Assembly (NCBI GenBank): GCA_050014495.1
Contig: JBEKDF010000001.1
Location: forward strand, 1-64,000
Length of the DNA stretch: 64,000 nucleotides
Reading direction: 5' to 3'
DNA from: Candidatus Bathyarchaeia archaeon
Lineage (GTDB): Archaea; Thermoproteota; Bathyarchaeia; TCS64
The position numbers and the translations under genes were made by a program. Below the pieces are notes generated by a model. That model did not search any database, was not told where the DNA came from, and saw nothing but the letters and a program-made list of their open reading frames with translations. Below, one piece after another: positions 1 through 64,000 of this stretch; position 1 is the first letter of the stretch, and every line of letters begins with the position of its first letter.

Positions 1-604
1 TCCATAGAAGTATGCGTATCCAGTCTAGGTCGAGTGAGTCAAGCACACGCTCAACGTTCAACCTACACTCAAGGAAGAGTTATGCGATGTATTATTTAAT
101 TTCTAAACAGCCTTGCGCGCGCCGCACGCAATTACAGTATCTGTATGCACTAGCATTTAGTTACAACGCGCGCGACATGAGAGCGTTAAGAACCGGGAAA
201 AGACTTCGATACTCGTAGTACTTTTATGCATTTTTTCTTTAAATGTTAGACGCAATTCGGTAAAATATACAACTTAAATCGAGCTCCTAGGGTAATAAAA
301 TAAGTTACCTCAGTAATTCAATTAAAACACTTACTTCGCTGCATAACAGTGGAAGAAAAACTTACATATTGAACTATTTTATAATAAGCTTGACATTTTG
401 TAGACGCTTATCCTAGTATGGTTATAGCAATTATCCAACAAGAGTATATGTGCACGCGCATAAAGTGATTGTATGACCAATAAGATTCTCCAGATAAACA
501 TGAAGAATGAAAAGACTATGAATAAATTAATTCTAACTGTAGTTATCTCGATACTAGTTCTCTCTCCTCTAAACGCGCGCAATTTGCTTGTTGGTGAATA
601 AAAG

Positions 605-907
605 TTGATGGACAACAACTTGTACAATCTTATGGAACAGTTGATTATAGAGAGTAGAAGTCTTTGGAGGATAAAGAATGAGTACAAAAGGAATGCTCAA
701 GAAGATACAAGCAGCGTCTGGAGTATCGTGCGCCCACGCTATACTCCAGATTGCCCAGCTTGCACAGCCTTTTGGGTGGAGTTAGAGAAGCAGAAGGAGG
801 AGAATATCAGGAAGCTCGAATCATTGATACGGGACCGCATGAATGAGCTTGAGGTGAAATCAAGTGACATTTCAACGAATTCTAAACTCTATAATGTAGC
901 GAAATAA
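605..907 (+). CDS. Small helical hypothetical protein, possibly ferritin-like, with CxxC
   Basis: 100-aa ORF with helical pattern (NNLYNLMEQL..ESRSLWRIK..Y; CPACTAFW.ELEKQKEE); flanked by CG tracts at 573-581 and 929-937. Confidence 0.55.
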   Translation: MMDNNLYNLMEQLIIESRSLWRIKNEYKRNAQEDTSSVWSIVRPRYTPDCPACTAFWVELEKQKEENIRKLESLIRDRMNELEVKSSDISTNSKLYNVAK

Positions 908-1097
908 CGTCCATCGGATTGAGATGTTCGCGCGCGCAGACTGGAGCAAAGCTAAGTCAACCATTTACAAGATAACTGACTTAGTATCAGGTGGAACTGA
1001 GGATAAGGCTATTGAGTGGGTTTGGGGGATAAGAGTAATCCTGTAAGACACGTTCTCTAGATCGATCTCATGCGCGTTCTTTAGCTGTCTCAGTCTG

Positions 1098-4000
1098 TTA
1101 AGTTATAATGTGTAGAGTTTCTCCTACTCGGTTTATTCTATTAGACTCTAGTAGTTTCTCAAGCTCCGTTTCGAGTATTCGATTGGTTTTCGGTGTCTGC
1201 CTGGCTCTGAAGAAGTTCGCGGTTTCCTGAATGAGCGATTCTTGGCTCAGACCCATGGAGTGACTGAGAACGTGCAGCATTGTTGTTTCTATCTCCTCCG
1301 AGGATATGTATTCGATCGGTCTTATCTCCGCTTGGGGCTCATTGAGGGGTACCCTGACCTTGACGGTTGTAACTCCATTAGGCCAGAGGAATTCTCCGCG
1401 TCTCTCAAATCTGCCTTTTTTAGCCATCTCCTCAATAGTCGCCCAGTAAGCTTTGTGGAAAGCAGGGGGTGTCGGCCTCAGGTTCATGGCTTTGTTTAGT
1501 CTTTTGAAGGCGTATTCTTTGTGTATAGGCCCTTCTGTGCGGACCAGCTTGGGTATTAGGTTTCTGACTTCTAGGCGGTAGAGATTAAGGTAGAGTTGCT
1601 TCTGGTTTGAGGGGATATTGTTGAAGGTTTGGCTGGGTTCTAGGGATGCCCTCCGATAGGGCTCCGACCCGGGGAGTTCGTCGCTTCTTCTCTCGGTTAC
1701 TTTTTCATGCTCAAGGCTTCTTTTTTTTTGAGTTGTTCTTTGAAACTGTGGATTTTCATGGTGTTTTTCGTAGGTTTCAGCTCGCTTGAGTGCTTGTGCG
1801 AGGCGCTCCATCTCTGTTGATCGCCTATGCACCCACTCTGGGGACCAGATTCTGTGGAGGTTCCAGCCCATTCCCTCGAGTACCTGGGCTCTGAGTCTGT
1901 CCCTGTCCCTCGCTGTGGGTGTTGACCGGTAGCCCTCTCCATCGAGAATGATGCCGAGTATGAACCTGTCTAGGTTCTCTGGGGTCTTGACTCCGATGTC
2001 TACCCTAAGTGAGCTTTCCCCGACCTGCGGGACTGCTATGTAACCGAGTCTGCGGATCTCTTCTGTGACCTCTTTCTGTATTTCTGATTGTGTTACTGCC
2101 TCTTCTTCCGGCTTCTCTTGGTTGGATGCCTGTTCCGCGTAGGTCAGGTAATTGTGTAGACACTTAACGCCAAGGGATTTGGTTGAGGATAGGTCGATGT
2201 CACTTGACTTAATGGAGCTGACGAGTATGACCTTCTCGCGGGCACGGGTTACAGCGACATTCAGCCTGCGCTCTCCGCCCTCCATGTTCAGCGGGCCGAA
2301 GTTCATAGTCATTGTGCCTCCTTTGTCATAGCCGTATCCAACGCTGATCACCATGACATCTCTCTCGTCACCCTGGACGTTCTCCAGGTTCTTGACGAAG
2401 AAGCCTCGGAGGCGGTCCTCCTGCAGTAGCTTTTCATACTCGGTGTTCTCAGTTAGGCGGGCCTCGATTTCATCTTTCACGGTGTTCATCTGGCTGATGC
2501 TGAAGGTCATGACGCCCAGGGATTTCTCCGGGTGCTCTGTGAGGTGTTTGAACACGATGTCAGCCACAACTTCAGCTTCCCTCGAGTTATTGCGGGCACC
2601 TCCCCGGTCGTAGACTCCGTCTGGTACGTAGGTGAACGCTATCCCGAGCTCGCCCCCCATATTGGTGGCGGAGGGGAAGACAACGAGTTTGTTGTCGTAG
2701 AACTCCTTGTTTGAGAACGCTATTAGAGAGTCGTGCTTGCTCCTGTAGTGCCAGCGTAGCATGCTGACTGGGAGTCCCATGCCCATGCACTCGTCCAGTA
2801 CGCTATCGTAGACACCTACTTCATCGGTTGCCTCCTCCCACTCGGCGTCGTTTTCGGCGATATACTGGAAGAATGGTGTAGGGGGTAGCTGCTTGTTATC
2901 CCCTGCCACTATCAGTGTGTCGCCCCTGTATATGGATCCCACCGCGTCCTCGGTGAAGATCTGTGAGGCCTCGTCGAAGACAACTAGGTCGAAGTGTAGC
3001 CGCCCCGGTAGAATGAATTGGCTCACGGAGATGGGGCTCATCAGGAGGCAGGGTTTCAGCTTCCGAATGAGGTTGGGTATCCTGTTGAATAGGTGGCGGA
3101 GCGGCATCTGCCTCCTCTTCTTTGCGGCCTCCTTGAGTAGGATGGTTATCTCAGAATCCGGAGCTTCTACGAAGACTCCCTGAGGTTTTTTTGCGTTGGC
3201 TGACTCTATGACCTTCTTAGGCGACTTCTCTATTAGTGCAGCGTCGAGAGATCTGAAGTCGTCGACGGCCTGGTCATGGTCCCTCGCCCTGAAGGAGCTT
3301 AGGGTTGAGTCCTCCTCCATGAAGTGGTTGAGGAGTCCATTGTAGATGGATTTCCTGTATATGTCGATTAGAAGCTCTCTGCGGTATCTCTTCTCAACGA
3401 GCTCTTTGACTAGGCTCCCCAGTCCCTCCTCTCTGAGTGTCGAGGTTGACTTGTTGTAATCCACCCATGCTTGCAGGTCATCTATTCTTTGGGCGAGTCT
3501 CTCCGAGACAAGTAGGACCTCGTCGACGCTGAGGCTTTGAGGTCGTTTTCTCCAGAGTGGACTGCTGAATCTTGAGTTCAGCTCATCGATGTGATGGTAT
3601 ATCTGTTGGAGGCACTTCTCGGTTTCAAGTTTCAGTCTTTCGAGGGAAGGGTCGGTGGCGAAGCTGATGACCTCCGACGTCGGCTTTGGTGGCAGGGCCT
3701 TGAGGAGGCTGCGTGTCCATTCTATTGCTGCGATTACATTCAACCAGTCGGTGGAGATACCTTGGTAGAGTCCTCCAAATTTATTCTTTAGTTGTGGAGA
3801 CTGTTCGGGCTCAGTCTCCTCGAAGACTTGAAGCCTCTCAGTCTTCCTGATGTCTGAGAGGAGCCGTGTGAGAGTCTTGGGGGGATCTGTTTTCGCTGTA
3901 AGTAGGGCTGGCTTAATAGCTTCGTGGAGGGAATCTAATCTCTTGTTGAGCTCAGCGGCCCAATCTTTCACCTCACTCAGCTGGAGGTTCACGATCTTGG

Positions 4001-6635
4001 TTTCGTCACCTAGGAGATTCTCCGGGAGGATAACACGCAAAGGTCTCTGGGCTACTCTCCAGCTCTGCAGTGAATCACTTAGGCTTCGGGATTGGCTTCG
4101 GAGTTCATCGCTCGGCTTCGTGGAAACACACAGGTTGTCTCTAAGCAGCTTAGGGGCCCTAGAGGCACCTATTAGGCGAAGAGTCTCCCTCGCCGTCTTC
4201 ATGGCTTCCCCCGCTGCTTCCAAACCGAAGCTCCCCTCCCTGTAGTAAGACCCAAGTCTGCTTCGAGCCTCATCCTGCTCGGATGCTATTGTTTTCGTCA
4301 GCTCCTTCAGCTCTGACGCCAATCCGAGATCCTGTATGATAGTGGCTGGGATCTCGCCGTTCCTTGTCACTTTCGATATTTCATTCCTGAATTTGTAGTA
4401 GCTAGGCCTCAGATACCGAAGAGGGGAGGACCCTGGCCCTTCAAAGTAAGTTATCAGGGTCTGCAGGTCCAGGGCTATGACTTCGTCTCTGTAAGCGGCT
4501 AGTTTTGCCTTGAGTTCGTCCCTTCTTCCATATTCAGTCTTAGCCTTATCTAGGTATTTCTCAGCCTGTTCGAGGCTCATTTTATCAAGCCAACTTCTTT
4601 CGGGTTTGTTAGTGGCTTCGCAGAGCTGAGCGATGCGCTGGATTCGTTTTGCATTGTTTATTGTTGGTAGATCAGTGAATAGTCCGAGGATCTCCGAGAT
4701 CTTCTCGGTTAGCTCCTCCCATTCATCAGTGTCCCTGATTGTCTGATCTAGGAATTTACTTAGGTCGTCTAGGAGTCTTAGGAGACCCCTGTCACCCTTG
4801 ATGTTGGGCTTGAGAAGCTCGGCAGCCTTTTTCCAAGTCTCCTCGACTCTGTCGGCAGTACCTCTTGGGAGGACCCTGAACCTGTTGTCGTACCTGCTTT
4901 CAAGGTCGGTTCGTGTGGTCCAGTACTCGTCCCACGCCAGCCTATGCGCTTCAGCCTCCATCTGGACCTCGGTGAGGTTCTCGTCTTGGAGCCATCTCGA
5001 CGGGGGATAGGGTGTGACTTCGATAATGTTTGCTAATTTCTGGGTCGCATAGTAGTCATCAAGGCTCTTAGGGGCTCCGAGCCTGAGCTTTTCGCAATAG
5101 TCGTGTGTCTCGGAATAGAGTCGTTTGATTGAGTCGATTAGTGTAGTGAGATGGTTGGTCCACTCGGTGCGGACCTCCGTCGTATATGTCGTGGAGGTGC
5201 ACCCTTTCCAGGGGAAGGATGTGTCCTCCTCTATGACGATCCAAGAGTTCTGGAGGTGCCTCATCTGCTCCTCGAGGTTGAAGATGATCTTCTGGTCGAG
5301 TGTGTTGAAGCTCAGGTAGCCAGAGGGGATGTCTGGGATCGACTCGAGCCTGGAGATCTCATTAAGGAGATTGAAGGCGCTTGTGTTTGATGGTTGCCTA
5401 GTCTTGTGAAGGGATTCAACATAGGTGTTTAACTGAGTTCTCCTGTGCTTCAGCTGATCTATCTCGTCCTCACTCATCCCCTTGCCGGGTTTTAGGTGCT
5501 CAGTGAGAGATCTGCTTAGCTCATTGATAACCTCGCGCTTATTTGCCTTGTAGCTGTGGAGTTCGAGGCAGTACTCGTCGAGATCTTTTTCCTTCAGGCG
5601 GTTGTAAACTACCTCGAGGGCTGCCATCTTCTCGCTGACAAATAGGACGCTTCTGCCGGCGGCAATGTATTCGGATATTATGTTGGCTATTGTCTGACTT
5701 TTCCCTGTTCCCGGTGGGCCGTGCATCACGTAGGATTGTCCCCGGAGTGCATACTGTATGCAGAGTTGTTGACTGCTGTCGGCGTCGAGGATCTGATAAG
5801 TCTTGCTGGGGTCTACGAAGGTGTCCAAGTCCTCCCCCTTAGGTAGGCCGCTCTGGATTAGTCCCTCAACAGGTACACCTGCTAGGGCTCTCAGGAGGGG
5901 GTGTTCGATGATGTGGTTTAGATTATCCGTCAGATCCTGGTAGATCGCGAGCTTAGCGAAGCTAAATAGTCCGAGGTAGACGGTGGGTTCAACTGTCCAA
6001 CCAAGTTCCTTAACGACTCCTAAGACAGCTGCCAGGTAACTTGATGGCGCTTCTTCCTCTTCCTCCGGAAGGGTAGGGAGGTTAACACCGTGCTCGTACT
6101 TCAACTTTAACATTAGGGCTGGGTTAACGAGTACAACATCCTCTACTGGCGGTACCTTGATTTGATACGGCTCATGCGTCGAGTCTCTAGTGAGTTCCAC
6201 AGGGGTCAGAAGCAGGGGAGATGTGACTTCCTGCTTAGTATCCTTCTCTGTCCACCTCAACTGCCCCAATGTCACGTATAGAACCCTAATTCCTCTTTCC
6301 GTGTACTCAGATTGGGAGCGTCGACTCATGTTTCTCAGGGTTCTGTCGAGCTGGTTTGGATCTGACCATCCCAGTGTTATCTCAGTGCTCTTCGGCGCTC
6401 TCATCTTAGGCGGTGTCTCGCCTGGCTTCGTTAAGGGGGGCTGGTGGATCTCCCAGCTTCTACCCCTTGTGACGAGTCGACTGTACACGGTCTCCATGTC
6501 GGGTGAGGCTATCGTGAGGTGTGAAGTCTTGGTTGGTTGGAAGTAGATTGCCCTATTTCTCTTGGTGAGGTCGATTAGGCGGAGCTTCCAGTCCTCTACG
6601 CGTTTGGTTACTCTGAGAGATTCTGGAGATTCCAA
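1098..6635 (-). CDS. DUF4011 - SF1 (UPF1-like) helicase - Vsr/REase-like - DUF3320 multidomain protein (Hhe-type defence candidate)
   Basis: N-term WKLRLIDLTKRNR (DUF4011-like); ADSSQ Q-motif; Walker A HGPPGTGKSQT; FDEASQ; GDNKQLPP; WHYRS; VQGDERD; RLNVAVTRAR; C-term RDRDRLR..VLEGMGW..HRIWS endonuclease-like domain; TTG start. Confidence 0.85.
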   Translation of the reverse strand: MESPESLRVTKRVEDWKLRLIDLTKRNRAIYFQPTKTSHLTIASPDMETVYSRLVTRGRSWEIHQPPLTKPGETPPKMRAPKSTEITLGWSDPNQLDRTLRNMSRRSQSEYTERGIRVLYVTLGQLRWTEKDTKQEVTSPLLLTPVELTRDSTHEPYQIKVPPVEDVVLVNPALMLKLKYEHGVNLPTLPEEEEEAPSSYLAAVLGVVKELGWTVEPTVYLGLFSFAKLAIYQDLTDNLNHIIEHPLLRALAGVPVEGLIQSGLPKGEDLDTFVDPSKTYQILDADSSQQLCIQYALRGQSYVMHGPPGTGKSQTIANIISEYIAAGRSVLFVSEKMAALEVVYNRLKEKDLDEYCLELHSYKANKREVINELSRSLTEHLKPGKGMSEDEIDQLKHRRTQLNTYVESLHKTRQPSNTSAFNLLNEISRLESIPDIPSGYLSFNTLDQKIIFNLEEQMRHLQNSWIVIEEDTSFPWKGCTSTTYTTEVRTEWTNHLTTLIDSIKRLYSETHDYCEKLRLGAPKSLDDYYATQKLANIIEVTPYPPSRWLQDENLTEVQMEAEAHRLAWDEYWTTRTDLESRYDNRFRVLPRGTADRVEETWKKAAELLKPNIKGDRGLLRLLDDLSKFLDQTIRDTDEWEELTEKISEILGLFTDLPTINNAKRIQRIAQLCEATNKPERSWLDKMSLEQAEKYLDKAKTEYGRRDELKAKLAAYRDEVIALDLQTLITYFEGPGSSPLRYLRPSYYKFRNEISKVTRNGEIPATIIQDLGLASELKELTKTIASEQDEARSRLGSYYREGSFGLEAAGEAMKTARETLRLIGASRAPKLLRDNLCVSTKPSDELRSQSRSLSDSLQSWRVAQRPLRVILPENLLGDETKIVNLQLSEVKDWAAELNKRLDSLHEAIKPALLTAKTDPPKTLTRLLSDIRKTERLQVFEETEPEQSPQLKNKFGGLYQGISTDWLNVIAAIEWTRSLLKALPPKPTSEVISFATDPSLERLKLETEKCLQQIYHHIDELNSRFSSPLWRKRPQSLSVDEVLLVSERLAQRIDDLQAWVDYNKSTSTLREEGLGSLVKELVEKRYRRELLIDIYRKSIYNGLLNHFMEEDSTLSSFRARDHDQAVDDFRSLDAALIEKSPKKVIESANAKKPQGVFVEAPDSEITILLKEAAKKRRQMPLRHLFNRIPNLIRKLKPCLLMSPISVSQFILPGRLHFDLVVFDEASQIFTEDAVGSIYRGDTLIVAGDNKQLPPTPFFQYIAENDAEWEEATDEVGVYDSVLDECMGMGLPVSMLRWHYRSKHDSLIAFSNKEFYDNKLVVFPSATNMGGELGIAFTYVPDGVYDRGGARNNSREAEVVADIVFKHLTEHPEKSLGVMTFSISQMNTVKDEIEARLTENTEYEKLLQEDRLRGFFVKNLENVQGDERDVMVISVGYGYDKGGTMTMNFGPLNMEGGERRLNVAVTRAREKVILVSSIKSSDIDLSSTKSLGVKCLHNYLTYAEQASNQEKPEEEAVTQSEIQKEVTEEIRRLGYIAVPQVGESSLRVDIGVKTPENLDRFILGIILDGEGYRSTPTARDRDRLRAQVLEGMGWNLHRIWSPEWVHRRSTEMERLAQALKRAETYEKHHENPQFQRTTQKKRSLEHEKVTERRSDELPGSEPYRRASLEPSQTFNNIPSNQKQLYLNLYRLEVRNLIPKLVRTEGPIHKEYAFKRLNKAMNLRPTPPAFHKAYWATIEEMAKKGRFERRGEFLWPNGVTTVKVRVPLNEPQAEIRPIEYISSEEIETTMLHVLSHSMGLSQESLIQETANFFRARQTPKTNRILETELEKLLESNRINRVGETLHIIT

Positions 6636-6758
6636 GACAACCGTCCCTATTTGAACGGAATAGTTACTCTCATCGAATAAGACTTTATTCAGTTCATTTA
6701 TGCGTTCAAGTTTTATTCGTGCGCGTGAGAATCACAAATCTTTCTCTGAAGGTTGAAC

Positions 6759-7223
6759 CTAGCTTTTTAGAAAATCGAATGCGCCTTTTCTTAAATTAAT
6801 TCCATATTCTAGGTACGCTTTGAGACATGCCAAGAAGTTGGCCCAACCCTCCGTGTTTCCCATCAGCCACTTTACGCCTGCCTCATCATTCTCCCTACCT
6901 TTCTCGGTAATGGTCACCAGGGTTGAGTCACTGTCTCTTGGGGTTAGTGTCATCTCTACCAGTAGTTCTTTGCCGTCAACTTCCCAGTAATAGGAAATGT
7001 ATTTGTTAAGCTCTATTTTTCCGACGCGGATAGGGAAATCCATGTCAAACTCGGGGAAACGCCAAATAATCCGCTTGCCTTCCTCCATTTTTCCGCTGCT
7101 TTTTGATATAAAGTAGCTAGACATCTTTTTAGGGTCAACTATAGCTTCGAATACATCCCGAGTAGGTTTCAGTATTTGGAGTGCCACTTTTATTTCGAGG
7201 GTTTGATTTTTCAGGTAGTCCAC
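6759..7223 (-). CDS. SRPBCC/AHSA1 (START-like) domain protein
   Basis: VFEAIVDP..MSSYF and GW..FL..LKAYLE motifs. Confidence 0.8.
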   Translation of the reverse strand: MDYLKNQTLEIKVALQILKPTRDVFEAIVDPKKMSSYFISKSSGKMEEGKRIIWRFPEFDMDFPIRVGKIELNKYISYYWEVDGKELLVEMTLTPRDSDSTLVTITEKGRENDEAGVKWLMGNTEGWANFLACLKAYLEYGINLRKGAFDFLKS

Positions 7224-7268
7224 CTCATTTGATCATTTTGATTCGCACATAATCTTTATTCATTTATG

Positions 7269-7619
7269 TCATTTTGATTTTATAGTATATTTGAGACCCA
7301 AAGGAGTGAGGGCCTCATCAACCCTCTTTCTTAGCATATCTAATTCCTCCTTCTTGGGTTTGGTGAACCATTCGTAGACGAAATCGTACCCGTCAAGTTT
7401 TACTCCAGATTTACTTACTATGGTGGCGCAGCGCCTCTCCGCTTCCTCACCTTCTACCCCGAAGTATTCTAATGCACCTGTCATGGTGTTCAGTAAAGGC
7501 TTAGCAGACTGAATGTAGGTGTTCATTATGCATATCTTGGGCATATTAAAAGCGAGTTTTTCCAAGGCTTTCACGCCTTCTTTGACGGCCTCCCCTTCAA
7601 TCTTTATATAACTCTTCAT
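7269..7619 (-). CDS. Hypothetical protein
   Basis: 116-aa ATG-start ORF with normal composition, co-oriented with neighbours. Confidence 0.6.
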   Translation of the reverse strand: MKSYIKIEGEAVKEGVKALEKLAFNMPKICIMNTYIQSAKPLLNTMTGALEYFGVEGEEAERRCATIVSKSGVKLDGYDFVYEWFTKPKKEELDMLRKRVDEALTPLGLKYTIKSK

Positions 7620-7777
7620 TTTCTTAGTCCCCGATTAAAGTTTAATTATCCGTGAATATAAATTCAGAAATTCGTGTGTAGGACATGGGCATAAAGGACA
7701 TCAAATCCCCAGGCAAGGGTGCACGCGCATTAATATTAAATAATTTAAAAATCTGGTAAGATATCACGCGCGCGTAG

Positions 7778-9418
7778 TTAACGCTTATCCCTCTCGCATA
7801 TGAGTTGGACCACGGATAGGATGCCAACGAATATTGCAATTGCATAAACTAACACTGTAATTTGTAATGACTCCACTGTCAACATGCTCTGTGTAGCGAG
7901 TACGACGAGACTCATTCCAACGACGATCGAAGCCATCACCAATCCGAGCAGAACTTTGTAGGATGCCCTGTCGATACTGTTCCCAAGTCGATCGAGGTCA
8001 TCATGTGCTATCTTTAATGTGAAGCTCCCAGTTGATAGTCGCTTTATAGCCATATTCACATTATTGGGCAGGTCCTTCGCATCCTGGAAGGCATAGAGTA
8101 AGTCAAACCCAGCCTTTCGTATATTCGCTTGGCTTAGGAGCCTACTATTAAACGACTCTGCGAGAAGGGGCTTGACCTCCGTGAGGAAATCAAACTCCGG
8201 GTAGAGTTTTGACCCATCGTCTTGAACCATACTGATAACTTTGATCATAAGCATCGCTACCATTGGGACCCTGAGTTTGTATTTTCTCAGGGTCTCGATG
8301 ACGTCTTCGAAGGCCCCGGCATCTTGTTGTATCGTTCTAGATTCCTCATTCTCTATCAGAGCGAGGTATAGGTCGTCCTTGAAAGCGTCGACCCACTGGT
8401 CCCGAACTCTGATACCAAGCGATGTAAAGACGTCGACGAGCCCATCGACATCCTTGTCAACGATGGCTATGACCATCTTGAGTAAGAGGTCTCTTTTCTC
8501 AGGTCGTAGCACACCCATTAGGCCGAAGTCGAGTATGGCAAGCTCCCCCTTAGGGGTGACGAGTAGGTTCCCCGGATGCGGGTCGCCGTGGAAGAAACCA
8601 TCCTCGAATATCATCTTCGCATAGACGCGGAAGCCGAGGAGGGCGATCGACTTTCTGTCAACGCCCATCCTATTTATCAATTCCAACTTATCGATGCGGA
8701 CCCCTTTCATATTCTCCATGACGAGAAGCCGCTCCCCCGAGTACTTCCAGTATATCTTGGGTATTTTGACACTGTCGATACTCCTCAGGTTCTTCGCAAG
8801 GAGATCCGCGTTCTTCCCGTCCCGGGTGAAGTCTAGCTCCGCCATTATCTGTCTAGCAAAGTCGGTCACCATAGCAGGAAAATTGAATAACTGCAGCTCC
8901 GAGGAAGACTTCTCCGCCCGGTCAGCGATTGTTTTGAGGATGTGGAGGTCTACTTCAATTATAGGTTTGATGCCTGGGCGCTGAACCTTGAGGACTACAA
9001 ACGTTCCATCCTTCAACTTTCCGTGGTGAGCCTGACTTAAGCTGGCTGCTGCGAAGGGGCGCTTGTTGAGGTAGACGAAGGCCACATCGATGGGACCGCA
9101 ATATTCTTCGATCGTTGGCTTAACCTTCTCCCATGACACAGGCTCGACCTTGTCGGTTAGCATCTTCAGCTCCTCAATCAATTCGGGTGATAAGAGTTCG
9201 CGGCGGGTGCTCATTATCTGGCCAAACTTGATGAATGTGGGCCCCAGTTCCTGGATCGCAAGTCGTAAACGCCTGCTTATGTCTAGTTTAGCGGTCTCGG
9301 TACTCTGTTTGTGGAGATGCAAATGTACACCTGGCAACAGATCTTCGACGGCTATCTCGAATCCGTATTTAACGAATATGGCTGAGATTTCTTCATACCG
9401 CTTGATTAATGAGACCAT
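7778..9418 (-). CDS. ABC1/UbiB (AarF) family atypical kinase with C-terminal TM helices
   Basis: LGPTFIKFGQ, AAASLSQ, VLKVQRP, HGDPHPGN, LDFG motifs; two hydrophobic C-terminal segments. Confidence 0.9.
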   Translation of the reverse strand: MVSLIKRYEEISAIFVKYGFEIAVEDLLPGVHLHLHKQSTETAKLDISRRLRLAIQELGPTFIKFGQIMSTRRELLSPELIEELKMLTDKVEPVSWEKVKPTIEEYCGPIDVAFVYLNKRPFAAASLSQAHHGKLKDGTFVVLKVQRPGIKPIIEVDLHILKTIADRAEKSSSELQLFNFPAMVTDFARQIMAELDFTRDGKNADLLAKNLRSIDSVKIPKIYWKYSGERLLVMENMKGVRIDKLELINRMGVDRKSIALLGFRVYAKMIFEDGFFHGDPHPGNLLVTPKGELAILDFGLMGVLRPEKRDLLLKMVIAIVDKDVDGLVDVFTSLGIRVRDQWVDAFKDDLYLALIENEESRTIQQDAGAFEDVIETLRKYKLRVPMVAMLMIKVISMVQDDGSKLYPEFDFLTEVKPLLAESFNSRLLSQANIRKAGFDLLYAFQDAKDLPNNVNMAIKRLSTGSFTLKIAHDDLDRLGNSIDRASYKVLLGLVMASIVVGMSLVVLATQSMLTVESLQITVLVYAIAIFVGILSVVQLICERDKR

Positions 9419-9559
9419 TAAAGATTACTTCGACGAACTAGAATTAAAGAAACACTTATCAGAGCTGTATGTCACACGCGCGAGGTGAACGCACTTTTAA
9501 AAAAAAATTCATAGAACTCTTTAATTGTATGGCAACAAATTTTAGTATTGTGATTTTAG

Positions 9560-9877
9560 TTGCTTAAATGTCCTAATTGTGATTCTGAGATCCCTGACGA
9601 TTCAGTTTACTGCAAGAATTGTGGCACTCGTCAAGGAAAATTTGCCACCGAGGAGTTCTCAGTGGTGGCCAACGATGTCATGAAGAGAGTTGAGGAACTA
9701 CTTCACGAGGGAAACATAACAAGAATCGTGGTCAAGGATGAAAATGGGAAACAGCTGATTGAGATCCCAGCAACCGTAGGCGTCGTTGGCGCAATCATCG
9801 CCCCATGGATGGCTGCACTCGGAGTCATCGCCGCGATTGCGACGAGATGCACCATAGTCGTCGAGAAGATAGTATGA
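9560..9877 (+). CDS. Zinc-ribbon + DUF4342 domain protein
   Basis: CPNC..YCKNCG ribbon followed by VEELLHEGNITRIVVK..LIEIP.TVG. Confidence 0.8.
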   Translation: MLKCPNCDSEIPDDSVYCKNCGTRQGKFATEEFSVVANDVMKRVEELLHEGNITRIVVKDENGKQLIEIPATVGVVGAIIAPWMAALGVIAAIATRCTIVVEKIV

Positions 9878-10075
9878 CTCAGTCGAATACTGGCCAGTTC
9901 CTATTTTGATGTAAAATAGTTTTTGCCTGCGCTGCGGTGGTTCGATGCTCATCTAGGGGATTATTTGTTATTAGGTATGTGTACGCGGAACTTATCACCG
10001 ATTGTTCGTGGACTTGGGTAGGTTAACACGCGCGATCGGTACGCTTGAGTGATGTCATTTGTTAATTGAGACCAC

Positions 10076-10858
10076 TTATTTGCCCTTGAAGGTTGGCTTC
10101 CTCTTCTCAAGGAATGCCCTCATTCCCTCTGTTTTGTCTTCAGTGTCAAAGCATCTCGCGTAAAGCTCCGCCTCTAGCTTATCCCCTTCCTCGAGGCTTC
10201 CATAGGAGCTGAAGTTGACGAGTCGCTTACAGTAGCCTACAGCTAGTGGCGCGCGTTCAAGTATCTTCCCTGCGAATTTCCTAGCCTCTGATATAAGTTC
10301 CTCATGCTTAACCACCTTATTTACGAGTCCAAACTTGAGCGCCATTTCAGCGTCTATGCTCTCCCCGGTGAAGAATAGCTGCTTGGCCCTCTTCGGGCCG
10401 ACGATCCTCGGTAGCCTCTGGGTGCCACCGAAGGGTGTTGTTATTCCTAAGCCAGTGGGCGGTTCTCCAAAAAGCGCTTTTTCGGAGGCCAAGACGATGT
10501 CGCAAGCGATGGCGAGGTCACACCCGGCTCCCAGGGCGAGGCCGTTGACGGCGGCGATTACGGGTTTGGGCATGCGCTCCATCTTGTCGAGGATCCTGTG
10601 TGTCATGGAGGCGAAGGAGGCCGCATCATTGCTATTCATTCCTAAGAGAGCTCTCACGTCGCCGCCTGCCGAAAATGCTCGTTCCCCCTCCCCAGTAATT
10701 ATCATCACCCTCATTTCGTCTATACTCGAAAAATCGGTCAAGGTCTGCTCGAGCTCCAGGAAAGTTTCTCTGCGGAGGGCGTTTAGCACGTCGGGCCTAT
10801 TTATCTTGACTAGTAGAATTTTATCCTCTCTATCTACGATTAGATCTTTGAAAGACAT
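10076..10858 (-). CDS. Enoyl-CoA hydratase/crotonase family protein
   Basis: INRPDVLNAL, AFSAGGD, PVIAAVNGLALGAGC, GGTQRLPR, FLEKRKP.FKG; start moved to the ATG of MSFKD. Confidence 0.9.
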   Translation of the reverse strand: MSFKDLIVDREDKILLVKINRPDVLNALRRETFLELEQTLTDFSSIDEMRVMIITGEGERAFSAGGDVRALLGMNSNDAASFASMTHRILDKMERMPKPVIAAVNGLALGAGCDLAIACDIVLASEKALFGEPPTGLGITTPFGGTQRLPRIVGPKRAKQLFFTGESIDAEMALKFGLVNKVVKHEELISEARKFAGKILERAPLAVGYCKRLVNFSSYGSLEEGDKLEAELYARCFDTEDKTEGMRAFLEKRKPTFKGK

Positions 10859-11008
10859 AGTATTCGAATAAGGTAATTTGTTGTTTCTATTATATTGTAG
10901 TTCTGGACAGCTCAGTTCACTAAGTGTTCGCTTGGACTGGAGACAAGTGAACATAGAAATATCCTTGGGACGATTTGATAAAAGCTAGTCGCCTATACTT
11001 TTTCGGGA

Positions 11009-11953
11009 TTATAAGGAGTTGGGCTGCTTGGAACTTGCCTGCGGTGACTCTTCCTCATCGCTGTCTTCTTTGCTCTCGCCACCGTAGATGAACTGGAGGT
11101 CGTCGAAGCTAAGCTTCTCACCCGCAGCCATCTTGCGTTGAGCCTCCTGGCGTAGAGCCTCGACCCTGGCGTTGACCTTCGCCATCTTGTCTCTCTCGAC
11201 CTTTAGATCATCTGCTCTTAAGCCATCTCTTATACCACGGAACTGGAGCCCGATGCCATCTAGCTCCTGTTCGACCTTTTTAACCTCCCCGAGGTATTCG
11301 ACGAACTTTGCGTGTGCCTGGTTGGCCTTCTCCCTCTCGTCGTCGGCCTTCCTGTGTAGGAGGAGCATCGACTCGTGGTGCTTCTGGCTCTCTTCACGGA
11401 GTTTGTTCATCTCGTCACGTATCTGGCGGATGTTCATCTCGGTAGCCTTAGCCTCGGCTGTGGCCTCCATTGTGGCCTCGGTCTTCTTCGGGGGCTTCTT
11501 GAAGGTACTTAACCTGCGCCTCAGATTGTTGGCACGTTCGACTAGTTCTAGCTCCCGCTCCCTGTCAAGGAGTTCTCTGGTTGGGGTCGTCATGACCTCC
11601 CACTCGACGGTGTTGAGGTCGCGTTCAACCCTCCTCTTCTTGGGGAGCTCCCTGTAACCCGCCTGAACCTCTTGCTCGATGCCTGCTAGCTTCTTCCTCT
11701 TCTCGTCTAGTTGATCGTAGAGGGGTTGGAGCTTGTTCTTCACTTCGGCGACTTGTGCGTTGATCTTATCTCGTTCCTCTTTGTGTTTTATCGCCTCTTC
11801 CCGAATCTTATGGGCGGACTCGTTGATCCTATCACGCTCATCGCGCCAGCGATTGACGTGTTCAAATAGTTCGCTCCGCTTTCTGCGGAGATCGGAAGCC
11901 ATTGTTTCAAGCTGTTCGAGCTTGAGGTCGTCACCAGACATCAGCAAATACAC
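11009..11953 (-). CDS. Archaeal long coiled-coil protein (COG1340-like)
   Basis: Heptad-rich; E..V.TTP..L..ERELVE and C-terminal GEKLSFDDL motif. Confidence 0.7.
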   Translation of the reverse strand: MYLLMSGDDLKLEQLETMASDLRRKRSELFEHVNRWRDERDRINESAHKIREEAIKHKEERDKINAQVAEVKNKLQPLYDQLDEKRKKLAGIEQEVQAGYRELPKKRRVERDLNTVEWEVMTTPTRELLDRERELELVERANNLRRRLSTFKKPPKKTEATMEATAEAKATEMNIRQIRDEMNKLREESQKHHESMLLLHRKADDEREKANQAHAKFVEYLGEVKKVEQELDGIGLQFRGIRDGLRADDLKVERDKMAKVNARVEALRQEAQRKMAAGEKLSFDDLQFIYGGESKEDSDEEESPQASSKQPNSL

Positions 11954-12255
11954 CGTTTAGGGGTCTCAGACCTACGCCTACTATTCACTTCGGACCTTAT
12001 TCAAAAAGGAATCGGCTCAATATACTAAATTTTATAACAAATTTAGTTACTTCTTTCCGTTCTTAGGGTGAATAAGGGACTCAACCCATGGTTTTAAGAG
12101 TTAAATGTTTTTTAATTTAATCTAACAATTTGATTGCCTTTTTCAAGGCTATTTTTATTGAGTAGAGGCAAAGTGTAACCATAAAGGTGGTCCGAGCTGA
12201 CGGAGTCTCTCATGAAGAGGATAGTTGCGATATAAGATCCTATTGGAAGTAGGGT

Positions 12256-12882
12256 TTATTCTTCCTCTTCCTCGTCGTCTTTTGGCTTTGGGGGCTCTCC
12301 CTGTGTCTTCTTCCCGAATCCAACTATAAGATCTACTAGTTGCTTCTGGTCGACCTCCGCGCGACTCCTCCAGTCGAGGTAGAGGACGCCTTTTTCGTCC
12401 TCGCCGAGGTAACCCTGCTGAATGTATCGGTCTATACTCATCTTCACTCGCCATCCAGGTAGCTTATCTTGGAGGAGCTTCTCCACGTCCGTGCGTGGTG
12501 TCTTCCCCTGCTTCGAGATTATGTAGGCGATGGAGACTGCGAGACCCGCTATGTCATCAACGCGCCAGCCAATTGTCTTTGCAGCTTTTTGGTCGATGCC
12601 GCTGCGCATGGTAATGTAGTATCGAGCGTCGGCGAGTTGGGCCTGATCTGGGTCGATAATGTTTGTGTCATCAAGGACCCTCGTGACTTGGAGGTCGAGA
12701 GGCTGGACCTGCTTATCGAGTACTTCTAGCACGTTTTGCCAATCTGGACCGAGTTCCTGGCGGAGTTCCCATCCACGTACACCAGGTAACCTATGATGTT
12801 GGAAGAATAGTAGATGTGCTGCATCCTTTATCTTGTGGGCGTAACCGGCCTCTGATCTTATTCTTTTCGCCATATTTTCCAC
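12256..12882 (-). CDS. Putative kite (tandem winged-helix, ScpB/Nse-like) subunit of an SMC-like complex
   Basis: 208 aa; third gene of an overlapping operon with the SMC ATPase and kleisin-like gene; C-terminal wHTH-like pattern (IDRYIQQGYLGEDEKGVLYLDW). Confidence 0.55.
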   Translation of the reverse strand: MENMAKRIRSEAGYAHKIKDAAHLLFFQHHRLPGVRGWELRQELGPDWQNVLEVLDKQVQPLDLQVTRVLDDTNIIDPDQAQLADARYYITMRSGIDQKAAKTIGWRVDDIAGLAVSIAYIISKQGKTPRTDVEKLLQDKLPGWRVKMSIDRYIQQGYLGEDEKGVLYLDWRSRAEVDQKQLVDLIVGFGKKTQGEPPKPKDDEEEEE

Positions 12883-13646
12883 TCCTCGTAGTCAACCAAT
12901 GTGGGTATGCTGACCCGCACCTGACCCGGGTCTGGGTTGGGCTCGATGTTGTGTATGATCTCTATTTTCTCTCCGAATCTGTCGGATTCAATGTTTGCGT
13001 AGCCGTAACTAACTAAGAAGACCGTGAGGTAACTGCGCTTCACTGACTCCTCATATGTGTCTGCCCCAATCCAGTCCCAATAGCTGATGCGGCCACCCTT
13101 GCCGACGTGTTTCTCTAGTTCTCTCCAGAAGGACTCGATGATTTCCGCGAAGCCCTCCTCAGGTAGGTACCCAAGGGCACGTGCCTCGTCCAGGGTTGCG
13201 GTGCCTGCGTCGATTAATTGGGGGTTGGACTCCTTCCATCTCTCCGCGAGTGGGATGAGGTCGGTCCAGTAGCTGAGGCTTCCAGCAAGTGTGCTCGCGC
13301 TGAGCTGCTCCATTTGCACCATCGGGTGCCAGCTCCTGAGGAACGAGTCGGCGATGGCGGAGATGTCCATTCGTTGAATCTGTTGGTTCAGGAGGAACGG
13401 GTCCTTGTAGAGGGTGGTGCTTTGGTGTTGTATCCAGTTGTTCTGGCTTTGGAGGACCTCGCTGAGACCATTTATCGCTGCTGCGTCTGTGCAGAAGTCT
13501 CGGAGGCTTGTTGTCTCCGGGTAGTATCTGCGTATAACTTCGAGCATGTAGTCGATGTCTACCGCGAATGGCTCGACGCTACCAGCTTGGACGGCACGGC
13601 AGAGGCTAATGACTCCGTCGAGTTCGTCCCTTTTTCTGCTGCTCAT
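12858..13646 (-). CDS. Putative kleisin (ScpA-like) subunit
   Basis: N-term GSVEPFAVDI resembles ScpA IDPWDIDI; C-term V..SYLTVFLVSYG..NIESDRFGEKIEI resembles the ScpA C-terminal wHTH; 4-bp overlap with the SMC gene. Confidence 0.65.
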   Translation of the reverse strand: MSSRKRDELDGVISLCRAVQAGSVEPFAVDIDYMLEVIRRYYPETTSLRDFCTDAAAINGLSEVLQSQNNWIQHQSTTLYKDPFLLNQQIQRMDISAIADSFLRSWHPMVQMEQLSASTLAGSLSYWTDLIPLAERWKESNPQLIDAGTATLDEARALGYLPEEGFAEIIESFWRELEKHVGKGGRISYWDWIGADTYEESVKRSYLTVFLVSYGYANIESDRFGEKIEIIHNIEPNPDPGQVRVSIPTLVDYEEWKIWRKE

Positions 13647-15697
13647 TCTTGCACCAGCTTTACGCTGCTCGTTTCCTCGGTCTTGTGGATCATGATGATG
13701 TGGACATCTTTTCCCTTGAAGGTGACTTGGCTGGGTGTTATGGCCATGTATTGGTCCTTGGTACCCTCCATGGTTGAGACGATGAACTCGGAGACGACCT
13801 CCTTGTTCTTTGGGTCCATGTGGAGGTCGAACTCGTCTACTGCTCTGAATGGGCTTAGTACGTTCTGCTGCAAGGCGAGCAGGAAAGCCATCACTGTTGT
13901 GCTTCTCTCGCCTCCGCTGTGGGTGTAGGGGTCGAGGCGACTAAGCTGCCCACCCTTGAAGCTAACGAATATCTCAAGACCAGCCTCCTCGATGTCTGAG
14001 GGATTTATGAGACGGGTCTCCCCACGTGCTTGGAGTCTGCTTAGAAGGCTCTGGTAGCGGGCGTTAACCTCGTCGAGGAGGTTGTGGATGACCTCACTCC
14101 ACTTGCGTGTTCTTTCCTCTATCTCCGTCATGACTTGGCGGCGGTCCTCCTGGACTTGGGTGACCTTCTCCTGTATCTCTTTGTAGGTCTTGTTATAGGA
14201 GTCGTACATCTCCTCTGCGTCTTCGGGGACCTCTGCTAGTCCCATGAGTATGCCTGAGGTCTTCCTGATCTCGTTGAGAACGTCGTCGCTTGTTCTTCCC
14301 GTCTCGATGCGTGGTCCCTTGATCTGTGCCTCGGCCTCGGCGTCTCTGCGCTCTGTGTTAGCGCGGTCGATCTCGGCCTTTAACTCATCGATGTGGCGCT
14401 TGAGGCGGCCTCGCTTGTCCTTGAGGAGGGCTAGCTGTATCCTGCCTTCGACGTGTTGGTCGGTGGCAGTGTCGATGTTGACGCGGAGGATCTCCATCTC
14501 CTCGGTGACGCGGCTTACTGCGACCTCTGCGTCGCTAAGCTGTTTGCTAAGCTGTTTGATCCTAGACTCGGCTTCGCTTCTCTGGGTGATGAGCTCACCA
14601 CTCCATCCATCGAAGGTTTCCGTTTGCGTCTTCTCTAGTTCGTCTATGATGTTGAAGTAGTCATCGAGCTTTGTGGGTCCCTTCTTGAGACGCTCTCTGA
14701 GAGTCTGGGCGGTTATCTCGAGCTTTTTTCTCTGCTCACCGCTGCTGCCGAGCATCTTGTTTATGTTCTGAATGCGGTCCTTCGAGGAGTTTATGCTGAA
14801 TTCACTTATCCCGAGGGCTCTTTCGGCCTCGACTCTTCTCTCTATGAACTGCATCCATAGGCCGCGTAGTTGCTTGAGCATCTCGTCGCTGTCGACAACC
14901 GCTTTGCCAAAGCGGTTCATCTCCTCCTCAGCGTTGTAGAGGTCGGCGTCTGCCTGGTCCAGCTCCTGCTCTAGTTCCTTGACGTGTCCCTCCAGTTGGA
15001 GTACCCTGCTCCACGCCATCTCGCGTTGGAGGAAGTTCATTCGTGTCTGGAGTTGCTTCTTCTCCTGCAGGCGTTCATTTTGTTCCCTCCAGTAGGCGAG
15101 GGTCTCGCGGGCGCGGTCGAGTAGCTGGTTTAGGCTCTGTTCCTCGCTGAGGATCCCGCCGAGGCGCTGCTTCGCGTCGACGACGTCTCGACGGAAGGTG
15201 TTGAAGCCGACTGCCTCCTCGAGCATGACGAGGCGTTCCTGTGGGCTGAGGTTTGCGAAGCGGCCAGGCATGTTCTGGTGCATGATGATGAGCATGTTGT
15301 CGGGGTCGAAGCCGAATCCCTGTAGGAGTTCAACGACCTCAGTCTTAGATACGGTGCGTTGATTTAGTTCGAAGGTGTATTTTCCGTCGCGGCGTATGTT
15401 GCGGGCGAGGCGGACCTCGTCGATGTTGAATGTGGGGACGGGGCGTCTTCCGTTCTCACGTGGGCTATTGTCTAGAATGAGGCTGACCTCGGCCTGATCC
15501 TGCTCCCAGCGGATGAGGTCGCTGAGTTTCTTGCTTCTCTCCGTGTAGGTGTCGCCTAGTGCGACGCATATGGCTAGGAGGAAGCTGCTCTTCCCGGCGC
15601 CGTTGGGGCCGCAGACGACGTTTACGCCGTCCCTGAGTGGGATGCGTGCGTATTCATAGGACATGAAATTCTTGATTATGACTTCCTTGATCAGCAT
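13643..15697 (-). CDS. SMC-like ABC ATPase, Smc5/6-type / coalescin (ClsN)-like
   Basis: IKNFMSY, Walker A GPNGAGKS, Q-loop IMHQ, long coiled coils, signature HSGGERS, Walker B/D-loop PFRAVDEFDLHMD, ITP; only 684 aa. Confidence 0.9.
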   Translation of the reverse strand: MLIKEVIIKNFMSYEYARIPLRDGVNVVCGPNGAGKSSFLLAICVALGDTYTERSKKLSDLIRWEQDQAEVSLILDNSPRENGRRPVPTFNIDEVRLARNIRRDGKYTFELNQRTVSKTEVVELLQGFGFDPDNMLIIMHQNMPGRFANLSPQERLVMLEEAVGFNTFRRDVVDAKQRLGGILSEEQSLNQLLDRARETLAYWREQNERLQEKKQLQTRMNFLQREMAWSRVLQLEGHVKELEQELDQADADLYNAEEEMNRFGKAVVDSDEMLKQLRGLWMQFIERRVEAERALGISEFSINSSKDRIQNINKMLGSSGEQRKKLEITAQTLRERLKKGPTKLDDYFNIIDELEKTQTETFDGWSGELITQRSEAESRIKQLSKQLSDAEVAVSRVTEEMEILRVNIDTATDQHVEGRIQLALLKDKRGRLKRHIDELKAEIDRANTERRDAEAEAQIKGPRIETGRTSDDVLNEIRKTSGILMGLAEVPEDAEEMYDSYNKTYKEIQEKVTQVQEDRRQVMTEIEERTRKWSEVIHNLLDEVNARYQSLLSRLQARGETRLINPSDIEEAGLEIFVSFKGGQLSRLDPYTHSGGERSTTVMAFLLALQQNVLSPFRAVDEFDLHMDPKNKEVVSEFIVSTMEGTKDQYMAITPSQVTFKGKDVHIIMIHKTEETSSVKLVQE

Positions 15698-15812
15698 CCT
15701 GCGGCGCCTCTGAACTCCTGAGTCTAATAGTCCTCTATTTTTAAACCTACCCCGCTTTTTTCCGGTGGGGTGGATGAAAGTGAAGGTAAAGGGTAGCCCT
15801 TAAACCTTTTAC

Positions 15813-16856
15813 ATGATGGGGGTGATGGTTGAGGGGATTGTTATGGTCGAACTCTCTGCGAGGCAGGAGGAGGAGGCGAAGCGGATTCATAAGGAGGCCA
15901 TAGTCGTCGATACACACTGCGATACTTTGATGGCGTTCATGCCTCAGCAATATGGGCAACCCCCTGCGAGGAAGCTTGGTGAACGGAGTGAACGTGGTCA
16001 CATAGATCTCCCCCGAATGAAGGAGGGGGAGGTGGATTGCCAGACATTCGCCATGTACACTGGGCGCCGGGAAGGGCAGCATGACGCCCTGCTTACGGCG
16101 ATGCAAATGACTGATGTTTTCTACACGGAGATGGAGGAGAATAAGGAGGATATAGTGCCCGTGGTATCCGTAGAAGAGATTAGAGCCGCGAAGAGGGTTG
16201 GGATGTGCAGTGGCCTCCTCTCAATCGAGGGGGCGGAGCCTCTGATGGGTGATCTCGGTGTGCTTCGCGACTTTTACAAGCTCGGAGTCAGGATGGTCAG
16301 CTTCACGTGGAACTGGCGAACACCCTTCGCGGATGGTCTCGCAGCCTCCCGCGCTGAGAGCAAGCTCACGGATCTCGGCGTCAAAGCCATAGAGGAGATG
16401 GATCGCCTCGGCATAGTCCTCGACACAAGCCACATCAGCGACTCTTGCTTCTGGGATGTCGCCGATGTGAAGAAGGGCCCATTCATCGCGAGCCACAGCA
16501 ACAGCCGCGTAGTATGCGACCACAAGAGGAACCTCACCGATGACATGCTTAACGCCCTCGCGGACCACGGTGGGGTTGCGGGGATGAACTTTGCCCCCGA
16601 GTTCGTAGCAAAGGAAGGGGCAACCGTGGAGAAGCTTGTGGACCATATAGATTACATCGTGAAGAGGGTGGGGCCGGATCACGTGGGTCTTGGATCCGAC
16701 TTTGATGGAATAGGTACGCCACCAGTGGGGCTTGAGGACGTCTCGAAGATGCCAAATATTACTCGGGAGCTCGTCCGACGCGGATATGAGGAGGAGGATA
16801 TCAAGAAGATTCTAGGTGGCAATCATCTTAGGATCCTTGGAGAAATCCTCAAGTAA
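15813..16856 (+). CDS. Membrane dipeptidase (peptidase M19)
   Basis: DTHCDT, SIEG, DTSH, ASHSN, VGLGSDFDG, ILGGN motifs; true start may be 15843. Confidence 0.9.
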   Translation: MMGVMVEGIVMVELSARQEEEAKRIHKEAIVVDTHCDTLMAFMPQQYGQPPARKLGERSERGHIDLPRMKEGEVDCQTFAMYTGRREGQHDALLTAMQMTDVFYTEMEENKEDIVPVVSVEEIRAAKRVGMCSGLLSIEGAEPLMGDLGVLRDFYKLGVRMVSFTWNWRTPFADGLAASRAESKLTDLGVKAIEEMDRLGIVLDTSHISDSCFWDVADVKKGPFIASHSNSRVVCDHKRNLTDDMLNALADHGGVAGMNFAPEFVAKEGATVEKLVDHIDYIVKRVGPDHVGLGSDFDGIGTPPVGLEDVSKMPNITRELVRRGYEEEDIKKILGGNHLRILGEILK

Positions 16857-16943
16857 TAATGGCATCGAGGTTTTTTTCGGGATAGGTGTCAAATTGTTTT
16901 ATATTAATTAGTATGGTTCCCGATGGGTTTACAGGGATAGGTC

Positions 16944-18033
16944 CTGTCCGATGGTAAGCTTAAGCGGAGGCTAGGCCTCTTCGATGCGACAGCGATAAAC
17001 GTTGGAGCGATCATCGGGGGTGGCATATTCGTTGTGACGGGGATTGTGGCTGGGTTAGCGGGCTCAGCCCTCGTTGTCTCAATGTTGCTCGCCGCGATAA
17101 CTAGCCTCTTCACTGCGTTAAGCTACGCGGAGTTGGGAGCATGGTTACCACAGGAGGGAAGCGTCTACGAGTACGGGTATAGGCTACTCTTCCCCGCTGC
17201 TGGGTTCCTTGGAGGTTAGATGTGGATTCTGTCAAATATCTTCAGTGGGGTAGCGGTGGCTCGGGCTGGGCAACTACTCTGCTGCCCTGTTCCAAAATCT
17301 GAGTCCGAGCCTTGTGGCGGCGGTAGTCTGCGTTGCTTTTACCGGCCTCAATTATTTTGGGATCCAGCGCGCACGCGCGAGGGTGGCTATGGTCGCTGAG
17401 GAGATCAAGGATGCTGAGAGGGTCGTCCCTAGGGCGATTATGCTCTCACTCGCTATATCAACGGTTTTCTACATTGCTGTGGGGTTGGTGGCGGTGGGGC
17501 TCGTGGGTGCTGGTGGCCTTTCAGGTACAGGGCACCCGTTGGCTGTCGCGATGGCGGTAACGGGAAGCGACACGGCTGTCCTACTCGTCTCCCTGGGGGG
17601 AATCATCTCCACTGCGAGTGTCCTCCTGACGAGCATCCTCGGAGTCTCGAGACTAGGTTTCGCCATGTCACGGCGCGGAGACATGCCCACCGCACTAGGT
17701 AGGCTTCACACCAGATACGGATCACCAAGTATCTCAGTGATCCTGACAGGTGCCTTAATGACTGCTCTTGCGTTATTCTTCGATTTGAGCAGCGTGGTTG
17801 CTGTAGGCACCTTTGCGATGCTCTTCTACTATTGTATTGGGAACTTGTCAGCTGTTAGGCTTCCGAAATCTTATGCTCGTTACCCTTCATATGTGCCCTT
17901 GCTCGGGGTGATGAGCTGCTTAGCTTTCTTAGTCTTTGCTGTTTTCCTTTCGCCCAGTTCTTTGGTGGTTGGTTTGGTTGCGCTTGGCGTAGGTTCCCTC
18001 TACTACCTTCTGATTCACCGTAAAAGGATCTGA
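16944..18033 (+). pseudogene. APC-family amino acid permease, disrupted
   Basis: LKRRLGLFDATAINVGAIIGGGIF N-terminus; in-frame TAG at 17217-17219 where Trp is expected; frameshift near 17260; internal deletion at 17367-17379 joining NYFGIQ to ARVAMVAEE. Confidence 0.85.
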
Positions 18034-18099
18034 TGATCTCTAACTCTGCACGAATAAAGAGAAGAGAAAGATAAAAAAACGGATTCAGTGTGTGAAGTC

Positions 18100-19281
18100 T
18101 TAAGCTTTGATTCCTTTGACTGCTTTTTCGAGTCTCTCAAGGGCTTGCTTCATGGTACTTCTTGGGCAAGCGATATTCCATCTCATGAACATGGATCCAC
18201 CGCTACCGAACATCGTGCCATCGTCAAACCAGAGTTTCGCCTTCTTCAGCATGAAGTCATGGAGAACTGCGTCGTCCATGCCTAGGGAGGTGCAGTCCAC
18301 CCATGCGAGGTAGGTGCCCTCAAGCGGGTATACTTTTAGTCCGGGGATCTTCTCCTTGATGAACTTCTCAAGGTAAGCGAGGTTCCCTTTCAGATACACG
18401 AGGAGCTCATCCAGCCATGCCTCACCCTTCGCGTATGCTGCTTCCTGCGCCACCATTCCGAATATGTTGGCGGAGTGGATACCTGAGTTCGTCGTTACGT
18501 TTAGGAACGCGTCCCTGAGCTTTTTATTCGGTATGACGGCGTCCGAATTAGATAATCCGGCGAGGTTGAAGGTCTTACTGGGGGCAGTCAGGGTCACAGT
18601 TCTCTGCATCGCCTTCTCTGAGATAGTTGCGGTACAGGTGTGCTTTATCTTCCCAAGGATGAGGTCAAAATGGATCTCATCAGATATGATCAATATGTCT
18701 TTCTTCTCGCAGACCTCCACTAGTTGCTCAAGCTCTGCCTTGGTCCAGACCCGGCCCACTGGGTTGTGGGGGCTACAGAGAATGATCATCTTTGTCCTGC
18801 CATCGATCTTCTTCTCTAGGTCCTCGTAATCCATCTCGTATCTTCCCTTCACGATTTTGAGGGGGTTATCGACGAGCTGCCTACCGTTGTTTAGTATCGC
18901 GTTCTTCATGGGGTAGTAGACAGGTGGCTGGATGATGACTTTGTCACCGGGCTGCGAATATGCCTGGATTGCAAAGTTGAAGCCTGCTACGACGCCTGGT
19001 GAGTAGCAGATCCATTCCCGCTGGATCCCGCTCCAATCGTGACGCTTCTTCATCCAGTTGATGAAATTGTTGTAGTACGCTTCGGTACTACTGGTGTACC
19101 CGTAGATGGGGTGGGCTGCCCGAGCCTTGATCGCTTCCTGGACCGCTGGAGGGCTCGCGAAATCCATGTCCGCGACCCAGAGAGGTATAACGTCCGCTAC
19201 ACCCGAGTATTCCTTCCTGTAGCTCCACTTCGAGGAGCTTGTTGGGAGTCTGTCGATTATCGTGTCGAAGTCATAAACCAT
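18100..19281 (-). CDS. MalY/PatB family PLP C-S lyase (cystathionine beta-lyase-like)
   Basis: PLWVADMDF, LCSPHNPVGRVW, SDEIH, APSKTFNLAG, EGTYLAWVD. Confidence 0.9.
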   Translation of the reverse strand: MVYDFDTIIDRLPTSSSKWSYRKEYSGVADVIPLWVADMDFASPPAVQEAIKARAAHPIYGYTSSTEAYYNNFINWMKKRHDWSGIQREWICYSPGVVAGFNFAIQAYSQPGDKVIIQPPVYYPMKNAILNNGRQLVDNPLKIVKGRYEMDYEDLEKKIDGRTKMIILCSPHNPVGRVWTKAELEQLVEVCEKKDILIISDEIHFDLILGKIKHTCTATISEKAMQRTVTLTAPSKTFNLAGLSNSDAVIPNKKLRDAFLNVTTNSGIHSANIFGMVAQEAAYAKGEAWLDELLVYLKGNLAYLEKFIKEKIPGLKVYPLEGTYLAWVDCTSLGMDDAVLHDFMLKKAKLWFDDGTMFGSGGSMFMRWNIACPRSTMKQALERLEKAVKGIKA

Positions 19282-19641
19282 TGCTGATTCACTGTATGAG
19301 AATACACATGCTACCTAGATATGAGTTCATCTCATGTGACGACAAAACACTAAGAATGTCATCACACACGAAACTCTCGCGCAGAGAATGTTATCGCAAG
19401 GGCAGTAAAATCAGTATGCACGCTCTCGCGCGCGTAGTCAGCAAATCGAAGGAGGAGTACAAGTCCCGTAAGTGTACTCGAGGAAGATCTTCATGGTCTT
19501 GTGAGGGATATAAAAAGAGAAAAATTTGGTGGATCAGCCTGTCTTAGGAGCGTGTACTTTTCCTGCGAATCCAGCATGTGAATGCTTAAAACGAAAAAAT
19601 GCGTTCTTGTGTAGGATATTAATTCGTTTATTTATGGGGTT

Positions 19642-20709
19642 CTAGGATTTGAGGTAGCCCTTAAGGTACATTATCATGGGTTTATCAAGTGCCTTCTCGA
19701 TGGGTTCGTATATCTCAGGGTACCTGTTACCATCGCCGACTTTGATCTTCTCCTTAGGGACGGTGACGAGATAGATGATGTCTCCTATGCTGAGGCTCGT
19801 GCTTGTGATGGGGTTGCCTTCGACATCGAACGTCGTTATTAGGTCCGGGTAGGTGGAGACTCGCCTCCCCTCGGAATCCAAGGTCATGTACTCGTTGACA
19901 TAGCTCAGCTCCCACTTTTTCTCCCCCTCAATTATCATAGTGCCGACGTCGAAACCCCCCCTTCGCCTCATTTCTCAACTCCAATATCTTTCCCTTGTCC
20001 CTGAGTTCGCCTCCGAGGAACCTAGCAGCAGCCTTCACCGCTGCGTCGCCCTTTTTAGCCTTGAGATAAGTGTGACCTAGGTCGATGGCCTGCTGTATTG
20101 CTCCTGGTGCACCGTGTTCGAGGCACCATTTGACCGGTATAGGGTCCCGAGCCATCGCTATGACGGCCTTGCAGTCCTCTGCCATGAAGCGAATCTGGTT
20201 GCTCGTCCTCTGGAGGCTCCCCCAGCAGACCATCTCTGCTCCCTCGGTGGCACCAGCTTTAACGGATTTGTATTCAACGCGGTGCATACCCATGCTTCCC
20301 ATCATGGAGGTGGGGTGAGCGCGGCCGTCTCCTGGTATGTCAACCACCGGGATGTTGAGTGCAGCCGCGGGTATCCAGCCTCCGAAGCTGTTGTAGCCGC
20401 CGTTCTCCGCGGCTATAACTCCGTCGAACTCTACACCAGCCTCCCGCAGCATTTGGATGGCGCGTATGAAGTGGTGGTACTTCGTCTCTCCCCTCTGCGT
20501 CGGAGCACCGAGGGAAGCGACGATGATGACCCTCCACTCGGGGGCGTCTCCTCTGGGCTCCAGAGCTCGATTCCCCCCAGCTCCATTGCGAGTTTACCAG
20601 CGGCACGCCCTATGTCTGGTCTGCCACCGCCGCCACCTCCGAGAATCGTGCCACCGATCATCAGTGCCTCCACGTCTTCTAGAGTGATCTTCCTGGGCAT
20701 TGCAATCAA
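19642..20709 (-). pseudogene. DUF917 family protein, split by two single-base frameshifts
   Basis: GGTILGGGGGG, ENGG.NS, D..GDGRAHPT..MGSM, GGFDVG, NEYMT, YPDLITT motifs spread over three ORF pieces; shifts at G5 20540-20544 and C7 19955-19961 (could be sequencing errors). Confidence 0.75.
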
Positions 20710-20880
20710 ATGAGTAACACATAGCTATCGATTTAACGGTTCATCATTGCATAGAATCGGGGCGTCCTTGGAACTATGCTAGATTTCGCATTTTATAGGA
20801 GCGGGCATATTATTTATTTTTGGGATTTCTTAATTTACGGCTTTATAAGTATGATTTCACAGAAAACCAGTAGATGAGTC

Positions 20881-21345
20881 ATGGACGATCAGCAAAACTG
20901 GACTTCGCCTGAATGGGCTTACTTAAAGAATCGACCGCTAACGGATGATGCCTACTTCGAGAACCTCACAAGAGCTGTATTCAATGCTGGTCTCAACTGG
21001 AAAACTATCGATGTGAAATGGGGAGTCTTTAAGAGGGCTTTTAAGAACTTTTCAATTGAAGAGGTGGCGAAGTTCACGGAGAAGGATGAGTATAGACTGA
21101 TGGAGGATCCGGGGATAGTGAGAAATAGGGCTAAGATAGCCGCCACCATCTTCAATGCTCGTCAAATGGTGGCAATCAGGAGTGAATTCGGGAGCTTCCA
21201 GGAGTTCTTGGATGGTCTCGACAAGTGCAATAAATACTCTAAGGTTATCGAGGACTTGAGCAGGCGGTTTAAGCATATTGGCAAGTCGACAGCGGAGATC
21301 TTCCTGTGGAGTGTTGGAGAAGATATAGAGCAGTGCGCGCACTGA
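20881..21345 (+). CDS. DNA-3-methyladenine glycosylase I (Tag-like)
   Basis: YFENLTRAVFNAGLNW, F.RAF.NF, IVRNRAKI.ATI.NA, RFKHIG. Confidence 0.85.
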   Translation: MDDQQNWTSPEWAYLKNRPLTDDAYFENLTRAVFNAGLNWKTIDVKWGVFKRAFKNFSIEEVAKFTEKDEYRLMEDPGIVRNRAKIAATIFNARQMVAIRSEFGSFQEFLDGLDKCNKYSKVIEDLSRRFKHIGKSTAEIFLWSVGEDIEQCAH

Positions 21346-21430
21346 TCACAATATCATGGATCATACGAGGCAGTCGGACATCAGGCGTTCGACATAAGAG
21401 TTAAAATGATATTTTTGGTATTAGAAATAG

Positions 21431-21868
21431 ATGCAGCGAGGAAAATTTGCTCCTGAACTAGTGGCACCGTGTGGGATGAATTGTGGAATTTGTAAGCGGT
21501 ACCTAGCATACTCAAGAGGCATCCCCAAGGAAAGGGGCAAAGTAATTCATTGTCAAGGTTGTCTTCCAAGCGATAAAAACTGCTACATTAAAAGAGGATG
21601 CAAAAAAATTTCGAATAATGAAATCAGATTCTGCTTCGAATGTGATAAGATGCCATGTAGAAATTTGACTCATATTGATAAGAGGTATCGGGAGAAATAT
21701 GAAATGAGTATGATTGAAAATCAAAAAGAGATTGAGGGTAAGGGGATTAAAGAATTTCTAGATAACCAAGAAAGTAGATACAAGTGTTCAAGATGCGGGG
21801 ACGTCGTTTCCGTTCATGACGGAAAATGCTACAAGTGTGGACAAAATTCACATGTTCGAAAGACATAA
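21431..21868 (+). CDS. DUF3795 family Cys-rich protein
   Basis: APCGMNCGIC, CQGC, FCFECDKMPC, C-terminal CSRCG...CYKC; AT-rich relative to neighbours. Confidence 0.75.
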   Translation: MQRGKFAPELVAPCGMNCGICKRYLAYSRGIPKERGKVIHCQGCLPSDKNCYIKRGCKKISNNEIRFCFECDKMPCRNLTHIDKRYREKYEMSMIENQKEIEGKGIKEFLDNQESRYKCSRCGDVVSVHDGKCYKCGQNSHVRKT

Positions 21869-21967
21869 CCACAAATTCACTTTGGAATGCGCGCGCGCAC
21901 AACCTCGAAATTCAAATGCCATCTTGTAACAATATCGCTTATTAGAAACCAGAAACTGCTTCTGGAT

Positions 21968-22375
21968 ATGGAGTTTGATACAAAAATCGTCGTGATACTA
22001 AGAGATGACCTCGCATTGTGGCAGAAGCTGAACGTCACTGCTTTCACTATCAGCGGGATCGCTGGCACCGAGCAGATTGTGGGTGAGAACTATGTGGACG
22101 CTTCAGGTAATGTCTACCTCCCCATGAGCAGGCAGCCCATACTTATCTTCGGCGCTAACAGGCAGAAGATGAGGGAGGTCTACGGTCGGGCTATGAAGAG
22201 AGGTATGAAATTCAGCATCTACACGGAGGAGCTCTTCAAGACTTATAACGATGAGGATAACCGCGCCGAGGTCGCGAAGGTGAGGGGCGAGGATCTGAAT
22301 CTCGTTGGGATGGCTATTAGGAATACGAAGAGGCAGATAGACACGGTTGTGAAGGGGCTAACTCTTCATCCGTAG
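21968..22375 (+). CDS. DUF2000 family protein (PTH2-like fold)
   Basis: DTKIVVILRDDLALWQKLNVTAF..SGI, Y.DASG, FKT.ND.DNRA. Confidence 0.75.
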   Translation: MEFDTKIVVILRDDLALWQKLNVTAFTISGIAGTEQIVGENYVDASGNVYLPMSRQPILIFGANRQKMREVYGRAMKRGMKFSIYTEELFKTYNDEDNRAEVAKVRGEDLNLVGMAIRNTKRQIDTVVKGLTLHP

Positions 22376-22451
22376 AGGCACTCGTGTGCGTGAAGTGTAT
22401 ATCAGCAGCCCATTTTATATCACTGGATGGCAAAAAATTAATGATTCAAAC

Positions 22452-23630
22452 ATGAATTTTTTTGATGATACGCCTTCACCCGACCTGATCAAGAAATATG
22501 CACCTGCGAAGTGGGCAGCCCTATCAGAAGGGGTGATTCCTCTTTTCGCTGCAGATCCTGACTTCCAATCTGCCCCAGAGATACGAGAGGCTATCGCCTC
22601 CGCGGGTAGCGATGGCGTCTTCAGCTATGGTGAATCGTATGGGAACAGAGCCCTCCTAGAAGTCATCTCTAACACGGTGAGAAGCAGGAAAAGGATACCG
22701 TGTAGGCCAGATGACATTATGGTCACGAGTGGGGTAGCTCAGGCGATGATGCTTGTCGCTCGCTACGCTTGTAATCCGGGGGATGAGGCGATCATATTTG
22801 ATCCCGTTGACTTCTTATTCGGACGCGCAGTTGACGAGGCCGGGGCTAAGCGACTCATCAGCCCCATCGACAAGGAGAGCAGAGAACTAGACTTCGAAGG
22901 CCTCCAGAGATTAGTTACACCGAAAACGAGACTCCTCTGCGTCTGCAATCCTCATAACCCACTTGGGCGAGTGTTTCGACGCGATGAGCTTGTAGACATC
23001 GCCGAATTCGCGGTCAACAACAACCTGACCGTGATGTGTGATGAGATATGGAGTGACATAATCTACGATGGGCGAGAATTCATCAGTCTCGCGAGCATAA
23101 ACTCGGAGATCGCGGGGAGAACGATCACCCTCCATGGCTTCTCAAAGACCTTTGGCCTCGCGGGGCTTAACCTAGGCTACGCGGTAGCTACAAACCCGGA
23201 GGTCATGAAAGGGCTGAAACTAGTAGCTCCGGGCTACTTCTATGTCGTTAATAGCGTCTCTCAGATCGCGGGGATTGCGGCGTACACCAAGGCATGGTAC
23301 TGGGCAGACGCGTTCCTCACACACCTGCAGGGCATTCGGGATTATGCATATGATAGGCTCATTGAGATGCAGGATGTGAGTTGCCAGAAACCGGAAGGAA
23401 CGTATGTACTGTTCCCAGATATATCATCCTTCGGGATGACGAGCGAGGAGATGACATCGTATCTCCGGAGAGAGGCAAGAGTCGGGGTTGTCCCTGGGCA
23501 CGGGAAGGATTTTAGTTATTTCGGACCTGGTGCGGAGGGTAATATTAGAATAGTCTTCTCAACCACCAAGGCTAACATCGTTGAGGCTATGGATCGTATC
23601 GAAAAAGGTCTAAGGAAATTACAGATGTAA
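22452..23630 (+). CDS. Class I/II PLP aminotransferase (MalY/PatB-like)
   Basis: ADPDF, CNPHNPLG, DEIWSD, FSKTFGLAG, PEGTY. Confidence 0.85.
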   Translation: MNFFDDTPSPDLIKKYAPAKWAALSEGVIPLFAADPDFQSAPEIREAIASAGSDGVFSYGESYGNRALLEVISNTVRSRKRIPCRPDDIMVTSGVAQAMMLVARYACNPGDEAIIFDPVDFLFGRAVDEAGAKRLISPIDKESRELDFEGLQRLVTPKTRLLCVCNPHNPLGRVFRRDELVDIAEFAVNNNLTVMCDEIWSDIIYDGREFISLASINSEIAGRTITLHGFSKTFGLAGLNLGYAVATNPEVMKGLKLVAPGYFYVVNSVSQIAGIAAYTKAWYWADAFLTHLQGIRDYAYDRLIEMQDVSCQKPEGTYVLFPDISSFGMTSEEMTSYLRREARVGVVPGHGKDFSYFGPGAEGNIRIVFSTTKANIVEAMDRIEKGLRKLQM

Positions 23631-23765
23631 GTAAATCGCGCGGGCTCGATGGTGGCACGAGTATGATATCATTAGAGTGTACAGAAGTATGAATATGCGT
23701 GGACGGTATCATAATGGTGATGAAAGAAATACACTTATGGACAAGTTTTCTTGTGGTGGAAACAT

Positions 23766-24659
23766 ATGACTGACTTTTCAAGAGAGCCCATCGTATCGGT
23801 GAGTAAATCTAATGGATATTATGAGGGTAGCCGGAAAGCCCTGAAACCCCTTGAAGACAATATAGCTGAAAGTATTAAGGGGAAAAAGAAGGTCCTCGTG
23901 AAACCTAACTTTGTTTCAACCACTGTTCAGTTGGCGGCAACCCACGTCGAATCGGTTAGGGCGGTGTTAGACGTATTATCTCAATTTTACGATGGTGAGA
24001 TAATACTTGGAGAAGGCCCTTCGGGTAAGAGACTGGGGGAAGCCATCACAAACTTTGGCTACGACTCTCTAATTGAAGAGTATCAATTAAAAACCGTGGA
24101 TCTGAACGAAGACAAATTCGTTGAGCTTGAGGGAGTGGACAGTAATCTAAAACCAATCAAATTCCATGTCTCAAAGACTTTACTGGATAGCGACTACCTC
24201 GTCTCAGTGGCGAAGCCTAAGACCCACGATACTGTGATAGCGACCCTCTCTATCAAGAACGTGGTTGTTGGCTCGCTGGTCTCACTATCTGAGAAAGAAA
24301 AGATCCATCAGGGGACAAGAGCAATCAATGAAAACATCGCTATTCTCGGTAAGCATTGTATGCCCGACCTCGCCTTGATAGATGGATTTGTAGGCATGGA
24401 GGGGGCTGGACCAGTCGACGGAGACCCTGTCGAACTTGGCGTTTCATCAGCGAGTTTACACCCGGTATCTCTCGACGCTGTGATGGCGAAGATAATGGGT
24501 TTCGAGCCGCTTGAAATCGGGTATTTACATCATCTAAACTACTGGGGAGTTGGTGTAGCAGACTTGAATAAGATAACTGTTGTAGGAGAACCAATCGAAA
24601 ACGTTTGCCGGAAATTTAGGCCTCACCCAACCTATCTAGATCAACTAAAATGGAGATGA
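23766..24659 (+). CDS. DUF362 domain protein
   Basis: VLVKPNFV, ATH, KPKTH..V.ATLSIKN, IDGFVGMEG.GP..G, DAV.AKIMG. Confidence 0.85.
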   Translation: MTDFSREPIVSVSKSNGYYEGSRKALKPLEDNIAESIKGKKKVLVKPNFVSTTVQLAATHVESVRAVLDVLSQFYDGEIILGEGPSGKRLGEAITNFGYDSLIEEYQLKTVDLNEDKFVELEGVDSNLKPIKFHVSKTLLDSDYLVSVAKPKTHDTVIATLSIKNVVVGSLVSLSEKEKIHQGTRAINENIAILGKHCMPDLALIDGFVGMEGAGPVDGDPVELGVSSASLHPVSLDAVMAKIMGFEPLEIGYLHHLNYWGVGVADLNKITVVGEPIENVCRKFRPHPTYLDQLKWR

Positions 24660-24928
24660 ATAACCACTCAACAAACCGTGGAGATGATGGGTTTATACGT
24701 CAATGATATTGACTTTCTAAAATTTTCTTCAAGGCGCATGTAACGATTGACCTTCACCTGTACCTGTTTACCGGAAAACGGATGGGTCTTCGTCTTCGCT
24801 AACCGTTCGTGTACATTGATTACGAAGTGTTTCGTCCGCGCGAGGCCTCGAGAAATAATGAGCGTGTATATAGATATACGTGGTCGCCGTATTTGATCTC
24901 TAATTACCTGTATTCTGGTTCAAGGTGG

Positions 24929-25804
24929 ATGAAGATGGGGAAAGGATACGGCTGTCAGAGTATGGTTACAAGCCTTAGGAGGGTGCTGGTGAAGCGCCCC
25001 GACGAACACTTCGCGGTCGAGGACTACAAGAAATGGCACTATCTAGATAAACTGAACCTCGGAGAGGCAAGACGCGAGCACGATGCATTCGTTGAGATCC
25101 TGAAGGGAGCGGGTGCTGAGGTTCTGTACCACCCTGAGGTTCAGCCTGACCACGCTGACTCAATCTTCACCTATGATCCGGCTATCGTGACTGAGGAGGG
25201 TACTGTGATCCTCAGGATGGGTAAGCAGCTGAGGAAGGGTGAGGAGGCCTCGATGAAGCGTCGCTTGGAGCAGCTAGGCATTCCCATTCACTACTGTGTA
25301 TCGGGTGAAGCGACGGTGGAGGGTGGTGATCTCCTATGGCTTAACGAGGGTAACCTGGCGGTGGGGCAAGGCTTTAGGACCAACGCTGATGGACTACGAC
25401 AGATGAGGGAGGCTATGAAGCCCCTCGGCGTCGAGGTTACACCCGTTGAGCTCCCCTACTTCGGGGGACCTGAGGCTTGTCTCCATTTAATGTCCTTGAT
25501 AAGCTTCGTGAAGAGCGACCTTGCGGTTGTCTACTTTCCTTTGCTACCAGTTCCCTTCTGGAGGCTGCTCAGGGGGATGGGTGTCACGATGCTCAGTGTG
25601 CCCGAGGCGGAGTTTAACACGATGGGCACAAATGTTCTCGCGCTTGCTCCGGGTAAGGCTCTCATCACTGAGGGAAACCCGTTGACTGAGAAGCTTCTAA
25701 GAGATGCAGGCTGCGATGTGACTAGTTACAGGGGAGTTGAGATCTCGTTGAAGACGGAGGGTGGGCCAACGTGTCTCACCCGCCCGATTCTCCGTTCAGA
25801 GTGA
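24929..25804 (+). CDS. Amidinotransferase/arginine deiminase/DDAH superfamily enzyme
   Basis: LRRVLV.RP, IFTYD, R.GE, EGGD, LHLMS, C-terminal EGGPTCLTRP with the catalytic Cys. Confidence 0.85.
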   Translation: MKMGKGYGCQSMVTSLRRVLVKRPDEHFAVEDYKKWHYLDKLNLGEARREHDAFVEILKGAGAEVLYHPEVQPDHADSIFTYDPAIVTEEGTVILRMGKQLRKGEEASMKRRLEQLGIPIHYCVSGEATVEGGDLLWLNEGNLAVGQGFRTNADGLRQMREAMKPLGVEVTPVELPYFGGPEACLHLMSLISFVKSDLAVVYFPLLPVPFWRLLRGMGVTMLSVPEAEFNTMGTNVLALAPGKALITEGNPLTEKLLRDAGCDVTSYRGVEISLKTEGGPTCLTRPILRSE

Positions 25805-25809
25805 TTGCA

Positions 25810-27063
25810 ATGAATAGCGTTGAGGAGAGGGTTCTTGGTTCTATAGACATCGATGGCCTCGTCAAAAGCGTCTGTGACCTCATCGAGATGCCTAGTGTTA
25901 CTGGGGAGGAGAGCGCTGCCCAGCGCCTCGTCGCCTCTATGATGAGGAATGTGGGGTTAGGTGTGGATGTCTGGGAGATCGACTTGGAATCCCTCAGAAA
26001 GAATCCCCACTTCAGTATGGGGGTTGACAGGAAGGAGGGGCTCGGCGTCGTGGGTACAATGGGGGGAAGCGGCGGTAGGAGCCTCATACTGAATGGGCAC
26101 ATCGATGTGGTTTCGCCAGGGGATGAGTCGAACTGGAGATACCCACCCTGGAGGGGCACGGTTGAGGGCGGGAGGCTATTTGGCCGTGGGACGGTCGATA
26201 TGAAGGGTGGTTTGTGCTGTGCGCTCCACGCTGTTAAGGCGGTGAGGGACGCGGGTGTCGAGTTGGATGGGCGCCTATTTGTGGAGAGCGTCGTGGGTGA
26301 AGAGGATGGGGGTGTCGGCACACTCGCCGCGGTTATCCGAGGCTACAAAGCGGATGGTGCCATCGTTATGGAGCCAACTGAGTTAAAGGTGGCTCCGGCG
26401 CAGGCAGGTTCGCACTGCTTTCGGATTAGGATTAAGGGTCTGTCGGCTCACGCGTGTGTGAGGGATGAGGGTGTGAGCGCCCTCGACAAGTTTATGCCCA
26501 TCTATCACACGTTGATGAATCTCGAGGCTAAGAGGAACTCTATGGTGAGGGACCCCCTCTTTTCTCGCTTTAAGTTACCTATCCCACTTAACATAGGTGT
26601 AGTCAAGTGTGGTAATTGGCCCTCCTCGGTTCCTGAGGAGCTTGTCTTCGAGGGAAGGTACGGGATAGGTGTCGACGAGGATGTTGGTGAAGCCCACAGG
26701 TTATTCGAGGACGCCGTGTCTGAGGCCGCAGGTTTGGATGATTGGTTGAGGGTTCACCCGCCGGAGATCGAGTGGGTGGGTGGACAGTTCAACCCCGCGA
26801 GAACCCCGAGTGACAGCGTAGTATCGACGACGGTGGCGAAGGCGTACGAGGACGCGACTGGTTCATTAGCAAGGATTGAGGGAGTCACATACGGTTCGGA
26901 TGCGCGTCACCTTGTAAATGTGGGTAACATTCCCACCGTCCTCTTTGGTCCCGGGGACGTGAGGCTCTGCCACAGACCGGATGAGAGTGTTCCAGTGGAT
27001 GATTTAGTCAAGGCGACAAGAGCCCTAGCCTTGACGATTACTCGTTTTTGTGGTATACACTAG
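25810..27063 (+). CDS. ArgE/DapE family M20 deacylase
   Basis: LNGHIDVV, GRG.VDMKGG, VVGEE, EPT, YGSDARH, FGPG...CH.PDE; coupled to the upstream gene. Confidence 0.9.
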   Translation: MNSVEERVLGSIDIDGLVKSVCDLIEMPSVTGEESAAQRLVASMMRNVGLGVDVWEIDLESLRKNPHFSMGVDRKEGLGVVGTMGGSGGRSLILNGHIDVVSPGDESNWRYPPWRGTVEGGRLFGRGTVDMKGGLCCALHAVKAVRDAGVELDGRLFVESVVGEEDGGVGTLAAVIRGYKADGAIVMEPTELKVAPAQAGSHCFRIRIKGLSAHACVRDEGVSALDKFMPIYHTLMNLEAKRNSMVRDPLFSRFKLPIPLNIGVVKCGNWPSSVPEELVFEGRYGIGVDEDVGEAHRLFEDAVSEAAGLDDWLRVHPPEIEWVGGQFNPARTPSDSVVSTTVAKAYEDATGSLARIEGVTYGSDARHLVNVGNIPTVLFGPGDVRLCHRPDESVPVDDLVKATRALALTITRFCGIH

Positions 27064-27260
27064 TTACTATAAAAGTCGCCAAAGTGTTCTAATTCCTGAT
27101 GCGCGCGCGTGTTAAACTCCGTACAGGAAACCGCGCGTTTTATCCTATCAGAGTACTTCAGAAAAAACCCGTAGAGACGATTAAATTCGCGACAGGGGCT
27201 TGACAATAAATTATCCGCCGCGCGAATACGGCGGCCTTTAGCACGTGTTAAATTCGTTTT

Positions 27261-28421
27261 TTAATAGACTAGGGTGATCTCGATTGTTTTTCCGTTTCTT
27301 AGTACGTTGAACTTGATCTTTGTGCCATGTATGTGGTATTGGCTGAGGTAGTGCTTCAGTTCCTCTGTGTTGTTGAGGGGTATGTCCTCGATGCTGTTGA
27401 TGACGTCTCCGCCGAGCATGCCCTCTATACCATCAAACACTCTGGGGATGGTACCAGCTCTTAGCCCTGCTTTCTCGGCGATGGAGTTCGGGAATACACC
27501 GATTACAAGTACTCCTCGTGTCTCTTTCTCCAGACCCATGTCGGTAGCTATTCTGTCGGTTAGTGTAAACCCTATTATACCAATAGGTTCGGGTGCAGGT
27601 TTGTTTATCGGAGCCCCTTCCTTCTCTACGCGCGTGAGTTGTTTTGCCATCCCGCTTTCTGCCTCTTGGATAGGCTTAGTTTCCGGTCTGTTCCCCGATT
27701 TACTCAAGTCTTCTAGGGGAAGAGCCAACGGGTATACCTTGTAATCATAAGTTACGAGCGCGTTGGTGTAACGGTTAATAATAGTCGGGAGGAGGGTTTT
27801 GATTAAGTTCTGAAATGCTATGCTAGCCTTCTCTCTACTCCTCGCTAACTTCTCATTGGCGGCATCGAGCTCCCTCATCGAATTAAGGTAAGGGTCGTTG
27901 GCGAACCTAGTGTATGTCTCACCCTTCAGCGGATCCCATCCGAGGGCTGGCAGCAGCTCTCCTCTTAGCCCCGAGATCCAGTGAAGGATTAGGGTTGGGT
28001 TAACCCCCAATATCGTGTCCAGCCTTCCCTGTAGTATCTCTTCGCGTAGCCGGGCGACCCTCAACCCGAACTCGCCGTAGTATGTGTATCTCTCGACCCC
28101 GCTGTCAATATTGTTCACCCAGCCATCTCCCAGTGGGTCGAGACCCACTCGTATGTTTGTGTCAGGCTCCACGCTTAGGTTGGATGCACCCATGGCGTTG
28201 GTTCGTGAATGCACGAGGTATATGCCTTGGAGGACAGGGATTAGGGCCTGTCTTCTGTAGGATTCGTCAACACTCTGCACGATCTTATCTATGGCATCTA
28301 CGGTTGCCTCCCTCCTGCTGGTGTTCGACCTATACTCCACGGCCTTGTCCAGCCCCTCGACGACGCTGCAGTTACCGAGCAGCGCCCCAAGATCCTGGAT
28401 GAGGGCAGCGGCGTCGATCAT
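27261..28421 (-). CDS. Hypothetical protein with C-terminal HtrA-like PDZ domain
   Basis: GVLVIGV.PNS.AEKAGLRAG...GGDVI...VLRNGK PDZ pattern; N-terminal ~260 aa unrecognised. Confidence 0.65.
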   Translation of the reverse strand: MIDAAALIQDLGALLGNCSVVEGLDKAVEYRSNTSRREATVDAIDKIVQSVDESYRRQALIPVLQGIYLVHSRTNAMGASNLSVEPDTNIRVGLDPLGDGWVNNIDSGVERYTYYGEFGLRVARLREEILQGRLDTILGVNPTLILHWISGLRGELLPALGWDPLKGETYTRFANDPYLNSMRELDAANEKLARSREKASIAFQNLIKTLLPTIINRYTNALVTYDYKVYPLALPLEDLSKSGNRPETKPIQEAESGMAKQLTRVEKEGAPINKPAPEPIGIIGFTLTDRIATDMGLEKETRGVLVIGVFPNSIAEKAGLRAGTIPRVFDGIEGMLGGDVINSIEDIPLNNTEELKHYLSQYHIHGTKIKFNVLRNGKTIEITLVY

Positions 28422-29710
28422 TTACGCCCCCCTGAGGTAGTTGTTCAGATTGGTGACCGTGTAATCGATGTTGCTCCCGCAGCTGAGATGAGCTTCCTGT
28501 TTTGATCAGGTGACGCCTCAGCGCACATCATGAACCCGGTCAGGAAGGAGACTCCTATTCGGGCTAAGGCGGGCCCGGGGATCCTGGCGCCCTGGGGGTC
28601 AGTCACTATGCTGGCTATGTCCTGGAGGTACTTGCTGTTCCTGTACTTTTCCGCGATCTCGCCCAGAAGCTGGTTGGCCTCGGCGTTCTGGTTGAGCAGG
28701 GACGCATTTTCCGCCTGCAGCTTCTTCACCCCGGCGTCCCAGGAGTTGAACTCCACCTTCTTGCCCTCGACGCCCACATTTATCTCCTTGATGTCGTTGT
28801 ACATGTTCACCACCCCGATAACGCCTGGGGCTGAGCCGTACTTCTCAGCCGCTTTCAACAGCTCGTTGCAGGCATTCAAATCAAAGCCATGCCTCATGAG
28901 GGTCTTGGCGACATCCACAGTGCCCCTATAGGAAACCGTCTCGTTGACCAAGTTGCCGAGCTCAGCCTTCTGTGAGACTATTTTCGCAGCGTAATCGTCG
29001 CTCTCCTTCTTCTGAGCCATCGCCTCAGCCATTATCGACCCGAGGCTTTCGGTAGCCGCTATCATCTTCAGCACGCCTTCACCGTCGCCGTGCCTATTCG
29101 CGGCTTCGTAGATCTCCTCCTCGACCTCAATCTTCAAGCCTTTACCGTCGAGGCTCCTCCTCAGCTCGTTCGTCTTTAGGATGCCTTTAGCAGTCAGACC
29201 AGTGTCAGCCAGCTCCTTACTCAGCTGCTGGAATGCCTCGAGGTTCACATCCAGCTTCTGAAGGTTAGTTACGAACGCTGTACACTGAGCGAAGGTCATG
29301 GGCACACCATCTAGGCACTTCTTTGCATCCGCGTATCCGACGAGATCCGAGACCTTGTGACCGCCCTCCACGAACGCCCTAAGCTCACCCATCAACTCAT
29401 CTCTCCCAGACGTATCACTCACCTCCACCCCCCGAGTCCACCTCTTGACACTCCCACTAGGTAGCCCACCCTCGGTGAAATCCTCAAGCCACTGGTTCGT
29501 ATACCCAACCCCGCGGAGCAATCGGCAGAGCTCCTCAACATGTCCCCTCTCAGCCTCGGATCGTTTTTTGGTTCTGGAAAGTTGGAGCAGTTCACCAAGC
29601 CAACCACTCACCTCGTCAGCACTCAAACTGGATCGCCTCAGAAGCCCATGGGCCCAAATATACGTCATCATGAACCGAATCAGGTTCACCCAGGCTAAGA
29701 CCAGGAGCAA
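28422..29710 (-). CDS. Coiled-coil hypothetical protein with possible N-terminal HTH, MGE-like; C-terminus probably frameshifted
   Basis: ORF 28445-29710; one extra G at 28476-28478 would extend it to a TAA at 28422-28424 abutting the next ATG; start uncertain. Confidence 0.5.
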
Positions 29711-30178
29711 AACGGTAGACGCCGGACCGCTTCCTGTAATTATTCAGCTTGTTCTGGTTCACATCCACGTCCATTAGGCGGTGATGCTCGTCCACATAGT
29801 AAGGCCCTCTACGCCCATATCTTGGCGGGTTTTTCACGGTTTTTTGGAGGCAAACGATCCAAGGATGCTCCCCTTTTGCTCCCCAAGGTGAACCAGAAGC
29901 GAACCAGGGACCCCCCTGAATGTTCCCTGTGATCCGACGATGAACCAAAGGCAATCCCTCGCTGAACCGGAGTGCCCCAGAGCTGGTCCCTCTCCCCACC
30001 AAATAGATACCTTGCCCTTGTTGAGTCATACAAGCATTCGAAAAATCCCTTTCATGAGATCCATATATCAACAACGACCCAAATGAGGCAACTAAGCCAC
30101 AAACTGCTCTAAATGAAACACATTGCCCAACTGCATCGAGTGCGTGCGTGAAAAAACTCGAGCAGCGACTCTAAGGAG

Positions 30179-31413
30179 TTAGGTTACTGCCCTAACCACT
30201 CCCGACAAGAGATCCTTGACGAGGATGTCACGCTGCTCCCTCTGTGGATTATTGTTTCCGAGTCTAGCGATCACGAGGTCAAGGCTCGGGATGACATAGC
30301 AGTCGTTTACGTTATGACCCCTCGATGCGAATGTGTCCATGGGAACGCCATCCCACTCATCCTGCATCCAAAACGTGTAGCCATAATTCATCGGCGTGCT
30401 CCCATCGGGACGCTTGAAACGTGTAGTCGCCTGATTAATCCACTTCTCAGGCACCAACTGCCTCTTGTCCCATCTACCTTTTCTCAGCCACAGATACCCC
30501 AGCCTCGCAAAGTCTCGGGCGCTGCACCTGAAGGTGCTCCCAACCACAGTGTTATACCCGATCGAGCTGCTGCTCCTATTGGCACCATAAGCGTTACATC
30601 CGGTGCTGCCACCCACACCCCAGCCTGGCTGATCTGAGTAGTTGAGTTCCCGCTCGTCTGAGTAGGGCATCTCCCTGTAGAAGTTGTCACAGAGCTCTAA
30701 GGGCATCCCAATCTCCCTGAGGATTCGCTCCCACGCGTATCGCCCCACCTCCATACCTGAGATGTTGCGCATCGCGAGGGCTAGCTGCTCGAGGCCGAAG
30801 TTGCTGTAGTTGAACCCATACCCGGGCTCGAAGAGCAGCTTATGCTGCGCTGGTACCCTTCGAATCGCCACCAGCCAAAGCAGTACTCGTACATCTGGTA
30901 GGGGCCCTCGTAGCCAATGGCGTGGCTTCGTTGGCTGGGAGCGAGCCAGGGTTCGGTGGACTCGTGCCCGGAGGTCATGGATAGGACGTGCTTCACCTTT
31001 ATCCTCGTCTTTCGATCGTCGGTGATGTGCTGTTCCCAGATCTGTGGGATCAGGGATTCCTCGCGGTTCGTCCCGATGAGGGGTGTGTCGAGGCTTACTC
31101 TGCTGCCGTATTCGTTTAGGAAGGCCCCGACCGTTGTTCCGAAGATCGACTTCGTCGATGATTTGACGTCGTTGCATGTGTCCCTTCCCCACGACTGAGG
31201 TCCGCCCTTCTCACCTGTAACGTAGTTCTCAACGATTATGTGTCCCTTGTATACGATGACGAGAGCCCCACCGTAGCTCTTGGTGGCTCCGTGGTTGTTG
31301 TGGCTGCTTATAGTTTGTTTAAGCAGAGTCTCGTTTACTCCAAGTTTCTTGGGATCGGTTACGCGCCAGCCTCCCTCGTGTTCAGGTGGGGGACAGTAAT
31401 CATCAGTTAACAA
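30179..31413 (-). pseudogene. Serine hydrolase, beta-lactamase (class C-like) family, one frameshift
   Basis: SxxK (SSTK), HVLSMTSG, YxN (FNYSN), SARDFARLG.L.L..G.W; frame change at CCC 30856-30858 (possible sequencing error). Confidence 0.8.
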
Positions 31414-31535
31414 TCTATTAGACCAAGTGTAGCTCCAGGTTATTCAATTATGTATGCACGCGCGTTCATTATGCCTACTAAAAGCGAAAACGTATATGAT
31501 ATATTGCACTAGCAAGTACAACATTGGGAGCTAAT

Positions 31536-31982
31536 ATGGTAAAAGCACTCGTACTATACCACTCACAACAGTACGGAAACACGGGCAAGATGGCAGAAGC
31601 TGTCGCGGAGGGGTTGAAAGGAGAGAAATGCGAAGTCACCATCCATAACACAAACGAGGGAAGATTCGACATAACAGAGTACCCACAGTATGACTGCGTC
31701 GCCTTTGGTACGCCAGATTACTTCAGCTACATGGCCGGGACGATGAAAACCTTCATGGACGACTGGTACATAAAGAGAAACGAACCGGGCTACCAACAGA
31801 GGCCATACATCGTCTTCTTCACCCATGGCGGAGGGGGTAGAGGAAAGGAAGCTCTAAGCCTATTCAACAGACTCGGGACCCAGGTGGGGAAAACCGTTGA
31901 GTGTCAGGGCACCCCTAATGCTCAGGTTTTGAAGGAGTGTAAGGCACTAGGCACAGAACTGGGGAAAGCAGCCAAACAATAA
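31536..31982 (+). CDS. Flavodoxin/WrbA-like flavoprotein
   Basis: YHSQQYGNTGKMAEAVAEG, AFGTPDYFSYMAG, FFTHGGGG. Confidence 0.85.
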   Translation: MVKALVLYHSQQYGNTGKMAEAVAEGLKGEKCEVTIHNTNEGRFDITEYPQYDCVAFGTPDYFSYMAGTMKTFMDDWYIKRNEPGYQQRPYIVFFTHGGGGRGKEALSLFNRLGTQVGKTVECQGTPNAQVLKECKALGTELGKAAKQ

Positions 31983-32035
31983 ATGCGCGCGTGCCGCTAA
32001 TCAGATTCATATAGATCTCTTTGAAAAAAAGGATT

Positions 32036-32111
32036 TGGTGGACTGGGGGGGATTTGAACCCCCGACTTCCTGATTGCAAGTCAGGCGATCATACCACTGA
32101 TCTACCAGCCC
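32036..32111 (-). tRNA. tRNA-Ala(UGC), intron-less, CCA encoded
   Basis: Reverse complement GGGCTGGTAGATCAGTGGTATGATCGCCTGACTTGCAATCAGGAAGTCGGGGGTTCAAATCCCCCCCAGTCCACCA; anticodon TGC, G3:U70 alanine identity pair, GTTCAAATC T-loop. Confidence 0.97.
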
Positions 32112-32125
32112 GCCGAAGATACTCT

Positions 32126-32135
32126 TTAGAGTCTA
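32126..32135 (-). promoter_or_regulatory. Probable archaeal TATA-box region of the tRNA-Ala promoter (approximate; best TTAAAA lies at 32138-32143)
   Basis: Minus-strand TTAAAA lies about 27-32 nt upstream of the mature tRNA 5' end; exact boundaries uncertain. Confidence 0.35.
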
Positions 32136-32153
32136 GATTTTAACCTATTGGAC

Positions 32154-33284
32154 TCAGATGAGGTAAACCTCGGGCTTGAGCCCCGTGACCCTAGCGTACC
32201 AGGCAGGTACCTCCTCGACGAACTCCGCGACGTTTCGTAGGTGTAAAAGGTTGATAGTGCATCCACCCCAACCCGCCCCTGTGAGGCGTGCACCCAGAAC
32301 GTAGCCTGTCTCGTGAGCGTGGTCGACGAGGGCGTCGAGCTCCGGACAGCTCACCTCATAGTCCTCCCTGAGGCTCTTATGTGATTCATACATCAGGGCC
32401 CCAACCTTAGCAGGATAGTCTATCTCCATTGCAGCCATCGCGGATAACACCCTCTCGTTTTCGAGGACCACATGCCGGCACCTCTTATACACGACCCCAG
32501 ACATCCCACCAGATGCCTTCTCTAAGTCTGCGATTGTTGCGTCCCTAAGCGAAAAAATCTTGGGGTTCACCCTCTTTATAGCCAAAACTCCCGTACTACA
32601 CTGCTGAACCCTCTCATTATAGGCAGAGGAATCCAACTTCCTCTTGATCCCGGTATGGATGGCGACGAGGGCATAACCGTCCGGTATCTTGACATTCCTA
32701 TGCTTGTTCGTCTTACAGTCTATCAGAAGGGCGTGACCAGGCTTCCCCAGGGAGGCGCAGAACTGGTCCATTATCCCGCTTTGCAGCCCAATGAAGTCGT
32801 TCTCAGCAGACTTCCCAATATAGGCAAGCTGAACGGGTGAGACTTTGAGGTCGAAGAGCCCCACTAAAGCCCTAGTAGTTGCGACCTCAAGTGCAGCACT
32901 CGAGCTGAGGCCTGCCGCCTGCGGCACATCACCCTTTATGACCAGGTCGACTCCATGCAGGCGGAGCCCCTTTCTTTGCATTGCATCAACGACCCCCATG
33001 ACGTAATTTGCCCAACGCCTCTCCCCACTAAATTCCTGCTTACCGAGGGTGAAGCTGTAGCTCTCCCCGTAGTCCTTCGCGTAGAGCCTGAACTCCTCGT
33101 CGCCCCGCATCCGGCAGGCAACCCAGACCCGGTGGCTAATAGGGGTGGGTAGGACGAATCCCTCGTTGTAGTCTGTGTGTTCACCGATTATGTTGACTCT
33201 GCCAGGAGCGCTCGCAACGGTGATCCCCTCATGAGAATCATACTTCTCCTCGAAGACGCTGAGCATCTCCGCCTCATCCGTCAA
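32154..33284 (-). CDS. galK: Galactokinase
   Basis: APGRVNIIGEHTDYNEG, P.AAGLSSSAA, GIMDQ, YEVSCPELD, GARLTGAGWGG; TTG start inferred. Confidence 0.95.
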   Translation of the reverse strand: MTDEAEMLSVFEEKYDSHEGITVASAPGRVNIIGEHTDYNEGFVLPTPISHRVWVACRMRGDEEFRLYAKDYGESYSFTLGKQEFSGERRWANYVMGVVDAMQRKGLRLHGVDLVIKGDVPQAAGLSSSAALEVATTRALVGLFDLKVSPVQLAYIGKSAENDFIGLQSGIMDQFCASLGKPGHALLIDCKTNKHRNVKIPDGYALVAIHTGIKRKLDSSAYNERVQQCSTGVLAIKRVNPKIFSLRDATIADLEKASGGMSGVVYKRCRHVVLENERVLSAMAAMEIDYPAKVGALMYESHKSLREDYEVSCPELDALVDHAHETGYVLGARLTGAGWGGCTINLLHLRNVAEFVEEVPAWYARVTGLKPEVYLI

Positions 33285-33288
33285 ACAC

Positions 33289-34329
33289 TCACCCCGCGTG
33301 GAACCTGAACACAGTCCTCTCGCCGTACTTCTCCCCCGGCCTAAGCACAGTGGTGGGAAAACCTGGCTGGTTGGGTGAATCAGGGTAGTGCTGAGTCTCG
33401 AGACAAAGACCACTATGTTTCGAGTATACTCGCCCCTTCCCATTCATACTTCCGTCCAAGAAGTTCCCCGTGTAGAACTGGACACCGGGCTGCGTCGTTA
33501 GCACAACCATAGCCCGCCCACTCAAAGGGTCCCTCACAGTCGCTGTCCTCCTAAGCTTCCCTGACTCCCCAATTATAACCCAGTTACAGTCATAGCCTCC
33601 GCCAATGACGATCTGCTCGTCACGTGAGTTGATCCGCTCACCAATCTTGTGGGGACCCCTGAAGTCCATTGAAGTTCCAGCTACGCTCCTCAACTCACCA
33701 GTTGGGATCAGCCCCCTTCCAATGGGAGTGAAGTAATCAGCATCCAAAGTCAAGTCGTGCCCAAGGACATCTCCGGTGCACGCCAGGTTGAAGTATGTGT
33801 GGTTTGTGAGGTTGACGACCGTGGGCTTATCGGTCGTTGCATGATAATCAATTATCAGCTCCGATTCCTTGAGGGAGTATTCGACCTCAGCACGAAGCTC
33901 CCCAGGGTACCCCTCCTCCCCATCACCGCTAATGTAGATGAGTCTAAGCGAGTCGCCCCAGACTTCCCCACGCCAAAGGACCTTATCGAAGCCCCTGAAA
34001 CCACCGTGGAGACTGTTCTCCCCGTCGTTCTTAGCTAACTGGTACTCGTGGCCGTCGAGGGTGAATCTAGCCCCACCTATCCTATTCGCGTAGCGACCTA
34101 CGATGCAACCAAAATAAGGGTGAGGACCCAAGTAGCCCTCAAGAGACTCAAAGCCATGAACAATATCCCCCATCACACCCTGGCAGTCGGGAACCTTAAT
34201 CGAGGTGATAGTGGCACCGTAGTTCATCACCTGGACTTCAATCCCACTCGTGGAGAGGGTGTAAAGGTCTACATCACGCCCGTCTGGGAGCATCCCAAAG
34301 GAGTCCCTCAGTATACCCATGTGTTTCAA
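33289..34329 (-). CDS. galM: Aldose 1-epimerase (galactose mutarotase)
   Basis: GRYANRI, LHGG, DGEEGYPG, NLTNHTYFNL, QFYTGNFL, CLETQH.PDSPN. Confidence 0.95.
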   Translation of the reverse strand: MKHMGILRDSFGMLPDGRDVDLYTLSTSGIEVQVMNYGATITSIKVPDCQGVMGDIVHGFESLEGYLGPHPYFGCIVGRYANRIGGARFTLDGHEYQLAKNDGENSLHGGFRGFDKVLWRGEVWGDSLRLIYISGDGEEGYPGELRAEVEYSLKESELIIDYHATTDKPTVVNLTNHTYFNLACTGDVLGHDLTLDADYFTPIGRGLIPTGELRSVAGTSMDFRGPHKIGERINSRDEQIVIGGGYDCNWVIIGESGKLRRTATVRDPLSGRAMVVLTTQPGVQFYTGNFLDGSMNGKGRVYSKHSGLCLETQHYPDSPNQPGFPTTVLRPGEKYGERTVFRFHAG

Positions 34330-34399
34330 TCAACAACCGGCTTTTAAAGAGATTAGGGTCAACGCATCGTTCATAAGTAGTGGAAACATAGGTGTCTGC

Positions 34400-35071
34400 G
34401 TGCGGCTCAAGGCTGTCGTCTTCGACCTCGACGGGACTTTGATCGATTCCAAGATCGACTTCGAGCACATGGCCGGATTGATCAGGGAGGTGCTATCCGC
34501 TGCTGGTGTCCCCGAAGAGCACCTCACGGATAGGAGGAAGATATACCAGATAATACGCGGAGGCGAGAGAGTGCTAGCTGAGATGGGAGTCGACCCAATC
34601 AAACTCCCAGCAATCACCTTGGAGATGGAGAGGATCATGAATCAAGTCGAACTTGAGGGGGCCCATCTCTCGAAGCCTATGAGGAACGCTAGGGAGACGT
34701 TGCGAATCTTGAGGAGCCGTGGACTCGGCATCGGAATAGCAACGAGGGGATGCAGAGAGTATGCTATCGAGAGCATGAGGCTGACCGGCATCCAGAACTA
34801 CGTGGACAAATGCCTCGCTCGAGATGAGGTACTCTACCCGAAGCCGGACCCCCGACACCTACTCGACGTCGTCACCCGCCTTGGAGCCAAAACCGACGAA
34901 GTCTTCTATGTCGGCGACACCTCCACGGATCTGGAGACCGCCAAATCAGCGAACGTCGAATTCATCGGCTACAAGAGGGATGAGGAGTGGGGGAAGAGAC
35001 TCACCGACGCTGGCTGCACGAGGATAGTTGAGGACCTCCTCGAAATAATAGAGATCGCCGACAGCTTCTAG
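34400..35071 (+). CDS. HAD-superfamily hydrolase (phosphoglycolate phosphatase-like)
   Basis: FDLDGTLIDS, ATR, KPDP, YVGD..TD. Confidence 0.85.
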   Translation: MRLKAVVFDLDGTLIDSKIDFEHMAGLIREVLSAAGVPEEHLTDRRKIYQIIRGGERVLAEMGVDPIKLPAITLEMERIMNQVELEGAHLSKPMRNARETLRILRSRGLGIGIATRGCREYAIESMRLTGIQNYVDKCLARDEVLYPKPDPRHLLDVVTRLGAKTDEVFYVGDTSTDLETAKSANVEFIGYKRDEEWGKRLTDAGCTRIVEDLLEIIEIADSF

Positions 35072-36075
35072 CCAAGACCAGCTGTAAAACGCTCAAGAGC
35101 CTCATCATCCGGGATGCTATTGATCCTCTTCTTGAAGTCCTCCGGCATCAGGTTCGACTTCAGACCACTATCCGTCACGATGCAAACTATGTCGCCCTTA
35201 TGCTTCGCCTTCAACGCACCGGCAACGCCAACTGCCCCAGTGGGGGAGGCATATATACCGTTGAGCGCGAGCAGCTCGAGGGCGTGGTAAACGTCGTCAT
35301 CGTCAACTACCCAACCATTCCCCCCAGTTGACCGAATCGCCTTCACGGCTTCGTCCTTCCTCTCAGAGACGGGGACGATGACACCCTCAGCGAGGATACT
35401 TTTAATCGGCTTATACTCCGTGAACTCCCCAGAGATTGGTGCACAAGCAGCGGATTGAACACAGTGTATCTCAGGGATATGCCCGACCTCCCCAGACTTC
35501 TCCATCTCCCTATATCCCCTAGTGATAGCGACCAGGTTCGTCCCGCTCCCAGTGGGCACGAAGATGGCCTCCGCATCAAGTTCATCCTTTAACTCGTATG
35601 AAGTCGTCTGAAACCCTGGTACGGCAGCGGGCTCGAGGGCGACCCCAATGTACCTTACACCAAGCTCCTTCGAGATGCGCCTCGCGTAGATGCGGGCAGT
35701 CTCCCTGTCAGCTACCTCCAATACCTCCGCGCCGTGCCATAAGACTTGAGTCTTCTTCTCCGCGTGGCTGTAGCCAGGCATCACAGCAACGAGCTTTATA
35801 CCAGCCCTGGCGCAGTATGCGGAGGTGCTTACAGCGGCGTTGCCACTCGAGTCGATGACGACCCGCTTCACACCCTCCTCAGCCACCTTGCTGATGAGGT
35901 ATGCAATGCCTCTGTCCTTGAAGCTGGAGGTCGGGTTCATCGCCTCCACCTTAGCCCAGATGCGGGTGCCCCTGAGCCTGATCAGAGGTGTGCTCCCCTC
36001 GCCAAGCGTCTGCCTCCACTCCTCCCTGATAGGCGGAAGCCTCTCAGCGAATCTCCATATTCCTATGGTCGTCAC
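35068..36075 (-). CDS. Fold-type II PLP enzyme, threonine/cysteate synthase-like (divergent)
   Basis: TLGEGSTPL, NPTSSFKDRG (PLP Lys), DSSGNAA, PTGSGTN; lacks the usual NPxR motif. Confidence 0.8.
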   Translation of the reverse strand: MTTIGIWRFAERLPPIREEWRQTLGEGSTPLIRLRGTRIWAKVEAMNPTSSFKDRGIAYLISKVAEEGVKRVVIDSSGNAAVSTSAYCARAGIKLVAVMPGYSHAEKKTQVLWHGAEVLEVADRETARIYARRISKELGVRYIGVALEPAAVPGFQTTSYELKDELDAEAIFVPTGSGTNLVAITRGYREMEKSGEVGHIPEIHCVQSAACAPISGEFTEYKPIKSILAEGVIVPVSERKDEAVKAIRSTGGNGWVVDDDDVYHALELLALNGIYASPTGAVGVAGALKAKHKGDIVCIVTDSGLKSNLMPEDFKKRINSIPDDEALERFTAGLG

Positions 36076-36121
36076 TGTCTATCTCGTCTTTGTGGGAAGC
36101 CTGGCTAAAAAGAATGGTGCC

Positions 36122-37627
36122 CTATTCTAGGGTCGCGACGACGAGTGCCGCCAGCTTCTCATCAGCGGAGTTAAGTTTCTTGGCTCTAGCCTCCAAGAAG
36201 TTGATATGTTCCCTCACCTTTTTCCTCTGTTCCTTAATCATCCTCGCCACCTCCTTGGGAGCGGGACCGCCGAGACTGTCGTGGCTGAGGGCGCACTCGA
36301 CTGGGTCAAGCACCTCCTCGAGGTCCTTCTTCTTCACCTTGACCTCTTTACCGATTGTCTCCCTCGAGACCTTGGAGAGGAGCTCGGGAGTGAGCTCAGC
36401 GAAGGACTCCTTGAGATAACCGCCCCTTATGAGCTTCTTCACCACAAGATAGCAACTGCGGAAGTCTATACCAGACTTGAAGGCGAGCTGCGTCGTTACA
36501 TCGGGTGCGGTGGCGAAGTTCCTCCCGCTTAAGCTCCTCATTCTCTCCTTGTTCAACTTCATAGTGGAGACGACGCCGCGTAAGACGGGAATAGTCTTCT
36601 CGACGATATCGACGGCCTCGAAAACGCAGCTCTTCGTCTCCTGAGTGTCCCGGTTATAACCACTAGGGAGAATATCCATGATGGCTATGACCTGGTTGAG
36701 CTTACTGTATACCTTAGGTGCTTTAGCCCTAACCATCTCGAGAGCGTCCGGGTTCCTGAGGTTAGGCTGGGCCGTGCCTCCCGTCGTATATCCGTCATCA
36801 AGCTCTATGAAGCCGAACTCGTAGCTCGACCAGAGTATAAGCTCCTGCACCATACGACGACAGTGGAGCATCAGCAAGCTGAGGTCGCATAGGAGCACTG
36901 CCTCTACCTCGCCCCGGCTGTTCGAGGCGTAGAGGCTGTTCTCCAAAACGCCGTCGAAGCCTAGGAGATCCGCCTCATACTGGCGGTCTATGGTGAGGTG
37001 GGTTCCCGCCATCTCAACGATACCGAGGGGGGAGTCGTTGATCTGCCCGAATGTGAACTCGAGACGCTCGATGTCGTCGAAAAGGTGGCTAACCTTCGCT
37101 GTGAGCCAGTGGGCAAGGGTGATGGGTTGACTGATCCTTAGGTGAGTGTAGCCAGGCATCACCGTCTCCAAGTTTCCATCAGCGAGTTCAAGCAGAGTGT
37201 CGATGAGCTTCAAAAGTTCAGTGATGACGACGTTAACGTGCTCACGCATGTACATGCGGGTGTCGGTGTAGATCTGGTCGTTCCGGGCTACGCCGAGACG
37301 TAGCCAGCCACCGTTCTCGATGCCAACATCCTTGATGACGGTGCTCTCAATGTTGCTGTGGACGTCCTCCAACTCCTTCTGGAGCTTGTACTCACCCTTT
37401 GCGTCGAGGACCCTGATCTTTTCAAGGCTCCCAAGCGTCTTCGCTAGGACGGAGCCCGATATGAGGCCCACCTTGTTGAGCATGAGCATGTGTGCCTCGA
37501 GGGTGTTGAGGTCATGTTTAATGAACTGCTGATCAAGGATGATGTCCTGCCCAGCCATGTACTCCTGGGCGATCTCCGTGGGGGCCCTGCCACCCTCGGA
37601 TAGCCATAGTGGGCCCTCGGGCTTCAT
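36122..37627 (-). CDS. Argininosuccinate lyase-like enzyme with altered signature loop
   Basis: EDVH..IE, RNDQ, MPGYTHL, LPSGYNRD are ArgH-like, but GSSxMPQKKNP reads GGTAQPNLRNP. Confidence 0.85.
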   Translation of the reverse strand: MKPEGPLWLSEGGRAPTEIAQEYMAGQDIILDQQFIKHDLNTLEAHMLMLNKVGLISGSVLAKTLGSLEKIRVLDAKGEYKLQKELEDVHSNIESTVIKDVGIENGGWLRLGVARNDQIYTDTRMYMREHVNVVITELLKLIDTLLELADGNLETVMPGYTHLRISQPITLAHWLTAKVSHLFDDIERLEFTFGQINDSPLGIVEMAGTHLTIDRQYEADLLGFDGVLENSLYASNSRGEVEAVLLCDLSLLMLHCRRMVQELILWSSYEFGFIELDDGYTTGGTAQPNLRNPDALEMVRAKAPKVYSKLNQVIAIMDILPSGYNRDTQETKSCVFEAVDIVEKTIPVLRGVVSTMKLNKERMRSLSGRNFATAPDVTTQLAFKSGIDFRSCYLVVKKLIRGGYLKESFAELTPELLSKVSRETIGKEVKVKKKDLEEVLDPVECALSHDSLGGPAPKEVARMIKEQRKKVREHINFLEARAKKLNSADEKLAALVVATLE

Positions 37628-37630
37628 CGC

Positions 37631-38827
37631 CTATCCTTCCTTGTACATAGCGAGAACCTGCGGGTTCGCCTTGATGAAGACGGCGTCCTCGAGCCCGTAG
37701 GGAACCTGGACGACGCTGTCCTTATCGTAGGGGATGATGAGGCTGTGCTTAGTGCTCCTCTTCATCATCTTGGTGTTACCCTTGTAGAGCTTGAGAGTCA
37801 CCTCGCCATTGACGTATCCCTGCATCTCCTCCTCGAATGCCTCAAGCCCCTTGATGAGGGGATTGAACCAGAAGGCATCGTATGCGAGCTTAGCCCATTT
37901 CTTGTCGACCTCGTCTTTGAAGATGAGGGTGTCCTTCGTAAGCACGATCCTCTCCAGCTCTTTGTGAGCCTCGACGAGGATCTGGGCAGCGGGGACCTCG
38001 TAGACCCACTTAAACTTGGTCCCGTAGATCCCGTCCTCGATCATATCGACACGCCCTATGCCATGCTTACCCCCAACTTCATTCAGGGTCATTATCAGCT
38101 CAACAGCGTCCATCTTCTCACCGTTGATGTGCGTCGGGATACCATCCTCGAACTTGAGGTTGATGATCTCAGCCTTGTCGGGCGCCTGCTCAAGTGGCAC
38201 CGTCCACTTGAAGCAACCCTCGGGAACCATCTTCTCGATGTCGTCGATGTCACCGTAGTTGATGGCGTTCCCCCAGAGGTTCTCGTCGTAGCTGAATGGC
38301 TGATCCTTACTGATTGGAACCGGGATATTATTCTGGTAGGCGTACGCGGCCTCCTCGTCCCGTGTAGGCCACCAGTCCGTGATGGGACTGACAATCTTCA
38401 GCTCAGGTGCGAAGTGCTTGAGGAAGACCATGAACCTGAAGTAGTCCGCGCCACGCCCCTTACAGCCATGGGCGATGTTGGCAGCCCCCTCCTTCTTCGC
38501 GATCTCAATCGCCTTGATAGCGATTATTGGCCTCGCTATACTCGTCGAGACGGGGTAGTAGTCACAGTAAAGAGCGTTAGCTTTTAGCGCCTTCCAAACG
38601 TACTTCTCGGCGAACTCCTTCTTGCAATCTACTGTGTAATGTTTCACTGCACCCAGCTTTAGGGCCTTATCCTCAAGTGCCTTGAAGTCAGCCTTTTGGC
38701 CGACATCCCCGAGGACAGTTATTACCTCGAGCCCATACTTATCCTGAAGCAGCTTCACGCAGACGGAGGTGTCTAGGCCCCCGCTGTACATTAAAACGAC
38801 TTTCTTGTTGTCAGTCATGGTCTTCAT
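37631..38827 (-). CDS. Argininosuccinate synthase-like enzyme with altered substrate pockets
   Basis: YSGGLDTS PP-loop, SYDENLWG, GGKHGIGRVD, YEVPAA, LKLYKG; HGCTGKGNDQVRF reads HGCKGRGADYFRF. Confidence 0.85.
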   Translation of the reverse strand: MKTMTDNKKVVLMYSGGLDTSVCVKLLQDKYGLEVITVLGDVGQKADFKALEDKALKLGAVKHYTVDCKKEFAEKYVWKALKANALYCDYYPVSTSIARPIIAIKAIEIAKKEGAANIAHGCKGRGADYFRFMVFLKHFAPELKIVSPITDWWPTRDEEAAYAYQNNIPVPISKDQPFSYDENLWGNAINYGDIDDIEKMVPEGCFKWTVPLEQAPDKAEIINLKFEDGIPTHINGEKMDAVELIMTLNEVGGKHGIGRVDMIEDGIYGTKFKWVYEVPAAQILVEAHKELERIVLTKDTLIFKDEVDKKWAKLAYDAFWFNPLIKGLEAFEEEMQGYVNGEVTLKLYKGNTKMMKRSTKHSLIIPYDKDSVVQVPYGLEDAVFIKANPQVLAMYKEG

Positions 38828-38946
38828 CCACTGAATTTGCGACGTCGTGGACTTAACAGGAGACACTATTATATATTTTACGACATATATGGTGCATTTA
38901 TATTTTAAATGTAATATTTAGAACAGATATCTCTTTTTTAGTGGGG

Positions 38947-39666
38947 CTATTGGAGTCCCTTAAGGGCCTCGGGTAAATCGCCAATCCGTTTAATGACAGC
39001 GTCAGAACACTTCAGCTGCTCCTCAGACGCCCCATAGAGATCGATTAAAACGCAGCGTATACCTAACGCGTGGGCTCCGACAATATCGGCCTCATATGTG
39101 TCACCAACCATCAACGCGTTCTCGGGCCTCGACCCAAGCTCCCCAAGAGCCCTCTCGAAAAGGATTGGGGCCGGCTTCATGTAGCCCACCTCCGCTGACA
39201 CAATCAGGCTACCAAAGATCTTCTTGTAGCCCAAGTCATCAAAGACCTTGCGAGCAGTAGGGCCATCCATGAAGTTGGTAACTACGCCGAGTTTGTACAT
39301 CCCCCGGAGCTGACCCAGAAGGGCGGGGGTATCAGGATAGAAACTAGTCTGGCGGGGCCACTCTGCGAGGTACTCATCCCAAGCCATTTTAGCGTAAGTG
39401 CTCCTCTGAGGCTCCCCCACACCCAACTCCTCCAAGGTTAGGACCAGTCGCTTCACGTAGTCGATCTCAGTCCAACCATTGGCCTCGGCCTCAGCAACCT
39501 GACTTCTAGCGATTCTCCGATAGGCCTCGACAAACTTATCACAATCATAATTTAGACCCTGGCCTAAGAGACTGCGCTGGAAAATTTCTAGGGAAGCACC
39601 ACGTTTCATGAGCGCGGGAGCCTGGACTAGGGTGTTCCAGTTGTCGAATAGGATTGTATTGATCAC
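38947..39666 (-). CDS. HAD-superfamily hydrolase
   Basis: FDNWNTLV, VVTN, KPAP, MVGD..EADIVGA; GTG start inferred. Confidence 0.85.
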   Translation of the reverse strand: MINTILFDNWNTLVQAPALMKRGASLEIFQRSLLGQGLNYDCDKFVEAYRRIARSQVAEAEANGWTEIDYVKRLVLTLEELGVGEPQRSTYAKMAWDEYLAEWPRQTSFYPDTPALLGQLRGMYKLGVVTNFMDGPTARKVFDDLGYKKIFGSLIVSAEVGYMKPAPILFERALGELGSRPENALMVGDTYEADIVGAHALGIRCVLIDLYGASEEQLKCSDAVIKRIGDLPEALKGLQ

Positions 39667-39826
39667 TACGCCGACTCTGTCCGTCTTCCCACCTGACTTG
39701 TTGGATTGTGGAATTCTATCAGGAGTTCGCCTCATACCCCACAAAGAAAAACGGGGAATCATAAGGGCTTACCGGTTCAGAGCGTGCTACTAGTCAAATT
39801 TCAAAAAGCTCAGATGTAACCTACTC

Positions 39827-40306
39827 TTGGAGACATTAAAAATGGTAACCGAGAAGACACTCAGAAACCGCGTAGTCCGCATAATAGCCGCGACAAGATT
39901 CCCATTCGTCGACCAGGAGAACTGGGGTGAAGGATATGTCACTATAGTCAACGACGAGGTAAAGCGCAGGGGAATTGATACGGATGAAGCTGTGGTCTAC
40001 CCAAGTATAGTAATAACAAAACCCGACGGCAGAATACAGGAACTGGCAGATATAGCAGTAGCAAAGGAAGTATCACCTTCATCCGTGAATAGGTGGAGAC
40101 TAATCTCAGGGAAGGCAGGGTTAGGTAAGAAAGAGAAAAAGTTCTTTCTCTATGTGCCACCTGGGAGCGAGAAGAAGGCACTCCAACTCCTCGAAAAAAA
40201 CAAAATATCCTATGCAGGTCTGAGAGTATACAAGATCATCGACGGAATACTCTCCGTGACACCCATCAAAACCCCCGACGACGACTACGACCACCGCCGA
40301 ACATAG
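39827..40306 (+). CDS. Hypothetical protein
   Basis: 159-aa ORF with coding-like composition, upstream of the dipeptidase. Confidence 0.55.
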   Translation: METLKMVTEKTLRNRVVRIIAATRFPFVDQENWGEGYVTIVNDEVKRRGIDTDEAVVYPSIVITKPDGRIQELADIAVAKEVSPSSVNRWRLISGKAGLGKKEKKFFLYVPPGSEKKALQLLEKNKISYAGLRVYKIIDGILSVTPIKTPDDDYDHRRT

Positions 40307-40364
40307 AATGCAGTACCATATACAACAAAATAGGAATTATATCCCCGCATGCGAACATTCAACT

Positions 40365-41567
40365 ATGTTCAAGCTACTAACCGGTGGAGAAGTCTACGCA
40401 CCCGAGAAGCTCGGCAAGGTCGATATTCTAGTCACAAACGATAGGATAGTCGCTGTAGAGGAGAACCTTGAACTCCCAGGCAAATACGAGTGCGAAGTCG
40501 TTGACGCCACCGACAAGATCATTTATCCAGGCTTCGTCGACACACACATCCACTTCACTGGAGCTGACGATGGGCAGGGTCCCGTCGGCCATACCTATGA
40601 CGTCTCTTGGCAGGACATCGTGGAGAGCGGAGTGACAACCGCTGTTGGCACCCTAGGGGGCGAGATGTGGGTCAGAACCCTCGAGCAGCTCTACTGGAAG
40701 GCCGTCGAGCTGGATAAGATGGGGCTCACCACATACATCTACACGGGTGGCTTCCACATCCCACCTATCACGATAACGGGCAGCGTGAGGAGAGACATCA
40801 TCCTACTCGAGAAGGTCAGGGGACTGAAGACCGCTATCTCAGACGCGACCACCAGTCACCACACATGGAGAGAGCTCGCGGAGCTAGTCAGCGAGGTCAA
40901 CATCGGAGCCGAGACCGTAAAGAAGACAGCTGTGACTCACGTTCATGTTGGAAGGCGACCCCAGAGGATGGATATGCTCTTCGAACTCATCGAGAACACC
41001 GGCCTCGACCCTAAGGGAATAGTACCGACACACGTCAACCGAATAACGCCAGACGTAATAGCCCAGGGCATTGATTGGATAAAGAGAGGTGGTGTAGTCG
41101 ACCTTACCACACAGATGCGCAGGGAGGAGGGAACCCTAACCGGCGTCAAAACCGAGTACGCGGTGAAGAGAATGTTAGACGCGGGTTGCCCCATAGAAGG
41201 CATCACGATCAGCAGCGACGCGAACTGCCCAATGGCGATAAGGGATAGCAGCGGCAAACAGATAGGACTCTATGTAGCTCTCGTCGACTTCAACAGGAGA
41301 GAGATTAGAGACATTGTCCGAAACAGCGTCGCACCTTTTGAGGAGGCCTTAAAGATGGTGACAACAAATCCGGCCCGCGTTCTAGGTATAGATGACAGAA
41401 AAGGCAGAATCAAGCCAGGATACGATGCTGACATCGTGATCGCGAACAAGCCAGAGGACCTTAAAATCGATAAGGTCTACTCCAAGGGGAATATGCTGGT
41501 AGATGGTGGAAAAGCGCTGTTCCAAGGACACTACTGGATGGATCCCTATTACGAGATGTACCAGTAA
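40365..41567 (+). CDS. iadA: Beta-aspartyl (isoaspartyl) dipeptidase-like amidohydrolase
   Basis: VYAPE.LG..DIL, PGFVDTHIH, GVTT.VG.LG, YTG, ITGSV..DI, K.AISD, HVHVG, PTHVNR, SSDAN, T.NPA. Confidence 0.8.
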   Translation: MFKLLTGGEVYAPEKLGKVDILVTNDRIVAVEENLELPGKYECEVVDATDKIIYPGFVDTHIHFTGADDGQGPVGHTYDVSWQDIVESGVTTAVGTLGGEMWVRTLEQLYWKAVELDKMGLTTYIYTGGFHIPPITITGSVRRDIILLEKVRGLKTAISDATTSHHTWRELAELVSEVNIGAETVKKTAVTHVHVGRRPQRMDMLFELIENTGLDPKGIVPTHVNRITPDVIAQGIDWIKRGGVVDLTTQMRREEGTLTGVKTEYAVKRMLDAGCPIEGITISSDANCPMAIRDSSGKQIGLYVALVDFNRREIRDIVRNSVAPFEEALKMVTTNPARVLGIDDRKGRIKPGYDADIVIANKPEDLKIDKVYSKGNMLVDGGKALFQGHYWMDPYYEMYQ

Positions 41568-41613
41568 GCCCGACTAAGAAAACCGTTTTAGCCCGTCCAA
41601 CCACCAATACTCC

Positions 41614-42690
41614 ATGTCACAAAGCAACAGCAAAGAGAACATCAAAGAACTAGCCAACATATACAATAAACTCCATCCACAAATACACAGCGACTTCGGA
41701 GAGGAGATGCCTAAATACTGGGGAAACCGGTGGAAAGCGAACACCAGCATCGGCAAGCTCCGCACAGTCTTCGTCCACCGACCCGGTAAGGAGTTTCTAA
41801 GCGTCGGGAAGAAGACCCCATGGCCACCCCACGAGGATAGCCTTGCAGCTTGGAGGATGACCTTCAAACCGGACCTCAACGAGTTGATCAAGCATCACGA
41901 GAACCTACTAAAAGCCTACAAGGACGAGGGCATCCGCGTAGTCGTCAGAAAGCCAGATCCCAATGACCCACCCTACCAAGTGAAGAGCATCTATACCGAT
42001 GATGTCTGTCACCCCGCCGTCTACGGCCAGATCATTCTACGAATGTACGACTGGATCCGAAAAGGCGAGGAGGTACCAACCTATCAAACACTCGCCGAGG
42101 CTGGATGTCCAGTCGTCGGCATGATCGTGGGCGACGGCATGGTCGAGGGAGGATCATGCGGCTGGCTTGACGAGAAACACCTATTCATAGAGGTGCATTT
42201 CCCCAGGGGTAATACGTCAGACCCCATCATCGCAAAGGCGAATGAATTCGGTCAGGAGCAATACGCTAGAATAGTCAAACTACAGGATCCAGAAGTCGAC
42301 ATCAAGATGGACCCAGGATACGGCACAAGCAAGGGAACAATCGACTACGCCATGATTGACCGTCATACAAGCGTAGGAGATCCAATCTGGTTCGACCCAC
42401 ACCTCGTAGCGTGGATGAAGAATGAGATGAACTGGAAATTCATCGTACCACCTGACGAACTAGTATACACCGACACACATGGCGCTAAAATCGGACCAAA
42501 CACTGGCATCGTCCTAGAACCCATGAAACTAATGGTCCCAGTCGGCAATCCTAAGAACACTAAGTGGCTCGAATCCATCGGTGTCGAGGTTGTGGAAGTA
42601 GAGTGCAGTAGCCTAGTCAGGCCGAGAAACAGTGGCAGTATCCACTGCACAAGTGGTAGCCTCGAAAGGGACCCCGAGCCCTGCGATTAA
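41614..42690 (+). CDS. Amidinotransferase/arginine deiminase superfamily protein (divergent)
   Basis: IGKLRTVFVHRPG.E, IYTDD, RKGEE, VEGG, C-terminal GSIHC...L.RD. Confidence 0.75.
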   Translation: MSQSNSKENIKELANIYNKLHPQIHSDFGEEMPKYWGNRWKANTSIGKLRTVFVHRPGKEFLSVGKKTPWPPHEDSLAAWRMTFKPDLNELIKHHENLLKAYKDEGIRVVVRKPDPNDPPYQVKSIYTDDVCHPAVYGQIILRMYDWIRKGEEVPTYQTLAEAGCPVVGMIVGDGMVEGGSCGWLDEKHLFIEVHFPRGNTSDPIIAKANEFGQEQYARIVKLQDPEVDIKMDPGYGTSKGTIDYAMIDRHTSVGDPIWFDPHLVAWMKNEMNWKFIVPPDELVYTDTHGAKIGPNTGIVLEPMKLMVPVGNPKNTKWLESIGVEVVEVECSSLVRPRNSGSIHCTSGSLERDPEPCD

Positions 42691-42808
42691 TCACAATCAA
42701 CACTTAGTATCCGGGTTCACCACAAAAAATCGTCAAATATGCTTCTAATTGATGATCAATAGTTCAACTATCAATCATCATCCAAAAAAGGCTAGATTTA
42801 GGAATAAT

Positions 42809-42943
42809 CTAAAGGTCCTCGTCCTTACCCTGCCTCAGGCTCAGAATCAAGCCCCTGAGGACCAACCAGGTGAAATATGCTCCAGGTATCATACTGACAA
42901 TAGCTGCGATCACAACGAGTGAGTTCGAGCCCTGCTCAGCCAA
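42809..42943 (-). CDS. Possible 44-aa single-TM small protein or gene remnant
   Basis: TTG-start ORF MAEQGSNSLVVIAAIVSMIPGAYFTWLVLRGLILSLRQGKDEDL, translated by hand (below the ORF-track cutoff). Confidence 0.3.
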   Translation of the reverse strand: MAEQGSNSLVVIAAIVSMIPGAYFTWLVLRGLILSLRQGKDEDL

Positions 42944-43052
42944 CGCTTATCTCATGGAGCCGGGTGCCAGTTGCTAAAGAAGATTATGATTCACCGAGCT
43001 CAGTTTAGTGTCCTTAGACTCTCTGAGATGCGCATTATTAATTGATTGTAAT

Positions 43053-43337
43053 TCAAAGGTCATTATTTCTGCGTTTAGGAAACGAGTCTCTAACCTCTTT
43101 CAACCGCACCTCTGAGAGGTAGTACTTCCCACTAACCTCAACAACTATCCCTGATTGACCAAGTCGTCTACTCATCATATCCTTGAAAACTGGCGGAAGA
43201 CCAAGTTCCTCGATGGTCATCGCTCTTTCGCTACTAGTAGCGCCCTTAAGCCTAAATTTCTCAACAATATCCTGAGACTCTTTCAAACGATCCCTAAACT
43301 GCGATTGTCTACCTCTAAACATGCTATTCACTATCAT
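43053..43337 (-). CDS. Hypothetical protein, winged-helix-like
   Basis: FRLKGATS.ERAMT.EELGL...GIVVEV.GKYYL pattern. Confidence 0.5.
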   Translation of the reverse strand: MIVNSMFRGRQSQFRDRLKESQDIVEKFRLKGATSSERAMTIEELGLPPVFKDMMSRRLGQSGIVVEVSGKYYLSEVRLKEVRDSFPKRRNNDL

Positions 43338-43356
43338 TTTCGAGTTTTATTCATGC

Positions 43357-44247
43357 TTATGGGCACACCTGTGTCCCACCATTCTTCAAAGCGGAGTTTG
43401 TCCTGCTTAGTCTGTAAATTGTGTTGGGTATCTGGGGGACGAATGTGTCCCGGACGGAGAGGCTCCTAGGCCCTATGAAGTGGTTCGTATGTGCTATGTA
43501 CCCATTCTCTGGGACCATGATCGATGTGTCGAGGGGGCTCATCTCGAGATCGATGGCGACTCCTCCCGCCTGGGCGAGGATGAGATTGGAGGACACGCTA
43601 TGCTTAGCATTCAGGACACCCATTATCGCTTCATTCAGCCACCTACTGTTCAGAGCCTTCCTACACTGCACGAGAAGCGGCGGGTTAGGGGTAAATGTGT
43701 CTTTATCACTGACGAGGGCGTTTAAGACTATTCCAAGGCCATAAGAGTTGACACCCTTGTGTCCAACTGTGCCAGCTTCGGCGTGCAGAAGAATCGAGGG
43801 CTTCCCATCCTGCCTGATCTCAAGGGTCACACATCCATCTGTTATACCGGGGCGGTAATCCCAGTTCTGAGCGAGCAGAGAGTGCCTAACAGTCGTGGCG
43901 TCTGGGAGTGTGGCAATCGCAGTACAACCATCTGGGGGCAGCTTCACCTGGCTGAAGAGCAGCTCGTACCGCGTGTTGAGGGCGAGGATTTCCTCGAGCT
44001 TCGACTCTGACCCCTCCGCTATTCCCTCAATCTCCTCGTAGATACTCGCATCATATCTCTTGATAGGCTCAGCGGTCATAGATGCCTTATTGAGTGCCTC
44101 CCTCTCGGTCATGCCGCAGATTCGACCCCAGAGGCCAATGTAGTAGTCTACATTGTAGCGTATCTGCTTCTTCGTGGCTTTACCATACTTCAAACCACAC
44201 TCGTGTGCAGAACCAGCGACCTTGATAAAGGGGAAGGGATCGGGCAA
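43357..44247 (-). CDS. Peptidase C45 (Ntn hydrolase, acyl-CoA:6-APA acyltransferase-like), probably C-terminally truncated
   Basis: LN.RYEL, DG/CT autocleavage site, AQNWD, GVN..G, HTNHF; ends abruptly after the R..R helix. Confidence 0.8.
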   Translation of the reverse strand: MPDPFPFIKVAGSAHECGLKYGKATKKQIRYNVDYYIGLWGRICGMTEREALNKASMTAEPIKRYDASIYEEIEGIAEGSESKLEEILALNTRYELLFSQVKLPPDGCTAIATLPDATTVRHSLLAQNWDYRPGITDGCVTLEIRQDGKPSILLHAEAGTVGHKGVNSYGLGIVLNALVSDKDTFTPNPPLLVQCRKALNSRWLNEAIMGVLNAKHSVSSNLILAQAGGVAIDLEMSPLDTSIMVPENGYIAHTNHFIGPRSLSVRDTFVPQIPNTIYRLSRTNSALKNGGTQVCP

Positions 44248-44332
44248 GGATTCACCGGAGGAAGTTCTGTTGAATGAGAATAAATCATTTTATCTTTAAA
44301 TAATCATTGACAATAAAAAATGGCTTTCGTAT

Positions 44333-44458
44333 GGAAACGCGGTTATCATATACATGCTCAGTACCTCCGCTCAGACGGGAACCTACAAGGTTACAGCGAC
44401 CGCCACCAAGACGGGGTATACATCAGCATCAACTTCGACCAACTTTACATTACATTAG
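44333..44458 (+). pseudogene. Orphan C-terminal fragment of an Ig-like/S-layer-type beta-sandwich protein
   Basis: Hand translation GNAVIIYMLSTSAQTGTYKVTATATKTGYTSASTSTNFTLH*; no convincing 5' gene. Confidence 0.45.
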
Positions 44459-44497
44459 AACTCGTACACCCATCCATCGAGCGCGCTGATAGACACG

Positions 44498-45064
44498 TCA
44501 CTCCTTCTGCTTCTCCTTCTTCTGCTGGAGATCTTCTGCCTCAATCTTATGGAAAAGGCTACGGAGTTGCCGCTTCATGTTGCTGCGATCTCTGCTGAGG
44601 CCGAGGGAGTCCGCGAATTCATTCGTAGTCTTCAGAAACTTCGCTCTCCCGTCCCCCTTCTCCCTCTCGACGAGACCCATCTGGACGAGCTGCTTAATGT
44701 GCTGATAGGACTGGCTACCCCGGGCGAGGGCCACCTCTCTCTGCTCAATAGGCTGGTTGTACGCGATGTAGCTGAGAGTGCGCAGGGGACCTGTAGTTAG
44801 GAGGGGACGGATGCTAAACTTGCGCGCCTCCTTAGTGTAATCGGTCTTAAGCTGGATCACGACTCGGTCCTCGGGGAGATGCTTCACCTCTAATGGGCTG
44901 CGGTCCTGTTCATAGATCTCACCGAGACGGATGCTGAGTTGCTTAGCCTCCTGCTCGCTATCCAGCTTCAAGTGGGCAACTATAGTAGCGAGACTGAGTG
45001 GTCTACCCGAGGCATAGAGTATTGCCTCGAGGCGCGCTAACATGTCGTATTTGCTACTCATCAA
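44498..45064 (-). CDS. scpB: SMC-Scp complex subunit ScpB
   Basis: LEAILYASGRPLS, LRTLSYIAYNQPI, RG...HIK.L...GLV, TT.EFAD..GL. Confidence 0.92.
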   Translation of the reverse strand: MMSSKYDMLARLEAILYASGRPLSLATIVAHLKLDSEQEAKQLSIRLGEIYEQDRSPLEVKHLPEDRVVIQLKTDYTKEARKFSIRPLLTTGPLRTLSYIAYNQPIEQREVALARGSQSYQHIKQLVQMGLVEREKGDGRAKFLKTTNEFADSLGLSRDRSNMKRQLRSLFHKIEAEDLQQKKEKQKE

Positions 45065-45113
45065 CCCACCTAGTTACCTATCCCTCTAGGCGTTTCCTAA
45101 TAACTTGTGTGGA

Positions 45114-46352
45114 TTAAACCCCAGAGCCAATATCACGCCTGTAGAACAGAGTCCCTTTGACTGCGGATGCGTCTGAGTACACCTTCTCACGTGCCTCAGC
45201 GACGGACTTTCCCTTGGCTAAGAGGGCTACTGCCCTGCTGCCGGTCGTCCTAATGACTCCTCCCTCCTCGTAGACGGAAGCGTAGTATGGCTCCGAGTTC
45301 CTTAGGCTACCCACAGTTAGAGGCTTATCCCTCTGCGGCGCCTCGGGGTAACCCTCTGGAACTATGTACACGCAGACGGTGGCCTCCCTCCGGAAAGTTG
45401 GCGTGCTTAGCCTACCCTCGACAACCTTGAAGCCCGTCTCAACGAGTGAATCGTCGAGGAGTGCAAGGACGTTTATCGCTTCGGGGTCTCCCAGACGAGC
45501 GTTGTACTCAATCAGGTATACGCCATGCTCAGTGTTCATGAATCCACCGTAGAGAAAACCGTGATACTCGCCCACGGACTCTGAGAGGGCGGAAACGGTC
45601 GACCTCATAATCTCAACACCCTTCTTAACAGCGGAGACAGGAAGGTCAGGGAGGCTGTGGTCGGGGCAGCTATAGCTACCCATACTCCCCGTATTAGGGC
45701 CCCTGTCCCCGTCGTAGGCACGCTTGAAGTCTCGAACGAGTGGCATAACCTCGATGTGCTCGCCGTCGACGAAGGCCTGAAGTGTGAACTCCTTCCCCAT
45801 CAGCTTCTCCTCGAGAACGACGAGGCCGTCGTTTCGTATACACTCAGAGGCGTACTCCTCAACCTCCCTCTCTGTCTTCAGGTGCTCCCCCGTCAACTTG
45901 ACGCCCTTTCCCCCAGTGAGTACATCCGGCTTGACAGCCACATCCGGATGCTCCCTGAGAAACGTTCTAACTGAAAGGAGGTCTCTACAAACCCTGAACT
46001 CCGGGTTACCAGGAATACCATTCTCCTGCAGGACTAGGCGCGCATAGCTCTTGCTCCACTCAAGGCGAGCCAAGCTCTTCTTCGGCCCGACAACGGGGAC
46101 TCCAAGGGCGCTGAGGTGATCAGCGATCCCAGCGGCCAGCGGTGCCTCCGGTCCGATGAAGGCGATATCGACACCCCTGAAGCGGTTGTACCCCTCGGGT
46201 TTATCGATGTCCATGATCTCCACCTTCTCGGATAGGGCAGCGATGCCTGGGTTCCTTTTCGACATCGCGGAGACCAGCTCCGCACCGTCGGCGTGAACTT
46301 TCTTCGCGATCGCGTGCTCTCTCGCGCCGTTACCAACAACCAGGACCTTCAT
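45114..46352 (-). CDS. purD: Phosphoribosylamine--glycine ligase
   Basis: VLVVG.GAREHAI, GPEAPL, LEWSK, GGKGV, D.KR..DGD.GPNTGSMG, EYNARLGDPE. Confidence 0.95.
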   Translation of the reverse strand: MKVLVVGNGAREHAIAKKVHADGAELVSAMSKRNPGIAALSEKVEIMDIDKPEGYNRFRGVDIAFIGPEAPLAAGIADHLSALGVPVVGPKKSLARLEWSKSYARLVLQENGIPGNPEFRVCRDLLSVRTFLREHPDVAVKPDVLTGGKGVKLTGEHLKTEREVEEYASECIRNDGLVVLEEKLMGKEFTLQAFVDGEHIEVMPLVRDFKRAYDGDRGPNTGSMGSYSCPDHSLPDLPVSAVKKGVEIMRSTVSALSESVGEYHGFLYGGFMNTEHGVYLIEYNARLGDPEAINVLALLDDSLVETGFKVVEGRLSTPTFRREATVCVYIVPEGYPEAPQRDKPLTVGSLRNSEPYYASVYEEGGVIRTTGSRAVALLAKGKSVAEAREKVYSDASAVKGTLFYRRDIGSGV

Positions 46353-46394
46353 AGGACCACCTGAACTCGATACCCGCGTCGGGAAGAAAAGTGT

Positions 46395-47570
46395 TTAATG
46401 CGGTCTTGTGACCTCGCGGAGGGCCTTCACCAGGGCGAGAGCCTCCTCCTCAGTGTTGTAGAAATGAGGACTCATACGTAGCCCACCTATCCTCGGGGCG
46501 ACGTAAATATTCCTCGTAAGGAGTTTCTCCCCAACGGCCTTGAAGTCGGGGACCTGAACATTGACATATATCCTCTTTTCCTCCTCCTTTGGGGTCTGAA
46601 GCTTGAAGTGTCTCTTCGTCAGCTCCTCGATGAGGACATTGTCTACGTCCCGGACCTGCCTCTCCACCGCCTTCTTCCCATGGGCGAGGAGCACCTTCAT
46701 CGAGTTCTCAACAGCCACATAGCTGATCTCCTGCCTAGGGAAGACCTCGATGCGCTCGATCCCCCTGCGAGGCTTAAACTCATAGAGCGTGAACTCGTCG
46801 GTGGTGTTTCGCTCACCCACCTCCGGCTCGAGCGTCTTCTCCCCAACATATACAGGCTGACTCGCGTCTATGTTGGGCTTCGAGACGAAGAGGAAGCCCG
46901 CGGACTGCCCGTAGTGCCCCCCCATGAGCCACTTGTATGTGCTGGTGGCCACGAAGTCGACCCCCCAGCGGTCAGCCTCCCAAGCGAGGCTGCCGACACA
47001 CTGTGTCCCGTCAACAACGAGCTTCGCACCGTGGGCGTGGCAGACCTCCGACAGCGCCTTGAGATCGTGGAGGTATCCATTGAACCAGCTAGGTTGGTCG
47101 ACGACGACAACAGCCGTCTTATCATTGACGGCCTTCTCAAACTGCTCGAGGGTGACGACGCCTCTCTTACTCTTTAAGAACTTTGGTTTAGCTCCGCGAT
47201 CCCTCTGCTTGTTAACTACAGTGGCAGTCATGGGGTAGCTGAGATTTGTGCAGATGACATTACTGCCCCTCTTGACGGAAACCATGCTTAGGGCGGTGTT
47301 GATACCCGCAGTGGCGTTGGGGATGAAGGCGATCTCCTCCACCTTACCACCGATGACCTCGGCGAAGAGTTTCTTCGAGTTTAGGCGACGCTTCGCCCAG
47401 TCAGCTGTGCCACTCTGCCAAGCGCGCTCCCCACAGAACATCGCGGTGACGTCAGCGATATACTCCTCCATGACCCTCAGGGTCGATGCCGGGACAGCGC
47501 CAGTTGTGGCCGTATCGAAGTGTATCTTTCCCTTCAATAGAGGGAACTCATCTTTCAGTTTGAGAACCAT
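46395..47570 (-). CDS. Class V PLP aminotransferase (cysteine desulfurase/kynureninase-like)
   Basis: FDTA..G, NAT.GIN, VVDGTQCVG, STYKWLMG, LRMSPHFYNT. Confidence 0.85.
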   Translation of the reverse strand: MVLKLKDEFPLLKGKIHFDTATTGAVPASTLRVMEEYIADVTAMFCGERAWQSGTADWAKRRLNSKKLFAEVIGGKVEEIAFIPNATAGINTALSMVSVKRGSNVICTNLSYPMTATVVNKQRDRGAKPKFLKSKRGVVTLEQFEKAVNDKTAVVVVDQPSWFNGYLHDLKALSEVCHAHGAKLVVDGTQCVGSLAWEADRWGVDFVATSTYKWLMGGHYGQSAGFLFVSKPNIDASQPVYVGEKTLEPEVGERNTTDEFTLYEFKPRRGIERIEVFPRQEISYVAVENSMKVLLAHGKKAVERQVRDVDNVLIEELTKRHFKLQTPKEEEKRIYVNVQVPDFKAVGEKLLTRNIYVAPRIGGLRMSPHFYNTEEEALALVKALREVTRPH

Positions 47571-47666
47571 GATACAGGTAACGCAGAATAGCCAAAAAAA
47601 CTTTGCAGGTGGATTAGCCTACCCAATCTTAAATCCGATACTACAGTGTCTAGATTAGTGATTAAC

Positions 47667-48120
47667 ATGCCGAGAAGGCTTGAGATCGAGGACCTCGACA
47701 GATTTGTTATGGCCTCCAACCCGCAACTATCGCCGAATGGCAAGAGCTTAGTCTATGCGCGCGCGCAGCATCTGCAACTGGACTAGTTTCTTCGGCACAT
47801 CAGATATTGGCTTCCATTTCGGTCCCGACCAGATCGGCGGCGATCCCTGGAGCAACCCAAAGTCCTACACTGAGAAGTCGCCACTCACATATGCGAAGAA
47901 TGTTATAACCCCAACCATGCTCATCCACAGCTACAATGATAACAGGTGCTGGATAGATCAGAGCATACAGATGTACACTGCACTAAGGTACCTAGGAGTG
48001 GAGACAAAGTTCATCCTCTACACGAAGGGGAGCCACTCGTTCAGGAATCTAGGGAGGCCAACGATCAGGAAGCACCGCCTCCACGATATGATCGACTGGT
48101 TTAACAGCTACCTAAAGTGA
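47667..48120 (+). pseudogene. S9 acylaminoacyl/dipeptidyl peptidase with a very large internal deletion
   Basis: N-term MPRRLEIEDLDRFVMASNPQLSPNGKSLVY fused out of frame at (GC)5 47757-47766 to C-term RSICNW.SF.GTSDIG..SP...TP.MLIHS..D.RC...Q...GSH; no GxSxG. Confidence 0.85.
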
Positions 48121-48153
48121 CCCATTTTTAAACAATGATGTGGCTCTTTCCTT

Positions 48154-48597
48154 ATGGTTACTCGGGGGAGCTACTGCCTCTGCATCCACGTTGAAAGGGA
48201 CTTAGAGATAAAAGTCGGCTCACTCGGCCTCATCCACTTCCGGAAGGGACGTTACGTCTATGTGGGCTCTGCACTAAACAGCCTTATTCCAAGACTCGGG
48301 AGACACCTCAGGACCAGCAGAGGCGAAGGAAGGATCGCCCACTGGCACATTGACTACCTACTCCGTGAACCCGGCGTCGAGATCGAAGCAATCTACGCAA
48401 CGGACTGGGCAGTACGCATGGAGTGTGAGATAGCCACACGCGTCGCAGAGAAGGGTGAACCCATCACCCGATTCGGCTGCAGCGACTGCTCCTGCGAGAG
48501 CCATCTCTACAGAGTAAAGTCCTTCGGATTCATAAGAGAAATCGGGTTAAAAACGGTGGATCTATCTAATTTTACTTCTTCGCCAGCTCCTCGATGA
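48154..48597 (+). CDS. GIY-YIG (DUF123/Uri-like) nuclease family protein
   Basis: GSYCL, G.YVYVGSA, RH, HWHIDYLL, EC, FGCSDCSC.SHL. Confidence 0.85.
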   Translation: MVTRGSYCLCIHVERDLEIKVGSLGLIHFRKGRYVYVGSALNSLIPRLGRHLRTSRGEGRIAHWHIDYLLREPGVEIEAIYATDWAVRMECEIATRVAEKGEPITRFGCSDCSCESHLYRVKSFGFIREIGLKTVDLSNFTSSPAPR

Positions 48598-48877
48598 TTG
48601 GAATGGCGAGTTCCGCATTCGTGACCCCTGTATTAAAGGCCATTAGGGCAGCGGACTCTATCTGCTTCTTAGGTATCCCCGCCTTAAATGCGAGCCCGAC
48701 GAAGTAGCGCAACGCAACCGGGTCACGAGTCGTCGAATAGATCCCAATTAGAATGAGGAGCCTCGTCTTCTCATCTAAGCCACCATGGGCACTAATGGCC
48801 TGGCTCAGCTTCGTATAAGCGTCACTTACACTGGGACACTCCCCAGCGAATATCTCCCAAACACTCTTCTCAGGCAT
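48572..48877 (-). CDS. Carboxymuconolactone decarboxylase/AhpD-like protein
   Basis: GGLDEKTRLLI.IG....A..AG.....I helical CMD pattern. Confidence 0.7.
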   Translation of the reverse strand: MPEKSVWEIFAGECPSVSDAYTKLSQAISAHGGLDEKTRLLILIGIYSTTRDPVALRYFVGLAFKAGIPKKQIESAALMAFNTGVTNAELAIPIIEELAKK

Positions 48878-48987
48878 TTATAGTCTAGTATCTGTGACCC
48901 ATCGATCTATTTATCCATCTAGGTAAGGCCACCGCTTCGCTTTAATAGTTAGTATCGCTAAATGAGAATAAGGGCTTAGGTGCGTAA

Positions 48988-49638
48988 ATGGGAGCTAAGG
49001 GGTCTACGGAGGAGTTCATGCACGACGTAGACTCCGTAGTCTCCAAGATTCTAGAAAAACTTGACCCGGTATATCACCCGAAAATCCATGTCCTACGCGA
49101 CGACCTCGAGAGGATGCACAAGCAGAACAGAGTGAAGATCAACCACTCGGTGATGGAGCTCGTCTGCGCTGCCCACCTGATCCATGCAGGATTCGACGTT
49201 CAGCTCGAGACCGCGGTAAATGGGATAAGCACCGATGTCTACGCCGAGAAGGGGCTCGGGAGCCTCATGGTCGAAGCGGAAACAGGCTTCGTGCCACCTG
49301 AAAACGCTATCGACCCCCTCGTGTACCTACGAGCCAGAGCAGCGAGCAAGATAACGAGATATAGTGGCTATGCAAGCAAATTCGTTCTAGCGACTCCGCC
49401 CTACTACGTCCTCCAGATACCGCCGAGCCTTACCAAGCCCCCCAGATTCCGCACTGAGGAGGAGATCGCCTCCATCAAACGCCTCTGCGACCTCTACTAC
49501 AGTAACCCACCGGTGAGTATAGAGGAGATTAGAAACGCCCGCCTCCACGCGATATACGTAGTAGACGTGGACAACGTCTCCATCCGAGAGTGGGAGGTAA
49601 ACGAGTATATGGGCAAAGCCAGTCTCTGGACCACATAA
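48988..49638 (+). CDS. Archaeal hypothetical protein, possible PD-(D/E)xK-like fold
   Basis: INHSVMEL, DVYA.KG....VE.ETGFVPP, KI.RYS. Confidence 0.6.
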   Translation: MGAKGSTEEFMHDVDSVVSKILEKLDPVYHPKIHVLRDDLERMHKQNRVKINHSVMELVCAAHLIHAGFDVQLETAVNGISTDVYAEKGLGSLMVEAETGFVPPENAIDPLVYLRARAASKITRYSGYASKFVLATPPYYVLQIPPSLTKPPRFRTEEEIASIKRLCDLYYSNPPVSIEEIRNARLHAIYVVDVDNVSIREWEVNEYMGKASLWTT

Positions 49639-49739
49639 AATATTTATGATTCTCTCACTTGGTGAAGGAAAAAAGTTATAAAAAAAAAGCGGCTAGAAAG
49701 GTTTAAGATAACCGAGTTATCCCTGAGAGGGAGGTTCAC

Positions 49740-49982
49740 GTGAGCTCCTCAATAGCGTTGATCGGCGTCGGGTTCTTAATCGCATGGCTAGGTGTGATTA
49801 TGGTCTACCTAAGTCTACGCGTTGAGCCAGTCGATCTCTATAGGAGACACCTAGGATTCCTAAATGCGCCAATCGCCAAGGTTAATGAGAGCAGGAGGGC
49901 GATAAAGTTCCTAATAGTCGTTGGAATCTTGGTGACGGCCGCGTTGTATGCTGCCTCTTGGGTGGGATTGATAGCCTGGTGA
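49740..49982 (+). CDS. Small two-TM membrane protein
   Basis: Two hydrophobic segments in 80 aa. Confidence 0.55.
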   Translation: MSSSIALIGVGFLIAWLGVIMVYLSLRVEPVDLYRRHLGFLNAPIAKVNESRRAIKFLIVVGILVTAALYAASWVGLIAW

Positions 49983-50647
49983 CTGAAACAAGAGACGATG
50001 TTTGCTGGGTCTGCGGAGGGGATGGGGCGAACACCCTATGCCCTCGCTGTGGCCACCGCGTCTGCAGAGACTGTTTCGACGAGGAGACCCAAACATGCCT
50101 TGAATGCGTAGAGGAGAGAGTAAACTCTAAGGCGCGAACCAAGAAGGTTATGCTAGTGGGCGGACTTCTCATGCTAATCGTGGGACTATCAGCCACGGCC
50201 GCTGGAATAGTCGCAAGCATTCCCACAGAGGGAGTCACTGTGGCATTCCCATTCATTTTCGGTGAAGTGAGCCCAATCACCGCAGGAGCCTACAGCTTCA
50301 TCTTCTTCCTCACAGTAGCCGCGGCCTCGTTACTCCCTTGGTACATACACACACGAGCAAAACCAACCTCCAGCAACAACGAGGAAGTGACCATAATCGA
50401 AGGAAACCTGCTTGGCGGGGAGCACTTCGAACGCGTCGAGTATGTAATAACCGCTGAGATGCCTAAGAGACTAGAGAAGACCATTCTGGTTGAGACAAAC
50501 GGGGCCTCGATCCATCTCCACAGTACATCTGATAAGGAGTTCAGAAGGAGCTACCCTATCCCGGAGGGGCATGAGTTGGAGGGACTCGACTACGACTATG
50601 ATGAAGGCTACCTCGTACTCCGCCTACACCTCGTGAGGATTCCATAG
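49979..50647 (+). CDS. Zn-finger + two TM + C-terminal beta domain protein
   Basis: CWVC..CPRC..VCRDC..CLEC, then two TM segments; GTGA overlap with the upstream stop. Confidence 0.65.
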   Translation: MTETRDDVCWVCGGDGANTLCPRCGHRVCRDCFDEETQTCLECVEERVNSKARTKKVMLVGGLLMLIVGLSATAAGIVASIPTEGVTVAFPFIFGEVSPITAGAYSFIFFLTVAAASLLPWYIHTRAKPTSSNNEEVTIIEGNLLGGEHFERVEYVITAEMPKRLEKTILVETNGASIHLHSTSDKEFRRSYPIPEGHELEGLDYDYDEGYLVLRLHLVRIP

Positions 50648-50688
50648 AAGCCTTTTAACAAGCCCTCAATAAAATTACCCCGATAGAG

Positions 50689-51339
50689 TTGCCTCAGATC
50701 ATTAACCTAGTCGAGGACTCACCGATTCTCCGTGGCGTCAACATGATTGTTGGAGACGGACTCTGCAGTAACATATTCGTCGTAGGCAGGGAGAGGGCGA
50801 CGATTATCGATACTGGCGTCGGGAACCGCCTAAACCCCGTCTGGCCCCAGCTTAAGGAGCTCAAGGTGGAGCCCCAGAACGTGGAGAAGATCATAATCAC
50901 ACACGCCCACCACGACCACGCAATGGGGGCATTCCTCATTCTCGAGAGGGCAAAACCAAGGGTCTATATCCACGAAGTGGATGCAGACTTCATAGCCTCG
51001 AGCCTCGGGGACTCACTCGTGAAGGTCAAAGAGGAGGATATAATCGAGACTGAACTCTGGCCACTCGAGGTGATTTGGACACCAGGCCACACATCAGGTG
51101 GCATATGCCTATATGCGAGGGAGCATAGGATACTTTTCTCGGGGGACACAGCCTTCTCGGATGGCTACTTCGGTAGATTCGACGGAGAATCAGGTAGCCT
51201 CGATGAACTCATAGAGTCCCTCAGGAAGCTTACGAGGCTTAGAGTCGACGTGATGCTTACCGGTCACGGCCTCCCAGTTCTAGATAGAGCCGAGGAGAAT
51301 CTGAAGCTTGCCCTAAGAAACGCAGAGCTCTATGCCTAG
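50689..51339 (+). CDS. Metallo-beta-lactamase fold hydrolase
   Basis: IDTG, THAHHDH, TPGHT.G, LFSGD, GHG. Confidence 0.9.
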   Translation: MPQIINLVEDSPILRGVNMIVGDGLCSNIFVVGRERATIIDTGVGNRLNPVWPQLKELKVEPQNVEKIIITHAHHDHAMGAFLILERAKPRVYIHEVDADFIASSLGDSLVKVKEEDIIETELWPLEVIWTPGHTSGGICLYAREHRILFSGDTAFSDGYFGRFDGESGSLDELIESLRKLTRLRVDVMLTGHGLPVLDRAEENLKLALRNAELYA

Positions 51340-52220
51340 CCAACTTTTCTCGTCAGGATTATATGTTCATACTGGTAGCTTATCGAAGAGTCGACCTTGA
51401 AGAAGAGTCCATTCGCGCCATCAATAGTTCCATCAACCGCCATCCTCAGCGGGGTTGAGTACCTTGCCTCCACCCAGGTCCTCAGTAGTATGTCTCCACC
51501 CTGCTGGATTGAGGGAAGCTGTATCGTGTACTTCGCACTGTGGGCCGTGTAATTGAACGTTGTTGGATTCTTGTACTGCCATATTGCCTGGTAGGCGGGG
51601 GGATCACAGACCGCCGGCGGGGCTGTGGATACGTCGCTGATATCTGTCACTGCGTTTGTAAACCAAGAGTATACGCCAACTTCGGTTACATTAGCCGTCT
51701 TAGCGACTCTAAATGGGGTGATGGTGATGTTGACTGTAGCCTTATCTCCCCAGTATATGTCAGCCGGGTTTACGATCGTATGTGGAGCCTCGCTGACGGA
51801 GAATATATCGACAGGATCCATCTTAAAGGCGGCTTGCCCAAACACCTCGTCCTTTGTCTTTAAACCGGTGGCCACGACGGTTATGTCTCCGGTCGTCGAG
51901 TCGTATGAGACCTGTATATTCGTGGTATCCTGATCGATTGGAATCTGTGTGAGGCCGGGATCGGTCTTATCATGAATAGTAACAGTTGGGGTATCTTGTA
52001 TTACGGCTATCCCATAATCTATGAGATACCTTGAATCCGTCGTGTTACCAGTCTTGTTAGACCAATAGGACTCGCTACGACTCACATTCACGTACCCAAC
52101 TAAGCTCTGAGACGCAGGTGCTGATCGAAATAGTACAGCGGCTACGCTGACCGTGAACAAAGCTATGAATACTATGGCTAAAATGACCTTTTTGTTGGTT
52201 TTCCCCAGTCTCAATGGCAA
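51336..52220 (-). CDS. Exported/membrane-anchored hypothetical protein
   Basis: Basic N-terminus + hydrophobic helix; Thr/Asn-rich with several N-X-S/T sequons. Confidence 0.65.
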   Translation of the reverse strand: MPLRLGKTNKKVILAIVFIALFTVSVAAVLFRSAPASQSLVGYVNVSRSESYWSNKTGNTTDSRYLIDYGIAVIQDTPTVTIHDKTDPGLTQIPIDQDTTNIQVSYDSTTGDITVVATGLKTKDEVFGQAAFKMDPVDIFSVSEAPHTIVNPADIYWGDKATVNITITPFRVAKTANVTEVGVYSWFTNAVTDISDVSTAPPAVCDPPAYQAIWQYKNPTTFNYTAHSAKYTIQLPSIQQGGDILLRTWVEARYSTPLRMAVDGTIDGANGLFFKVDSSISYQYEHIILTRKVG

Positions 52221-52320
52221 AGCTATCAGTCCAGCTTCGGGTTGGTCGCTGATAAGGCTTATTCAGGATCACCCCCAAATCCCTTAAGCACCGTCCGCCC
52301 TCCTAGGTATTCGACAATTC

Positions 52321-53349
52321 ATGGTCGAGAAGAACCTAGACTTCCGAAGTGACACCGTTACATGGCCCACACCCGAGATGAGGGAGGCAGCCTTCAAGGC
52401 GAAGGTTGGGGATGACGTTTACGGAGACGACCCTACCGTCAACGAGCTCGAGCGAATAGCCTCCGAGATCACGGGTAAAGAGGCGGGTCTCTTCGTCACA
52501 AGCGGGACTCAAGGAAATGCAGTCTCCGTTCTCGCACACACCCAACGCGGGAACGAGATAATTCTGGAACAGAAGAGCCACATATACGTCAACGAGGTTG
52601 GCGGCCTCGCGGTTATGGGGCAGCTCATGGCGCGCACCGTACCCGGCGAACTCGGGTGGATGAAACCAGACGACATCGAGAAGGCCATAAGAGTGGAAAA
52701 CATCCACTACCCCAGGACCACCCTCCTATGCGTCGAGAACACACACAACTCTGCCGGAGGCATCGCACTTACACCAAAACAGCTCAAAGCAGACTGGGAC
52801 ATTGCGAAGAAGCATAACCTCGGCGTACACATGGATGGGGCGAGGGTCTTCAACGCCTCCGTTGCCCTAGGCGTCAACGTGAAGGAGTTGACCAAGTACG
52901 CGGACACCGTCCAGATCTGCCTCAGCAAAGGACTTAGCGCCCCCGTAGGAAGCCTCGTCGTGGGCTCAGCAGACCTTGTCAATAAGGCTAGAAAGTATAG
53001 GAAGATGCTTGGCGGAGGTATGAGGCAGGCAGGTATCATCGCAGCCCCCGGGATCATTGCCCTGACAAAGATGGTGGATAGACTCAAGGACGACCACGAC
53101 AACGCGAAACTACTAGCGCAGGAGCTATCCAAGATGGGTATAAAGGTCGTCAACCAAGTCCAAACGAACATGGTCTACATAGACTACACCCCAATAGGGT
53201 GGAAAGACTCTGACTGGATCAGCGCAACAAAGAAGCTGGGGTGGCTAAGCGAAGGCCATGGTGGGGGTACACGCCTTTGCACCCACTACGGCATTGAGCG
53301 AGAAGACATCAAAAGTTTCGTAGAGGGGCTTGGAAAACTCATCAAGTAG
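52321..53349 (+). CDS. ltaE: Low-specificity L-threonine aldolase
   Basis: DFRSDTVT.PT, VGDDVYG.DPT, SGTQGN, ENTHN, HMDGAR, CLSKGL.APVGS, GGGMRQAG. Confidence 0.92.
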   Translation: MVEKNLDFRSDTVTWPTPEMREAAFKAKVGDDVYGDDPTVNELERIASEITGKEAGLFVTSGTQGNAVSVLAHTQRGNEIILEQKSHIYVNEVGGLAVMGQLMARTVPGELGWMKPDDIEKAIRVENIHYPRTTLLCVENTHNSAGGIALTPKQLKADWDIAKKHNLGVHMDGARVFNASVALGVNVKELTKYADTVQICLSKGLSAPVGSLVVGSADLVNKARKYRKMLGGGMRQAGIIAAPGIIALTKMVDRLKDDHDNAKLLAQELSKMGIKVVNQVQTNMVYIDYTPIGWKDSDWISATKKLGWLSEGHGGGTRLCTHYGIEREDIKSFVEGLGKLIK

Positions 53350-53387
53350 CCAATCCTTTTTTACCACCTATACCAGCTTCCTTCTCT

Positions 53388-54434
53388 ATGATCATCACCG
53401 AGGCCCAAGGGCTCAGGGAGCTCGGGACCAAGATATTCGTCGCTCTAGGGGCGCCGAAGAGCAAAGCGGAGTTCGTCGCTGAAACGTTGGTCGAAGCGAA
53501 TCTTTGCGGACACGATAGCCACGGGGCATTTTACTTCCCCGTTTATGGGGAGAGGATTAGACAGGGCTACATCCAGCCAAAGGAGAACCCACGCATCGTA
53601 AAGGAGACGCCAACCTCGGCATACATAGATGGACGCTGGGGCTTCGGCCAGATCGCAGCTAAGAAGATGATTGCGACCGCTGTGGAGAAGGCGAGTACCA
53701 ACATGGTCGCCGCTGTCGGTGGTTTCAATATAAATCACATCGGTCGACTCGGCTACTACACGACCTGGGCCACGGAGCAGAACATGATCGGAATGATGTT
53801 TGCCAACGTGGGAAATCCTATTGTATCCCCATTCCACGGCGCCGAGAAGGCCTTCGGCACAAACCCAGCTAGCATAAGCACACCAACTTCTACCGGTGAG
53901 AATTTCCTCATGGACTACGCCACGAGCCTAGCCGCCGCTGGAAAGTTGAGCGTCGCACGCGCTAAACACGTTAAGGTACCAAGCCACTGGATCAGGGATA
54001 AAAACGGAAATCCCACCGACGACCCGAACGCCTTCTACGATGGAGGCTACCTCGTAGGATTCGGTGAGCACAAAGGCTACGGCATCCAGATGGCATCGGA
54101 GCTCCTCGGAGCTGTCCTCACCGGCAGCAGAGCGAGCATGGATAACAGCCAGAACCCCCCGAGCCCGAATGGAGTCTTCTGCATAGCAATTAACCCCGAG
54201 GCTTTCATCGGCCTCGATGCCTTCAAGAAAAAGTCCTCTGAGGTGATCAGTTATGTGAAGTCGAGGAAGCCCGAGAGGGGTGAGACTGTCCTTATCCCAG
54301 GAGACCCCGAGAGAATATCCAAGAAAAAGAGGTTAAGCGAAGGAATTCCCCTCCCAGAGGATAGTTGGGATCAGATAATTAAGATCAGCCTTGAGCTCGG
54401 TATCGACCCGAAGATTGCATTAAAGAAAGGATAA
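53388..54434 (+). CDS. Ldh_2 family (malate/L-lactate/sulfolactate-type) oxidoreductase
   Basis: GHDSHG, IDG..GFGQ, NHIGRLG, GTNP, D.ATS, HKGYG, IPG. Confidence 0.88.
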   Translation: MIITEAQGLRELGTKIFVALGAPKSKAEFVAETLVEANLCGHDSHGAFYFPVYGERIRQGYIQPKENPRIVKETPTSAYIDGRWGFGQIAAKKMIATAVEKASTNMVAAVGGFNINHIGRLGYYTTWATEQNMIGMMFANVGNPIVSPFHGAEKAFGTNPASISTPTSTGENFLMDYATSLAAAGKLSVARAKHVKVPSHWIRDKNGNPTDDPNAFYDGGYLVGFGEHKGYGIQMASELLGAVLTGSRASMDNSQNPPSPNGVFCIAINPEAFIGLDAFKKKSSEVISYVKSRKPERGETVLIPGDPERISKKKRLSEGIPLPEDSWDQIIKISLELGIDPKIALKKG

Positions 54435-54460
54435 TAGACGACGCACCCTCTTCAACCGTC

Positions 54461-55645
54461 ATGGAGTTCTGGTTCCCCGTCGAAGAGGCCACAGAGGGGG
54501 CCGCGAGACTACTTATACCCACACTTGGTAGACGGGAGGGGGAACCACTCGACCACGCTCGTAGCAGGGCGGCGGTCTTCTATAATCCATTAATGAGGCT
54601 CAACAGGGACACTGCTGTCCTCGCCGTCTCGGTGCAGGGGAAACGCCTCGGCAGACCAGTGGAGGCGTGTGAGCCAATGTGTGGCTGCGGTGTTCGCGGG
54701 GTCCGCCTCGCCTTAGAGGCGAGGGTGGGAAATGTTCTGATGGGGGACCTCAACCCTAGTGGTGTCCAGATATCAGAGGAGAACACTCACAGAAACGGGG
54801 TCTCAGACAAGGTCAGCATTCGCCTAATGGACGCGAACCTAATGCTAAACCTTCGCAGCAGCCCGATGAACAGATTCGACTATCTCGACATAGATCCCTT
54901 TGGCTCCCCCTCAGAGTTCCTGGATTCAGGCGTAAGGGCAACCCGAGATGGTGGAGTGATCGCCCTAACCGCGACGGACATGGCGCCACTCTGCGGCGTC
55001 AGCCCCATGGCCTGCCTCCGAAAATACGGTGGGAGGCCCCTCAGAACGGTATATACCCATGAGGTCGCGTTACGTCTCGTAATTGGTGCAGCTGTCCGAG
55101 TTGCAGTGATCCATGAGATGGGGGCTAGACCCCTCTTTGGATACTACGCTGACCATTATGTCCGTGTCTACCTGGGACTCAAACATAGTGCCAAGCCCGC
55201 TGATGCGGCCCTAGCGGAGATGGGATTTATAGCCCATTGCTCGAGGTGCCTTCATAGGGAGGCGGTTAAGGGTGCCTACTTTAAGATGTCTAGCTTGTGT
55301 CCAATATGTGGCAATAAATTAGTCATTGGTGGCCCAATGTGGCTCGGGGACATCGCTGATAGTTCATTCTCCGAAGATATGCTGGGTAAGGCCGCTAAGA
55401 CAGGTGGTTTGGAGCGCCGCCTAATCCCCCTCATCGAAACGTTACGCGGAGAGATAGGATTCCCACCGACATACTTCCACCTTGATGAGTTAAGCTCCCG
55501 CGCGGGGAAGTCGAGCCTAAGCAGGGATGATGTACTGGAAAAACTCAGGACATCTGGGTTCAAGGCTACCCGAACTCACTTCGACCCAAGGGGGGTCAGG
55601 ACAACTGCTAGCGCAGCTGATTTGGCAAACGTTATTAAAGGATAG
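54461..55645 (+). CDS. trm1: tRNA (guanine-26-N2)-dimethyltransferase
   Basis: VFYNP.M..NRD, G.RG.R, DIDPFGSP, TATD.A.LCG, HEVALR, HYVR, GPMWLG, RTHF...G.RT. Confidence 0.92.
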   Translation: MEFWFPVEEATEGAARLLIPTLGRREGEPLDHARSRAAVFYNPLMRLNRDTAVLAVSVQGKRLGRPVEACEPMCGCGVRGVRLALEARVGNVLMGDLNPSGVQISEENTHRNGVSDKVSIRLMDANLMLNLRSSPMNRFDYLDIDPFGSPSEFLDSGVRATRDGGVIALTATDMAPLCGVSPMACLRKYGGRPLRTVYTHEVALRLVIGAAVRVAVIHEMGARPLFGYYADHYVRVYLGLKHSAKPADAALAEMGFIAHCSRCLHREAVKGAYFKMSSLCPICGNKLVIGGPMWLGDIADSSFSEDMLGKAAKTGGLERRLIPLIETLRGEIGFPPTYFHLDELSSRAGKSSLSRDDVLEKLRTSGFKATRTHFDPRGVRTTASAADLANVIKG

Positions 55646-55669
55646 ACCCGCGAAGGGATCGTAAAACCC

Positions 55670-56416
55670 ATGCCCAGCAGATGGCTCCACGAGCGAAAGA
55701 CGGAACACTACTACAACAAGGCCAAAGAGGAGGGCTATAGGAGCAGGGCAAGCTACAAACTCAAACAACTCAACGAGGAGTTCAAGTTCTTTGAGGGGGC
55801 GAAGAGGGTACTCGACATGGGTGCAGCTCCCGGTGGCTGGCTTCAGGTCGCAGGTGAATCTATCAAGGGAGGCCTAGTCGTGGGCGTCGATCTGAAAGAG
55901 ATCTTCCCACTCTACATGGAAAACGTCGAGACCATCGTCGGCGACGTCACAGACCCGGTTGTGCAGGAGGAGGTCCTAGGCAGGTTCCAAGGTGAGAAGG
56001 CGGATGTGGTGCTTAGCGACATGGCTCCTAACGTCATGGGTGTATGGGAGGTTGACGACCTTCGCCAAATCTATCTCGCCCACACAGCTCTCAGCATCGC
56101 AGACAAGCTCCTTAAGGAGGATGGCTGGATGGTCGTCAAGGTATTCCAGGGTAAGGAACACGAGGCATTCATCAGGGACATGAGGGCGATGTTTGAGAAG
56201 GTCTACATAGTTAAGCCGTTAGCATCCCGGAAGGGGAGTGCTGAGGTATACGTGGTCGCTAAGGATCTGCGAAGGGATCGGGTTCTACCTGAAGAGTTCA
56301 GAAATGACAAGAAAAATCTGCAGATCGTTGAAGAGGAGGAAACTGAGTCTCTCCCGGGCGAGAACCTCCCCGACTATGGGGAGCCCGAAGAATACGGAAA
56401 AAAGAAGCCTAACTGA
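55670..56416 (+). CDS. rlmE: 23S rRNA (U2552-2'-O)-methyltransferase RlmE/FtsJ
   Basis: YRSRASYKL, LD.GAAPGGW, VLSDMAPN, KVFQG, KP.ASR..S.E.Y. Confidence 0.93.
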   Translation: MPSRWLHERKTEHYYNKAKEEGYRSRASYKLKQLNEEFKFFEGAKRVLDMGAAPGGWLQVAGESIKGGLVVGVDLKEIFPLYMENVETIVGDVTDPVVQEEVLGRFQGEKADVVLSDMAPNVMGVWEVDDLRQIYLAHTALSIADKLLKEDGWMVVKVFQGKEHEAFIRDMRAMFEKVYIVKPLASRKGSAEVYVVAKDLRRDRVLPEEFRNDKKNLQIVEEEETESLPGENLPDYGEPEEYGKKKPN

Positions 56417-57074
56417 GTAGTTCGGCGAGGACGTGGGCGACCATCGTGTTCGCCTGTACCACTGGCTTCCCCGTCTTCGTAGCAACCTTCTTCCTGATCT
56501 CGATTGGGAACCCGAAGCAGTTGAGGAGGATTAGGTCTAGATTCTGGTCAGCTAGACGGTTGCAAAGTCCCTCCACATCTTTCGGCTCGTATGGGCTCAC
56601 GGTGTCGCTGTAGACCTTGACGCCTGGGCGGCTCCACTCCCTCTCCCCCATCGGTATCTGCTCCGCAGTTGGATAGACGATGCCTAGTTTCCCCTCCTTG
56701 AGGCATCCCTCGAGGACCCCCTTGAGGATCTCCATCGGTGTGACGACTAGACCCTTCGACTTGAACTGGGGGAACTTACCCGTGCACATGATGACGGTTA
56801 GCCTGATCCCCTGTGACTCCAGCCAGTCGAGCCTCTCCTGCATCATGGGGAGGATGTACTTCTTCGTGATCTTGATCTCAGTGCCATTCCTCATCCTGCT
56901 GACTAGGATGTAGTCCTCTACCCTGAGGGGGATCTTCTTAACATCCTCCATAGTCTTCCCGTCTAGTGCCCCCGCCTCGACTACCTCCACGTTATTCCCG
57001 AGGATTTCTCTGAGACCGGGGAGGATGTCGTTTCGGGGCGACTGCCCTATCGTTAGCATCCCGATCTTCTTCAT
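56409..57074 (-). CDS. AroM family protein
   Basis: TIGQSPR.D, E.GALD, LVSR.R.G, CTG.FP, SPY, L.CFG. Confidence 0.85.
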   Translation of the reverse strand: MKKIGMLTIGQSPRNDILPGLREILGNNVEVVEAGALDGKTMEDVKKIPLRVEDYILVSRMRNGTEIKITKKYILPMMQERLDWLESQGIRLTVIMCTGKFPQFKSKGLVVTPMEILKGVLEGCLKEGKLGIVYPTAEQIPMGEREWSRPGVKVYSDTVSPYEPKDVEGLCNRLADQNLDLILLNCFGFPIEIRKKVATKTGKPVVQANTMVAHVLAELLS

Positions 57075-57114
57075 GTCGAGAAGAGAGACGCGTCTTCCAT
57101 GTTAAAATCTTCGG

Positions 57115-59982
57115 CTAGATGAACCGCTTCTTCAGAGCGTCTCTTTCAGCGTCAATTATCCTATTGAAGAACTCGTCTGACTCACCCTCTGTCTGGGCGA
57201 GTATATCCCAAGCCGATGTGAGATCAACACGCTTCGCCGAGCCAATAATGGCGGCTCGGCGCCCATACATGGACACGAGTTTGCTGATATCCCTCCCCCT
57301 CTCCCACCACTTAGGCTTCTCCTTCGAGCTCCGACCCCTCTCCTGGCTAAGTATCTCCTGGACTTCCTCCATAGAGCGATCGTAGACGGCGATCTCGGTG
57401 GAGCCACAGATGGGGCAGACGAGCTTCCCGGGCAGGTCCCTTATCCTTTGGGATTCGGCCCAGTCGTGCTTCCCGTGACAGGTCAATATTCGAGTCTCAC
57501 CGTAGAGTCGTGCCTTAGCCGACTCAAGGATGATCCTGTCCATCTTCTCAGGTGGCACAATATCGGTCTTCATGCTGATACCCTCGACCGCCATTTTACC
57601 CAGGGGCGTCAGCTGACCCTTTGTATCGAGGACGACGACCTCTATATCCCCCTCAGCCATCTTCTTGAGAAGACTGATGGTTCCCTCAACGTCGAGGTCG
57701 AGCCTGTAAGTGTCCTTGAGAGCCTCCTCGTAGACTGCGGTGTTCTCGAAGCTCTTCATAAGTCGACCAAGGGTTACATTGCTGAAGTCAGCGAATTTAC
57801 TCAGCGCACCAGCCTTCCGTGCGACATTAATTAGACGACGCTTGAAGAGCCCCGTCTTCTTCACAGCATCTTCTATGATCTTCTCCACGTCCTTGTTGGC
57901 GAGGGTCTTGAGCATCCTGGCGACATATCGGGTGTCAATCTCACCCACGGTCTGAGTTGCCATCATATAGGTCTCCTGCTGGACGCCAACGGGATACCCA
58001 GTTTCCTCACTTATGACGTGGCCAATTACACGGGCTAACGTTCGATTAACGAGCGTCCCAAAGTTGGCGTGGATTAGAACATTGTCCTCCCATTCCTCGA
58101 GTAAAACACGCTTGTCTGTGGGGGCGGGGTATCCTGCCATGTGGTGGTCGACCTGTTCCCTGATGACGCGCTCCATTGTTGATTGGGTAGCAGGATAGAT
58201 CTCAGCGAGGGCGGAGGCAATGAGCCTCGGTGAATCACCATTAACGAGACCGTCTTCGATCTGTGCCTTGATTCTTCCAACCTCAAGGGCGACTTCGAGG
58301 GGCACAGGTATCTCCTCACCGATCCAGCTCGGGATTGCACCAGTGGGGTCGTCCTCAGCCTTGACATATATCTTGTCGTTGTGGACATTCAAGATCTTCC
58401 AAGCTCTTCCCCGAAGGGTGAATTTCACACCAGGCTTTGCATACTCAGCCACAAATGCTTCTTGAAGCACACCGACGGGGGACTCGTCCTTCGCCTCGAG
58501 GACAAGGTAGTCCTTTTCATCTGGTATCATGCTCAGATTGTTGAAGAAATAGGTGTAGATGGTCTTCCGACTACCCCTCGGGCGGATGATTAGCTCGTCC
58601 TCCGCCGAGACCCAAGCGAGGCGTGGGAACCTATTATGCATATAGCTGGCCACGAACTTTACATCCTCTGTTGTGAGGTCGCGAAATGGGTACGCACCCT
58701 TGAAGAGGTTGGCAACTTGGAGGAAGTAGAGGCGCCCCCGTGCCATCAACTCCGCTGTTATCTGGTTGACCATCACATCATATGGTTTATCTGGAACCCT
58801 GAGTGGTTCCATAACTTCACCGAGAGCGCGACGACAGATCGCCATAGACTCGAAGGCGTCATTGCTGTTTAGGCTGATGATCACGCCCTTCGAGACCCTG
58901 CCTAGACGGTGCCCACTCCGCCCCACCCTCTGTAGGAGCCTCGTCACCTGTCTAGGACTGTTATATTGGATTACGAGGTCGATGCTACCGATATCGATGC
59001 CCAACTCTAGGCTGCTCGTGCAAATGACCGTTCGAATGTTCCCCTCCTTTAACCCCTGTTCTGCTGCAATCCTGCTAGTCTTCGCCAGCGAGCCATGATG
59101 AATACTTACTGGGAACTCCGTGTCCCAGAGATTGAATCTGCTCGCCAGCATCTCGCTAGTGCTGCGTGTGTTTGTGAACACGAGTGTTGTTTGATGCTCC
59201 TCAATTAGGCGACGGATTGCACGTAGGCGCGCCGAGACCTCGGGGTGAGTGAAGAGCGTCGTCGCTGTCTCAAAATCCTCCGCCTCCGGCTCGGGGAACA
59301 TAATTTCAAACCTCGTCTCTCTGAGGGCGGAAACCTGTATGATCTCCACTGATCTATCCGTCCCAACGAGAAACTGAGCTACCCTCTCCGGGCTACCAAT
59401 GGTGGCACTAAGCCCAATCATCTGGGGTGGCTCTTGTGTCAGTTCTCTCAATCTCTCTAATCCAAGAGCAAGTTGACTCCCCCTCTTGTTGTCAGCCAAC
59501 TCGTGAATCTCATCGATAATTATCCAGCGGACACTTTTCAGGTACTGCTTCAGAGTTCTCCCAAGTAGAATAGCCTGGAGGGTCTCTGGCGTCGTAATGA
59601 GCATGTCAGGTGGGTTCGTTCGCTGCCTATTTCTCTCCTGGTCCCCAGTATCGCCATGGCGTATCCCGAGCTTGATGTCGAGCCTGTTACACCAGTAGGT
59701 CATCCTGTCGAGGATATCCCTATTCAAGGCGCGGAGTGGGGTGATATAGAGGATACTAATCCCGGGTCTTCGTTGCCCCAACATTAGGAAGCGATCCATT
59801 ACGGGGAGCATCGCCGCCTCCGTTTTACCCGTCGCAGTGGCCGAGATCAAGAGGACGTTCTTCCTCTCGAGGATGAGAGGAATGATCCTCCTCTGCGGCT
59901 CAGTCGGCTCCGTAAACCCACGCTCTTCTAGAAGGCGCCGAACAGGCCTGCATAATAACTGGAAGACATTATCCTCGGCCAA
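57115..59982 (-). CDS. lhr: Lhr-like SF2 DEAD/H helicase
   Basis: PTEPQ, TATGKT, PLRALNRD, TTPETL, DEIHE, LSAT, HHGSL, SLELGIDIG, QRVGRSGH, IP.W.GE; C-terminal Zn-ribbon-like region. Confidence 0.9.
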   Translation of the reverse strand: MAEDNVFQLLCRPVRRLLEERGFTEPTEPQRRIIPLILERKNVLLISATATGKTEAAMLPVMDRFLMLGQRRPGISILYITPLRALNRDILDRMTYWCNRLDIKLGIRHGDTGDQERNRQRTNPPDMLITTPETLQAILLGRTLKQYLKSVRWIIIDEIHELADNKRGSQLALGLERLRELTQEPPQMIGLSATIGSPERVAQFLVGTDRSVEIIQVSALRETRFEIMFPEPEAEDFETATTLFTHPEVSARLRAIRRLIEEHQTTLVFTNTRSTSEMLASRFNLWDTEFPVSIHHGSLAKTSRIAAEQGLKEGNIRTVICTSSLELGIDIGSIDLVIQYNSPRQVTRLLQRVGRSGHRLGRVSKGVIISLNSNDAFESMAICRRALGEVMEPLRVPDKPYDVMVNQITAELMARGRLYFLQVANLFKGAYPFRDLTTEDVKFVASYMHNRFPRLAWVSAEDELIIRPRGSRKTIYTYFFNNLSMIPDEKDYLVLEAKDESPVGVLQEAFVAEYAKPGVKFTLRGRAWKILNVHNDKIYVKAEDDPTGAIPSWIGEEIPVPLEVALEVGRIKAQIEDGLVNGDSPRLIASALAEIYPATQSTMERVIREQVDHHMAGYPAPTDKRVLLEEWEDNVLIHANFGTLVNRTLARVIGHVISEETGYPVGVQQETYMMATQTVGEIDTRYVARMLKTLANKDVEKIIEDAVKKTGLFKRRLINVARKAGALSKFADFSNVTLGRLMKSFENTAVYEEALKDTYRLDLDVEGTISLLKKMAEGDIEVVVLDTKGQLTPLGKMAVEGISMKTDIVPPEKMDRIILESAKARLYGETRILTCHGKHDWAESQRIRDLPGKLVCPICGSTEIAVYDRSMEEVQEILSQERGRSSKEKPKWWERGRDISKLVSMYGRRAAIIGSAKRVDLTSAWDILAQTEGESDEFFNRIIDAERDALKKRFI

Positions 59983-60146
59983 GGCGTAAAGACCTTCAGT
60001 CGGCTCAGATAAAAACCATATCCAACATGTAAGACATCATCGTGAAACTATCAACACTACGCTTGAATGCTTATTTTCTAAACACGTTGAAAATATAGCA
60101 TAAACAACGCTTTAACATACATAGATTTAAAGGCGAGTAATACAGC

Positions 60147-60208
60147 CCATCACTCCGTATATCGGGCTCCTAAAAGGTGGCCGAGTATACAAAGAAAGGA
60201 GTGAATGG
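60147..60208 (+). promoter_or_regulatory. Structured 5' leader that may sequester the Shine-Dalgarno
   Basis: Nested complementarity CACTCC/GGAGTG, GTATA/TATAC, TCGG/CCGA; TTTAAA box at 60126-60131. Confidence 0.5.
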
Positions 60209-60209
60209 A

Positions 60210-60377
60210 ATGGATTACCGCGAAAGGCGCAGCTTCGACCGTGGACCACGGGAAATGTACAAGGCGACTTGCTCAGACTGCGGAAAGGAATGTGAGGTTC
60301 CTTTCAAGCCAACCGAGGGCAGGCCCGTCTACTGCAACGAATGCTTCGCTAAACACAGGCCACCGAGAAGGTACTAA
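60210..60377 (+). CDS. CxxC-x17-CxxC zinc-binding small protein
   Basis: REMYKATCSDCGKECEVPFKPTEGRPVYCNECF; SD AAGGAG upstream. Confidence 0.9.
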   Translation: MDYRERRSFDRGPREMYKATCSDCGKECEVPFKPTEGRPVYCNECFAKHRPPRRY

Positions 60378-60511
60378 GCCCGAAAGTGAGCCGTATGCGG
60401 GACGAGCCCGCGCGAGAATCAGTTTTTTAAAGTTTTTATGATTAAAGATGTCCAGAAACGCAACACCTTTTTAATTACCCGTCAACCCCTCGAAGGGTTG
60501 AGGACTAGAAT

Positions 60512-61966
60512 ATGACCGGGAACCAATCCTCAGAGAAGAAGGAACTCATCAAGAAAGAGAACTTCAGCGAGTGGTTCGACAACATTCTACTGGAGGCAAA
60601 GATTGCGGATGATCGCTACCCTGTAAAGGGCTTCACGGTCTATACGGGGTGGGGCTTCGCCACGGCCAAGCGTATTATCGCGATGTTAGAGGAGAAGTTG
60701 GATGCCTCGGGTCATGACCCAATGCAGTTCCCGGTTGTAATACCCGAGGACAGCTTCCAAAAAGAAGAGGAGCATATCAAGGGGTTCAGCGGTGAGGTTT
60801 TCTGGATTACTCACGCGGGGGAGAACGAGCTTGAGAGGAGGCTGGTACTCCGCCCAACAAGCGAGACAGCTATTTACCCCATGTTCAAACTATGGACTCG
60901 AAGCCACGCCGACCTCCCAATCAGGATGAATCAGACCTGTAACGTCTACCGCTATGAGACTAAAGCCACCCGCCCGCTGTATAGGGGGCGCGAATTCCTC
61001 TGGAATGAGGGGCATACCGCCCACGCAACCTATGATGAGGCCGAGGCTAATGTTAGGATGGCAATCGACATCTATAGCCAAGTCTATGACACTCTTGGCC
61101 TCGCATACATCCGCCTCAAGCGCCCCGATTTCGACAAGTTCGCGGGAGCGGACTATAGTGTCGCATTCGATGCATGGAATCCAGATGGTAAGTCAAACCA
61201 AATCGGCACCGTCCACCAACTAGGCTTCAACTTCGGTAAAGCCTTCGAGATCATGTACGAGAACGAGAAGGGGGAACAGGTCTATGCCACAAACACATGC
61301 TATGGGATGGGTTTTGGGAGAACGCTGGCAGCAGTCATCAGTCAACACGGTGACGACCACGGACTTATTCTCCCACCTGTAATAGCCCCGAAGCAAGTGG
61401 TGATCATCACAATCCCGGTCAAGGGGAAGGAGGAGATAACAAAGACTTACGCACGTGAAGTCTATAGAGTCCTCACAGACGCTGGAATCAGGGTTGTAAT
61501 AGACGATGATGACCGACTCCGCCCCGGGGAGAAGTACTACAAATGGGAGATGTTTGGAGTCCCGCTCAGGGTTGAGGTCGGGCCAAGGGAGGCAGAATCC
61601 AAGACGATCACGTTCGTACGCCGCGACACCTTCGAGAAGAGCAAAGCAGAGCTTAATAATCTTCCAAATGCCACAAAGGCACTATTTAAAATAATTCAGG
61701 ATAGCCTCGCGTCAAGAAGCAGAAAGGTATTCGAGGAGCGTCTCACGACTGCATCAACAACGGAGGAACTTCGCGACTACATGGAACAGAAAAAGCTCGT
61801 CCGAATTAACTGGTGCGGTGACGTTAGCTGCGCTGAGAGGCTGAAGGAACAGGTTAGTGGCGAGATAAGAGGCACACTGTGGGACCACCACGAGGAACCC
61901 ACAGGGCCCTGTTTAGTCTGTGGAGATCCAGCCAAAAGCGTAGCTTACGTCTCGAGAACATACTGA
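60512..61966 (+). CDS. proS: Proline--tRNA ligase (archaeal/eukaryotic type)
   Basis: FSEWF, YPVKG, LRPTSET, YRYETK.TRP..R.REF.W.EGHT, HGDD.GL.LPP.IAP, C-terminal Y. Confidence 0.96.
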   Translation: MTGNQSSEKKELIKKENFSEWFDNILLEAKIADDRYPVKGFTVYTGWGFATAKRIIAMLEEKLDASGHDPMQFPVVIPEDSFQKEEEHIKGFSGEVFWITHAGENELERRLVLRPTSETAIYPMFKLWTRSHADLPIRMNQTCNVYRYETKATRPLYRGREFLWNEGHTAHATYDEAEANVRMAIDIYSQVYDTLGLAYIRLKRPDFDKFAGADYSVAFDAWNPDGKSNQIGTVHQLGFNFGKAFEIMYENEKGEQVYATNTCYGMGFGRTLAAVISQHGDDHGLILPPVIAPKQVVIITIPVKGKEEITKTYAREVYRVLTDAGIRVVIDDDDRLRPGEKYYKWEMFGVPLRVEVGPREAESKTITFVRRDTFEKSKAELNNLPNATKALFKIIQDSLASRSRKVFEERLTTASTTEELRDYMEQKKLVRINWCGDVSCAERLKEQVSGEIRGTLWDHHEEPTGPCLVCGDPAKSVAYVSRTY

Positions 61967-62060
61967 GTTATAGGGCATAATTAAAAAGTTCACAAACCCG
62001 TGGTTCGCACAAGGTCCACATATAGTAAGACCAATCTGGAACCAGAACATAGAGTATTGT

Positions 62061-62597
62061 ATGGAGCCCATCTACCAGCCTTCAGAGGACTCGTACCTCC
62101 TAAATAGGCACGTCAAGCGACTTGTTGAGGGACAAGTCCTAGATATGGGGACAGGTAGCGGTATACAAGCAGTGACCGCGGCTCTAAAGTCAGAGGTTAG
62201 CCACGTCTTGGCAACAGATTTAAACCCTTCAGCCATCGAGGCGGCGAAGATTAGGGCTATCGATGCAGGAGTCATCGACAAGATAGACTTCGTAGTGACG
62301 GACCTCTTCGAAAATGTGCAAGGCGTCTTTGATTGGATCGTCTTTAACCCACCTTACCTCCCATCAGAGGGAGGCCTATCCGATCATACATGGAACGGAG
62401 GTCTTAGAGGCGATGAAGTGATCGAGCGTTTCCTCATAACCGCAAGGGATCATCTAACCCCCAAAGGCTCCATCTTGCTCGTATTCTCATCAGAAACAGG
62501 GATCAATCCCGAGGGGCATGGCTACAGCTGGGAAGTCCTTGAGAAGATCACTCTCTTCTTCGAGTTGCTCTACTGTGCGAAGCTCAGCCCAATTTGA
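62061..62597 (+). CDS. HemK2/MTQ2 family methyltransferase
   Basis: IYQPSEDSYLL, LDMGTGSG, FNPPYLP, GG..G..VI.RF. Confidence 0.9.
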   Translation: MEPIYQPSEDSYLLNRHVKRLVEGQVLDMGTGSGIQAVTAALKSEVSHVLATDLNPSAIEAAKIRAIDAGVIDKIDFVVTDLFENVQGVFDWIVFNPPYLPSEGGLSDHTWNGGLRGDEVIERFLITARDHLTPKGSILLVFSSETGINPEGHGYSWEVLEKITLFFELLYCAKLSPI

Positions 62598-62663
62598 GAC
62601 CAATAACGAAAACTACTAGAAAGCTCGCCACGCAAGTGTGTGTGACAGCTACTTCAAAGAGAA

Positions 62664-63611
62664 TTAAGCTGGGACTATATGTGTCCCCGTCTTGCCATTG
62701 AGTGCATCCACGGCCTTCTCGAGGCTCGTTATAATGGCACGCTCGCCACCTCTATCGACGAAACCGAGAGCAGCCTCCACCTTAGGACCCATGCTTCCCG
62801 CCCCAAACTGCCCTTCTTGGAGACGCTTCTTGGCCTCAGGAACAGTCATCTTATGGATTGGGGCTTGTGAAGGTTTACCATAGTCCATCATTGCATACTC
62901 TACGTCGGTTAGTATTAGGAGGATGTCGGAGCCTACCTCCTCCGCAAGCTTCGCACCAGCCCGGTCTTTGTCAATAACTGCATCTACACCCTCAAGGTCA
63001 CCTTGTTTATTTCTGAAAACGGGTATGCCGCCGCCCCCAGAAGCTATGACTACCATTCCAGCCTCGACCATGATGCGTATAGCCTTAGCCTCGACTATGC
63101 CTAGGGGGAATGGGGAGGGTACAACGCGCCTCCATGTCTTGTCACCAGTTGGTCGGACTTTCTTCACCACATAGCCCCGTTCTGCTGAGAGTCTCTTGGC
63201 CATCTCCTCTGTGTAGAAGGGGCCTACAGGTTTTGTTGGGTCCTTGAAGTCAGGGTCTTCGGGGCTTACTAGAACCTGCGTGACGATGGTGGCAACCTGC
63301 TTTCCATCGACGTCTAATATATTGTTTAGATGCTGCTGCATCATGTAACCTATCTGGCCCTGTGTCATAGCACCGAGCACGACGAGGGGCTGAGGTGGTA
63401 CCTGGTCTGTAGCAGCCTCCTGCTGGATCGCAAGGTTACCTACCTGGGGACCGTTGCCATGGGTGATCACGAGTTGGAATCCATGTCTCACGAGCTGGGC
63501 TATCTGTTTGGAGGCGATCTCGACGTTCTTCATCTGCTCTTCGAAGGTCCCCTTCTCATCGGGTTGCTTGATGGCGTTCCCGCCTAGGGCGACCAGGACA
63601 CGCTTGGCCAT
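62664..63611 (-). CDS. arcC: Carbamate kinase
   Basis: VALGGNAI, THGNGPQVG, TQG.IGY, PTKPVGPFY, RRVVPSP, GGGGIPV, AVIDKD, GSMGPKV. Confidence 0.95.
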   Translation of the reverse strand: MAKRVLVALGGNAIKQPDEKGTFEEQMKNVEIASKQIAQLVRHGFQLVITHGNGPQVGNLAIQQEAATDQVPPQPLVVLGAMTQGQIGYMMQQHLNNILDVDGKQVATIVTQVLVSPEDPDFKDPTKPVGPFYTEEMAKRLSAERGYVVKKVRPTGDKTWRRVVPSPFPLGIVEAKAIRIMVEAGMVVIASGGGGIPVFRNKQGDLEGVDAVIDKDRAGAKLAEEVGSDILLILTDVEYAMMDYGKPSQAPIHKMTVPEAKKRLQEGQFGAGSMGPKVEAALGFVDRGGERAIITSLEKAVDALNGKTGTHIVPA

Positions 63612-64000
63612 ATTTCACGCTTCCTTGGAAGGATTAACCGTTGAACGAATCTCGTTAAAAAAAGTTGTCCTAGATGATGCAGAAAAGGCATCGATAAGAC
63701 ACGAATGGATCAGCTAGCTTTCATCTCCACTCGTACCCTATAACATAAAACTCTACCAAACGGGGTATAACGCGTCAAATCAACATTAAAAAATCGGTAG
63801 TGGGTCTCGCGCCCTACAAAAACAAAACATAATCCTATAGATTTAGCCTGCGCTCTCTAATATACTGAATTAAAAGAACTCATTGATGAGAAACTGGAGT
63901 AACCCAGTCATCAATTAATTTCCATCTCTATGTATACTTCGTTGGGTACTCTTATGCGCATTATGCTGCGCATTACGCGGTCGCGTGCATCGATCTCGAT

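What the first reader, a model, noticed from the sequence alone, without database searches (positions are those of the whole stretch)
115..31994. (CG)n tracts punctuate most accessory-gene boundaries: possible undescribed recombination/end-joining signature
Seen: AT-rich intergenic spacers repeatedly contain isolated GCGCGC/CACGCGCG-type alternating tracts, more than 20 in the first 32 kb. They bracket single genes or small blocks like cassette borders: the 605-907 ORF (573/929), Hhe helicase (1069/6718), SRPBCC pair (6718/7719), UbiB (7765/9473), DUF4342 (9473/10026), DUF3795 (21334/21887), DUF2000 (21887/22383), aminotransferase (22383/23637), DUF362 (23637/24837), amidinotransferase-ArgE (24837/27099), serine hydrolase (30140/31449) and flavodoxin (31449/31983). 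GTGCACGCGCAT occurs identically at 450-461 and 7719-7730. Such tracts are sparse between housekeeping genes at 32-63 kb. Inference: three explanations are possible, namely (a) non-templated or snap-back GC additions left by an end-joining polymerase, (b) core sites of a gene-capture recombinase encoded elsewhere, or (c) Z-DNA-prone fragile sites. Alternating CG is established as the most Z-forming sequence.
Basis: partly seen in the sequence, partly recalled or inferred. Interest (0 to 1): 0.85.

Follow-up and report, generated by a model that had tools for sequence, protein, structure and literature searches.

The report
Written GC scars at archaeal breaks
Short GCGCGC runs of up to ten letters sit where DNA was lost, swapped or moved in this sediment archaeon and many of its relatives, and mostly match neither original sequence, so they are likely written into the join by an undescribed host repair route that jumping genes then likely use as landing sites.

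Summary
GCGCGC is the most enriched intergenic hexamer of this Bathyarchaeia genome (25-fold), and run length stops sharply at 10 nt. Runs of 8 nt or more lie in 53 of 300 synteny-break spacers against 2 of 306 conserved ones. Where an intact homolog exists, 47 of 49 junction sides had only 0-2 nt of the run, and the run replaces 167-455 nt. An IS5/IS1182-like element family is flanked by such runs, but only 41 of 645 runs touch an element end. The same runs fill genomes of other Bathyarchaeia families with no detectable transposase of this kind, including a one-contig genome. Ku/LigD is present here but is neither necessary nor sufficient across 71 family genomes. Best reading (0.5): host end joining writes a self-complementary (GC)n linker, with primase PriSL as untested lead candidate, and the IS colonises the scars. 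Main rival (0.3): IS excision scars with later IS loss. Recombinase cores and plain Z-DNA fragility fit poorly. This scan noted the runs before on three other pieces of the same genome.

The parts
1..114 (-). End of an IS5/IS1182-like insertion sequence; terminal inverted repeat at 99-114; the contig breaks inside the element
   Evidence: Same 120 nt at the ends of contigs C31, C32, C43, C71; repeat scored 16/16
115..122 (.). (GC)4 run abutting the IS end
167..174 (.). (CG)4 free run
450..461 (.). Degenerate run GTGCACGCGCAT, identical to 7719-7730
574..580 (.). 7-nt run left of ORF 605-907
929..937 (.). 9-nt run; its right flank has homologs in C24 and C90 with only 1 nt of seed at the junction
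7767..7774 (.). (CG)4 run at the 3' end of the ABC1/UbiB gene
9477..9482 (.). 6-nt run in a synteny-break spacer
10029..10034 (.). 6-nt run in a synteny-break spacer
17367..17379 (.). Interrupted 13-nt run at a deletion inside an amino-acid permease gene; strain X14 has 194 other letters where the window has 33
19427..19434 (.). (CG)4 run; 8 nt of the window stand where X14 has 317 letters
21335..21340 (.). 6-nt core of the palindrome at 21333-21342, at the end of the methyladenine glycosylase gene
21519..21520 (.). 2-nt GC seed inside DUF3795; X14 breaks here and carries a 10-nt run
21889..21898 (.). (GC)5 run between DUF3795 and DUF2000
22262..22266 (.). 5-nt CGCGC seed inside DUF2000; X14 breaks here and carries an 11-nt run
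23637..23642 (.). 6-nt run after the aminotransferase stop
24837..24842 (.). 6-nt run; the match to G002 starts 3 nt after it
27101..27109 (.). 9-nt run in a synteny-break spacer, with two further 6-nt runs at 27132 and 27219
27629..27634 (.). 6-nt run inside the 153 nt that X14 replaces by 144 other letters
31459..31464 (.). 6-nt core left of the flavodoxin gene
31985..31991 (.). 7-nt run just after the flavodoxin stop, last run before the tRNA
32036..32111 (-). tRNA-Ala(TGC); the run-rich variable region lies off its 3' end; no duplicated tRNA end elsewhere in the assembly
47757..47766 (.). (GC)5 run at the start of a 5'-truncated S9 peptidase (profile positions 96-211), in the conserved half

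Best explanation
The (GC)n runs mark deletion and rearrangement breakpoints and mostly match neither parent, so they are likely linkers written into the join by a host end-joining route, possibly the replicative primase PriSL, and an insertion sequence family likely uses them afterwards as landing sites. Shown: location at breakpoints, 6-10 non-parental nt, loss of 55-455 nt, a ceiling near 10 nt, IS ends flanked by runs, runs in genomes without this IS or LigD. Inferred: after a break both ends are trimmed; a terminal G or C primes, or pairs with, alternating G/C synthesis; because (GC)n is its own complement, any two treated ends can anneal and be sealed, which would also let foreign fragments be captured between two runs; the ceiling reflects a length-counting enzyme. 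Inferred: the IS inserts into existing runs with an even 4-8 bp duplication. I put the identity of the writer as PriSL at about half of this explanation's weight; it is untested.
For: Breakpoints: runs of 8 nt or more in 53 of 300 synteny-break spacers against 2 of 306 syntenic ones, using 1.10 of about 2.4 Mb of G002. Non-parental: of 58 junction sides with a homolog at 88% identity or more, 9 share an existing run; of the other 49, 47 have a 0-2 nt seed and the run adds 6-10 nt in 47 of the 48 sides with a seed up to 3. Seeds of 1 nt or more are enriched (33 of 49 against 44% expected, p 0.001), seeds of 3 or more are not. Five runs with both flanks in one intact homolog replace 167-455 nt that hold no run above 5 nt. 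Strain X14 shows new 10- and 11-nt runs at 2- and 5-nt seeds of window genes. Ceiling: 111 runs of 10 nt, 5 of 11; interrupted runs drop from 46 to 6 at the same step; the drop recurs in G016 (26 to 3). Independent of this IS: only 41 of 645 runs of 7 nt or more abut an element end; 18 of 23 run-rich genomes outside the family lack a transposase hit at 1e-40, while 0 of 50 run-free genomes have one; five run-rich genomes have no hit even at 1e-3; one-contig G145 and G235 have no DDE_Tnp_1 candidate; 5.9 kb read from G172 and G235 show the same anatomy. IS as coloniser: a variable even duplication gives implied targets of 6-10 nt for all 41 elements. Precedent: PriSL repairs breaks in Saccharolobus by terminal transfer and annealing of 2-4 GC pairs, and favours C/G insertions (PMC12019639, abstract and section 19; PMC3333859, abstract).
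Against: No writer was identified: LigD Pol and a PriS paralog (6 of 221 genomes) failed, and PriS is expected in all archaea (recalled), so it cannot by presence explain the patchy spread. Run density does track IS evidence: rho 0.58 with element ends in 71 family genomes, median 8.5 against 2.1 per Mb, and 6.0 against 1.7 outside the family; kin are not independent. IS loss or non-assembly can hide a transposon cause; G145 and G042 are 86% and 76% complete, and other transposase families were not searched there. Counts in other genomes are not corrected for GC content, and G145 was not read. In Saccharolobus about 85% of indels were 1-2 bp, not 6-10 nt. The variable-duplication fit is partly built in, since each side is at most 10. 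The one IS-free allele seen keeps a 6-nt seed on the left, as an IS target model expects. The permease junction at 17367 appears to have 4-nt seeds on both sides.
Confidence: 0.5

Rival explanations
1. The runs are transposon scars. The IS family cuts at short GC seeds; repeated insertion, excision, gap filling and one-sided trimming lengthen the run and move it to new neighbours; genomes with runs but no element have lost it, or host another GC-targeting family.
For: 61 of 66 strong terminal-repeat matches in G000 abut a run of 5 nt or more, and the other 5 have a short or degenerate run or an IS110-like insert. 41 of 53 candidate complete elements have 4-10 nt on both sides, in several genera. 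Density tracks IS evidence. The IS-free allele has a 6-nt seed. The outer two bases of the repeats vary while the GC does not, so the true ends may lie within the run. IS insertion with deletion and no duplication is described (PMC11708052, part 1 of 5; PMC5678879, abstract and section 22).
Against: No fixed duplication fits: 4 bp implies targets above 10 nt in 11 of 41, 6 bp fits only 28 of 41. Seeds of 3 nt or more are no commoner than chance (2 of 49), whereas one round of excision should leave a seed on half the sides. Run-rich G145, G151, G172, G194 and G235 have no hit, and G145 still has 89 A/T-flanked pure 10-mers. Some genomes with intact transposase are run-poor (G045, G066, G072).
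Confidence: 0.3
2. The Ku/LigD non-homologous end-joining operon writes the runs.
For: G000 has Ku, LigD Pol and ligase-phosphoesterase side by side on C3; Ku was found in 15 of 18 family relatives and 0 of 12 others. The 11 run-rich genomes aligned share a Gly where 3 run-poor ones have Glu in a Pol motif.
Against: LigD Pol was not found in genera g11 (0 of 5, including one-contig G033) or g16 (0 of 5), which are mostly run-rich, and is present in run-free G010 and G071 and nearly run-free G001 and G076. Median density with and without it: 4.8 and 5.0 per Mb.
Confidence: 0.06
3. Pre-existing (CG)n runs flip to Z-DNA or hairpins, break, and cause nearby deletions.
For: Alternating CG is the best Z-former (recalled). 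Interrupted runs have a longer tail (21 of 220 at 11 nt or more) than pure intergenic ones (7 of 802). One low-depth X10 contig deletes the 21889 run through a 7-nt microhomology.
Against: Parents lack the run and deleted segments hold none above 5 nt. The mechanism removes runs and does not create them.
Confidence: 0.07
4. The runs are crossover cores of a cassette-capturing site-specific recombinase.
For: Single genes are bracketed by runs and shuffled among relatives.
Against: No conserved flanking bases beyond one position and no arm symmetry; variable length; site absent from parents; junctions inside genes. Integrases were not searched.
Confidence: 0.03

Closest known systems
Primase (PriSL)-mediated microhomology end joining / PADT in Saccharolobus (PMC12019639, PMC3333859)
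   Same: Host route for joining breaks, terminal nucleotide addition, preference for short G/C pairing, C/G insertions at joins.
   Different: There mostly 1-2 bp indels; here 6-10 nt strictly alternating additions with a ceiling at 10, deletions of 55-455 nt, and a patchy spread across a class. No link to PriSL was tested here.
IS1182 and IS5 family insertion sequences, including IS1272 (PMC5678879)
   Same: DDE_Tnp_1 plus DUF772 transposase, terminal inverted repeats of about 16 bp, palindromic targets, insertion sites that differ from the empty allele by a deletion.
   Different: Scores fall far below the family cut-offs; the flanks are (GC)n of 4-10 nt on both sides with no fixed duplication; most runs have no element.
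Ku/LigD non-homologous end joining
   Same: Operon present in G000; joins with 0-2 nt microhomology and added nucleotides fit its recalled behaviour.
   Different: Its presence does not follow the runs across 71 genomes.
IS insertion into existing breaks (PMC11708052)
   Same: IS at the centre of deletions without target duplication.
   Different: No written repeat is mentioned in the part I read (part 1 of 5).
HIP1 palindromes of cyanobacteria and microsatellites (recalled)
   Same: Genome-wide excess of a short GC-rich palindrome or dinucleotide repeat.
   Different: Here not enriched in coding DNA, tied to breakpoints, with a plateau and ceiling rather than a geometric tail.

Membership tests
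PriSL-mediated end joining (PADT) | Replicative primase PriS encoded | tested here: met
   C1:125294-125917, PF01896 at 3e-18; PriL not searched
PriSL-mediated end joining (PADT) | Joins favour short G/C microhomology | tested here: inconclusive
   1-2 nt seeds enriched (33 of 49 against 44%), 3 nt or more not; the paper gives 2-4 GC pairs
PriSL-mediated end joining (PADT) | Products are mostly 1-2 bp indels | tested here: not met
   6-10 nt additions with 55-455 nt losses; old genomic scars and fresh colonies are not a like-for-like comparison
PriSL-mediated end joining (PADT) | Primase adds nucleotides and bridges ends in vitro or in vivo | not testable with these tools
   needs protein or culture
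Ku/LigD NHEJ as the writer | Ku, Pol, ligase and phosphoesterase present | tested here: met
Ku/LigD NHEJ as the writer | Presence follows the scars across genomes | tested here: not met
IS1182 family (the flanked elements) | NCBIfam NF033551 above cut-off 270 | tested here: not met
   74-78 bits for the C-terminal 279-280 aa; the open frame is 330-345 aa against a 488-position model
IS5 family (the flanked elements) | NCBIfam IS5 models above cut-off | tested here: not met
   best NF033581, 44-73 bits against 140
DDE insertion sequence (IS4/IS5 clan) | DDE_Tnp_1 domain with invariant acidic residues, and terminal inverted repeats | tested here: met
   PF01609 above cut-off; invariant D141, D231, E285; repeats
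DDE insertion sequence (IS4/IS5 clan) | Target duplication of fixed length | tested here: inconclusive
   2 or 4 bp is compatible with all 41, 6 with 28, 8 with 5; the only empty allele differs by 62 letters
Site-specific recombinase or integron attC sites | Conserved or symmetric binding arms around the core | tested here: not met
Site-specific recombinase or integron attC sites | Core present in both parents | tested here: not met
   47 of 49 sides with 0-2 nt
Site-specific recombinase or integron attC sites | Cognate integrase in the genome | not tested
   no search run
Slippage microsatellite | Geometric length tail, growth in place | tested here: not met
   plateau at 7-10 then 111 to 5, while AT, AC and AG runs fall steadily; runs sit at deletions
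Z-DNA fragile site | Z conformation in vivo, Z-alpha protein | not tested
   conformation not testable here; no Z-alpha search run

The most novel reading that the evidence does not exclude
Many Bathyarchaeia own a Ku-independent repair enzyme that synthesises a counted, self-complementary (GC)n linker of up to ten nucleotides without a template, turning any broken or incoming DNA end into a universal sticky end. This drives gene capture and loss across the class, and a transposon family, itself targeted by an IS110-like element, has specialised on the scars.
Probability: 0.3. Interest if true: 0.9.

Novelty: new variant of a known kind. Interest (0 to 1): 0.72.

Why it matters
How most archaea repair double-strand breaks without Ku is an open question (PMC12019639 abstract). 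A fixed sequence signature at hundreds of joins per genome gives a readable record of breaks, gene gain and gene loss in a largely uncultured class, and a precise product to assay for. An enzyme that writes a length-limited self-complementary linker would also be a new kind of end-joining tool. Even under the rival reading, this is an unclassified IS group with a (GC)n target that has reshaped whole genomes.

Tried and rejected
Flank motif or extended palindrome: none; direct and inverted repeat search of 1-33 kb gave nothing tied to the runs. Reverse transcriptase: none in G000. LigD Pol Glu-to-Gly idea: dropped once run-rich genera without LigD appeared; my motif count on the homologs used a loose pattern and is not used. 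PriS paralog on C20 as writer: 6 of 221 genomes. PolX and a second PriS-like gene on C53 were seen but not traced across genomes. A replacement motif in run-free G001: none among top 8-mers in 210 kb of 1.8 Mb. Transposase in viral contigs: none; in solved structures by sequence: none; no structure model was obtained. Metagenome scan gave only one identical and one 89% locus. In one search, rows where the homolog held a same-length stretch in place, and self or tandem matches, were set aside; no simple insertion (zero deletion) was seen among 905 runs. The idea that the ceiling is a short-read artefact is weakened by G016 (30 contigs), though G033 and G015 show a few 12-14 nt runs. L364 positions about 9770-19500 had almost no X14 or X16 cover, which shows nothing. 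Literature searches listed no paper on these runs in Bathyarchaeia; the library lacks most subscription journals, and only listings were seen.
Full report
Observation. The tracts are at the stated coordinates. In 1-32 kb there are 22 pure runs of 6 nt or more, 18 intergenic, against a shuffle mean of 1.3 (maximum 5 in 300); in 32-64 kb there are 10, 2 intergenic. Some listed tracts are degenerate. With my own gene calls (3274 genes, 81% coding), GCGCGC ranks first of 4096 intergenic hexamers genome-wide at every Markov order tried and is not enriched in genes. Contigs from runs not marked as sources cross six of the tracts, so they are not chimeras. Related transposase loci carry Bathyarchaeota record titles in 14 of 15 cases, which places the host. 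The run-rich half lies off the 3' end of a tRNA-Ala, where relatives carry other genes.

Shape of the runs. Pure runs number 186, 192, 144 and 111 at 7-10 nt, then 5 at 11 nt; AT, AC and AG runs fall steadily instead. A 0.41 Mb sample of G016 shows the same step (26 to 3). Runs with one transition drop from 46 to 6 at the same place, so the ceiling seems mostly set when a run is made, though their longer tail (21 of 220) allows some pruning of long pure runs. Beyond a T before and an A after, there is no flanking motif or arm symmetry.

The runs are breakpoints. Against 1.10 of about 2.4 Mb of the nearest relative G002 (median gene identity 82%), runs of 8 nt or more lie in 53 of 300 synteny-break spacers and 2 of 306 syntenic ones; the contrast for runs of 6 nt or more holds in all three spacer-length classes. 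Strain X14 (about 96% alike) differs from the window at the runs at 17367, 19427 and 27629, and has new 10- and 11-nt runs where the window has 2- and 5-nt seeds inside DUF3795 and DUF2000.

The runs are mostly new sequence. Of 58 junction sides whose flank has a homolog at 88% identity or more with a different continuation, 9 share an existing run. Of the other 49, the parent supplies 0 nt in 16, 1 in 23, 2 in 8, 3 in 1 and 4 in 1; the added part is 6-10 nt in 47 of the 48 sides with a seed up to 3 (overlapping sets agree). Seeds of 1 nt or more exceed a random-join null (67% against 44%, p 0.001); seeds of 3 or more do not. Among 905 runs, five had both flanks in one intact homolog: 8-11 nt replace 167-455 nt with no run above 5 nt inside, and no simple insertion was seen. 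Two of those five homologs are only 74-80% alike. Direction is inferred from intact reading frames.

An IS family lives in the runs. Many contig ends share repeats that stop at a run; window 1-114 is one. Complete elements are 1.1-1.6 kb with terminal repeats of about 16 bp and a 330-345 aa DDE_Tnp_1/DUF772 transposase that scores below the IS1182 and IS5 cut-offs. In G000, 61 of 66 strong terminal matches abut 5 nt or more. Of 53 candidate complete elements, 41 have 4-10 nt on both sides, with uncorrelated lengths; the other 12 are degenerate, interrupted or doubtful. A fixed 4-bp duplication implies targets above 10 nt in 11 of 41; taking the largest even duplication (4, 6 or 8) gives targets of 6-10 nt, like the free runs, though this is partly built in. 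Sequence beyond IS-side runs is also mostly seedless in homologs (30 of 144 ends had one). The IS-free allele of the C5 element in X14 and X16 keeps a 6-nt seed, then has 62 other letters, against flanks of 9 and 8 nt in G000; it fits a 9-nt scar plus an 8-bp duplication, but also an IS target. Only 41 of 645 runs of 7 nt or more touch an element end.

Distribution. Counts of A/T-flanked 8-mers are high in most of genus g1 and in g11, g15 and g16, and zero in g18 and G010. Across 221 class genomes the runs are patchy, with rich genomes in at least seven other families. Density tracks IS evidence (rho 0.58 in the family; medians 6.0 and 1.7 per Mb outside), but one way only: 0 of 50 run-free genomes outside the family have the transposase, while 18 of 23 rich ones lack it at 1e-40. 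Five rich genomes have no hit at 1e-3; one-contig G145 and G235 have no DDE_Tnp_1 candidate, yet G145 has 89 A/T-flanked pure 10-mers. In 5.9 kb of G172 and G235 the runs again separate single accessory genes and sit beside gene fragments. These counts are not GC-corrected, kin are not independent, the genomes are incomplete, and other transposase families were not searched.

Candidate writers. G000 has Ku, LigD Pol and ligase, but LigD Pol was not found in g11 and g16 (0 of 10, two of them one-contig genomes) and is present in run-free or nearly run-free G010, G071, G001 and G076; densities with and without it are equal. No reverse transcriptase was found. A PriS paralog is too rare. The replicative primase remains: in Saccharolobus, PriSL repairs breaks, adds terminal nucleotides, anneals ends with 2-4 GC pairs and favours C/G insertions, although about 85% of indels were 1-2 bp (PMC12019639, abstract and section 19; PMC3333859, abstract). 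That primases count to about ten nucleotides is recalled, not from a call. No test here links PriSL to the runs.

Mechanism. I commit to host-written linkers (0.5): ends are trimmed, a terminal G or C seeds alternating synthesis up to about ten nucleotides, and self-complementary tails join any two ends, deleting or capturing DNA; the IS later inserts into the linkers. The location, non-parental content, ceiling and distribution are shown; synthesis, the writer and the order of events are inferred. The transposon-scar reading (0.3) needs several rounds per site and traceless loss of the element in several families, but IS insertion with deletion and without duplication is known (PMC11708052, part 1 of 5; PMC5678879, abstract and section 22). 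LigD (0.06), Z-DNA (0.07) and recombinase cores (0.03) fit poorly.

Novelty. Six searches listed no paper on these runs; I saw listings only, and supplements were not consulted. Three earlier notes of this scan describe the runs on other pieces of this genome: two read them as transposon sites or scars, one as written repair scars; the IS1272 lead came from one of them. New here are the class-wide spread, the exclusion of LigD as general cause, the transposase-free genomes and the IS-free allele. I rate it a new variant of end joining, interest 0.72, with a 0.3 chance of a categorically new linker-writing enzyme.

Noticed in passing
G000 C17:58500-58774, C48:6850-7090; L153, L156, L173, L174: An IS110-like element (family judged by eye from the start of its reading frame, not by a profile scan) sits exactly between the IS terminal repeat and its (GC)n run in six places in three genomes; its other end abuts GC runs. 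It looks like a parasite that targets the IS-end/run junction.
   Followed up: partly
G000 C48:7091-7557, C79:7080-7543, C34:18636-19053; several 380-500 nt elements in G016 and G012: Short non-autonomous elements with the same terminal repeats; C48 and C79 appear to carry a small helix-turn-helix-like ORF (read by eye).
   Followed up: no
window 990-1035 and genome-wide: A 22-nt intergenic repeat, TAGCCTTATCCTCACTTCCACC, in 52 identical copies plus variants; the CTTATCC core is often 30-50 nt upstream of a start codon; a second family ends in CCCCCAAACCC. The window has one variant of each on the minus strand. Could be a promoter module or a cassette site.
   Followed up: partly
G145, G151, G172, G235 against G000; G007, G013, G038, G044: Flank and phase differ by lineage: A(GC)5T dominates the listed matches in G172 and G235, T(GC)nA in G000, and CG-first runs outnumber GC-first ones in G007, G013, G038, G044.
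   Followed up: no
L366:1641-1650 (G235): A 10-nt run lies in frame inside a long open reading frame that resembles methionine synthase MetE by eye.
   Followed up: no
window 30179-31413: The serine hydrolase (beta-lactamase family) gene is split over two frames.
   Followed up: no
window 16980-18033: The amino-acid permease gene has an in-frame stop near 17217 besides the run-marked deletion.
   Followed up: partly
G000 C3:63436-67463: Complete NHEJ cluster (Pol, Ku, ligase with C-terminal phosphoesterase, a 251-aa neighbour); Ku was found only in the own family among 30 relatives.
   Followed up: yes
G000 C20:26050-27366: 439-aa PriS paralog beside an AglB-like gene, found in 5 genomes of genus g1 and weakly in one other, of 221.
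   Followed up: partly
Deleted lengths at scars are 167, 194, 296, 316, 317, 317, 430 and 455 nt, which hints at steps near 150 nt; too few to test.
   Followed up: no
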